In this document: positions 1 through 64,000 of the stretch, piece by piece
Layout of the letters: each line of letters begins with the position of its first letter
Numbering within the stretch: the stretch's first letter is position 1
Assembly: GCA_032718475.1 (NCBI GenBank)
Contig: JAUCBJ010008795.1
Span: forward strand, 162,026-226,025
DNA length: 64,000 nt
Origin: Nemertoderma westbladi
Lineage: Eukaryota > Animalia > Xenacoelomorpha
Direction of reading: 5' to 3'
Made by a program: the position numbers and the translations under genes
Notes under the pieces: generated by a model
The model's database searches: none
What the model was told of the DNA's origin: nothing
The model's input: only the letters and a program-made list of their open reading frames with translations

Positions 1-1277
1 CTCCGTGGAAATCAGAATGGGTTCCGTAAAGGTCGTGGGACCATGGAGCCCATTTTGGCACTTAGAAGGATAATTGAAGAGTTATCAAAAAAGAAAGACA
101 GGCATCTGGCTGTTGTTATCTTTGTTGACTTCTTCAAGGCCTTTGATTCAGTCTCTCGCTCACGTATGTTCAGCATACTTTCATTATATGGGATTCCTGA
201 TGAAATTATTGCAGCAATCAGATGTATACGATGGTTCGACAACATTTGTGTCGACTGTTGACGGTGACACAGAACCATTTGAAGTGTTATGGGGCGTCCT
301 CCAGGGAGACACACTTGCACCATGCTTGTTCATAATTGTGGTTGACTATGTTCTACGCATGCCCTTAGATCATCATAATGATGATGGGGTGATGATAACT
401 CCACCTACTGGCTCCAGAAATCGAGGAAATCCTGCCAAGTACCTAACTGACCTGGACTTTGCTGATGACTTAGGAGTACTCTTAGAATCACTAGAGGGAA
501 CCCAACGGCTCCTCAGCTCATTAAAACAGGCTGCTTCTAGTGTTGGTCTTTTTATTAACTCCAGAAAGACCAACAGTCTGACAGTTAACTTTAAAAGTCC
601 TCAGCAAGTCTCTGATCGGTTGAGCATAAGCTCAAAGGATGGTATGCTTGAGCATGTGGACGACTTCTGTTACCTGGAATCATGGATCCGGAAGTCAGGT
701 GAGGACCTTCGACGTAAGGGAAAGGCATGGGCAGCCTTGAATAGGCTTTCCAGGATTTGGAAGTCACCGAGAATTAATCGGAAACTTAAGGTCCGATTAT
801 TTAGAGCAGCAGTAGTTCCAGTACTCCTCTATGGGATTCCATGCTGGGCTCTAACTGCTGAGGACACCAAATCTCTGGATGGCACATTCACAAGAATGCT
901 ACGCCGGGTTCATTGTGTCAAGTACAATGCACACATCTCCAACCAGACACTATATAACATTGGAGGTGTCTCATTGGTTCCCCCAAGCTTGACACTAGAA
1001 CAAAATCGCCTCCGCTTTGCAGGACATTGCTTTCGCCGTGAGGACCAGCCAGTGCATAATCTTGTACTTTGGCAGCCTCATGGAGTGAATAAGCATGGTG
1101 GACAGCCCATGACTTTCTTGAGACGCATCTTAAAGGACACTGGCCTTGAAGATGCGGATGATCTAGCAAATGTCATGGGTGATAGGGAGTTGTGGCGATG
1201 CAATTTTGTCGACAAGCCGGCACAGCATTCTTAAAAATGCAGCTGCAATGCAGCATGCCGATCCTAGTAGTAGCAGT
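1..1277 (+). mobile_element. RTE-clade non-LTR retrotransposon, 3' part (RT domain and C-terminus), frameshifted, with (TAG)n tail; cut by the window edge
   Basis: RT motifs FVDFFKAFDSV (ORF 43-261), then GVLQGDTLAP, LDFADDL and RLRFAGH (ORF 74-1234), with a frame switch near 220. Stop at 1234, short 3' UTR, then tagtagtag at ~1265-1273. The same 3' end and tail recur at ~59370-59409. Confidence 0.9.
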
Positions 1278-1734
1278 ACGGTCTCTAACTTACGATCTCT
1301 AACTTACGATCTCTAACTTACGATCTCTAACTTACGGTCTCTAACTTACGATCTCTAACTTACGATCTCTAACTTACGATCTCTAACTTACGATATCTAA
1401 CTTACGGTCTCTAACTTACGATCTCTAACTTACGATCTCTAACTTACGGTCTCTAACTTACGATCTCTAACTTACGATCTCTAACTTACGATCTCTAACT
1501 TACGGTCTCTAACTTACGATCTCTAACTTACGATCTCTAACTTACGATCTCTAACTAACGATCTCTAACTTACGAACTCTAACTTACGGTCTCTAACTTA
1601 CGATCTCTAACTTACGATCTCTAAACTTACGATCTCTAACTTACGATCTCTAACTTACGATCTCTAACTTACGATCTCTAAACTTACGATCTCTAACTTA
1701 CGATCTCTAACTTACGATCTCTAACTTACGATCT
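1278..1734. repeat. 14-bp tandem repeat (ACGATCTCTAACTT), ~32 copies
   Basis: Directly visible; ACGGTC variant interspersed; starts right after the LINE tail. Confidence 0.97.
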
Positions 1735-2387
1735 GCCATTGATCCCATTTTTGATTGCGAACAATAACAAAGTTATCTATAAACCGGATTATTATTATAT
1801 TGTATATATATATGTATATATATTGTAATAATAAGTGCCTAACAATAAACAAGTTTTTATAAATGAGTTTAAGCAGATTCAATAAAAATCGACAAAAACA
1901 CTTTGTGTGGACTTTGCGCAGCATAGCTAACCATAACTAGTAGTAGATACTACTATTATAACATTAATATCTTTTCGAGTTCCATTGCACCGTTGTTGCC
2001 CTGAATCAAAACGTTTAGTTTTTGGTCTATTTCATACCCAGAAACCAAAATTTACATACATAATAATACACATACTTAGCGTCAACTTGTTCCAATTTTT
2101 AGCGCCACCTAGTATCACCCAATGATACAGATCAAGCCAAGTGCCGCTTTTTCTCTGCTCTTAATGTTTGTTAACTTTTCATCTGGTCCTGCCTCAAAAG
2201 TTTTACTTAAATGGCACGCACCCTGATTGCACTGTGGCCAATTGGCTGCTGATTGCACTGTAGCAAAAATGGTTAGCAATTGAATTTTAGACCAAGCGAT
2301 TGATGAGAGGTGTTAAAGACACTGCATAGTGTTTCCACCCGACCACTCATCACGTGGCTCGCCCCACAATAATATTATAAAGTTAAA

Positions 2388-2693
2388 TTATCTGAAAGTT
2401 TGTAATGTTTGTAATTCGCCAGTTTGGTTTCGGTTAGCTATGGTATTGTTGCGATTTAATCGCCGCTTCCTTCTGACTTTCTCTATGAAGGTTGTCAGCA
2501 GTGTGTAGGCTCTGTGCAGCGTAAGGAAGGCAGTACATATGACAGCGGCTGTAGTCCAAACTGAAGTCGCGTAGACCTCAATGATTTCGGTATACACCGC
2601 CGCGTTGAAGTTAACAAATATTTCAATCCTCGAAGCCCTGACCCCCGATGGAAATATCCTAGTACTGCTGTACATGTTCAGTATAGATTGAAT
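2388..2693 (-). CDS. PACC1: PAC/TMEM206-like channel, terminal coding exon (end of ectodomain, TM2, basic cytoplasmic tail)
   Basis: Acceptor tttcctttacag|ATT, phase 0. Translates IQSILNMY...IFVNFNAAVYTEIIEVYATSVWTTAAVICTAFLTLHRAY...KVRRKRR...*. WTTAAVICTAFLTLHRA aligns without gaps to recalled human PAC TM2 WNTIALLCGAFLALFKA. Confidence 0.85.
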   Translation of the reverse strand: MQSILNMYSSTRIFPSGVRASRIEIFVNFNAAVYTEIIEVYATSVWTTAAVICTAFLTLHRAYTLLTTFIEKVRRKRRLNRNNTIANRNQTGELQTLQTFR

Positions 2694-4380
2694 CTGTAAA
2701 GGAAATTATTACTTGCATTACTCATTTAATATAGTAAGTTTTGTACAAATTATTTGTAGTCACATCATAATATCATATTCAGATACTTTTGTTTTAACCA
2801 AGAAGAATGCTGAATTTTGCATACGGGACAATGATAACAGCACGCCATCATTATATTAACTGTGTGTAAGTTAGTTACCGAGAGAAAGCCGCCCCAATAT
2901 TAGATTATTACAACAACATATCCATTGGGTAAGAAAGTGGAGGAGAGCCAGCCCGTCTCTTAATTTTTTACTTTATATTACGCGATCAATTTTCACTCAT
3001 CTCGTCATGAACCCAACATGTATGTAACCTTTTGTTAAATTTGTTGGCTATGCGTTTGAGGTTGTTTGGGCGGAGTGTGGTAGGCCTACACTTTTCATAC
3101 TTAAATATTTTGGTTGTGAAATGTTACAGGGCATAGCGATCTGAGATATTTCATTTATATTTTATTATGAGAGGAAGAAGAACATACAACGTTATTTACT
3201 ATGTAACAAAATAATTGTTTTCGGGTTTAACTTGGAAGCCTCCCCAAATAGTTGATATACAATTATATTTAAAATTATTTCCATGGTCATGGTCATTCAC
3301 CCGTCTTTAGTTAGAAATTTGTTTGCATGAAAGACAGTTTAGTTTAGTTTTTACTGATTTATTATCTCTTATCTGACTGGGGTAATAATAAAGGATAGGA
3401 TAAATGGAAGCAAAGTGTGACAGTAACAAATATTTCCCCGTCACCCTAGCATGTCTTAAGTATATGATATATCAAAGGGGGAAGTTTGGATTCACTGCAT
3501 AAATGCAGTTCACCAAACTTCCCCCGAATGCACACTGTAACTTCCCCCTTCCCACAAATATCCACTGTTGAATTAATTTGAAGCGATATAATAAGTACAA
3601 AATTGTGCGAGTTTTTAATTGTGTGGTCCAATTGTTATTTGATTTCTATTTATTATTTAAAGTGCATTTAATATCACACTGGTTTTTAGAATATTATACT
3701 ATACAACCTTATGTTTTATTAATTTACCCAATCGAAGCCTCATAAGGGCCGGTTATTTGTACGCATATCCCCTAATGCGCTCAGTAAGGTTCAAACAACA
3801 TATTAATATGAAAATAAAGTATCTGCAAAGAAAATAACCCAATACTATATAATTTGACCTTATTAAAAAATTTGCACTTTTGCACACTTATTTGTACAAG
3901 TGCACTTTAGCAGATCGTAATGGTGGCTCTTATTTAACAAACTTATGTTTATCCTTTGCCGATCTACGATAGTGTATGATCAAGTGTCAGTCGCTAAAAG
4001 TGTCAAAAATCCAATTTAATAAATCTGGATTTGCGATTTTGGACCATATTCATGGACATTTTAAGTCACTTTATAGACATAAAAAGTTAAACAAATGTTA
4101 CGATTATAGTTAGAAATCATTCCAAACTACATTTTAATCCAAAAAATAACATTCTACGATGAATAGAACTGGAAATAATAGTGTTTGAAATATCGAAAAA
4201 ATGTTCACTATTTAAGTGCATTTTGCACTAAGTGCACATGCGTCTTTTCCCAAGTTGTATCCTATTTCACACACTACAATCTATTCTCTATCCAATGAAA
4301 AAAGTTTCAGATTAAACGGCCCTCTAGAACCGAAGTTATTTATGTTTAAAAATAGTCACTCGAAAATTTCAAATTCTATT

Positions 4381-4453
4381 GGTCACATAGTCTAGTGGTT
4401 ATCAATCACGTTAATGAAACCTAAGTTCGTGGGTTCGAAACCCAATATTGACC
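4381..4453 (+). pseudogene. tRNA-derived fragment (SINE-head-like or tRNA pseudogene)
   Basis: A-box-like TAGTCTAGTGG, B-box-like GGTTCGAAACC, partial acceptor stem ggtca/tgacc; anticodon arm does not fold cleanly. Confidence 0.45.
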
Positions 4454-5802
4454 TGACCATTCTTAATTTTTTTGCAAAAAAAATTATTTTTACTTTTTCA
4501 CTAAAATCGCTCTAACTTCGGTTCTGGTGGTCCAAATTCAATAAAATTGGTATATTCTTTGCCGTAATTTTTTTCTTAATCTTTTGAGAAGGGGTTATTT
4601 TTGGCCCCAAAAAAATTAAAAAAAAGGGCCAAAATAACGCGATATTTTTCGACCCTTAAAATTCGTAATTTTAATTATATATGTTAAGATAAAAGATAGC
4701 GGAGTTAATTTGATACTTTTTACAGGTACTTTTGGCGCAATACGCTAAATTATAATGGAATAGCGATTTGTTAAAAAAAAAAATTTTTCGTCCCTTTTTA
4801 TAAATATTATATTTCACACGATCGCCTGCCGCTCCAGTTTTATAATACCTCCAGCGCTGTGATTAACGCTGTTAGATAGATAATTTAACGCACTATAAGT
4901 CTGTGTAAACAAATCTCCCGTAAGTTAAGTAGTTTTCGAGCTAGACGATTTCCCGCGAAGCAAGTTTGAAGCGCAAAATTATAATTTTGGCCCTCATTTT
5001 TTAATATCATCCTTGGAGCAAAACCGATAGCATATTTGAATTCCCCGTATGGATATTGACTGTATAGAATGTACCTTAACCAACTAAAGTTAAAAATAAA
5101 AAATTATTCGATAAAAACTACTTTACAAATTCTGGCCCTTTTTGGCCCCTATTGCCGACATATTTTTTGTACCCCCATTCGATAGGAACGTAGCCCCAAT
5201 GGTCTTCTACGAGTTTCATAAAAGAATTAGTGGATTCCTACCCGCGTTGTCGAATTAAACATTTCAGAAATAAGTTTTCCAAAAAAGACGGACAAAAACG
5301 TACAAATTTACAGCCCCTTTTTCCACCCGAAATTTTAATAAATATCTTACCCCCATTCGATACGAAGGTAGTACCACTCTTCCCCTTTCCAACCGCGTTA
5401 CTTTCGTCCCCGTACGATTAATATTAGCCGAGTTATAGCCGATCCCGCAAAGTCATTTTGTCCGTTTTTTCAACTTTGACGGACATTTTCGGAAAAAAGG
5501 CGTGGTAATCTTTTTTGAAAAAAAAAACGAATTCACTAATTAATCCCTTCTATCGTATCCCGGCGTCGGCTAAGCAATAACCTAGGGTTTTTTCGAGCCA
5601 CTGTAGAGCGCCTTTCAAAAAAATTTTAAAATTGTCGAAAAAATGACGGTTTTTTGTCCGCCGTGTCCGTCGAAGGGTTATATTTCATAATGTTAGAGTT
5701 GCTAATATGTTAGAATTCCGAGCCGCTCCCCTGGTGAGAAAATAAAAAAATTTGGTCAGTTCCTTCATCGAAAAGTCCCCCAGAATCCCAAGTTAACCTA
5801 TA

Positions 5803-6204
5803 TAGTTAGCGAGGGCCTGCGGCTTTAGGAGCGGCCGCGGTATTCACCTCCCTCATAGCGGCCGCGGCGGTGTTGCGTCAAATGGAGAAATATTTATCCC
5901 ACCAAGCGAGTTAATGTAATGATTCACTCAAATGATTAATATTTATGTCGAATAAGGGTCTTGAGCATCGGCTATTATTGATAATAGCAGTGGCTTAAGA
6001 ACCGTACTCGTCATAAATATTAATTATTTAAGTTAGTTACACCATGGAACAATACCATGGTTATAAATACTCTAGGCTAAATTAGTTTTCACTATGAAAT
6101 GGAAATGAAAAAATATATAAAACAATCGGGGGAATAAGGTTGCCTTTTTATAATTACTTTCTTCTTATTTCCCGAGCAGGCGCATCAAGCAGGTCAATAA
6201 CTAG
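5803..6204 (+). mobile_element. Possible short non-autonomous Helitron-like element
   Basis: GC-rich 5' segment (gagggcctgcggctttaggagcggccgcgg) and a GC-rich subterminal segment followed by CTAG at ~6201-6204; no TIR or TSD seen. Confidence 0.3.
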
Positions 6205-6381
6205 ATATTAAATAAATAAAGTAGTTCATATAATGTACAATATTTAACAACATTTAATTGTATCAATATTTGCAATTATTACAAGAGGTTGATTAACCAC
6301 GAGGTTGATAATTGTGATTCTACCAAGATTCTGATGTGATCAAACTAATAGTTATAATGTTATTATACTCCTCCTCATTAA

Positions 6382-7607
6382 CCCTATTACCACAGGGGGG
6401 GGGGGGGGGGGGGGGTCGAATCGGCCCCTTCCTAGTTTTTAATTGCTGTATCTATGCAACCACATTATGTACCAGCCCAATTTTTACGACAATTAGTCAA
6501 ATTAAATGGCGCATCTTTTGCATAAAACGGCGTTGCAATTAGATTTCAACTTTTCGATGTGGGTGCCACCTCAAAATTTGGTCCCAAGCAGAACTTTTTT
6601 TAAAAATTTTCGAATTTTACAAGGTCATTTGTGAGTTAGTAATTATTTATGTTGGGGCTTTTTTTATTGATTCTGATTCGTATGGAGCACTCTCCTACTC
6701 TATATAAGTATGTAAGGGAAGTGGTGCGTCATTTTTGGTGCACTATAATTAGGGCGTGGCACTTCAAATTTTCAAAATTGCAATGTTCGTTAAATACTCA
6801 GAAGTTTTGATTTCAACGCATTTTTATGGGTTTTCTGGCCTGCTTAATCGATTGAAAGTAATATATAAGACTCAATTCTTAGTGGTACATCATTTTTGGT
6901 GCACCAAAATTAGGGTGTGGCAAGTAGGCTTACTTCAAATTTTAAACATTACGATATTCAGAAAATACCACAAGTTTTTCAATCAACCAATTTTTATAGG
7001 ATATCTGGACCGCTGAATCGATTGAAAGTAATATTGAAGCTTCAAGTCTTAGTGGTACGTCATTATTGGTACACCACAATTAGGACGTGGTACTTTTTCA
7101 AAATTTGAATAAGTGCCACTCTCTAGTTTTGGTGCACCGAAGCACTAAGTCTTCAGGCTTCGATAATATTTTCATCGATTCAGCGGTCCAGAAAACCTAT
7201 AAAAACGCTTTTAAATCAAAAGAAGGGGGTATTTTCCGAATATCGTATTTTTCAAAATTTGAAGTGCCACGCCCACTTCTTAGGTGCACGAAAAATAGCA
7301 TCCCGTTCAATTTTAGGAAATGGAATATAATCACATTCGATTCAGCGTAGTGAAAAACCTACTAATGCTAGACTACAATGCCACACTATCAGTTTTTAGA
7401 ATATCAAAAAAATTTACATTTTGTCTTGGGACTACTTCTATTTTTCATGAAAATTATTATAACCACCTTATGAAATTTTCATTTTTTTGGATTTGAAAAT
7501 TTTCTTCGATAATTTTTTCACCTACAGTACAACAATACAGTGTGGGGGGGGCGAATCGACCCCCCGCCAGTGCTGCTAATGGTCTAAACACCCCAGTGGT
7601 AATAGGG
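6382..7607. mobile_element. Non-autonomous piggyBac-like DNA transposon
   Basis: TTAA at 6378-6381 and 7608-7611; TIR CCCTATTACCAC...GTGGTAATAGGG; subterminal ggggg-cgaatcg-cccc motifs at both ends; no transposase ORF. Confidence 0.9.
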
Positions 7608-7614
7608 TTAATGG

Positions 7615-7810
7615 TAGACCTTCTCCATGCAGCTCAGTGGAACCTTTGCTGCTCTAGAGCTGCTCTAACTGAGAAGACGCCATGTCTCTGGATGAACGTT
7701 GCCTACGATGCACACATAAGCAATGATGTGTTATACAACTAAGGCAACATCTCATTGTCAAGACCCTCAACTAACTTCCTCAAACGCCTACTCAAGTACA
7801 CAGGACTTCT
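7615..7810 (+). mobile_element. Degenerate RTE-like LINE fragment (C-terminal region, divergent family)
   Basis: Translates ...NVAYDAHISNDVLYN... and KRLLKYTG, resembling CVKYNAHISNQTLYN...RLRFAG of the LINE at 1-1277. Confidence 0.55.
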
Positions 7811-8087
7811 GACTTCATCACGCCTACTCAAGTACACAGGACTTCTCAAGTACACAGGACTACTCAAATGCACATGACTACTGACTTCCTCACGCCTACT
7901 CAAGTACACAGGACTTCTGACTTCCTCAAACGCCACTCAAGTACACAGGACTTCTAACTTCCTCAAACGCCCACTCAAGTACACAGGACTTCTGACTTCA
8001 TCACGCCTACTCAAGTACACAGGACTTCTCAAGTACACTGTACTACTCAAGTACACAGGACTACTCAAGTACACAGGACTACTCAAG
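7775..8087. repeat. Irregular minisatellite built on CTACTCAAGTACACAGGA, with longer ~37-bp units
   Basis: Directly visible; the core equals the RLLKYTG-coding segment of the adjacent LINE fragment. Confidence 0.9.
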
Positions 8088-9972
8088 TTGTGGAAATATC
8101 TCACTTTATATAGCTATTTGTACATTAGTTTTTCGTAAAAATCTTTAAAAATTTCGATACATTTGCTTTGATTCTACGATTTAGTTTAAAACTGTATTTA
8201 CCATATCTAATATATTTTGGCACTCTTACATCACCTCGTCCAATAGCCCGGTAGGTTAGCGCGTAGGTCGTGCGTATATTAGGTCAAGGGTTCGAATCTC
8301 GTTCGGTAAATTTGTATTTCGATTTCGCTAAAAATAGCTGAGCCAATAGCGTGCGTACAACAAATAGAACTGATTAGCTGGGCCAATGAAATGTGTTAAA
8401 TAATTTATTGGAATGTTGTGGAACCGGTTCTAGTGCGATTCCATGCCTCGAATTTACTATAAATGGTGCCATTTGCCCTTTAGTTATCACTGTTTAAGTT
8501 CTCACTTATACTTATTCTTAACTAATCATTCTACACTTATCAGTTAGAAATTTGTACTTACACTTCTTTAGTTAAAGTTTTGTTATTTGTAAAACCCTTT
8601 AGTAATTTGTTTAAACTGTTTGATTACGTTAAAAATATACTGAAAACTCAGAACATGAAGCTTTTAGCGTATCTATCTTGAGACAGCCGACATTAGAAGG
8701 ATGGCTGCCTAAATATTTAGGCCACAGCAACGCAAGGGGGAGGAATGCCCGCAACGCATAAGGGACCCACACTATTCGACCACGCCGCCGCCCACTTGGA
8801 ACATGACGCATCAGCCTGAGAGTGCCCAGCCCATGTCCGAGGTAAGACTTTGTTCGATGCCTTTGCCCGCCGTAAGACTGTAGATCAGGGTGAAGTGTGA
8901 TGACGTCCTGGGACGCCGTAAAATGTAGGAGTTAAATATCTCGGATCCAGACAGAAACCCCACGGTTGATCTGCATCGTACACAGGTGCGAGCTGGTGCT
9001 GTTTGTTAGTGCGCGCAAGTACACTAGGTGCAAATAGCACACTCTATAATTTGGTGACTTTACCGTACTAGCGATTCAGAACTGGGTAGCGCTGTAGGCT
9101 TTGCTGTCAACTGATCTGTCTGGGTTTGACGTATTTACTCAGGCAAAGGGCAGCTTTCTGCTACCGGCACGCATTTAGGCTAAAGGACGGTTACTAACAC
9201 CCTACCGCGCCCTTGCCACGTACTGCTAGGTATTTCCTGTATACCACCGCGGCAACAAAATTCTAGAATCAAATTACATACCAGATGAGCTAGTGGTACG
9301 GTAGCAAAATTAACACCCTATTCTCTATTTCACAATCAGAGTCTGGTATCAGGTGCCGATTACGGGCGTAGTTACTAGTCAGTCAGTCAGTCATTCGTCT
9401 TTAATAAGATTAAGGAACAGACATCGTAAGATAACCATTGTGATAAATGTAATTTTGTCAATTGTGAAAAAATACGTGTAATTTATGTTACTGTTGGGGA
9501 GTAACATAAATTACATTTCGCAAACTAACACCTCTCCCAGGGGTTTGTCCGGCTAGTAAATCATCACCAATCTTTATCTTCTACCTTTAGTTCATAAATT
9601 ATATGATTTAAATTCAAAGTTTCAGAAACAATTTGCTCTGTTTGAGGGGGGACTAATAAGATTCAATTAAAGTAATGTTCTAGAATTGAATACTATAATA
9701 AATTGTAGAGTAAGATGTAAGTTAATGGTAGATTTATAAATTATTGCTCTGATGTCATGCACCAAATTTCAAATTTCGGCAATCAGAAGGTATAAGCCGT
9801 AATTGAATTTTAAATAGACTTAATACATCTACAATTTGTTAACACCAATTAAGAAATATCAAATGCTGTAATGATAGCCAAGACTTACGCTTTTCCTTTT
9901 TATTGTAGGTTTTCCGATTTAATGAAAAATATTCCATACGTTGTAATTTGTGGCTTGTTGGGAACAACTATT

Positions 9973-10084
9973 CTTGGTTATGATAAAGATGTTACTAATT
10001 GTTTATACTTGGTTATGATAAAGATGTTACTAATTGTTTATACTTGGTTATGATAAAGAGGTTACTAATTGTTTATACTTGGTT
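9973..10084. repeat. 35-bp tandem repeat, ~3 copies (CTTGGTTATGATAAAGATGTTACTAATTGTTTATA)
   Basis: Directly visible; unrelated in sequence to the large 35-bp satellite. Confidence 0.9.
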
Positions 10085-10105
10085 TTGAGACTGGGTCTGT
10101 CACGC

Positions 10106-10168
10106 CATGGAATGCTATATAGAGATTATATAGAGACTATATAGAGAATCTCTATATAGCATTCCATG
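10106..10168. mobile_element. 63-bp hairpin mini-MITE
   Basis: Arms CATGGAATGCTATATAGAGA / TCTCTATATAGCATTCCATG; flanks gtcacgc / gtcaccc form a 7-bp near-TSD. Confidence 0.6.
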
Positions 10169-10451
10169 GTCACCCATAAGAATGGATTATAGTTGAGCTG
10201 TTTATGAAACTTGAAGTTTTAGAAATAATAAATAATATTGTAATAAGTTGTTCAGAAATGGAAAAAATTAAGAAGCGCGTCACCGGGGGTTGAACCAGCG
10301 CAATACGTACGCCTATCAACCCCCGGTGACGCGCTTTCTCATTTTTTTCACAATATCACCTATAGGAATATTCGGCAGCGTGTTGAGGGCTTCTCTTCTA
10401 CACTAATGCTCCTAGCTAGGACGTAAGTGTATTCGCGTTATAAAGCAAGAT

Positions 10452-11220
10452 GGTAGGCCTTTATTGGTTACACGAGAGTTACTCGTGCTTTATAATCAGG
10501 GTAGGCCTATATTGGTTACACGAGAGTTACTCGTGCTTTATAATCAGGGTAGGCCTATATTGGTTACACGAGAGTTACTCGTGATTTATAATCAGGGTAG
10601 GCCTATATTGGTTACACGAGAGTTACTCGTGCTTTATAATCAGGGTAGGCCTATATTGGTTACACGAGAGTTACTCGTGATTTATAATCAGGGTAGGCCT
10701 ATATTGGTTACACGAGAGTTACTCGTGCTTTATAATCAGGGTAGGCCTATATTGGTTACACGAGAGTTACTCGTGCTTTATAATCAGGGTAGGCCTATAT
10801 TGGTTACACGAGAGTTACTCGTGCTTTATAATCAGGGTAGGCCTATATTGGTTACACGAGAGTTACTCGTGCTTTATAATCAGGGTAGGCCTATATTGGT
10901 TACACGAGAGTTACTCGTGATTTATAATCAGGGTAGGCCTATATTGGTTACACGAGAGTTACTCGTGCTTTATAATCAGGGTAGGCCTATATTGGTTACA
11001 CGAGAGTTACTCGTGCTTTATAATCAGGGTAGGCCTATATTGGTTACACGAGAGTTACTCGTGCTTTATAATCAGGGTAGGCCTATATTGGTTACACGAG
11101 AGTTACTCGTGCTTTATAATCAGGGTAGGCCTATATTGGTTACACGAGAGTTACTCGTGCTTTATAATCAGGGTAGGCCTATATTGGTTACACGAGAGTT
11201 ACTCGTGATTTATAATCAGG
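10452..11220. repeat. 48-bp tandem repeat, ~16 near-identical copies
   Basis: Unit GGTAGGCCTATATTGGTTACACGAGAGTTACTCGTG(C/A)TTTATAATCAG; contains a CACGAG-agtta-CTCGTG hairpin. Confidence 0.97.
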
Positions 11221-12199
11221 ACAGTGACGTGTCGTAATCACCCGTAAATAATAAATTAAGGGTTGGTTGGGTGACATACGGCAGACGTTCGGTGGTTTGT
11301 CTGCTCCTCCAAGTACACATCGGTAAGGACATTAAGACAAAGTCACTCATTTATATGAGTTTAAAACTTATTGGTTCTGCAAGATTAAACCAGGGTCGGA
11401 TGGAGAATGAAGTTGATACTAACAAATGTTCGCAATCATATACGATATACAACACTTCGAAACATAGTATCTACACATGATGTATGTTTTCAAACCACGA
11501 TGCAATTACCAAAAGAATAAATAAGTGTATAGTGAGTACTGTTATTACTCACTATAAGTATGGTGGTCTACATCAACCAAAACAAAAAATACTTTTCTAT
11601 CATTGACTTCTTTGGGCAAAAAATGTGTTGTGAAAAAGTTGTGAATTTGAAGTGAAAATGCCAATTTTGACATAAAATGTTGTGAAAATGTGACGTTAAA
11701 AGGTACACGACACATATTTTCACATCAAAATTTCATTGGCTAAAATTTGGGTCTTCCCCGTCGTACAATATTATTTTTTGAAACATGGTGGCCAATTTAT
11801 TATATTCAATACATTTACATTTATCAAATTACAAAGTGCCGACCTACTAGATTAAAATGCCCCCTTCTCACAATACCGTTCTCACATTCTTCCACACCAT
11901 TGCGCCTCTCTCTCCCTTCTCACGCGCTCCTCTTCAACTGCTGCCCACTGTCTCCGGCTCATTGTCTGTGATGAACCTTGGCCCACATGTTGGAGTTTGT
12001 GACACACTGAGTCTGTACTCTCACACTGTGCCATTACGGCTAACAATATCGAGTGAAAATCAATTAAATATGTAACTCTCAATATGTTTGTAATGAACCC
12101 CCCTAGCCGTTGCATGCCGCCTCATCAGTTATTTTTGCATATCCAACCTGGACACTAGCAAAATCACTTGAAACTTGAACAACGAATTGATGGTTGCTA

Positions 12200-12490
12200 C
12201 CCAAGACTAGTAAGGGCAGCCCAAAATATCAGCTGGAGACAACACATGAAAAACGCCGAGCTCTATGATACAATACAACCTATATCAACCACCCTCCGTA
12301 AACGCAGATTACGATTCAGTGGGAACTGATGGAGAAGTAAAGACGAGGTCATACCAGATTCAGAGGCAACCAACACAAGGAAAGCGTACGGAAAGCGGAC
12401 GGACGAGCTTGAAAGGGATACTGAACTTGGGAGAAACGAAATTGCGACAACTATGGAGAATCGGGAAGCCTGGAAGGATCTCATTTCAAT
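12200..12490 (+). mobile_element. Degenerate RTE-like LINE 3' fragment (another family)
   Basis: Translates RLVRAAQNISWRQHMKNAELYDTIQPISTTLRKRRLRFSGN*WRSKDEV, typical of the RTE post-RT region. Confidence 0.7.
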
Positions 12491-13819
12491 TGTTCCCAGA
12501 AGGATGTTATCCGTCACTATCCGTAGTTTTTGTGTAACAATTTTCACCCCCTTACGTGTCAAGAAACTTTCGACTGACATTAAATAAATTTCATGTGTTT
12601 TCTCGTATAAAATCTATTAACATCTTTCTTTCAATTGTATAACAGATATATCGGTTCATCATTATTTTTAATGATGTTTTATCATCTCCTACTCAATTGT
12701 ATTAGAATCCATTGGCCTGGGAGAGAAACCTGAAGAATAATAGATATGCGTATCCATCGGGAAATAATCGTATTGCAATTAATCTGAAAACTGCGGAATT
12801 GAAGGAAACCTTTAAAATAACTCTCTCCGGATATTCATCTAAACTAAACCTCCTCAATTATTCAGCAGAACTTTCCATTCCGCAGAGAAGGACTCTCAAA
12901 AGATTCCGGTAGGACTTCCATCCCTGTAGGCTGCCTATTTCCTTATCCTTAGCCATTTGGGAAAGCAATCTCCACCAACAATAATTAGCCAAACTCCATT
13001 GCGCAAAACCCTATATATATCACCCCCATATCTGTTAAGGCCAGCCCACAATTGATGTTCCCTCCAATGCTACAATCTAACCTAGCTTCTGACATCCCTA
13101 ATTAAACTTATGGCGTAACCTCGATATATTCGGTTGCAATATCCTTGTTTGCTCAGGAGATTTCCTGCCACGATTATGCAGGGACGTCATTCCCTCCAAC
13201 ACGAAGCACAGTAACTCATCGGCAAACATTCCACGATACACAAAGGGAGAATCAAATCCCCACATGCATAATTATGAAGATTTGACGAAGTTCTATACGG
13301 ATATAATAAGAAGGTAAAGGCGAATTATATAATTCAATATGTTTAATCATTCATCAGTGATCTATAATATAATCCTGATAGAATAGATGGTATTAAGTTA
13401 CATCAAGAGGTCAACTCAAGTCAATATGTAATTTATTCCGAAGGGGAAACATTACAAAATCTTGGGCAAATAATAATCACATTCTATTTAAGGTTATTAT
13501 CACTTTATCACTTGACAAACACTTGATAAAGTGTCCCTAGTTTGTACACTAATTTCTCCCTTTCTGTGCTTATTAGAAATAATGAACTATTATCATTGCC
13601 GTTGAAGGTTATTCAGTGAGTATTTTTCAGTATATTACTCAGATTTCGTTAATGTGCGGGAATTAGTATCGGAGTTTCCATGTTTGTAAACCAAAGAGAA
13701 AATTATCGTGATCTCATCAATTGTAAGGCTACCGTGTAATATAAACATTTATCAAGATCTTGGTAAAGTTATTGTGGATTACTTTAAGATATGAAATGGA
13801 AGTCAGATAATACGTTGAA

Positions 13820-15420
13820 ATCTTAAGGTCCGATTATTTAAAGCAGCAGTAGTTCCAGTACTCCACTATGGGAGTCCATGTTGGGCTCTAAATGCTGAGG
13901 ACACCAAATCTCTGGATAGCACTTACACATGAATGCTACACGGGGTTCACCGGATCTAGGACACTTCCCCCCCGGACACTTCCCCCCCCCCCCGGACACT
14001 TGCCCCCCGGACACTTCCCTCCCAGTTAAGTGTTAAAATTAATCTGGGTGCATCAAAGCAATAAACAAAAGTTAAAGATGGTTACAGGACAAGTTGTATC
14101 TAGACAAGTTTTTCAAAATTATAAAAGAAACATTTTTATAGTCAAATTTTGTTTGTTTTTCTTTTAATTCCTTTAATTCTTTTAATTTCTTTTAATTGGG
14201 GGCTGCCGCCCCCAAACCCCCGCTTCTTTTCTTGGGGGCTGCCGCCCCCAAACCCCCGCTTCTTTTCTTGGGGGTTATCGCCCCCAGTCCCCGGCATTTC
14301 CCTGAGTGCCCGTGGTGAAAGACTTAAGACCACTTTGAAATAATTAATCATGTTTGTATCATCAGATAATAAATTGACTAAGCCTAAAGTAGGAGCTGTA
14401 TTGAATGTTAACCAAATTAATATTTAAATTACTACAATATTATATAATTCAACAAAATCCTATTAAAAATATTGCAAGTAACCAGGAAATTTAATATGTA
14501 GTGTGTATAATATCTATATAGTATGTATAGTAGTAATATATATATCAATATGTAATGCTGAACACAGAATACAGGTCGACGCATGTCGATTTTACCCTGG
14601 AGAGGTATAATTTTGATTGCAACAATAATATTCATCCCCATCTGCTACAATTTGAAGAAGACTATTACATAATAATATCTATAATTAAAACAATTAATTA
14701 TTATAATTCTATAGTTAATAAAAACAGTATATCATTCCGGGGATGGAATTTATAGGTCATCTAATATAATTAATTGTTTAAAGATTAGCAAACAATACGA
14801 TGTAATTGCATTGATAAAACCCATAAATAAAACTTGGATATAAAATGTAAAATCGGGATGCAAAAGATCACTTTCTGAGCTAAGAAAGGAAAATTGGATA
14901 CAACTTATCTGGATACAAGCGGTCCGTTTACCTTACAAATTGAAAAATACGGATGTGCGAAGTTAAGAGCAGTCGGGGGGGAAGTGTCCGCGGGGGGGAA
15001 GTGTCTGGGGGGGAAGTGTCCGGGGGGGAAGTGTCCTACTTGAGCGGGGGGGAACTGTCCGGGGGGGATGTGTCCGGGGGGGAAGTGTCCGAACACAGGT
15101 TCACCGTGTCAAGTGCAATGAACACGTCACACATCTACAGACCATATACAACATTGTTTCATTAGTACCTACATGCTTTACACTTGAACAAAGCCGCCTC
15201 CGCTTCGAGCTTTCGCCGTGAGGTCCAGCCTGTGTACAATCTAGTGATTTGGCAGCCCCATGGAGAAAATAGAAAATAAGCATGATGGACCTCTCATGCC
15301 TTTTGTGAGACCCTCTTAACTTAAAGGACACTGGCCTTGAAGATGCATGCGGATAATCTCGCGAAAGTCATGGGGGGTAGATCATTGTGGCGGTGCAATT
15401 TCCTTGATTAGCCCCCATAG
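13820..15420 (+). mobile_element. 5'-truncated copy of the RTE LINE at 1-1277, split by a MITE
   Basis: 13820-13952 matches window ~785-915; 15098-15420 resumes with window ~910-1220. Confidence 0.85.
13953..15097. mobile_element. Non-autonomous DNA transposon (Mutator-like MITE) with subterminal GGACACTTCCCCC repeats
   Basis: GGTTCACCG duplicated at 13944-13952 and 15098-15106 (8-9-bp TSD); inverted ggacacttcccc / ggggaagtgtcc arrays at the two ends; interrupts a LINE copy. Confidence 0.8.
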
Positions 15421-15434
15421 CGGTGTTCACTAAC

Positions 15435-15570
15435 CTGAGCTTTTAAATTAGTCCGTTTTGCTGAGTTTATTTTATTCGCAACCTCTTTGGCTATGGTCAC
15501 CATGGCAGCACGACCTTTAGGGAGAAACCGTGTTACTGATAGGTTCTGCCGAATATATTCTTCTTGTAAC
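15435..15570 (-). CDS. PACC1: PAC/TMEM206-like channel, internal exon (136 nt, phase 2 to 0)
   Basis: ttattcttatttag|G ... GCTCAG|gttagt. Translates LQEEYIRQNLSVTRFLPKGRAAMVTIAKEVANKINSAKRTNLKAQ, colinear with human ...SSWKFSGGFRTWVKMSLVKTKEEDGREAVEFRQE. Phases fit both neighbouring exons. Confidence 0.8.
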
Positions 15571-15587
15571 CTAAATAAGAATAATTT

Positions 15588-18500
15588 AATACCTACAAAT
15601 ATATAGAGTCAGCTGGAACAATATGTGAATATCTTGAATAGAGATAGCTGGAACAATAAGTGAATATCTTGTATAGAGATAACTGGAACAATAAGATAAT
15701 ATCTACAATTTGTATAGAGATAGCTGGAACAATAAGTGAATAAAACTTGTATAAAGATAGCTGGAACAATAAGTGCCTATCTTGTATAGAGATAGCTGGA
15801 ACAATAAGATAATATCTACAATTTGTATAGAGATAGCTGGAACAATAAGTTAATAAAACTTGTGTAAAGATAGCTGGAACAATAAGTGCCTATCTTGTAT
15901 AGAGATAGCTGGAACAATACGTGAATACCTACAATTTGTATAGAGTTAGCTGGAACAATAAGTGAATACCTATAATTTGTATAGAGATAGCTGGAACAAT
16001 AAGTGAATAACTTGTATAGAGATAGCTGGAACAATAAGTGAATATCTTGTATAGAGATAGCTGGAACAATAAGTGAATATCTTGTATAGAGATAGCTGGA
16101 ATAATAATAAGTGAATATCTTGTATAGAGATAACTGGAACAATACGTGAATAACTACCATTTGTATAGAGATAGCTGGAACAATAAGTGAATAACTTGTA
16201 TAGAGATAGCTGGAACAATACGTGAATACCTACAATTTGTATAGAGATAGCTGGAACAATACGTGAATACCTACAATTTGTATAGAGATAGCTGGAACAA
16301 TAAGTGAATAACTTGTATAAAGATAGCTAGAATAATAAGTGAATATCTCGTATAGAGATAGCTGGAACAATTAATGAATATCTTGTATAGAGATAGCTGG
16401 AACAATAAGTGAATATCTTGTATAGAGAAAGCTGGAACAATAAGTGAATATCTTGTATAGAGATAGCTGGAACAATAAGTAAATATCTTGTATAGAGATA
16501 GCTGGAACAATAAGTGAATAACTTGTATAGAGATAGCTGGAACAATAAGTGAATATCTTGTATAGAGATAGCTGGAACAATAAGTGAATATCTTGCATAG
16601 AGATAGCTGGAACAATAAGTGAATAACTTGTATAGAGATAGCTGGAACAATAAGTGAATATCTTGTATAGAGATAGCTGGAACAATATGTGAATATCTTG
16701 TATAGAGTTAGCTGGAACAATAAGTGAATATCTTGTATAGATATATCTGGAACAATAAGTGAATATCTTGTATAGAGATAGCTGGAACAATAAGTTAATA
16801 ACTAGTATAGAGATAGCTGGAACAATAAGTGAATAACTAGTATAGAGATAGCTGGGACAATACGTGAATACCTACAATTTGTATAGAGATAGCTGGAACT
16901 ATAAGTGAATAACTTGTATAAAGATAGCTAGAACAATAAGTGAATATCTCGTATAGAGATAGCTGGAACAATAAGTGAATATCTTGTATAGAGATAGCTG
17001 GAACAATAAGTGACTATCTTGTATAGAGATAGCTGGAACAATAAGTGAATATCTTGTATAGAGATAGCTGGAACAATAAGTGAATATCTTGTATAGATAT
17101 AGCTGGAACAATAAGTGCATAACTTGTATAGAGATAGCTGGAACAATAAGTGAATATCTTGTATAGAGATAGCTGGAATAATAGGTGAATAACTAGTATA
17201 GAGATAGCTGGAACAATACGTGAATACCTACAATTTGTATAAAGATAGCTGGAACAATTAGTGAATAACTTGTATAGAGATAGCTGGTACAATACGTGAA
17301 TACCTACAATTTGTATAGAGATAGCTGGAACAATAAGCGAATAACTTGTATAAAGATAGCTAGAACAATAAGTGAATATCTTGTATAGAGATAGCTGGAA
17401 CAATAAGTGAATATCTTGTATAGAGATAGCTGGAACAATAAGTGCATAACTTGTATAGAGATAGCTGGAACAATAAGTGAATATCTTGTATAGAAATAGC
17501 TGGAACAATACGTGAATACCTACAATTTGTATAGAGATAACTGGAATAATAAGTGAATAACTTGTATAGAGATAGCTGGAACAATAAGTGAATATCTTGT
17601 ATAGAGATAACTGGAACAATAAGTGAATAACTAGTATAGAGATAGCTGGAACAATAAGTGAATAACTAGTATAGAGATAGCTGGGACAATACGTGAATAC
17701 CTACAATTTGTATAGAGATAGCTGGAACAATAAGTGAATATCTTGTATAGAGATAGCTGGAACAATAAGTGAATATCTTGTATAGAGATAGCTGAAACAA
17801 TAAGTGAATAACTTGTATAGAGATAGCTGGAACAATAAGTGAATATTTTGTATAGAGATAGCTGGAACAATAAGTGAATATCTTGTATAGAGATAGCTGG
17901 AACAATAAGTGAATATCTTGTATAGAGATAGCTGGAACAATAAATGCATAACTTGTATAGAGATAGCTGGAACATTAAGTGAATATCTTGTATAGAGATA
18001 GCTGGAACAATAAGTGAATAACTAGTATAGAGATAGCTGGGACAATACGTGAATACCTACAATTTGTATAGAGATAGCTGGAACAATAAGTGAATATCTT
18101 GTATAGAGATAGCTGGAACAATAAGTGAATAACTAGTATAGAGATAGCTGGAACAATATGTGAATACCTACAATTTGTATAGAGATAACTGGAATAAAAA
18201 GTGAATAACTTGTATAGAGATAACTGGCACAATAAGTGAATATCTTGTATAGAGATAACTGGAACAATAAGTGAATAACTAGTATAGAGATAGCTGGAAC
18301 AATAAGTGAATAACTTGTATAGAGATAGCTGGAACAATAAGTGAATATCTTGTATAGAGATAGCTGGAACAATAAGTGAATAACTAGTATAGAGATAGCT
18401 GGGACAATACGTGAATACCTACAATTTGTATAGAGATAGCTGGAACAATAAGTGAATAACTTGTATAGAGATAGCTGGAACAATAAGTGAATAACTAGTA

Positions 18501-21500
18501 TAGAGATAGCTGGGACAATACGTGAATACCTACAATTTGTATAGAGATAGCTGGAACAATAAGTGAATAACCTGTATAGAGATAGCTGGAACAATAAGTG
18601 AATAACTAGTATAGAGATGACTGGAACAATAAGTGAATAACTAGTATAGAGATAGCTGGAACAATAAGTGAATAACTTGTATAGAGATAGATGGAACAAT
18701 AAGTGAATATCTTGTATAGAGATAGCTGGAACAATAAGTGAATAACTTGTATAGAGATAGCTGGAACAATAAGTGAATATCTTGTATAGAGATAGCTGGA
18801 ACAATAAGTGAATATCTTGTATAGAGTTAGCTGGAACATAAGTGAATATCTTGGATAGAGATAGCTGGAACACTAAGTGAATATCTTGTATAGAGATAGC
18901 TGGAACAATAAGTGAATAACTAGTATAGAGATAGCTGGGACAATACGTGAATACCTACAATTTGTATAGAGATAGCTGGAACAATAAGTGAATATCTTGT
19001 ATAGAGATAGCTGGAACAATAAGTGAATAACTTGTATAGAGATAGCTGGAACAATAAGTGAATAACTAGTATAGAGATAGCTGGGACAATACGTGAATAC
19101 CTACAATTTGTATAGAGATAGCTGGAACAATAAGTGAATAACTTGTATAGAGATATCTGGAAAAATAAGTGAATATCTTGTATAGAGATAACTGGAACAA
19201 TAAGTGAATAACTAGTATAGAGATAGCTGGAACAAAAGTGAATAACTTGTATAGAGATAGCTGGAACAATAAGTGACTATCTTGTATAGAGATAGCTGGA
19301 ACAATAAGTGAATATCTAGTATAGAGATAGCTGGAACAATAAGTGAATAACTAGTATAGAGATAGCTGGGACAATACGTGAATACCTACAATTTGTATAG
19401 AGATAGCTGGAACAATAAGTGAATATCTTGTATAGAGATAGCTGGAACAATAAGTGAATAACTTGTATAGAGATAGCTGGAACAATAAGTGAATAACTAG
19501 TATAGAGATAGCTGGGACAATACGTGAATACCTACAATTTGTATAGAGATAGCTGGAACAATAAGTGAATAACTTGTATAGAGATATCTGGAAAAATAAG
19601 TGAATATCTTGTATAGAGATAACTGGAACAATAAGTGAATAACTAGTATAGAGATAGCTGGAACAAAAGTGAATAACTTGTATAGAGATAGCTGGAACAA
19701 TAAGTGACTATCTTGTATAGAGATAGCTGGAACAATAAGTGAATAACTAGTATAGAGATAGCTGGAACAATAAGTGAATATCTTGTATAGAGATAGCTGG
19801 AACAATAAGTGAATATCTTGTATAGAGATAGCTGGAACACTAAGTGAATAACTTGTATAGAGATAGCTGGAACAATAAGTGAATATCTTGTATAGAGATA
19901 GCTGGAACAATAAGTGAATAACTAGTATAGAGATAGCTGGAACAATAAGTGAATATCTTGTATAGAGATAGCTGGAACACTAAGTGAATATCTCGTATAT
20001 AGATAGCTGGAACAATAAGTGAATATCTTGTATAGAGATAGCTGGAACAATAAGTTAATATCTTGTATAGAGATAGCTGGAACAATAAGTGAATATCTTG
20101 CATAGAGATAGCTGGAACAATAAGTGAATAACTTGTATAGAGATAGCTGGAACAATAAGTGAATATCTTGTATAGAGATAGCTGGAACAATAAGTGAATA
20201 TCTTGTATAGAGTTAGCTGGAACAATAAGTGAATATCTTGTATAGAGATATCTGGAACAATAAGTGAATATCTTGTATAGAGATAGCTGGAACAATAAGT
20301 TAATAACTAGTATAGAGATAGCTGGAACAATAAGTGAATAACTAGTGTAGAGATAGCTGGGACAATACGTGAATACCTACAATTTGTATAGAGATAGCTG
20401 GAACAATAAGTGAATATCTTGAAGAGATAACTGGAACAATAAGTGAATAACTTGTATAGAAATAGCTGGAACAATAAGTGAATAACTAGTATAGAGATAG
20501 CTGGAACAATAAGTGAATATCTTGTATAGAGATAGCTGGAACAATAAGTGAATATCTTGTATAGAGTTAGCTGGAACAATAAGTGAATATCTTGTATAGA
20601 GATATCTGGAACAATAAGTGAATATCTTGTATAGAGATAGCTGGAACAATAAGTTAATAACTAGTATAGAGATAGCTGGAACAATAAGTGAATAACTAGT
20701 GTAGAGATAGCTGGGACAATACGTGAATACCTACAATTTGTATAGAGATAACTGGAATAAAAAGTGAATAACTTGTATAGAGATAACTGGCACAATAAGT
20801 GAATATCTTGTATAGAGATAACTGGAACAATAAGTGAATAACTAGTATAGAGATAGCTGGAACAATAAGTGAATAACTTGTATAGAGATAGCTGGAACAA
20901 TAAGTGAATATCTTGTATAGAGATAGCTGGAACAATAAGTGAATAACTAGTATAGAGATAGCTGGGACAATACGTGAATACCTACAATTTGTATAGAGAT
21001 AGCTGGAACAATAAGTGAATAACTTGTATAGAGATAGCTGGAACAATAAGTGAATAACTAGTATAGAGATAGCTGGGACAATACGTGAATACCTACAATT
21101 TGTATAGAGATAGCTGGAACAATAAGTGAATAACCTGTATAGAGATAGCTGGAACAATAAGTGTATAACTAGTATAGAGATAACTGGAACAATAAGTGAA
21201 TAACTAGTATAGAGATAGCTGGAACAATAAGTGAATAACTTGTATAGAGATAGCTGGAACAATAAGTGAATATCTTGTATAGAGATAGCTGGAACAATAA
21301 GTGAATAACTTGTATAGAGATAGCTGGAACAATAAGTGAATATCTTGTATAGAGATAGCTGGAACAATAAGTGAATATCTTGTATAGAGTTAGCTGGAAC
21401 ATAAGTGAATATCTTGGATAGAGATAGCTGGAACACTAAGTGAATATCTTGTATAGAGATAGCTGGAACAATAAGTGAATAACTAGTATAGAGATAGCTG

Positions 21501-24500
21501 GGACAATACGTGAATACCTACAATTTGTATAGAGATAGCTGGAACAATAAGTGAATATCTTGTATAGAGATAGCTGGAACAATAAGTGAATAACTTGTAT
21601 AGAGATAGCTGGAACAATAAGTGAATAACTAGTATAGAGATAGCTGGGACAATACGTGAATACCTACAATTTGTATAGAGATAGCTGGAACAATAAGTGA
21701 ATAACTTGTATAGAGATATCTGGAAAAATAAGTGAATATCTTGTATAGAGATAACTGGAACAATAAGTGAATAACTAGTATAGAGATAGCTGGAACAAAA
21801 GTGAATAACTTGTATAGAGATAGCTGGAACAATAAGTGACTATCTTGTATAGAGATAGCTGGAACAATAAGTGAATATCTAGTATAGAGATAGCTGGAAC
21901 AATAAGTGAATAACTAGTATAGAGATAGCTGGGACAATACGTGAATACCTACAATTTGTATAGAGATAGCTGGAACAATAAGTTAATATCTTGTATAGAG
22001 ATAGCTGGAACAATAAGTGAATATCTTGCATAGAGATAGCTGGAACAATAAGTGAATAAGTTGTATAGAGATAGCTGGAACAATAAGTGAATATCTTGTA
22101 TAGAGATAGCTGGAACAATAAGTGAATATCTTGTATAGAGTTAGCTGGAACAATAAGTGAATATCTTGTATAGAGATATCTGGAACAATAAGTGAATATC
22201 TTGTATAGAGATAGCTGGAACAATAAGTTAATAACTAGTATAGAGATAGCTGGAACAATAAGTGAATAACTAGTGTAGAGATAGCTGGGACAATACGTGA
22301 ATACCTACAATTTGTATAGAGATAGCTGGAACAATAAGTGAATATCTTGAAGAGATAACTGGAACAATAAGTGAATAACTTGTATAGAAATAGCTGGAAC
22401 AATAAGTGAATAACTAGTATAGAGATAGCTGGAACAATAAGTGAATATCTTGTATAGAGATAGCTGGAACAATAAGTGAATATCTTGTATAGAGTTAGCT
22501 GGAACAATAAGTGAATATCTTGTATAGAGATATCTGGAACAATAAGTGAATATCTTGTATAGAGATAGCTGGAACAATAAGTTAATAACTAGTATAGAGA
22601 TAGCTGGAACAATAAGTGAATAACTAGTGTAGAGATAGCTGGGACAATACGTGAATACCTACAATTTGTATAGAGATAACTGGAATAAAAAGTGAATAAC
22701 TTGTATAGAGATAACTGGCACAATAAGTGAATATCTTGTATAGAGATAACTGGAACAATAAGTGAATAACTAGTATAGAGATAGCTGGAACAATAAGTGA
22801 ATAACTTGTATAGAGATAGCTGGAACAATAAGTGAATATCTTGTATAGAGATAGCTGGAACAATAAGTGAATAACTAGTATAGAGATAGCTGGGACAATA
22901 CGTGAATACCTACAATTTGTATAGAGATAGCTGGAACAATAAGTGAATAACTTGTATAGAGATAGCTGGAACAATAAGTGAATAACTAGTATAGAGATAG
23001 CTGGGACAATACGTGAATACCTACAATTTGTATAGAGATAGCTGGAACAATAAGTGAATAACCTGTATAGAGATAGCTGGAACAATAAGTGTATAACTAG
23101 TATAGAGATAACTGGAACAATAAGTGAATAACTAGTATAGAGATAGCTGGAACAATAAGTGAATAACTTGTATAGAGATAGCTGGAACAATAAGTGAATA
23201 TCTTGTATAGAGATAGCTGGAACAATAAGTGAATAACTTGTATAGAGATAGCTGGAACAATAAGTGAATATCTTGTATAGAGATAGCTGGAACAATAAGT
23301 GAATATCTTGTATAGAGTTAGCTGGAACATAAGTGAATATCTTGGATAGAGATAGCTGGAACACTAAGTGAATATCTTGTATAGAGATAGCTGGAACAAT
23401 AAGTGAATAACTAGTATAGAGATAGCTGGGACAATACGTGAATACCTACAATTTGTATAGAGATAGCTGGAACAATAAGTGAATATCTTGTATAGAGATA
23501 GCTGGAACAATAAGTGAATAACTTGTATAGAGATAGCTGGAACAATAAGTGAATAACTAGTATAGAGATAGCTGGGACAATACGTGAATACCTACAATTT
23601 GTATAGAGATAGCTGGAACAATAAGTGAATAACTTGTATAGAGATATCTGGAAAAATAAGTGAATATCTTGTATAGAGATAACTGGAACAATAGGTGAAT
23701 AACTAGTATAGAGATAGCTGGAACAAAAGTGAATAACTTGTATAGAGATAGCTGGAACAATAAGTGACTATCTTGTATAGAGATAGCTGGAACAATAAGT
23801 GAATATCTAGTATAGAGATAGCTGGAACAATAAGTGAATAACTAGTATAGAGATAGCTGGGACAATACGTGAATACCTACAATTTGTATAGAGATAGCTG
23901 GAACAATAAGTGAATATCTTGTATAGAGATAGCTGGAACAATAAGTGAATAACTTGTATAGAGATAGCTGGAACAATAAGTGAATAACTAGTATAGAGAT
24001 AGCTGGGACAATACGTGAATACCTACAATTTGTATAGAGATAGCTGGAACAATAAGTGAATAACTTGTATAGAGATATCTGGAAAAATAAGTGAATATCT
24101 TGTATAGAGATAACTGGAACAATAAGTGAATAACTAGTATAGAGATAGCTGGAACAAAAGTGAATAACTTGTATAGAGATAGCTGGAACAATAAGTGACT
24201 ATCTTGTATAGAGATAGCTGGAACAATAAGTGAATAACTAGTATAGAGATAGCTGGAACAATAAGTGAATATCTTGTATAGAGATAGCTGGAACAATAAG
24301 TGAATATCTTGTATAGAGATAGCTGGAACACTAAGTGAATAACTTGTATAGAGATAGCTGGAACAATAAGTGAATATCTTGTATAGAGATAGCTGGAACA
24401 ATAAGTGAATAACTAGTATAGAGATAGCTGGAACAATAAGTGAATATCTTGTATAGAGATAGCTGGAACACTAAGTGAATATCTCGTATATAGATAGCTG

Positions 24501-27500
24501 GAACAATAAGTGAATATCTTGTATAGAGATAGCTGGAACAATAAGTGAATATCTTGTATAGAGATAGCTGGAACAATAAGTGAATATCTTGCATAGAGAT
24601 AGCTGGAACAATAAGTTAATATCTTGTATAGAGATAGCTGGAACAATAAGTGAATATCTTGTATAGAGATAGCTGGAACAATAAGTGAATATCTTGCATA
24701 GAGATAGCTGGAACAATAAGTGAATAACTTGTATAGAGATAGCTGGAACAATAAGTGAATATCTTGTATAGAGATAGCTGGAACAATAAGTGAATATCTT
24801 GTATAGAGTTAGCTGGAACAATAAGTGAATATCTTGTATAGAGATATCTGGAACAATAAGTGAATATCTTGAATAGAGATAGCTGGAACAATAAGTTAAT
24901 AACTAGTATAGAGATAGCTGGAACAATAAGTGAATAACTAGTGTAGAGATAGCTGGGACAATACGTGAATACCTACAATTTGTATAGAGATAGCTGGAAC
25001 AATAAGTGAATATCTTGTATAGAGATAACTGGAACAATAAGTGAATAAGCTGGAACAATAAGTGAATAACTTGTATAGAGATAGCTGGAACAATAAGTGA
25101 ATATCTTGTATAGAGATAGCTGGAACAATAAGTGAATATCTTGTATAGAGATAGCTGAAACAATAAGTGAATAACTTGTTTAGAGATAGCTGGAACAATA
25201 AGTGAATATTTTGTATAGAGATAGCTGGAACAATAAGTGAATATCTTGTATAGAAATAGCTGGAACAATAAGTGAATATCTTGTATAGAGATAGCTGGAA
25301 CAATAAGTGAATATCTTGTATAGAGATAGCTGGAACAATAAGTGAGTATCTTGTATAGAGATAGCTGGAACAATAAGTGAATATCTTGTATAGAGATAGC
25401 TGGAACAATAAATGCATAACTTGTATAGAGATAGCTGGAACAATAAGTGAATAACTAGTATATAGATAGCTGGAACAATAAGTGAATATCTTGTATAGAG
25501 ATAGCTGGAACAATAAGTGAATATTTCGCATATAGATAGCTGGAACAATAAGTGAATATCTTGTATAGAGATAGCTGGAACAATAAGTGCATAACTTGTA
25601 TAGAGATAGCTGGAACAATAAGTGAATATTTTGCATAGAGATAGCTGGAACAATAAATGAATATTTTGCATAGAGATAGCTGGAACAATAAGTGAATAAC
25701 TTGTATAGAGATAGCTGGAACAATAAGTGAATATCTTGTATAGAGATAGCTGGAACACTAAGTGAATATCTCGTATATAGATAGCTGGAACAATAAGTGA
25801 ATATCTTGTATAGAGATAGCTGGAACAATAAGTGAATATTTTGCATAGAGATAGCTGGAACAATAAGTGAATATCTTGTATAGAGATAGCTGGAACACTA
25901 AGTGAATATCTCGTATAGAGATAGCTGGGACAATAAGTGAATAACTAGTATAGAGATAGCTGGAACAATAAGTGAATATCTTGCATAGAGATAGCTGGAA
26001 CAATAAGTGAATAACTTGTATAGAGATAGCTGGAACAATAAGTGAATATCTTGTATAGAGATATCTGGAACAATAAGTGAATATCTTGTATAGAGATAGC
26101 TGGGACAATACGTGAATACCTACAATTTGTATAGAGATAGCTGGAACAATAAGTGAATAACTTGTATAGAGATATCTGGAAAAATAAGTGAATATCTTGT
26201 ATAGAGATAACTGGAACAATAAGTGAATAACTAGTATAGAGATAGCTGGAACAAAAGTGAATAACTTGTATAGAGATAGCTGGAACAATAAGTGACTATC
26301 TTGTATAGAGATAGCTGGAACAATAAGTGAATAACTAGTATAGAGATAGCTGGAACAATAAGTGAATATCTTGTATAGAGATAGCTGGAACAATAAGTGA
26401 ATATCTTGTATAGAGATAGCTGGAACACTAAGTGAATAACTTGTATAGAGATAGCTGGAACAATAAGTGAATATCTTGTATAGAGATAGCTGGAACAATA
26501 AGTGAATAACTAGTATAGAGATAGCTGGAACAATAAGTGAATATCTTGTATAGAGATAGCTGGAACACTAAGTGAATATCTCGTGTATAGATAGCTGGAA
26601 CAATAAGTGAATATCTTGTATAGAGATAGCTGGAACAATAAGTGAATATCTTGTATAGAGATAGCTGGAACAATAAGTGAATATCTTGCATAGAGATAGC
26701 TGGAACAATAAGTTAATATCTTGTATAGAGATAGCTGGAACAATAAGTGAATATCTTGTATAGAGATAGCTGGAACAATAAGTGAATATCTTGCATAGAG
26801 ATAGCTGGAACAATAAGTGAATAACTTGTATAGAGATAGCTGGAACAATAAGTGAATATCTTGTATAGAGATAGCTGGAACAATAAGTGAATATCTTGTA
26901 TAGAGTTAGCTGGAACAATAAGTGAATATCTTGTATAGAGATATCTGGAACAATAAGTGAATATCTTGTATAGAGATAGCTGGAACAATAAGTTAATAAC
27001 TAGTATAGAGATAGCTGGAACAATAAGTGAATAACTAGTGTAGAGATAGCTGGGACAATACGTGAATACCTACAATTTGTATAGAGATAGCTGGAACAAT
27101 AAGTGAATATCTTGTATAGAGATAGCTGGAACAATAAGTGAATATCTTGTATAGAGATAACTGGAACAATAAGTGAATAAGCTGGAACAATAAGTGAATA
27201 ACTTGTATAGAGATAGCTGGAACAATAAGTGAATATCTTGTATAGAGATAGCTGGAACAATAAGTGAATATCTTGTATAGAGATAGCTGAAACAATAAGT
27301 GAATAACTTGTTTAGAGATAGCTGGAACAATAAGTGAATATTTTGTATAGAGATAGCTGGAACAATAAGTGAATATCTTGTATAGAAATAGCTGGAACAA
27401 TAAGTGAATATCTTGTATAGAGATAGCTGGAACAATAAGTGAATATCTTGTATAGAGATAGCTGGAACAATAAGTGAGTATCTTGTATAGAGATAGCTGG

Positions 27501-30500
27501 AACAATAAGTGAATATCTTGTATAGAGATAGCTGGAACAATAAATGCATAACTTGTATAGAGATAGCTGGAACAATAAGTGAATAACTAGTATATAGATA
27601 GCTGGAACAATAAGTGAATATCTTGTATAGAGATAGCTGGAACAATAAGTGAATATTTTGCATATAGATAGCTGGAACAATAAGTGAATATCTTGTATAG
27701 AGATAGCTGGAACAATAAGTGCATAACTTGTATAGAGATAGCTGGAACAATAAGTGAATATTTTGCATAGAGATAGCTGGAACAATAAATGAATATTTTG
27801 CATAGAGATAGCTGGAACAATAAGTGAATAACTTGTATAGAGATAGCTGGAACAATAAGTGAATATCTTGTATAGAGATAGCTGGAACACTAAGTGAATA
27901 TCTTGTATATAGATAGCTGGAACAATAAGTGAATATCTTGTATAGAGATAGCTGGAACAATAAGTGAATATTTTGCATAGAGATAGCTGGAACAATAAGT
28001 GAATATCTTGTATAGAGATAGCTGGAACACTAAGTGAATATCTCGTATAGAGATAGCTGGGACAATAAGTGAATAACTAGTATAGAGATAGCTGGAACAA
28101 TAAGTGAATATCTTGCATAGAGATAGCTGGAACAATAAGTGAATAACTTGTATAGAGATAGCTGGAACAATAAGTGAATATCTTGTATAGAGATATCTGG
28201 AACAATAAGTGAATATCTTGTATAGAGATAGCTGGAACACTAAGTGAATATCTCGTATATAGATAGCTGGAACAATAAGTGAATATTTTGCATAGAGATA
28301 GCTGGAACAATAAGTGAATATTTTGCATAGAGATAGCTGGAACAATAAGTGAATAACTTGTATAGAGATAGCTGGAACAATAAGTGAATATCTTGTATAG
28401 AGATATCTGGAACAATAAGTGAATATCTTGTATAGAGATAGCTGGAACACTAAGTGAATATCTCGTATATAGATAGCTGGAACAATAAGTGAATATCTTG
28501 TATAGAGATAGCTGGAACAATAAGTGAATATCTTGTATAGAGATAGCTGGAACAATAAGTGAATATCTTGTATAGAGATAGCTGGAACAATAAGTGAGTA
28601 TCTTGTATAGAGATAGCTGGAACAATAAGTGAATATCTTGTATAAAGATAGCTGGAACAATAAATGCATAACTTGTATAGAGATAGCTGGAACAATAAGT
28701 GAATATCTTGTATAGAGATAGCTGGGACAATAAGTGAATAACTAGTATAGAGATAGCTGGAACAATAAGTGAATATCTTGCATAGAGATAGCTGGAACAA
28801 TAAGTGAATAACTTGTATAGAGATAGCTGGAACAATAAGTGAATATCTTGTATAGAGATATCTGGAACAATAAGTGAATATCTTGTATAGAGATAGCTGG
28901 AACACTAAGTGAATATCTCGTATATAGATAGCTGGAACAATAAGTGAATATCTTGTATAGAGATAGCTGGAACAATAAGTGAATATTTTGCATAGAGATA
29001 GCTGGAACAATAAGTGAATATCTTGTATAGAGATAGCTGGAACAATAAGTGAATAACTAGTATAGAGATAGCTGGGACAATACGTGAATACCTACAATTT
29101 GTATAGAGATAGCTGGATCAATAAGTGAATAACCTGTATAGAGATAGCTGGAACAATAAGTGAATAACTAGTATAGAGATAACTGGAACAATAAGTGAAT
29201 AACTAGTATAGAGATAGCTGGAACAATAAGTGAATAACTTGTATAGAGATAGCTGGAACAATAAGTGAATATCTTGTATAGAGATAGCTGGAACAATAAG
29301 TGAATAACTTGTATAGAGATAGCTGGAACAATAAGTGAATATCTTGTATAGAGATAGCTGGAACAATAAGTGAATATTTTGTATAGAGTTAGCTGGAACA
29401 TAAGTGAATATCTTGGATAGAGATAGCTGGAACACTAAGTGGATATCTTGTATAGAGATAGCTGGAACAATAAGTGAATAACTAGTATAGAGATATCTGG
29501 GACAATACGTGAATACCTACAATTTGTATAGAGATAGCTGGAACAATAAGTGAATATCTTGTATAGAGATAGCTGGAACAATAAGTGAATAACTTGTATA
29601 GAGATAGCTGGAACAATAAGTGAATAACTAGTATAGAGATAGCTGGGACAATACGTGAATACCTACAATTTGTATAGAGATAGCTGGAACAATAAGTGAA
29701 TAACTTGTATAGAGATATCTGGAAAAATAAGTGAATATCTTGTATAGAGATAACTGGAACAATAAGTGAATAACTAGTATAGAGATAGCTGGAACAAAAG
29801 TGAATAACTTGTATAGAGATAGCTGGAACAATAAGTGACTATCTTGTATAGAGATAGCTGGAACAATAAGTGAATATCTAGTATAGAGATAGCTGGAACA
29901 ATAAGTGAATAACTAGTATAGAGATAGCTGGGACAATACGTGAATACCTACAATTTGTATAGAGATAGCTGGAACAATAAGTGAATATCTTGTATAGAGA
30001 TAGCTGGAACAATAAGTGAATAACTTGTATAGAGATAGCTGGAACAATAAGTGAATAACTAGTATAGAGATAGCTGGGACAATACGTGAATACCTACAAT
30101 TTGTATAGAGATAGCTGGAACAATAAGTGAATAACTTGTATAGAGATATCTGGAAAAATAAGTGAATATCTTGTATAGAGATAACTGGAACAATAAGTGA
30201 ATAACTAGTATAGAGATAGCTGGAACAAAAGTGAATAACTTGTATAGAGATAGCTGGAACAATAAGTGACTATCTTGTATAGAGATAGCTGGAACAATAA
30301 GTGAATAACTAGTATAGAGATAGCTGGAACAATAAGTGAATATCTTGTATAGAGATAGCTGGAACAATAAGTGAATATCTTGTATAGAGATAGCTGGAAC
30401 ACTAAGTGAATAACTTGTATAGAGATAGCTGGAACAATAAGTGAATATCTTGTATAGAGATAGCTGGAACAATAAGTGAATAACTAGTATAGAGATAGCT

Positions 30501-33500
30501 GGAACAATAAGTGAATATCTTGTATAGAGATAGCTGGAACACTAAGTGAATATCTCGTATATAGATAGCTGGAACAATAAGTGAATATCTTGTATAGAGA
30601 TAGCTGGAACAATAAGTGAATATCTTGTATAGAGATAGCTGGAACAATAAGTGAATATCTTGCATAGAGATAGCTGGAACATAAGTGAATAACTTGTATA
30701 GAGATAGCTGGAACAATAAGTGAATATCTTGTATAGAGATAGCTGGAACAATAAGTGAATATCTTGTATAGAGTTAGCTGGAACAATAAGTGAATATCTT
30801 GTATAGAGATATCTGGAACAATAAGTGAATATCTTGTATAGAGATAGCTGGAACAATAAGTTAATAACTAGTATAGAGATAGCTGGAACAATAAGTAAAT
30901 AACTAGTGTAGAGATAGCTGGGACAATACGTGAATACCTACAATTTGTATAGAGATAACTGGAACAATAAGTGAATATCTTGTATAGAGATAGCTGGAAC
31001 AATAAGTGAATATCTTGTATAGAGATAACTGGAACAATAAGTGAATAAGCTGGAACAATAAGTGAATAACTTGTATAGAGATAGCTGGAACAATAAGTGA
31101 ATATCTTGTATAGAGATAGCTGGAACAATAAGTGAATATCTTGTATAGAGATAGCTGAAACAATAAGTGAATAACTTGTTTAGAGATAGCTGGAACAATA
31201 AGTGAATATTTTGTATAGAGATAGCTGGAACAATAAGTGAATATCTTGTATAGAAATAGCTGGAACAATAAGTGAATATCTTGTATAGAGATAGCTGGAA
31301 CAATAAGTGAATATCTTGTATAGAGATAGCTGGAACAATAAGTGAGTATCTTGTATAGAGATAGCTGGAACAATAAGTGAATATCTTGTATAGAGATAGC
31401 TGGAACAATAAATGCATAACTTGTATAGAGATAGCTGGAACAATAAGTGAATAACTAGTATAGAGATAGCTGGAACAATAAGTGAATATCTTGCATAGAG
31501 ATAGCTGGAACAATAAGTGAATAACTTGTATAGAGATAGCTGGAACAATAAGTGAATATCTTGTATAGAGATATCTGGAACAATAAGTGAATATCTTGTA
31601 TAGAGATAGCTGGAACAATAAGTGAATAACTAGTATAGAGATAGCTGGAACAATAAGTGAATAACTAGTATAAAGATAGCTGGGACAATACGTGAATATC
31701 TTGCATAGAGATATCTAGAACAATAAGTGAATATTTTGTATAGAGATAGCTGGAACAATAAGTGAATATCTTGTATAGAAATAGCTGGAACAATAAGTGA
31801 ATATCTTGTATAGAGATAGCTGGAACAATAAGTGAATATCTTGTATAGAGATAGCTGGAACAATAAGTGAGTATCTTGTATAGAGATAGCTGGAACAATA
31901 AGTGAATATCTTGTATAAAGATAGCTGGAACAATAAATGCATAACTTGTATAGAGATAGCTGGAACAATAAGTGAATATCTTGTATAGAGATAGCTGGGA
32001 CAATAAGTGAATAACTAGTATAGAGATAGCTGGAACAATAAGTGAATATCTTGCATAGAGATAGCTGGAACAATAAGTGAATAACTTGTATAGAGATAGC
32101 TGGAACAATAAGTGAATATCTTGTATAGAGATATCTGGAACAATAAGTGAATATCTTGTATAGAGATAGCTGGAACACTAAGTGAATATCTCGTATATAG
32201 ATAGCTGGAACAATAAGTGAATATCTTGTATAGAGATAGCTGGAACAATAAGTGAATATTTTGCATAGAGATAGCTGGAACAATAAGTGAATATCTTGTA
32301 TAGAGATAGCTGGAACAATAAGTGAATATTTTGCATAGAGATAGCTGGAACAATAAGTGAATAACTTGTATAGAGATAGCTGGAACAACAAGTGAATATC
32401 TTGTATAGAGATAGCTGGAACACTAAGTGAATATCTCGTATATAGATAGCTGGAACAATAAGTGAATATCTTGTATAGAGATAGCTGGAACAATAAGTGA
32501 ATATTTTGCATAGAGATAGCTGGAACAATAAGTGAATATCTTGTATAGAGATAGCTGGAACAATAAGTGCATAACTTGTATAGAGATAGCTGGAACAATA
32601 AGTGAATATTTTGCATAGAGATAGCTGGAACAATAAGTGAATAACTTGTATAGAGATAGCTGGAACAATAAGTGAATATCTTGTATAGAGATAGCTGGAA
32701 CACTAAGTGAATATCTCGTATATAGATAGCTGGAACAATAAGTGAATATCTTGTATAGAGATAGCTGGAACAATAAGTGAATATTTTGCATAGAGATAGC
32801 TGGAACAATAAGTGAATATCTTGTATAGAGATAGCTGGAACACTAAGTGAATATCTCGTATAGAGATAGCTGGGACAATAAGTGAATAACTAGTATAGAG
32901 ATAGCTGGAACAATAAGTGAATATCTTGCATAGAGATAGCTGGAACAATAAGTGAATAACTTGTATAGAGATAGCTGGAACAATAAGTGAATATCTTGTA
33001 TAGAGATATCTGGAACAATAAGTGAATATCTTGTATAGAGATAGCTGGAACACTAAGTGAATATCTCGTATATAGATAGCTGGAACAATAAGTGAATATT
33101 TTGCATAGAGATAGCTGGAACAATAAGTGAATATTTTGCATAGAGATAGCTGGAACAATAAGTGAATAACTTGTATAGAGATAGCTGGAACAATAAGTGA
33201 ATATCTTGTATAGAGATATCTGGAACAATAAGTGAATATCTTGTATAGAGATAGCTGTAACACTAAGTGAATATCTCGTATATAGATAGCTGGAACAATA
33301 AGTGAATATCTTGTATAGAGATAGCTGGGACAATAAGTGAATATCTTGTATAGAGATAGCTGGAACAATAAGTGAATATCTTGTATAGAGATAGCTGGAA
33401 CAATAAGTGAGTATCTTGTATAGAGATAGCTGGAACAATAAGTGAATATCTTGTATAAAGATAGCTGGAACAATAAATGCATAACTTGTATAGAGATAGC

Positions 33501-36500
33501 TGGAACAATAAGTGAATATCTTGTATAGAGATAGCTGGGACAATAAGTGAGTAACTAGTATAGAGATAGCTGGAACAATAAGTGAATATCTTGCATAGAG
33601 ATAGCTGGAACAATAAGTGAATAACTTGTATAGAGATAGCTGGAACAATAAGTGAATATCTTGTATAGAGATATCTGGAACAATAAGTGAATATCTTGTA
33701 TAGAGATAGCTGGAACACTAAGTGAATATCTCGTATATAGATAGCTGGAACAATAAGTGAATATCTTGTATAGAGATAGCTGGAACAATACGTGAATATT
33801 TTGCATAGAGATAGCTGGAACAATAAGTGAATATCTTGTATAGAGATAGCTGGAACAATAAGTGACTATTTTGCTTAGAGATAGCTGGAACAATAAGTGA
33901 ATAACTTGTATAGAGATAGCTGGAACAATAAGTGAATATCTTGTATAGAGATAGCTGGAACACTAAGTGAATATCTCGTATATAGATAGCTGGAACAATA
34001 AGTGAATATCTTGTATAGAGATAGCTGGAACAATAAGTGAATATTTTGCATAGAGATAGCTGGAACAATAAGTGAATATCTTGTATAGAGATAGCTGGAA
34101 CAATAAGTGAATATTTTGCATAGAGATAGCTGGAACAATAAGTGAATAACTTGTATAGAGATAGCTGGAACAACAAGTGAATATCTTGTATAGAGATAGC
34201 TGGAACACTAAGTGAATATCTCGTATATAGATAGCTGGAACAATAAGTGAATATCTTGTATAGAGATAGCTGGAACAATAAGTGAATATTTTGCATAGAG
34301 ATAGCTGGAACAATAAGTGAATATCTTGTATAGAGATAGCTGGAACAATAAGTGCATAACTTGTATAGAGATAGCTGGAACAATAAGTGAATATTTTGCA
34401 TAGAGATAGCTGGAACAATAAATGAATATTTTGCATAGAGATAGCTGGAACAATAAGTGAATAACTTGTATAGAGATAGCTGGAACAATAAGTTAATATC
34501 TTGTATAGAGATAGCTGGAACACTAAGTGAATATCTCGTATATAGATAGCTGGAACAATAAGTGAATATCTTGTATAGAGATAGCTGGAACAATAAGTGA
34601 ATATTTTGCATAGAGATAGCTGGAACAATAAGTGAATATCTTGTATAGAGATAGCTGGAACACTAAGTGAATATCTCGTATAGAGATAGCTGGGACAATA
34701 AGTGAATAACTAGTATAGAGATAGCTGGAACAATAAGTGAATATCTTGCATAGAGATAGCTGGAACAATAAGTGAATAACTTGTATAGAGATAGCTGGAA
34801 CAATAAGTGAATATCTTGTATAGAGATATCTGGAACAATAAGTGAATATCTTGTATAGAGATAGCTGGAACACTAAGTGAATATCTCGTATATAGATAGC
34901 TGGAACAATAAGTGAATATTTTGCATAGAGATAGCTGGAACAATAAGTGAATATTTTGCATAGAGATAGCTGGAACAATAAGTGAATAACTTGTATAGAG
35001 ATAGCTGGAACAATAAGTGAATATCTTGTATAGAGATATCTGGAACAATAAGTGAATATCTTGTATAGAGATAGCTGGAACACTAAGTGAATATCTCGTA
35101 TATAGATAGCTGGAACAATAAGTGAATATCTTGTATAGAGATAGCTGGAACAATAAGTGAATATCTTGTATAGAGATAGCTGGAACAATAAGTGAATATC
35201 TTGTATAGAGATAGCTGGAACAATAAGTGAGTATCTTGTATAGAGATAGCTGGAACAATAAGTGAATATCTTGTATAAAGATAGCTGGAACAATAAATGC
35301 ATAACTTGTATAGAGATAGCTGGAACAATAAGTGAATATCTTGTATAGAGATAGCTGGGACAATAAGTGAATAACTAGTATAGAGATAGCTGGAACAATA
35401 AGTGAATATCTTGCATAGAGATAGCTGGAACAATAAGTGAATAACTTGTATAGAGATAGCTGGAACAATAAGTGAATATCTTGTATAGAGATATCTGGAA
35501 CAATAAGTGAATATCTTGTATAGAGATAGCTGGAACACTAAGTGAATATCTCGTATATAGATAGCTGGAACAATAAGTGAATATCTTGTATAGAGATAGA
35601 TGGAACAATAAGTGAATATTTTGCATAGAGATAGGGAACAATAAGTGAATATCTTGTATAGAGATAGCTGGAACAATAAGTGAATATTTTGCATAGAGAT
35701 AGCTGGAACAATAAGTGAATATCTTGTATAGAGATAGCTGGAACAATAAGTGCATAACTTGTATAGAGATAGCTGGAACAATAAGTGAATATTTTGCATA
35801 GAGATAGCTGGAACAATAAGTGAATAACTTGTATAGAGATAGCTGGAACAATAAGTGAATATCTTGTATAGAGATAGCTGGAACACTAAGTGAATATCTC
35901 GTATATAGATAGCTGGAACAATAAGTGAATATCTTGTATAGAGATAGCTGGAACAATAAGTGAATATTTTGCATAGAGATAGCTGGAACAATAAGTGAAT
36001 ATCTTGTATAGAGATAGCTGGAACACTAAGTGAATATCTCGTATAGAGATAGCTGGGACAATAAGTGAATAACTAGTATAGAGATAGCTGGAACAATAAG
36101 TGAATATCTTGCATAGAGATAGCTGGAACAATAAGTGAATAACTTGTATAGAGATAGCTGGAACAATAAGTGAATATCTTGTATAGAGATATCTGGAACA
36201 ATAAGTGAATATCTTGTATAGAGATAGCTGGAACACTAAGTGAATATCTCGTATATAGATAGCTGGAACAATAAGTGAATATTTTGCATAGAGATAGCTG
36301 GAACAATAAGTGAATATTTTGCATAGAGATAGCTGGAACAATAAGTGAATAACTTGTATAGAGATAGCTGGAACAATAAGTGAATATCTTGTATAGAGAT
36401 ATCTGGAACAATAAGTGAATATCTTGTATAGAGATAGCTGTAACACTAAGTGAATATCTCGTATATAGATAGCTGGAACAATAAGTGAATATCTTGTATA

Positions 36501-39500
36501 GAGATAGCTGGGACAATAAGTGAATATCTTGTATAGAGATAGCTGGAACAATAAGTGAATATCTTGTATAGAGATAGCTGGAACAATAAGTGAGTATCTT
36601 GTATAGAGATAGCTGGAACAATAAGTGAATATCTTGTATAAAGATAGCTGGAACAATAAATGCATAACTTGTATAGAGATAGCTGGAACAATAAGTGAAT
36701 ATCTTGTATAGAGATAGCTGGGACAATAAGTGAGTAACTAGTATAGAGATAGCTGGAACAATAAGTGAATATCTTGCATAGAGATAGCTGGAACAATAAG
36801 TGAATAACTTGTATAGAGATAGCTGGAACAATAAGTGAATATCTTGTATAGAGATATCTGGAACAATAAGTGAATATCTTGTATAGAGATAGCTGGAACA
36901 CTAAGTGAATATCTCGTATATAGATAGCTGGAACAATAAGTGAATATCTTGTATAGAGATAGCTGGAACAATACGTGAATATTTTGCATAGAGATAGCTG
37001 GAACAATAAGTGAATATCTTGTATAGAGATAGCTGGAACAATAAGTGACTATTTTGCTTAGAGATAGCTGGAACAATAAGTGAATAACTTGTATAGAGAT
37101 AGCTGGAACAATAAGTGAATATCTTGTATAGAGATAGCTGGAACACTAAGTGAATATCTCGTATATAGATAGCTGGAACAATAAGTGAATATCTTGTATA
37201 GAGATAGCTGGAACAATAAGTGAATATTTTGCATAGAGATAGCTGGAACAATAAGTGAATATCTTGTATAGAGATAGCTGGAACAATAAGTGAATATTTT
37301 GCATAGAGATAGCTGGAACAATAAGTGAATAACTTGTATAGAGATAGCTGGAACAACAAGTGAATATCTTGTATAGAGATAGCTGGAACACTAAGTGAAT
37401 ATCTCGTATATAGATAGCTGGAACAATAAGTGAATATCTTGTATAGAGATAGCTGGAACAATAAGTGAATATTTTGCATAGAGATAGCTGGAACAATAAG
37501 TGAATATCTTGTATAGAGATAGCTGGAACAATAAGTGCATAACTTGTATAGAGATAGCTGGAACAATAAGTGAATATTTTGCATAGAGATAGCTGGAACA
37601 ATAAATGAATATTTTGCATAGAGATAGCTGGAACAATAAGTGAATAACTTGTATAGAGATAGCTGGAACAATAAGTGAATATCTTGTATAGAGATAGCTG
37701 GAACACTAAGTGAATATCTCGTATATAGATAGCTGGAACAATAAGTGAATATCTTGTATAGAGATAGCTGGAACAATAAGTGAATATTTTGCATAGAGAT
37801 AGCTGGAACAATAAGTGAATATCTTGTATAGAGATAGCTGGAACACTAAGTGAATATCTCGTATAGAGATAGCTGGGACAATAAGTGAATAACTAGTATA
37901 GAGATAGCTGGAACAATAAGTGAATATCTTGCATAGAGATAGCTGGAACAATAAGTGAATAACTTGTATAGAGATAGCTGGAACAATAAGTGAATATCTT
38001 GTATAGAGATATCTGGAACAATAAGTGAATATCTTGTATAGAGATAGCTGGAACACTAAGTGAATATCTCGTATATAGATAGCTGGAACAATAAGTGAAT
38101 ATTTTGCATAGAGATAGCTGGAACAATAAGTGAATATTTTGCATAGAGATAGCTGGAACAATAAGTGAATAACTTGTATAGAGATAGCTGGAACAATAAG
38201 TGAATATCTTGTATAGAGATATCTGGAACAATAAGTGAATATCTTGTATAGAGATAGCTGGAACACTAAGTGAATATCTCGTATATAGATAGCTGGAACA
38301 ATAAGTGAATATCTTGTATAGAGATAGCTGGAACAATAAGTGAATATCTTGTATAGAGATAGCTGGAACAATAAGTGAATATCTTGTATAGAGATAGCTG
38401 GAACAATAAGTGAGTATCTTGTATAGAGATAGCTGGAACAATAAGTGAATATCTTGTATAAAGATAGCTGGAACAATAAATGCATAACTTGTATAGAGAT
38501 AGCTGGAACAATAAGTGAATATCTTGTATAGAGATAGCTGGGACAATAAGTGAATAACTAGTATAGAGATAGCTGGAACAATAAGTGAATATCTTGCATA
38601 GAGATAGCTGGAACAATAAGTGAATAACTTGTATAGAGATAGCTGGAACAATAAGTGAATATCTTGTATAGAGATATCTGGAACAATAAGTGAATATCTT
38701 GTATAGAGATAGCTGGAACACTAAGTGAATATCTCGTATATAGATAGCTGGAACAATAAGTGAATATCTTGTATAGAGATAGATGGAACAATAAGTGAAT
38801 ATTTTGCATAGAGATAGGGAACAATAAGTGAATATCTTGTATAGAGATAGCTGGAACAATAAGTGAATATTTTGCATAGAGATAGCTGGAACAATAAGTG
38901 AATAACTTGTATAGAGATAGCTGGAACACTAAGTGAATATCTCGTTTATAGATAGCTGGAACAATAAGTGAATATCTTGTATAGAGATAGCTGGAACAAT
39001 AAGTGAATATTTTGCATAGAGATAGCTGGAACAATAAGTGAATAACTTGTATAGAGATAGCTGGAACAATAAGTGAATATCTTGTATAGAGATAGCTGGA
39101 ACACTAAGTGAATATCTCGTATATAGATAGCTGGAACAATAAGTGAATATTTTGCATAGAGATAGCTGGAACAATAAGTGAATAACTTGTATAGAGATAG
39201 CTGGAACAATAAGTGAATATCTTGTATAGAGATAGCTGGAACACTAAGTGAATATCTCGTATATAGATAGCTGGAACAATAAGTGAATATCTTGTATAGA
39301 GATAGCTGGAACAATAAGTGAATATTTTGCATAGAGATAGCTGGAACAATAAGTGAATAACTTGTATAGAGATAGCTGGAACAATAAGTGAATATCTTGT
39401 ATAGAGATAGCTGGAACACTAAGTGAATATCTCGTATATAGATATCTGGAACAATAAGTGAATATCTTGTATAGAGATAGCTGGAACAATAAGTGAATAT

Positions 39501-42500
39501 CTTGTATAGAGATAGCTGGAACAATAAGTGAATATTTTGCATAGAGATAGCTGGAACAATAAGTGAATAACTTGTATAGAGATAGCTGGAACAATAAGTG
39601 AATATCTTGTATAGAGATAGCTGGAACACTACGTGAATATCTCGTATATAGATAGCTGGAACAATAAGTGAATATCTTGTATAGAGATAGCTGGAACAAT
39701 AAGTGAATATTTTGCATAGAGATAGCTGGAACAATAAGTGAATAACTTGTATAGAGAAGGCTGGAACAATAAGTGAATATCTTGTATAGAGATAGCTGGA
39801 ACACTAAGTGAATATCTCGTATATAGATAGCTGGAACAATAAGTGAATATTTTGCATAGAGATAGCTGGAACAATAAGTGAATAACTTGTATAGAGATAG
39901 CTGGAACAATAAGTGAATATCTTGTATAGAGATAGCTGGAACACTAAGTGAATATCTCGTATATAGATAGCTGGAACAATAAGTGAATATCTTGTATAGA
40001 GATAGCTGGAACAATAAGTGAATATCTTGTATAGAGATATCTGGAACAATAAGTGAATATCTTGCATAGAGATAGCTGGAACAATAAGTGAATAACTTGT
40101 ATAGAGATAGCTGGAACAATAAGTGAATATCTTGTATAGAGATAGCTGGAACAATAAGTGAATATCTTGTATAGAGATAGCTGGAACAATAAGTGAATAT
40201 CTTGTATAGAGATAGCTGGAACAATAAGTGAATATTTTGCATAGAGATAGCTGGAACAATAAGTGAATAACTTGTATAGAGATAGCTGGAACAATAAGTG
40301 AATATCTTGTATAGAGATAGCTGGAACACTAAGTGAATATCTCGTATATAGATAGCTGGAACAATAAGTGAATATCTTGTATAGAGATAGCTGGAACAAT
40401 AAGTGAATATCTTGTATAGAGATATCTGGAACAATAAGTGAATATCTTGCATAGAGATAGCTGGAACAATAAGTGAATAACTTGTATAGAGATAGCTGGA
40501 ACAATAAGTGAATATCTTGTGTAGAGATAGCTGGAACAATAAGTGAATATCTTGTATAGAGATAGCTGGAACAATAAGTGAATATCTTGTATAGAGATAG
40601 CTGGAACAATAAGTGAATATTTTGCATAGAGATAGCTGGAACAATAAGTGAATAACTTGTATAGAGATAGCTGGAACAATAAGTGAATATCTTGTATAGA
40701 GATAGCTGGAACACTAAGTGAATATCTCGTATATAGATATCTGGAACAATAAGTGAATATCTTGTATAGAGATAGCTGGAACAATAAGTGAATATCTTGT
40801 ATAGAGATAGCTGGAACAATAAGTGAATATTTTGCATAGAGATAGCTGGAACAATAAGTGAATAACTTGTATAGAGATAGCTGGAACAATAAGTGAATAT
40901 CTTGTATAGAGATAGCTGGAACACTACGTGAATATCTCGTATATAGATAGCTGGAACAATAAGTGAATATCTTGTATAGAGATAGCTGGAACAATAAGTG
41001 AATATTTTGCATAGAGATAGCTGGAACAATAAGTGAATAACTTGTATAGAGAAGGCTGGAACAATAAGTGAATATCTCGTATATAGATATCTGGAACAAT
41101 AAGTGAATATCTTGAATAGAGATAGCTGGAACACTAAGTGAATATCTCGTATATAGATAGCTGGAACAATAAGTGAATATTTTGCATAGAGATAGCTGGA
41201 ACAATAAGTGAATATTTTGCATAGAGATAGCTGGAACAATAAGTGAATAACTTGTATAGAGATAGCTGGAACAATAAGTGAATATCTTGTATAGAGATAT
41301 CTGGAACAATAAGTGAATATCTTGTATAGAGATAGCTGGAACACTAAGTGAATATCTCGTATATAGATAGCTGGAACAATAAGTGAATATCTTGTATAGA
41401 GATAGCTGGAACAATAAGTGAATATTTTGCATAGAGATAGCTGGAACAATAAGTGAATATCTTGTATAGAGATAGCTGGAACAATAAGTGAATATTTTGC
41501 ATAGAGATAGCTGGAACAATAAGTGAATATTTTGCATAGAGATAGCTGGAATAATAAGTGAATAACTTGTATAGAGATAGCTGGAACAATAAGTGAATAT
41601 CTTGTATAGAGATAGCTGGAACACTAAGTGAATATCTCGTATATAGATAGCTGGAACAATAAGTGAATATCTTGTATAGAGATAGCTGAACAATAAGTGA
41701 ATATTTTGCATAGAGATAGCTGGAACAATAAGTGAATAACTTGTATAGAGATAGCTGGAACAATAAGTGAATATCTTGTATAGAGATAGCTGGAACACTA
41801 AGTGAATATCTCGTATATAGATAGCTGGAACAATAAGTGAATATCTTGTATAGAGATAACTGGAACAATAAGTGAATATTTTGCATAGAGATAGCTGGAA
41901 CAATAAGTGAATATCTTGTATAGAGATAGCTGGAACACTAAGTGAATATCTCGTATATAGATAGCTGGAACAATAAGTGAATATCTTGTATAGAGATAGC
42001 TGGAACAATAAGTGAATATTTTGCATAGAGATAGCTGGAACAATAAGTGAATAACTTGTATAGAGATAGCTGGAACAATAAGTGAATATCTTGTATAGAG
42101 ATAGCTGGAACACTAAGTGAATATCTCGTATATAGATAGCTGGAACAATAAGTGAATATCTTGTATAGAGATAGCTGGAACAATAAGTGAATATTTTGCA
42201 TAGAGATAGCTGGAACAATAAGTGAATATTTTGCATAGAGATAGCTGGAACAATAAGTGAATAACTTGTATAGAGATAGCTGGAACAATAAGTGAATATC
42301 TTGTATAGGGATAGCTGGAACACTAAGTGAATATCTCGTTTATAGATAGCTGGAACAATAAGTGAATATCTTGTATAGAGATAGCTGGAACAATAAGTGA
42401 ATATTTTGCATAGAGATAGCTGGAACAATAAGTGAATAACTTGTATAGAGATAGCTGGAACAATAAGTGAATATCTTGTATAGAGATAGCTGGAACACTA

Positions 42501-45500
42501 AGTGAATATCTCGTATATAGATAGCTGGAACAATAAGTGAATATTTTGCATAGAGATAGCTGGAACAATAAGTGAATAACTTGTATAGAGATAGCTGGAA
42601 CAATAAGTGAATATCTTGTATAGAGATAGCTGGAACACTAAGTGAATATCTCGTATATAGATAGCTGGAACAATAAGTGAATATCTTGTATAGAGATAGC
42701 TGGAACAATAAGTGAATATTTTGCATAGAGATAGCTGGAACAATAAGTGAATAACTTGTATAGAGATAGCTGGAACAATAAGTGAATATCTTGTATAGAG
42801 ATAGCTGGAACACTAAGTGAATATCTCGTATATAGATATCTGGAACAATAAGTGAATATCTTGTATAGAGATAGCTGGAACAATAAGTGAATATCTTGTA
42901 TAGAGATAGCTGGAACAATAAGTGAATATTTTGCATAGAGATAGCTGGAACAATAAGTGAATAACTTGTATAGAGATAGCTGGAACAATAAGTGAATATC
43001 TTGTATAGAGATAGCTGGAACACTACGTGAATATCTCGTATATAGATAGCTGGAACAATAAGTGAATATCTTGTATAGAGATAGCTGGAACAATAAGTGA
43101 ATATTTTGCATAGAGATAGCTGGAACAATAAGTGAATAACTTGTATAGAGAAGGCTGGAACAATAAGTGAATATCTTGTATAGAGATAGCTGGAACACTA
43201 AGTGAATATCTCGTATATAGATAGCTGGAACAATAAGTGAATATTTTGCATAGAGATAGCTGGAACAATAAGTGAATAACTTGTATAGAGATAGCTGGAA
43301 CATTAAGTGAATATCTTGTATAGAGATAGCTGGAACACTAAGTGAATATCTCGTATATAGATAGCTGGAACAATAAGTGAATATCTTGTATAGAGATAGC
43401 TGGAACAATAAGTGAATATTTTGCATAGAGATAGCTGGAACAATAAGTGAATAACTTGTATAGAGATAGCTGGAACAATAAGTGAATATCTTGTATAGAG
43501 ATAGCTGGAACACTAAGTGAATATCTCGTATATAGATAGCTGGAACAATAAGTGAATATCTTGTATAGAGATAGCTGGAACAATAAGTGAATATTTTGCA
43601 TAGAGATAGCTGGAACAATAAGTGAATATCTTGTATAGAGATAGCTGGAACAATAAGTGAATATCTTGTATAGAGATAGCTGGAACAATAAGTGAATATT
43701 TTGCATAGAGATAGCTGGAACAATAAGTGAATAACTTGTATAGAGAAGGCTGGAACAATAAGTGAATATCTCGTATATAGATATCTGGAACAATAAGTGA
43801 ATATCTTGTATAGAGATAGCTGGAACACTAAGTGAATATCTCGTATATAGATAGCTGGAACAATAAGTGAATATTTTGCATAGAGATAGCTGGAACAATA
43901 AGTGAATATTTTGCATAGAGATAGCTGGAACAATAAGTGAATAACTTGTATAGAGATAGCTGGAACAATAAGTGAATATCTTGTATAGAGATATCTGGAA
44001 CAATAAGTGAATATCTTGTATAGAGATAGCTGGAACACTAAGTGAATATCTCGTATATAGATAGCTGGAACAATAAGTGAATATCTTGTATAGAGATAGC
44101 TGGAACAATAAGTGAATATTTTGCATAGAGATAGCTGGAACAATAAGTGAATATCTTGTATAGAGATAGCTGGAACAATAAGTGAATATTTTGCATAGAG
44201 ATAGCTGGAACAATAAGTGAATATTTTGCATAGAGATAGCTGGAATAATAAGTGAATAACTTGTATAGAGATAGCTGGAACAATAAGTGAATATCTTGTA
44301 TAGAGATAGCTGGAACACTAAGTGAATATCTCGTATATAGATAGCTGGAACAATAAGTGAATATCTTGTATAGAGATAGCTGAACAATAAGTGAATATTT
44401 TGCATAGAGATAGCTGGAACAATAAGTGAATAACTTGTATAGAGATAGCTGGAACAATAAGTGAATATCTTGTATAGAGATAGCTGGAACACTAAGTGAA
44501 TATCTCGTATATAGATAGCTGGAACAATAAGTGAATATCTTGTATAGAGATAACTGGAACAATAAGTGAATATTTTGCATAGAGATAGCTGGAACAATAA
44601 GTGAATATCTTGTATAGAGATAGCTGGAACACTAAGTGAATATCTCGTATATAGATAGCTGGAACAATAAGTGAATATCTTGTATAGAGATAGCTGGAAC
44701 AATAAGTGAATATTTTGCATAGAGATAGCTGGAACAATAAGTGAATAACTTGTATAGAGATAGCTGGAACAATAAGTGAATATCTTGTATAGAGATAGCT
44801 GGAACACTAAGTGAATATCTCGTATATAGATAGCTGGAACAATAAGTGAATATCTTGTATAGAGATAGCTGGAACAATAAGTGAATATTTTGCATAGAGA
44901 TAGCTGGAACAATAAGTGAATATTTTGCATAGAGATAGCTGGAACAATAAGTGAATAACTTGTATAGAGATAGCTGGAACAATAAGTGAATATCTTGTAT
45001 AGGGATAGCTGGAACACTAAGTGAATATCTCGTTTATAGATAGCTGGAACAATAAGTGAATATCTTGTATAGAGATAGCTGGAACAATAAGTGAATATTT
45101 TGCATAGAGATAGCTGGAACAATAAGTGAATAACTTGTATAGAGATAGCTGGAACAATAAGTGAATATCTTGTATAGAGATAGCTGGAACACTAAGTGAA
45201 TATCTCGTATATAGATAGCTGGAACAATAAGTGAATATTTTGCATAGAGATAGCTGGAACAATAAGTGAATAACTTGTATAGAGATAGCTGGAACAATAA
45301 GTGAATATCTTGTATAGAGATAGCTGGAACACTAAGTGAATATCTCGTATATAGATAGCTGGAACAATAAGTGAATATCTTGTATAGAGATAGCTGGAAC
45401 AATAAGTGAATATTTTGCATAGAGATAGCTGGAACAATAAGTGAATAACTTGTATAGAGATAGCTGGAACAATAAGTGAATATCTTGTATAGAGATAGCT

Positions 45501-46586
45501 GGAACACTAAGTGAATATCTCGTATATAGATATCTGGAACAATAAGTGAATATCTTGTATAGAGATAGCTGGAACAATAAGTGAATATCTTGTATAGAGA
45601 TAGCTGGAACAATAAGTGAATATTTTGCATAGAGATAGCTGGAACAATAAGTGAATAACTTGTATAGAGATAGCTGGAACAATAAGTGAATATCTTGTAT
45701 AGAGATAGCTGGAACACTACGTGAATATCTCGTATATAGATAGCTGGAACAATAAGTGAATATCTTGTATAGAGATAGCTGGAACAATAAGTGAATATTT
45801 TGCATAGAGATAGCTGGAACAATAAGTGAATAACTTGTATAGAGAAGGCTGGAACAATAAGTGAATATCTTGTATAGAGATAGCTGGAACACTAAGTGAA
45901 TATCTCGTATATAGATAGCTGGAACAATAAGTGAATATTTTGCATAGAGATAGCTGGAACAATAAGTGAATAACTTGTATAGAGATAGCTGGAACATTAA
46001 GTGAATATCTTGTATAGAGATAGCTGGAACACTAAGTGAATATCTCGTATATAGATAGCTGGAACAATAAGTGAATATCTTGTATAGAGATAGCTGGAAC
46101 AATAAGTGAATATTTTGCATAGAGATAGCTGGAACAATAAGTGAATAACTTGTATAGAGATAGCTGGAACAATAAGTGAATATCTTGTATAGAGATAGCT
46201 GGAACACTAAGTGAATATCTCGTATATAGATAGCTGGAACAATAAGTGAATATCTTGTATAGAGATAGCTGGAACAATAAGTGAATATTTTGCATAGAGA
46301 TAGCTGGAACAATAAGTGAATATCTTGTATAGAGATAGCTGGAACAATAAGTGAATGTCTTGTATAGAGATAGCTGGAACAATAAGTGAATAACTAGTAT
46401 AGAGATAGCTGGAACAATAAGTGAATATCTTGTATAGAGATAGCTGGAACAATAAGTGAATACCTTGTATAGAGATAGCTGGAACAATAAGTGAATAACT
46501 TGTATAGAGATAGCTGGAACAATAAGTGAATATCTTGTATAGACATGGCTGGAACAATACGTGAATACCTACAATTTGTATAGAGA
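15588..46586. repeat. 35-bp satellite array (~31 kb, roughly 880 monomers), intronic
   Basis: Consensus ATAGAGATAGCTGGAACAATAAGTGAATATCTTGT; 41-bp variant ...ACGTGAATACCTACAATTTGT; recurrent diagnostic variants and kb-scale duplications. Confidence 0.99.
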
Positions 46587-47276
46587 ACAAAAACAACTTA
46601 CTGTGGAAGGTGATACATACCTCTTATGCACTGCACTGATGGAAGTAAACTGGGCGAAGTCTAGTCAGAATAATAAATCGTAACTTGGTAGTTCTGATGG
46701 AGTGGAGATGTTAATGATTTATTATAACTTCATAACATTTAGGTGAATAAACTCTGTACTTTTAATTGAAATTGATAAATTCATTTTTACATTCCGGTGT
46801 AATTGAACCTATAATTTGCCCTGGGCTTGACCTGCTTATTTCTATCAAACATTCTAATTAATTGGAAATGGCACACCGGAGCCCAGCGTATCCTGTGCTG
46901 CCCGGGGCCTTGTTCCCATGCTAACATCGGGCAGCGTGACTTCGTCATGAATCCATTCGAGAACACGTTTTACTTTACATACAGATAAGGTCTCCCTTGC
47001 TTTCTACGGGATCCCAGTTACATAAACACCACACCAAAAGTCCAATTAAAAATCTGTAAATATTATGTCACCGTCTTATATTTCTTCCCGCAGTATTGGT
47101 GAGTTACATTAATAGAGTGGTATGAGGTGTCAGGAAAACAGCCTCCCGTAGGCAATAATGTTTGCCAAAAGTTCATTTACATTTTCATTTTAAATATTTT
47201 GCTTGACTGGGATTCATATACTAATATGGGAAAATACTAGATTCAATGTCGGCCGGCAGGCGAGATTAAAAGTGCT

Positions 47277-48317
47277 GGGTATAACTTTTCGCCGTATCCG
47301 TATCCGTATGCATTTGCCGTATCGTATGTACATACGCGTATGTAATGGATTCCTATGGAGAATAATCCGTATGTGATTTTAGAGATTAGGCATTGCGGAC
47401 CATTAAGAAGTGCACAACACACATGCAGACTGAAGACAGGTAGGCCTACTTAAAAGCGATATGATTGTGATTTAAAGAGTGTGGCTGTCGCTACCTTATG
47501 TCAAATAAACAATGCAGGACAGGTCCAGGATAAGTGACAGCCGGTGTCCGCCAGCCGCCGGGATGCGCCAGCAGTGCAGTACCTATATTAACCAGTTAAC
47601 TCTTCTTGACGCCGCTTGGAAAACTAACCAACCGTGATTTATTTTTGAACTGTTTTTCCACCAACCTGGCTATAGAATGTTGTTGGTTGCTAGAGTATAT
47701 GGCACTAACATAGTATTGACTGATAGAAGCAGCAATGAGAATGCTAAGGGAATAAACATTCGCACAGATATTTAAAACCGTCGTGCCAGTCTGTCCTTTT
47801 TTGTGAATTTATTAACATATAATATACCTTTACTTTCGCCGTTTCGGGGCCAGTATTTAATTAACCATAGCAGGCCCTATGCAGCCAAGTGCCAACACGT
47901 CCAACCTAGTGCCAGTTAGTCAAACCACGTGTCAGCTAGTCCAACCGGGTGCCAGTAATTAATCTAAGTCCAAAGTCTAACCGGGAGGCCAGGTGTCAGT
48001 TAGTACAATAAAACAAGCGCTTCTCCCGAGCAATCCCGGGACTGAAGGACATCATCTGTCACTCATCCTGGACCTACAATGTTTATATGCCATTAGGTAG
48101 CGACAGCCACACTCTTTAAATCACTTAGCTTTAAGTAGGCCTACCTGTCTTCAGTCTGCATGTGTGTTGTGCACTTCTTACTGGTCCGCAATGCCTAATC
48201 TTTAAAATCACATACTGACTATTCTCCATAGGAATCCATTACATACGGCACATACGCGTATGTGCATACGGATACGGCAAATGCATACGGATACGGATAC
48301 GGCGAAAAGTTATACCC
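47277..48317. mobile_element. Mutator/foldback-like MITE with ~250-bp TIRs
   Basis: Perfect 9-bp TSD AAAAGTGCT (47268-47276, 48318-48326); termini GGGTATAACTTTTCGCCGTATCCG...CGGATACGGCGAAAAGTTATACCC. Confidence 0.93.
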
Positions 48318-48326
48318 AAAAGTGCT

Positions 48327-49506
48327 GGGCAGCGGGGACAGCCCCGCCGTTGATGCATGGCCGATGTATGTAGGGGTGTATATTGGTCAGCGGGGACAGC
48401 TGTTGATGCATGGCCGATGTATGTAGGGTATATATAGGTCAGCGGGGAGAGCCGTTGATGCATGGCCGATGTATGTAGGGGTGTATATTGGTCAGCGGGG
48501 ACAGCTGTTGATGCATGGCCGATGTATGTAGGGTATATATAGGTCAGCGGGGAGAGCCGTTGATGCATGGCCGATGTATGTAGGGGTGTATATTGGTCAG
48601 CGGGGACAGCTGTTGATGCACGGTCGATGTATGTAGGGGTGTATAACTGTATACAGGTCAGCGTGGAGAGCCGTTGATGCATGGCCGATGTATGTAGGGG
48701 TGTATATTGGTCAGCGGGGACAGCTGTTGATGCACGGCCGATGTTATTGTAGGGGTGTATATTGGTCAGCGGCGACAGCTGTTGATGCACGGTCGATGTA
48801 TGTAGGGGTGTATACAGGTCAGCGTGGAGAGCCGTTGATGCATGGCCGATGTATGTAGGGGTGTATATTGGTCAGCGGGGACAGCTGTTGATGCACGGCC
48901 GATGTTATTGTAGGGGTGTATATTGGTCAGCGGGGAGAGCCGTTGATGCATGGCCGATGTTATTGTAGGGGTGTATATTGGTCAGCGTGGAGAGCCGTTG
49001 ATGCACGGCCGATGTATGTAGGGGTGTATATTGGTCAGCGGGGACAGCTGTTGATGCACGGCCGATGTTATTGTAGGGGTGTATATTGGTCAGCGTGGAG
49101 AGCCGTTGATGCACGGCCGATGTATGTAGGGGTGTATACAGGTCAGCGTGGAGAGCCGTTGATGCATGGCCGATGTATGTAGGGGTGTATACAGGTCAGC
49201 GTGGAGAGCCGTTGATGCATGGCCGATGTATGTAGGGGTGTATACAGGTCAGCGTGGAGAGCCGTTGATGCACGGCCGATGTATGTAGGGGTTTATATAG
49301 GTCAGCGTGGACAGCTGTTGATGCACGGCCGATGTATGTAGGGGTGTATACAGGTCAGCGTGGAGAGCCGTTGATGCACGGTCGATGTATGTAGGGGTGT
49401 ATACAGGTCAGCGTGGAGAGCCGTTGATGCACGGCCGATGTATGTAGGGGTGTATACAGGTCAGCGTGGAGAGCCGTTGATGCACGGCCGATGTATGTAG
49501 GGGTGT
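48327..49506. repeat. ~53-bp minisatellite, ~22 copies
   Basis: Unit GTATATTGGTCAGCGGGGACAGCTGTTGATGCATGGCCGATGTATGTAGGGGT with alternating variants; starts at the MITE's right TSD. Confidence 0.95.
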
Positions 49507-49897
49507 TTGTATTATGTATATTTGTAAGTATATGATACCTTCATAGATAACAATGGGTGTAGAGGGAATATTGGATACACAACATTTTTTTTGTGTATAT
49601 ACTGTATATACTACTATTATATACTGGCAATTGTGTTGACCCAATGGTCAAAGGTTCCACCGAAAGAGTCAGTGATTGCTGAAAAATGGTCAAATGTTTC
49701 ACAATCATAGATGCAGAAAAGGCTCAAATGTTCCCAAAAAGAGAAGGAGGTCCCGAAAAAGGGTAAAAGTTTCCCAAAAGATGTTAAAAGTTCAAAAGAT
49801 TAAATCTATAAGATATAAATTAGAATTATTTTCAGTATCTAATCTCTTATCGATCGAGACGATTTAATTCTAACATTCCATGCGTTTCCCGTATCTT

Positions 49898-50172
49898 TAG
49901 GTCCGCGTAGCGAGACCTCTAGTATTCACTCCGTTAGTAGGTCCGCGTAGCGAGACCTCTAGTATTCACTCCGTTAGTAGGTCCGCGTAGCGAGACCTCT
50001 AGTATTCACTCCGTTAGTAGGTCCGCGTAGCGAGACCTCTAGTATTCACTCCGTTAGTAGGTCCGCGTAGCGAGACCTCTAGTATTCACTCCGTTAGTAG
50101 GTCCGCGTAGCGAGACCTCTAGTATTCACTCCGTTAGTAGGTCCGCGTAGCGAGACCTCTAGTATTCACTCC
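49898..50172. repeat. 40-bp tandem repeat, ~7 identical copies
   Basis: Unit TAGGTCCGCGTAGCGAGACCTCTAGTATTCACTCCGTTAG with an AGGTC...GACCT hairpin. Confidence 0.96.
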
Positions 50173-50520
50173 TTTGTGGGGCGAGCCACGTAAGTCCAAG
50201 TGAGCCTTAACCTAGGGTATAATTAGTGGACCCGTCCGTCGTTGTTGTCGGAAATGTTTGAACGCTAATAAACCCGTCAATCTTCGATGAAATTGAACCA
50301 AACATGGTACACATGTCGTCTATCAAAAGTTTAGAAACTCTACAGATAAACAGACTTCTGTAGTTCATCTGGCTGTCGCTAGGAGGCGAATTGACAGAAA
50401 CGTAAAAGTAGCTGTAATTATAGAACCAACCATCAGATTCATCTGAAATTTGGTAGGAGTGACCTACGAGCATTGCTGACAAAGAAACAGAGACAGACTT
50501 TTACAGTCCCTCACACTCTA
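50173..50520. mobile_element. Interspersed-repeat fragment, possibly Helentron/DINE-like
   Basis: gtccgtc motif followed by 'gatgaaattgaaccaaacatggtacac', a style common in such elements. TTGTGGGGCGAGCCACGT here recurs inverted at ~2352-2369. Boundaries uncertain. Confidence 0.3.
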
Positions 50521-51443
50521 GGGGTATCGTAGGATAATTGAAACCCTTGCCATGAAAGTTTTCGAAACAACTATGATTAAGTGGTGCAATTGCACAAAAA
50601 GCAAAAAATTGTTGGAATGAAAATATAATAATTTCACTTATTTTAAGTAATGAAACCACCACATTTTATTTTCATTAATAAAATGGAAAATATTTGTATT
50701 TGTCATGATGGTCTAGGCGCTATAAAGACACATTTCATACTGCGTAAAATTAAATACAAATAAAATCTGTTATAAATATATTTTGGGCAAATTAATCAAT
50801 TATTATAAGCTTTGCTGAAAAACAATTTGTTTTTACAGTGTAGCCAATGACGATTAAAGTAAAAGCTGAAATAGAAAACGCGCGTTTAAAAAATAACTCG
50901 AGACATTGATTTTAAGGCTTCCTCTCTCGCCTTCGGTTAATCTACCTTTATTACTGTACCATAATAATGATGGATATATTACAAAATTGAAAATGACCCC
51001 GAATGCCAGACAACTGATATCAAGATATTTAGACTATACATGATGACGTCAGTTTTCCGCTCGCATAGATGGAATTATCAGCAGTAGAATGCACAGCAGA
51101 AGGCACATATTTGTACATTTATACAGATTCAAGGAGGACTTTGGATTTACAAGTAACCGGAAGTAATCGACATGTACAAGAAAGCTTTGGTGTGTAAGTC
51201 TTACAAGTCTTACAGAGTCGCCGTTATACATTATTCTGGACAAGACTCGTTGTATTAAAAACGCGTGACGATAAGAAAGGATGGGAGCGGTGTCCATACA
51301 ATATCGTAACTATTATGGGAGCACCCCACCCCCCTAATTTTTTTAATTTCAATCAAATGCTACGAAATTTGGTATGATCAGACAGCAGATCAGGAAAACA
51401 AGTTCCAAAATGTTTGCTACGGCCAGCCCTGCCCAACACTTAC

Positions 51444-51598
51444 TTAGGTTTACCCTCCAAGTTAAAATAATCATCATAGTTCGGCAAGACACGAAAGGCT
51501 ACCCAATCAAATCGTTCGTCTGTTTGTTCCAAGTCTATCATCGCGGTTTGTTCGTTGTTGGCTTCTTGTGGTCCGCGGATTGCAGTCACCGGCAACGA
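51444..51598 (-). CDS. PACC1: PAC/TMEM206-like channel, internal exon (155 nt, phase 0 to 2)
   Basis: ttttttctcttttag|TCG ... CCTAA|gtaagt. Translates SLPVTAIRGPQEANNEQTAMIDLEQTDERFDWVAFRVLPNYDDYFNLEGKP versus human KSALIVQGPREVKKRELVFLQFRLNKSSEDFSAIDYLLFSSFQEFLQS. Confidence 0.85.
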
Positions 51599-51684
51599 CT
51601 AAAAGAGAAAAAATAAAAACGAGATATATCTTTACAGACTTCAGGTCTTTTTATTCTTTCTCTTTAATATCTTACTGTATATGT

Positions 51685-52177
51685 AGACCCAATGTCCCTC
51701 ATGCTACAGTTCTCCTGTGCGTCTGACTAACCTGATTGGGCGAGAATAACCCCACAGGAGACCCAATGTCCCTCATGCTACAACAGTTCTCCTGTGCGTT
51801 CTGACTAACCTGATTGGGCGAGAATAACCCCACAGGAGACCCAATGTCCCTCATGCTACAACAGTTCTCCTGTGCGTTCTGACTAACCTGATTGGGCGAG
51901 AATAACCCCACAGGAGACCCAATGTCCCTCATGCTACAGTTCTCATGTGCGTTCTGACTAACCTGATTGGGCGAGAATAACCCCACAGGAGACCCAAAGT
52001 CCCTCATGCTACAGTTCTCCTGTGCGTCTGACTAACCTGATTGGGCGAGAATAACCCCACAGGAAACCCAATGTCCCTCATGCTACATACAGTTCTCCTG
52101 TGCGTCTGACTAACCTGATTTGGCGAGAATAACCCCACAGGAGACCCAATGTCCCTCATGCTACAGTTCTCCTGTGC
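51685..52177. repeat. 74-78-bp minisatellite (~6.5 copies) derived from an exon 3' end plus its splice donor
   Basis: On the minus strand each unit reads ...TGTAGCATGAGGGACATTGGGTCTCCTGTGGGGTTATTCTCGCC(C/A)AATCAG|GTTAGTCAG; the first copy is the exon end. Confidence 0.95.
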
Positions 52178-52260
52178 CGTTTTTCCAACCGTCTCTTCAT
52201 TACTCAGATACGTCATTTTACAACTAATTATCTTCCAATGATTGAGAGCAACAAGAAGTA
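52115..52260 (-). CDS. PACC1: PAC/TMEM206-like channel, internal exon (146 nt, phase 1 to 0) with both ectodomain cysteines
   Basis: tattatttttag|TA ... AATCAG|gttagt. Translates LLVALNHWKIISCKMTYLSNEETVGKTAQENCSMRDIGSPVGLFSPNQ versus human IALYPGQAQLLSCKHHY...DMNCTTQRINYTDPFSNQ. Confidence 0.85.
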
Positions 52261-52640
52261 CTAAAAATAATACAATATACACAGAGATTATAAAATCCAA
52301 GTATCTTTAATGTAACTTTATCCACGGTCGGTCGGTAACACACTTGGTAAATTTAGAACACACATTTATTTCTCCTTTGTTAACTCGGGACATAATATTA
52401 GTCGTGCCATGCCGTGAATAATTGTAGTAGTTACTTTAATAATAATTACATTGAGAATGACATGTTTGGAGATACTGGCGTTTTCAATATTACAGTTCCA
52501 TCAAGTAGGCCTACTAATTTGGATAATTGCACCGAATAAGAATGACACTTGAGAAAATTATCATTGGTGCTGGCACGATAGAAGGAAAATATCTGTAAGT
52601 AATTCGTATGCAACCACCATGATGATAAGTATTAGCAAAC

Positions 52641-52696
52641 CTGCCTTTGGGATGTCGCCTTTATCACTATTTTCATATTCATACACTTGGTTTATT
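52641..52696 (-). CDS. PACC1: PAC/TMEM206-like channel, upstream exon (5' boundary tentative)
   Basis: INQVYEYENSDKGDIPKA versus human VMSVSYKEVDRYDAPG; donor GCAG|gtttgc is phase 1 and fits the next exon. The acceptor at 52697 is plausible, but the frame stays open to ~52880. Confidence 0.5.
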
Positions 52697-55600
52697 CTAA
52701 ATATTATTAAATAAGATGTGAAGCTGTTGAAATCTTCTTCTAAAAAGTTATCAAAGACTATAGGATTGTGCCAAACAGAAGTCTCCAACCAGTAAATCAT
52801 GTTGCTACATTTTATGAGATGAATAGATATACCAAAAAAAAAACAAAGCAGTCCCAATCCCAAACTCAGGACAGCCAAATATTATGTACTATTTCCATGT
52901 TTGGCCATATGTTTTCAAGTCAGCCGCTGAAGTTAAGCCCCGTTCACACCCAACGGTACCGTTGCAGTAACTGATTGTCTATCTGTGGACTGTGAATTCA
53001 ACAGGAAATTACATTAATTGTTTTCACATTGTTTAAATGGGCTGCGGTAAACCGCGCAGTTTACCGCACAACTACCTGTTGGGCAGGGACGGATTATGGA
53101 ATTTCGGGCCCCCGGCAGTCGCAACTTACGGGCCCCTACCCACTACCCCCCCCCCCCCCACCCCCCCCCCGACGATAACCAATTTCAAAAAATTTTGGTC
53201 CCCGTTGGTACAAATAAGTAACGCTGGTGATATTTTTTTCAAATAAAACAATATATTCGATATAAAAACGTAACGGAAAACACTAGAAAACACAGAATAG
53301 TTGAATTTCGCTAAATTGAATATCAGTGAAAAAAGAGGTGATTTCCGCTTACTTTTATTTTTATCGAATAATAGTCCTTTATTATTTAAATAATAATAAT
53401 TTTTTCCTAAAATTACACCATCCAAAAGACATCAATTCTATATTTAGGAACGAATAATATACTGGTATATCAATGAATTAGACACAAAATTACTTAAAAA
53501 TAGCAATTTTTTTTAAAAACACTTTATCATTCTATGGGACACAGTGCTCTGAATGGTGAGCCTCACCATTCAGAGATCAGAGATATTCAGATATTCACCA
53601 TTGTATGAATATATAAATATATATATTTATACATATATATCTAATGATTGTGACCATAAGTCATTTTGAAAGATCAAACAAAATATATATAACTTTTATG
53701 TAGAATTTAGCGATCTTATGGTTGCATATTATATAGTATTATGTATAATCATATTCTATATAACTCCAGCAATTTCTACACTTTAGCCAAATCGGGAAAT
53801 CCTTGGTAGGACTGGTCATATGGATGCACAACACATTTTGATGATATAAGAATATTTAATTAGTTATGTATATCTATATAACTTTATATATGTATTTGGT
53901 TTGTTTATAGGACTGTTACTAAGATAAAACATTTCCATTTTTAATTAAACATCAAATTTCACGTTTTTGCCTAACGGACCTACACCCTATCACAACATTT
54001 AATGAATTAAAATTGTTTTTACTAACTAGTAAACATCATTATGTGCAAATATCACGATTCAGAGTTATGACCGCTGATCATAGTACCAAACGAGAGAGAG
54101 CGAGCTTTGTTGAATAAGAAACGAAGTATGAAATTTTGATACATTACATTAAATTATCACAACTAAAAATGCTAAATAATAAATTAATCACATTAATATT
54201 GTAACATTTATATCAATTTACGCTATTAATTGCAGACTACAACTACCACTAACTAGACCTAAAATTATAGCTGTTGTTATAAAATAATGAATGCCCTCAC
54301 GCTTTTAAAAAATTTTAATATTAATAAGCTAAATATTATCATCTGCAACTTGAGCTGTATTCTATTTCTCTATTTATTCCAGCATTGTTCCCTTGACCTT
54401 TGGCCTCTGAAAAAATATGCTTTTACAATCCCTCGAATATACGGATAAAAAGTTGGACAAAAAATAATTATTTATGTAAAAGAATAGTCATTTTTCAAAA
54501 TTAACAAAATTCATATAAGTTTGAGATAAAATATGCAGCCATATTACAAATTTATAAATCAAATTCCTAAATTCCATAAAACTGTATCTTTGATAAACAT
54601 TTGTTATTTTATTTGCTATAATTATATTGCATTTTCGTTTCCTTTAAGTTTTAAATTCATGAAATAATTAATGATATTGTATTAATTATCCAAAATATAA
54701 CTTAAAAAAAAACATAATAATAGTTATAATAATATGACATGCAACCATAAGACATATCAACTGCTTATGGTGCATGATTTATTTAAACTATATTTCAGAT
54801 TGAGTTTTGGTGTATTGGAAGGTTTGAGGTACTTGAAGTTTTAGCATTATTCTTTATAAACCTTTCCTACTAAATATACCGAATAATGTTGAAATTTAAT
54901 AGGCAGCCATATAACGAATCATTATAAAGAAAAATTTATACAATAATTACATTATCACATTAGATACAACAATTATTGTATTTTTCTTTTTATTCATATT
55001 TTAAATTGATAAAATAATATTTCATAATGTTTTAATTAAAGAAATAAGGCTTTTAAAATACATATATAATATTATTTTATTTATTTGTAATAATTGTATG
55101 GAATTAATTTCGCACAAACAAATCGCCAGAGCGACATATTTTCCAGCTTTATACCGCAGTGCGACATGTGCGCAGTGCACATTAGTTATGAAATAAGACA
55201 TGCAACCATAATACAGTCCCAGTGCTTAAGGCTGCATGTTTTATTTAAACTTTACTTTTGAAGCGAGTTTGTAGGTAATGGTTGTTTGAACATTGAACTA
55301 AGTAGATATTTCTCGAATAATTCGAGAAAATTCAGATTTATTTTAATTTTAACATATTAATTCTGACTTTCTGACCGTTTGTCTGTTGATCTGTTTTACA
55401 TAATATAGTATCTCTCAACCCATAGCAAAAACCTATGGCATGGAGTTTTCCTAGTCTGTGATTTCATTCCCGATTACGGTTTTCATGTTTGGTGGCATCT
55501 AGACTGTCTGTATGTCTGTCCGTTTGCCTGCCTATGTGTCTGTCAAAATATAATATTTCACCATACAAAGCTAAAATCTTGGGCATCTGTGTTTTATCGT

Positions 55601-56639
55601 TATCAGACTTCATTTTTAGTGGCATATAAACTGTTTTCGATCAGTCTTACATAATTAAATTTCGACCACAAGTTATTATATCCCAGAATACAGGAGTTTT
55701 CGCACCAAATATACTTTTTTTACCGCCCCAAATAGGTAAAATAGCCCCAAATTTCAGTTAGTCAGTCAGTCAGCAACGATTCGGTTCCTAATAACGGATC
55801 TACTGATAGCTAAATTATAATTACTTAGTCAAGCTGATAAACCCAGAATTGCTAATTAAAGTTGTGTGGTTTAACGGATCACATTACTTATCAAAGGTCA
55901 AGCAGATTATTGTATTGGAAACCGATTGCTTATTAGAGTTGTTTTCATCCAAACCCAGTAGCTAATACACGGATTACGTATTACGCACGTGCTGTAGGAA
56001 TGAATATAAGTCACTGCAAACAAGTATTGTACTTTCTGTTTTGGTCGGCCTCCACCATACGAGTTTCGAATTATGTTTTTTTTTTGAGAAGCCGTTCTGT
56101 AGTGCAGATGATCGTTGGATCCACTAATATGACATGCAACCATAAGACAGCTCCATTGCTTATGGCTGCATGTTTTATTTAAACTTCATCTCATACATGA
56201 GTCTACATGCAATGGGTGGTATATCTAAATAGATTGAGGCACTTGAATTAAGGTTGAAATATGATATACAGCCGTATAACAGTGTAATTAGACTTAAAAT
56301 AAACCTAATATTATTTAAAATAAGACATGCAACGCAATGCATTGAAATTTCCAGTGCTTATTTCAAGTTCCATGCACATTTTATTAAACTATATTCCATT
56401 CTAGAGTTTGTAATGTAGTTCGTGGGGGCTGGTTTATCTAAATAGATATTATTCTCAGAAAAGTTCGAGTAATTTCGATTTTATTAAAGTTTTCATTTTG
56501 CTATTGGAATAACTAGGAATATTGATGTAATTAATATCCAATTTAATTTGTATCACTAATTAATTGCAGTTATTACAACAAAGTTTCGGTAAACAATCAT
56601 AAACTTAGCATATAATGGTTGCTATAAAGCTAGAGTTCA

Positions 56640-57007
56640 GATTTTATTTACGGTATCAATTTTCATGTTTGGCAGCGTTTGTAAAGTTTTATGTCTGTCC
56701 GTTTGTCAGTCGATCTGTCTGTCAAAATACAATATGACACCCTACAAATCTTAAATCTTGGGAATGTCTGTTTTTTTGGATTCTGACTTCAATTACGGTA
56801 TCAGTTTTCATATTTGGCAGCGTTTGTAAACTTTGTATGTCTGTCCGTTTGTCAGTCGATCTGTCTGTCAAAATACAATATGACACCCTATAAAGCTTAA
56901 ATCTTGGAAATGTCTGTTTTTTGGACTCTGACTTCATTTACGGTATCAGTTTTCATGTTTGGCAGCATTTGTAAAGTTTGTATGTCTGTCCGTTTGTCAG
57001 TCGATCT
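56640..57007. repeat. ~146-bp tandem repeat, ~2.5 copies (same family as 59560-61270)
   Basis: Shared core ...TTTGGCAGC...GTCTGTCCGTTTGTCAGTCGATCTGTCTGTCAAAATACAATATGACACCC... Confidence 0.85.
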
Positions 57008-58134
57008 ATTAGTCCGGTAGTTTCAGAGATGTATTCTAAAGCTTTGAACTTTGGGCCATGTGCCCTTTCTACTGCAACCGTCCCATTTGTCTATCTTTTG
57101 TCTCTCTGTACCAATATTTAGTGTGAAGTTTGTGCTATCTAGCCAGACAACCTGTGGTTAGTGAGAACTAAAAATACGGCGCCTGTCCTTTCTCAAAATT
57201 AACTATAGATTATATAAAACATGCAGCCATAAAACCAATTCATTGCAGTTATTAATTAAACAGACTCTTTGATGAAATTAGTAACTACAAATTATTGTAC
57301 TTTCATTTCTTTTATATTTTCAAGGGATTAAATCATTTAAATAATTCAACTAACTAACTAATTTAACCATTTATAATATTGTATTTATTAATTGACCAAA
57401 ATATGACATAAAAAAACATAATAATTATTATTATAATATAACATGCAACCATAAGAGAGCTCCATTGCTTAAGGCTGCATGTTTTATTTAAACTTTATCT
57501 CAGACGTGAGTTTACATGTAATGGCTGGTTTATCTAAATAGATTGAGACACTTGAATTAAGGTTGAAATATGATATGTAACCGTATAACAGTATAATAAG
57601 ACTTAAAATAAACCTAATATTATTTATAATAATGCACGCAACTGTATTGAAAGTTCTAGTGCTTATGGCTGCACGTTTTATTTAAACTGTATTCCAGAAA
57701 AGAGTTGTATTGTAGTGTGGGCTGGTTTATCTAAATAGATAATTCTCAGAAAAGTTCGAGTAATTCCGATTTTTTTAAAGTTTTCATTACTTGATATTGG
57801 AATAATTAGGAATATTGATGTAATTCATATCCAATTTAATTTGTATCACTAATTAATTGCAGTTATTACAACAAAGTTACGGTAAACAATTATAAAATTA
57901 GCATATAATAGTTGCTATGAAGCTATGCAGAAGAATACAGACGTGTTTAAGAGATTATTATTACTAAGTTAGTGATAGTTAGTTATAGAAGTATAAGTAC
58001 GTTCGTCCTATAGGCCGCAACGCTGCAATACGGTACATTACTGCGTTAAGCAGTAAAACACCCAGAACTCTGAAAAGTTCGCATAATATTGTTGCAAATG
58101 TACCAATTGTTGATATCACACGTGAACCTTTTCA

Positions 58135-58625
58135 CGAGTTATTTAGGGCAGCAGTAGCAGACAGCCTTCTTAGATGGAGTCCATGCTGGTCTCTGACTGA
58201 CTGCAGAGTATACAAAACCTCTGGATGGCACATTCACAATAATGCTACGCCGGCGCGTCATTGTGCTCAAGAAGAACGACACACATCTCCACTAACCAGA
58301 CTCCGTGAACAACATCGGAAGCTGTTTCATCCTCAGTCTCCGAACAGCCCTTTCTGCTTGAACTGAGCTGCCCCACCGCCTTGTAGGACATTGCTTCTCC
58401 ACTACGCTGCTGGACCAGCCTGTGCACTAATCTTGTGCTTTCTCAGTTGCGGCCCCTACTATTTGGAACAGACTGCCAATCTACGGTCGGCAATCACCAA
58501 CCATCGACGGTTTCTTGAGTCGCAGGCTAAAGACACACTGACTTGCCGATGCTGGAGTGATCGAGCAAATGTCATGGGCGATAGGGAGTCATGAGGTGCA
58601 GCACGATGTTATCGACATGTCCGTT
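58135..58625 (+). mobile_element. Indel-riddled duplicate of the RTE fragment at 58905-59409
   Basis: Colinear with 58905-59340 and shares its upstream flank (57983 vs 58756) and derived variants. Confidence 0.75.
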
Positions 58626-58904
58626 CTTTAATTAAACTGTTTTTATCTAATTTTTTAGCAATCCTACATTTTAACAGTGCCATGCGCCTTGCTCTTAATT
58701 TAGGAACATGGCGCTAGTATAAATATTTATAATTATTATTATCTATTATTATTGATTATAGAAGTATAAGTACGTTCGTCCTATAGGCCGCAACGTCTGC
58801 AATACGGTACTTATACTGCGTTAAGAGTAAAACACCAGAACTCTGAAAAGTTCGCATAATATTGTTGCAAATGTACCAATTGTTCATATCACACGTGAAC
58901 CTTT

Positions 58905-59409
58905 TAGAGTTTATTTAGGGCAGCAGTAGAGACAGCCTTCTTAGATGGGAGTCCATGCTGTCTCTGACTGACTGCAGAGTATACAAAACCTCTGGATGGC
59001 ACATTCACAATAATGCTACGCCGGGGTCATTGTGTCAAGAAGAACGAACACATCTCCATAACCAGACTGTGAACAACATCGGAAGTGTTTCATTAGTCCC
59101 GCAAGCTTTTACTTGAACTGAGCTGCCACCGCCTTGTAGGACATTGCTTTCACCGTGTGGACCAGCCTGTGCATAATCTTGTGCTTTGGCGGCCTCATGG
59201 AACGACTATGTATGATGGTAAGCCCATGACTTTCTTGAGACGCATTTTAAAGAACACTGGACTTGAAGATGCGGATGATGTAGCAAATGTCATGGGTGAT
59301 AGGGAGTTGAGGTGGAGCAATTTTATCGACAAGCCGACACATCTTTCTTAATATATTTGATATAATTAATGCAGCCGCAATGCAACATGCCGATAGTAGT
59401 AGTAGTAGT
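58905..59409 (+). mobile_element. 5'-truncated RTE LINE copy with (TAG)n tail
   Basis: ORF 59157-59351 (DQPVHNLVLWRPHG...TGLEDADD) matches the C-terminus of ORF 74-1234; ends gcaacatgccgatagtagtagtagtag. Confidence 0.9.
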
Positions 59410-59559
59410 TATAGATGTTTGTTGATACCAATAGAAAGATAGAAGAAATATTGGGTATAAAAGTTTAATCAATTATTATCTGACTTGTAGCAATAATTAA
59501 TCTATATGTGTACCGACATTTGCAGGGGCTCATATCCATATACAATATATTAGACCAGA

Positions 59560-61270
59560 CAGCTAAAATCTTCCATATGTCGTATTTTCATCACTGATGT
59601 CATTTCCCATATCAGTTTTCAAGTTTGGCGGCATTTGTACAGTTTGTATGTCTGTTCGTTTGTCGAAAAACAATATGACACCCTACAAAGCTAAAATCAC
59701 GGTAATGTCTGTTTTCTTGGACTCAGACTTCATTTACGATATCAGTTTTGATGTTTGGCAGCATTTGTAAAGTTTGTATGTCTGTCCGTTTGTCAGTCGA
59801 TCTGTCTGTCAAAATACAATATGACACCCTATAAAGCTTAAATCTTGGGAATGTCTGTTTTCTTAAATTCCGACTTCATGTACGGTATCAGTTTTCAAGT
59901 TTGGCAGAATTTGTACAGTTTGTATACGTCTGTCCGTTTGTCAGTCGATCTGTCCGTCAAAATACAATATGACACCCTACAAAGCTAAAATCCTGGGAAT
60001 GTCTGTTTTCTTGCACTCTGACTTCATTTACCGTATCAGTTTTCATGTTTGGCAGCATTTGTACAGTTTGTATGTCTGTCCGTTTGTCAGTCGATCTGTC
60101 TGTCAAAATACAATATGACACCCTACAAATGCTAAAATCCTGGGAATGTCTGTTTTATTGGACTCTGACTTCATTTACGTGTATCAGATTTCATGTTTGG
60201 CAGCAATTGAACAGTTTGTTTGTCTGTCCGTTTGTCAGTCGATCTGTCTGTCAAAATACAATATGACACCCTACAAAGCTAAAATCCTGGGAATGTCTGT
60301 TTTCTTGGACTCTGACTTCATTTACTGTATCAGTTTTCATGTTTGGCAGCATTTGTACAGTTTGTATACGTCTGTCCGTTTGTCAGTCGATCTGTCTGTC
60401 AAAATACAATATGACACCATACAAAGCTAACATCCCGGGAATGTCTGTTTTCTTGGACTCTGACTTCATTTAGTGTATCAGATTTCATGTTTGGCAGCAA
60501 TTGAACAGTTTGTTTGTCTGTCCGTTTATCAGTCGATCTGTCTGTCAAAATACAATATGACACCCTGCAAATTCTAAAATCCTGTGAATGTCTGTTTTCT
60601 TGGACTCTGACTTCATTTACGGTATCAGTTTCCATGTTTGGCAGCAATTTTACAGTTTGTAAGTCTGTCCGTTTGTCTGTCAATCTGTCTGTCAAAATAC
60701 AATATGACACCATACAAAGCTAACATCCCGGGAATGTCTGTTTTCTTGGACTCTGACTTCATTTAGTGTATCAGATTTCATGTTTGGCAGCAATTGAACA
60801 GTTTGTTTGTCTGTCCGTTTATCAGTCGATCTGTCTGTCAAAATACAATATGACACCCTGCAAATTCTAAAATCCTGTGAATGTCAGTTTTCTTGGACTC
60901 TGACTTCATTTACGGTATCAGTTTCAATGTTTGGCAGCAATTTTACAGTTTGTAAGTCTGTCCGTTTGTCTGTCAATCTGTCTGTCAAAATACAATATGA
61001 CACCCTATAAAGCTTAAATCTTGGGAATGTCTGTTTTTGGACTCTGAATTCATTTGCGGTATCAGTTTCAATGTTTGGCAACAATTTTACAGTTTGTACG
61101 TCTGTCCGTTTATCTGTCAATATGTCAGTCAAAATATATTTTAACACACCGCAAAACAAAAAAATTCGATACGTGCTTTTTATTGTTCTCTGATTTCATT
61201 CCAATATCAATTCTCATGTTTTATGTCACCTTGACTGTTTGACTGTCAAAATATCATATATCACCCTACA
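59560..61270. repeat. ~146-148-bp tandem repeat, ~11 copies, with a 293-bp dimer duplication
   Basis: Directly visible; near-identical ORFs at 60514 and 60807 (offset 293). Degenerate units also at ~55370-55640 and ~61750-61970. Confidence 0.93.
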
Positions 61271-61277
61271 AAGCAAG

Positions 61278-61745
61278 TTTTCTGGGACCGAATTGTCCGG
61301 TACCGAATTGTTCGGGACCGAATTGTCCTAGGACCGAATTTTCTGGGACCGAATTGTCTGGGACCGAATTGTCCGGTACCGAATTGTCCGGGAACGAATT
61401 CTCCTAGGACCGAATTTTCTGGGACCGAATTGTCTGGGACCGAATTGTCCGGTACCGAATAGTCCGTATCTTGATAGAAATATAATTCGGACCAAAAACA
61501 ATTTAATATGAAAATTGAATTACAAATATTTATATACTTATTTAGCATAATATTAATATGTATAAATTCAAGAATAAAAACGTATTAAATCAATAGCTTA
61601 ATTTAATTTAATTTGGTCCTGGAAAATTCGGTCCCATTAAATATGTATGTTATGGGACCGAATTTTCTAAGTCAGTATCCGGTCAATTAGGTCCCAAAAC
61701 ACTAAATTAAAGGGACCGAATTGACCGGGATTGAATTGTCCTGAT
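61278..61745. repeat. 15-bp GGGACCGAATTGTCC repeats, probably MITE subterminal remnants inserted in the 146-bp array
   Basis: About 12 tandem copies at 61280-61465, plus scattered direct and inverted copies to 61742. Confidence 0.7.
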
Positions 61746-64000
61746 TCCATTTTCTTGGTGTCTGTCTTATTTTCGATATCATTTTTCATGTTTGGTGGCA
61801 TCTCAACTGTCTGTCTGTCTTTCCGTTTGTCTGTCAATCCGTATGTTAAAAGATATTATATCGTACCACATAGTTAAAATCTTATGAGGTTTACCTGGTC
61901 TCGGATTTCATTTCCGATGTTAGCATTATTGATTGGCTGCAATGAAACTGTTTGTATGTTATGTCAGTATTGATGTTCAGACAGACAAAAAATTTCGTCC
62001 AGGAAATCCCAAATAATGGCGAATATTTTAGAATAACGTCGTCGTTGTTCTATTTTAGATTGTTGGTATGCCGTCTAACATTTTGATGGACAAACCAACA
62101 TGATGGACATGAAAAGACAGCTAGCTAGCTAGCTACAGTATTATAACTCGAGAAATAAAAGATATGTGGTGAGGCCATTTTCACCTACCTATGACATTGT
62201 CATTAATTTAACATTAACATTTATTTGTCTAAAAAGGTTAAGCCTCTTAAGCAAAAAAATTTGGCATAGAAACCCATAATTTCAATTCTCTTTCAATTTG
62301 TTTGAAATATGATTGTAGAAATATTTTGTCAAATTTTTCATGAAAATCTTAAGAGACACGAACAAAGATAAAATAAATCATACAGCCAGCTATAAAGTCC
62401 ATCTATTACCTGATTGCTTATGGCTGCATGTTTTATTTTATCATTTAATTTGCAGCCATAAGCGTGGGCGCAAATGGCCTTATGGCTGCAGGGTAAATTA
62501 TTTCCATGCAGCCATAAGTCATTTAAAAAAAATAAAAGTTTCAGCTAAATATATAATATAACATAATTTATATAGCCAATTGTGCCAGATATATGGTTCC
62601 TCCAATTCCCTATCGGGAAATATGAAGCCATAAGGCCGGTCATCTCTTATGGCTGCATGTGACCATAAGGCCATTTTTGTGACCATAAGGCCATTGTCTT
62701 ATATATGATGCAGCCATAAGACTTTACCCAATCGGGTAAAACCGGCATTATGGCTGCATGTGAGATACATATATAAATATATGTGAGATATACTCTAAGT
62801 ATTTATTGAACAGTCAGAAATTAATAAATAAATGAGGTTGTTTTTATCTGTGAGATAATGTTCGGTAAATTTCTCCCAACTTGCGGGCCCCTTCCAACTT
62901 ACGGGGCCCCGGCAGCTGCCCCTGTCCCCCCCCCCCCCCCCCCCCCCTTAATCCGTCCCTGCTGTTGGGTCGTTCAGTCAGCGGTGTACCGCTGGCCCTG
63001 CGGTACACCGCGCGGTGTACCGTTCCGTTGGATGTGAACGGGCCTTAAGGTTACTGGCCGGCTACCGTGTACCACGTATAGTTATACCACGCAATGATAT
63101 TGATGTATCATTTACGATATGCATCGTGTGAGTCGTTACCCTGGAGACGAATGTCTAGACTACAATATAGAGCAGTTTACAGTGAATGGCTTTTGTAACC
63201 AAATATAAATTTCCTATCTGCAAACATATGTTGTTGCGTTGCGTGGAAGACCGGAACAAAATTATTCGGGAAGAACGGCTCTCAGTCCATAGCTGATGAT
63301 AATCGATCGCTTTATTAAAATATTCCGTTTATGTATCCTATTCTTATGGGTTCAATTAGTGGGGGAGGGGGGGGGGGGGGTATCTCCTACACAAGCTAGT
63401 CGATATGAATAATGGATACAATATACTGTATTAATTAAAGCCTTGACAGTTGCAAATGCCGCTATCAAATGCTTTCACACTTAGTTGTCACAACTCAATT
63501 GTTTTTGCCATTGCGTTGGATGGAATGGTAATTGATGATAGAAACCGTACTATAAAGTATCAGACAGGGAGTAAAATTCCGTGAACAGGAGTGCACACAG
63601 CTGCCATACTATAGCACCTCAGGGTACTATAATTATTACGCCAACCGATGAGATAAGTGCCTAACGAATATGATGATGTACAAACGCCCAGGTGTAGTAT
63701 AATGTTAACAATCTGTGGGGAATATCGGTAATTATTGATTTATTGAGCGAGGCAATCGCAAAACGAGGCCACTCAACGGTAAAGGGTAAATAAGCATTGT
63801 ATCTCTGTCGTAGTACTGTAGGTTGGATTTACTGCATCAGCAAGGTATATATATTAGTTAGCTTCTAGTACTCCTGTCTCTTTAGAGAAGAGCTCTAACT
63901 TTACCCAGGGGCTTTCACTATAATCAGTAAAGAAACACAATCATAAATTCTGTTATACTACCAGTTTCCACACTACAACCTCCGAATGTATCTGTAAATT

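What the first reader, a model, noticed from the sequence alone, without database searches (positions are those of the whole stretch)
2388..52696. Hidden, apparently intact PAC/TMEM206-like proton-activated chloride channel gene spread over 50 kb of repeats
Seen: five minus-strand exons with canonical GT-AG sites and matching phases (1, 0, 2, 0) across introns of 380, 516, 35,873 and 12,741 bp give ~265 stop-free codons. Known: PAC is a trimeric two-TM anion channel characterised in vertebrates. Its landmarks appear here in the right order: SCK..Y and NC (C128/C149 disulfide pair), the GP.E motif, G.R (R237 region), TM2 W.T.A..C.AFL.L.(K/R)A, and a basic tail. Inference: this is a divergent PAC homologue in what looks like an invertebrate genome, where I know of little functional work on the family. 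The alignment was done by eye from the recalled human sequence.
Basis: partly seen in the sequence, partly recalled or inferred. Interest (0 to 1): 0.9.

Follow-up and report, generated by a model that had tools for sequence, protein, structure and literature searches.

The report
Diverged PAC chloride-channel gene, broken front

Summary
The five exons, intron sizes, phases and 265 open codons are as stated. PAC/TMEM206 homology is real. The spliced product scores 49 bits against a profile of annelid and nemertean PACs and aligns colinearly. Exon 5 links through P0001 to Pfam TMEM206. 'Intact' is not supported. Exon 1 adds no significant homology and has a weak donor. It runs into TGA TAA with no usable donor before them. 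The protein is 22-24% identical to spiralian PACs, which are 57-70% identical to each other. It keeps the TM2 pore (K319 as R) but differs at H130, E181, R237, E257, E261, D269 and K288, which the spiralian PACs keep. That loss does not exceed the general divergence (p=0.81). Invertebrate PACs are already annotated in databases. Splicing was untestable: no RNA holder was listed. The scan's earlier notes hold only fungal and protist PAC-fold proteins, not this gene.

The parts
2388..2693 (-). Last coding exon: end of ectodomain, TM2 pore helix (W304, C311, L315, K319 as R), basic tail, TAA
   Evidence: Pfam TMEM206 E=0.021, only hit; P0001 E=1.8e-7 among 1.84 billion proteins; 32 bits in the six-frame scan
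15435..15570 (-). Exon 4 (human about 218-261); phase 2 to phase 0; its 3' intron sits at the same aligned position as in L001 and L002
   Evidence: 9 of 200 shuffles; rank 1 of 875, narrow margin, strong donor
15602..46567 (.). 31-kb array of a 35-bp satellite with higher-order periods; fills most of intron 3 and ends 32 nt from the exon 4 acceptor
51444..51598 (-). Exon 3 (RGP motif; E181 column holds Q); phase 0 to phase 2
   Evidence: second-best six-frame hit to the profile; 0 of 200 shuffles
51685..52177 (-). 6.5 tandem copies (74-78 nt) of the 3' half of exon 2 plus its donor; five extra donors at 52036 (in frame, +26 aa), 51962, 51887, 51809 and 51731 (these four include a stop)
52115..52260 (-). 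Exon 2 (Cys matching C128 and C149); phase 1 to phase 0
   Evidence: 2 of 200 shuffles; rank 3 of 497 candidates; Cys lies 13 codons after the phase-1 split codon, as in spiralian PACs
52585..52647 (-).
   Evidence: rank 1 of 18,978 and 1 of 23,817 windows; Markov null 0-3 of 500, column-shuffle null 0-11 of 200; BLASTP to P0018 E=0.013; not seen by Pfam
52558..52563 (-). TGA TAA in the TM1 frame, 10 codons after the Asp of the TM1 motif; no usable donor before them
52641..52881 (-).

Best explanation
This is a strongly diverged gene of the PAC/TMEM206 family, likely a young pseudogene, whose product is predicted to have been a trimeric anion channel opened by something other than PAC's acid-sensing residues. 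Shown: exons 2-5 are open, have strong splice signals and match the PAC ectodomain and TM2 in order. The pore keeps W304, C311, L315 and a basic residue at 319, while H130, E181, R237, E257, E261, D269 and K288 are replaced. Inferred: anion selectivity (K-to-R at this site keeps function in pufferfish PAC); loss of PAC-type acid gating (the matching substitutions kill or shift human PAC); long purifying selection (open frames and intact splice sites at 22-24% identity); and one recent lesion just after TM1 that cut the link to exon 2. As assembled, a transcript either stops after TM1 or, through the weak 52640 donor, skips TM1. Neither gives a two-helix subunit.
For: Family: (49.3 bits). Intron 4 position and phase match L001 and L002. 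Pore and gating columns in three alignments. K320R retains function (bioRxiv 2020.11.05.369835, passages). E181Q, E257Q/A and E261Q/A are dead or nearly dead, H130A is dead and K288 changes lower pH sensitivity (PMC9351481, passages). The ectodomain holds 1 His against 7-8 in three spiralian PACs. The TM1 candidate ranks first in the window and lies just upstream of exon 2. Donors before the stop score -6 or worse against 4.4-4.6. The phase-1 donors 20 and 26 codons after the Asp (24 expected) lie beyond both stops and are weak.
Against: The TM1 match is modest. Column sets were chosen after the segment was seen, the column-shuffle null reached the score in up to 11 of 200, an 11.7-kb Markov null in up to 9 of 60, and Pfam does not see it. 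Only about 12 hydrophobic residues precede its Tyr, against about 18-20 in homologues. Adding it does not raise the profile score. Exons 2-5 carry no lesion in 247 codons, which needs a very recent single event. Charged invariant residues are not lost more than others (8 of 25 kept against 25 of 71, p=0.81), so sensor loss may simply be divergence and new sensors could exist. G312 is Thr, at the helix crossing, and could close the pore. My donor scores use approximate textbook frequencies (recalled).
Confidence: 0.48

Rival explanations
1. The gene is intact and expressed. The real TM1 exon lies beyond base 64000, is joined by an unusual splice, or the break is an assembly error. The product is a PAC-fold anion channel with a different gate (ligand, constitutive, or accessory subunit of a canonical PAC).
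For: Exons 2-5 are flawless, with strong donors. Introns here reach 12.7 and 35.9 kb, so an exon more than 11 kb upstream is plausible. The TM1 match is only moderately significant.
Against: A TM1-like segment at the expected place by chance has p of about 0.002-0.05. No better TM1/beta1 exon was found in the 11.7 kb upstream. One-base-slip models need donors scoring -4.3 or worse among the best-aligning paths.
Confidence: 0.37
2. One reading: an intact, ordinary proton-activated chloride channel, the species' single PAC orthologue on a long branch.
For: TMEM206 is usually single-copy, and the hemichordate protein also shows 'marked sequence divergence' (PMC6663466, passages). The pore residues and Cys pair are kept.
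Against: 7 of 7 checked gating residues differ, although the named spiralian PACs keep them. There is no TM1 in the chain. The end branch is 7.2 against a median of 0.14.
Confidence: 0.11
3. Only the last exon is PAC-derived; the other 'exons' are chance open frames, or the gene belongs to ENaC/DEG or P2X.
For: Exons 2-4 alone give no Pfam or PAC hit. Exon 4 leads by only 0.4 bits.
Against: Exons 2-4 score 10.1 bits against a maximum of 5.4 in 300 shuffles; exon 3 is reached by 0 of 200 shuffles. Order and phases are colinear. No ENaC or P2X chain appears at E up to 10.
Confidence: 0.04

Closest known systems
Spiralian PAC-like proteins: Tubulanus XP_074645017.1, Lineus XP_064632728.1, Owenia CAH1783881.1, Capitella ELU13614.1, Lamellibrachia KAI0220511.1, Ridgeia KAK2173466.1
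   Same: Colinear ectodomain and TM2; Cys pair, RGP, the L-H-K/R end of TM2; same phase-0 intron before the last ectodomain strands.
   Different: 22-24% identity against 57-70% among themselves. They keep E181, R237, E/D257, E261, D/E269 and the EWK motif, and have a normal TM1-beta1 segment.
Unnamed last-exon fragments P0001, P0019, P0030, P0031
   Same: Share the AY[ST]L[LI] motif after TM2; P0001 is the nearest sequence (34-35%).
   Different: They keep the EWK motif. The grouping may be long-branch attraction. Hosts are unnamed.
Human PAC/ASOR/TMEM206 (PDB 7JNA; Pfam PF15122)
   Same: W304, T306, C311, A313, F314, L315, L317 and a basic residue at 319; G173/P174; C128/C149 columns.
   Different: H130, H131, E181, R237, E257, E261, D269 and K288 replaced; I307 is A, G312 is T, F318 is H; TM1-beta1 link absent as assembled.
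Saccoglossus TMEM206-like (PMC6663466)
   Same: A divergent invertebrate homologue.
   Different: Not compared here (sequence not obtained). It was ER-retained and gave no current.

Membership tests
TMEM206/PAC (PF15122), by descent | Significant similarity to the family profile | tested here: met
   Spliced product 49.3 bits against a six-member profile. Exon 5 alone has 14.4 bits, under Pfam's cut-off of 27, but links to P0001, which has 44.8 bits. The joined protein could not be run against Pfam itself.
TMEM206/PAC (PF15122), by descent | Colinear beta-rich ectodomain with the Cys pair, followed by TM2 | tested here: met
TMEM206/PAC (PF15122), by descent | Two transmembrane helices in one reading frame | tested here: inconclusive
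   TM2 is present. A TM1 candidate exists but has no usable splice path to exon 2; an exon outside the window cannot be excluded.
Functional proton-activated chloride channel | Basic selectivity-filter residue at 319 | tested here: met
   R in 3 of 3 alignments; K-to-R is functional in pufferfish
Functional proton-activated chloride channel | pH-sensing and transducing residues H130, E181, E257, E261, D269, K288, R237 | tested here: not met
   0 of 7 kept; H130 unaligned in 1 of 3 alignments and D269 gapped in 2 of 3; H98 region not identifiable
Functional proton-activated chloride channel | Homotrimer and acid-evoked outwardly rectifying Cl- current | not testable with these tools
   Only single exons could be folded; both models were one long helix
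ENaC/DEG or P2X | Profile hit to these families | tested here: not met
   None in Pfam for exons 2-5 or in PDB at E up to 10

The most novel reading that the evidence does not exclude
An intact, expressed paralogue of PAC, a gene held to be single-copy, that kept the anion pore but swapped proton gating for another stimulus: a non-acid-gated PAC-fold chloride channel, spliced across a 31-kb satellite full of acceptor-like sites.
Probability: 0.2. Interest if true: 0.75.

Novelty: new variant of a known kind. Interest (0 to 1): 0.42.

Why it matters
PAC is described as a single gene of vertebrates and a hemichordate, with 'no homologs in simpler animals' (PMC6663466). This locus shows that the family also produced far-diverged copies that keep the pore and lose the known gating residues. 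If a full-length form exists, it is a natural test of which parts make PAC acid-gated. If the gene is broken, its value is mainly evolutionary. A side result may be more useful: annelid and nemertean PACs are close to the human channel (E=2e-53) and keep most gating residues. They are ready candidates for a first recording of an invertebrate PAC current; my searches listed no paper on them.

Tried and rejected
No genome is held, so paralogy and host taxon are untested. No RNA holder was listed. Runs X1-X3 are contigs of guessed type; X1 covers intron DNA, and no joint at a predicted junction was listed. Word-based protein searches with exon 5 and with P0001 found no longer relatives. The Atlas gave no usable hit for exon 5 and was unreachable twice. 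Both AlphaFold models of exon 5 were a single helix, so no fold search was run. Rejected as TM1: the hydrophobic read-through just upstream of exon 2 (polypyrimidine tract; it would delete two strands), the stretch at 52881-52813 (spacing far too long) and the stretch at 52467 (rank 3, no donor). The idea that proton sensors were lost selectively is not supported (p=0.81). No Rfam match. Botulinum heavy-chain rows (E about 0.7) are chance-level. A paper search for the C128-C149 disulfide gave no passage, so that bond is recalled. Supplementary alignments of the cited papers were not seen and may include invertebrate sequences.
Full report
OBSERVATION. Intron 3 is mostly a 35-bp satellite, 15602-46567. 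No genome is held, so the host is unknown. That it is an invertebrate animal is an inference from the introns, the repeats and the nearest homologues.

FAMILY. Exon 5 alone gives one Pfam hit, TMEM206, below the cut-off (E=0.021). PAC chains top the PDB list, at a non-significant E of 0.38. Among 1.84 billion representatives it finds one protein, P0001 (E=1.8e-7), which is a clear TMEM206 fragment (44.8 bits; PAC structures E=4e-9). From there I fetched two genomic loci and 31 proteins. Six of these are near-full-length proteins from four annelids and two nemerteans; four are already named PAC or PAC-like by a source. The spliced product scores 49.3 bits against their profile and aligns in order over positions 47-295 of 304; against a cleaned profile it scores 44.4 bits, where 300 full shuffles reached 8.1 at most. 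Exons 3 and 5 are firmly supported (0 of 200 shuffles each), exon 2 well (2 of 200), exon 4 modestly (9 of 200; rank 1 of 875 by 0.4 bits) and exon 1 not at all (22 of 200). Intron 4 has the same phase and aligned position as in L001 and L002. Intron 3 has the same phase as in L002 but lies about five codons away in a variable loop. L002 has an extra intron within TM2. The phase-1 intron before exon 2 leaves 13 codons to the first Cys, as in the spiralian proteins; their intron position is inferred from where two gene models leave the family alignment. No ENaC/DEG or P2X hit appeared.

THE 5' END. Its first donor scores 0.1 against 4.4-4.6 for the others (approximate recalled frequencies), and exon 1 ranks 257 of 893 against the TM1/beta1 block. 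The frame of exon 1 runs on past that donor into the best TM1-like stretch of the non-satellite window, 52647-52585 (rank 1 of 18,978 and 1 of 23,817). Nulls for four column sets: 0-3 of 500 Markov sequences of 640 nt, 0-9 of 60 of 11.7 kb, and 0-11 of 200 column shuffles. The columns were chosen after the segment was seen, Pfam does not detect it and it does not raise the profile score, so the support is moderate. Ten codons after its Asp come TGA TAA. The three GT/GC sites before the stops score -6 to -8. Phase-1 donors at about the expected distance (20 and 26 codons, against 24) lie beyond the stops and are weak. No better TM1 exon was found in the 11.7 kb upstream. As assembled, no plausible splice path gives a two-helix protein. 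Either the exon is broken (real or an assembly error) or the true one lies outside the window.

WHAT THE PROTEIN WOULD DO. Human numbering was carried over through P0021, which matches human PAC at E=2e-53, in three alignments. Kept: C128, G173, P174, G235, W304, C311, L315, and R at 319; R also occurs there in annelid PACs. K320R is functional in pufferfish PAC (bioRxiv 2020.11.05.369835, passages), and K319E/Q turn the human channel cationic (PMC10529583, passages). Anion selectivity is therefore predicted. Replaced: H130 (M or T), E181 (Q), R237 (A), E257 (N), E261 (Q), D269 (S or gap) and K288 (N). The five named spiralian proteins in that table keep E181, R237, E/D257, E261, D/E269 and K288, and the three clean models keep H130. 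In human PAC, H130A, E181Q and E257/E261 substitutions are dead or nearly so, and K288 changes lower pH sensitivity (PMC9351481, passages). R237A shifts gating. So PAC-type acid gating cannot be inferred and is likely lost. Two results count against over-reading this. Charged invariant residues are not lost more than others (8 of 25 against 25 of 71, p=0.81), and the whole protein is only 22-24% identical to proteins that are 57-70% identical to each other, on an end branch of 7.2 against a median of 0.14. G312, the helix-crossing glycine, is Thr. Open frames and strong splice sites at such divergence imply long selection for a protein (inference).

KNOWN AND NEW. The 2019 paper (PMC6663466, passages) reports orthologues in vertebrates and Saccoglossus only and no paralogues; the hemichordate protein was ER-retained. 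Database annotation has since named spiralian PACs, so 'PAC in an invertebrate' is not new. My searches (listings only, plus passages of PMC11059273 and PMC12714832) showed no paper on protostome PAC or on a PAC paralogue. The library lacks most subscription papers, and supplements were not seen. What is new is a very diverged copy with the pore kept, the gating residues replaced and a doubtful front end. Whether it is a paralogue or a fast-evolving sole orthologue could not be tested. Earlier scan notes concern fungal and protist PAC/ASIC-fold proteins (unchecked); none covers this genome.

VERDICT. PAC-family descent about 0.95. Young pseudogene of a non-acid-gated variant 0.48; intact variant with another gate 0.37; ordinary acid-gated PAC 0.11; chance or other family 0.04. 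Interest 0.42.

Noticed in passing
window 15602-46567: The 31-kb satellite carries 703 copies of an acceptor-like TTGTTCCAG and 46 AGGT on the gene's sense strand, but no GTRAG donor; higher-order periods include 1928, 2132, 2694 and 3183 nt. It recalls satellite-filled giant introns in Drosophila (PMC6508621, search listing only).
   Followed up: partly
window 51685-52177: A young tandem repeat (94% matches) copies the end of exon 2 with its donor. The second donor would add 26 residues in frame with a second copy of the C149-matching Cys; the later four include a stop.
   Followed up: partly
P0016-P0018, P0020, P0021, P0024: Annelid and nemertean PACs are close to human PAC and keep most gating residues, but have Gly at the I307 column; no paper on them was listed in my searches.
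   Followed up: partly
L002:2697-2869 and 3241 onward: This PAC gene has an extra phase-2 intron at the end of TM2 that L001 and the window lack.
   Followed up: no
window 74-1234 (+), with related fragments near 13800, 15100-15400 and 58100-59400: LINE-type reverse transcriptase fragment (RVT_1 E=2.5e-8, DUF6451), antisense to the gene.
   Followed up: no
window 7784-8086, 10452-11220, 48346-49506, 49898-50172, 56646-57007, 59661-61136, 61284-61466: Further minisatellites and dispersed repeats of 15-147 nt units. C-rich sites near 53150 and 62930 draw very high depth in runs X1-X3.
   Followed up: no
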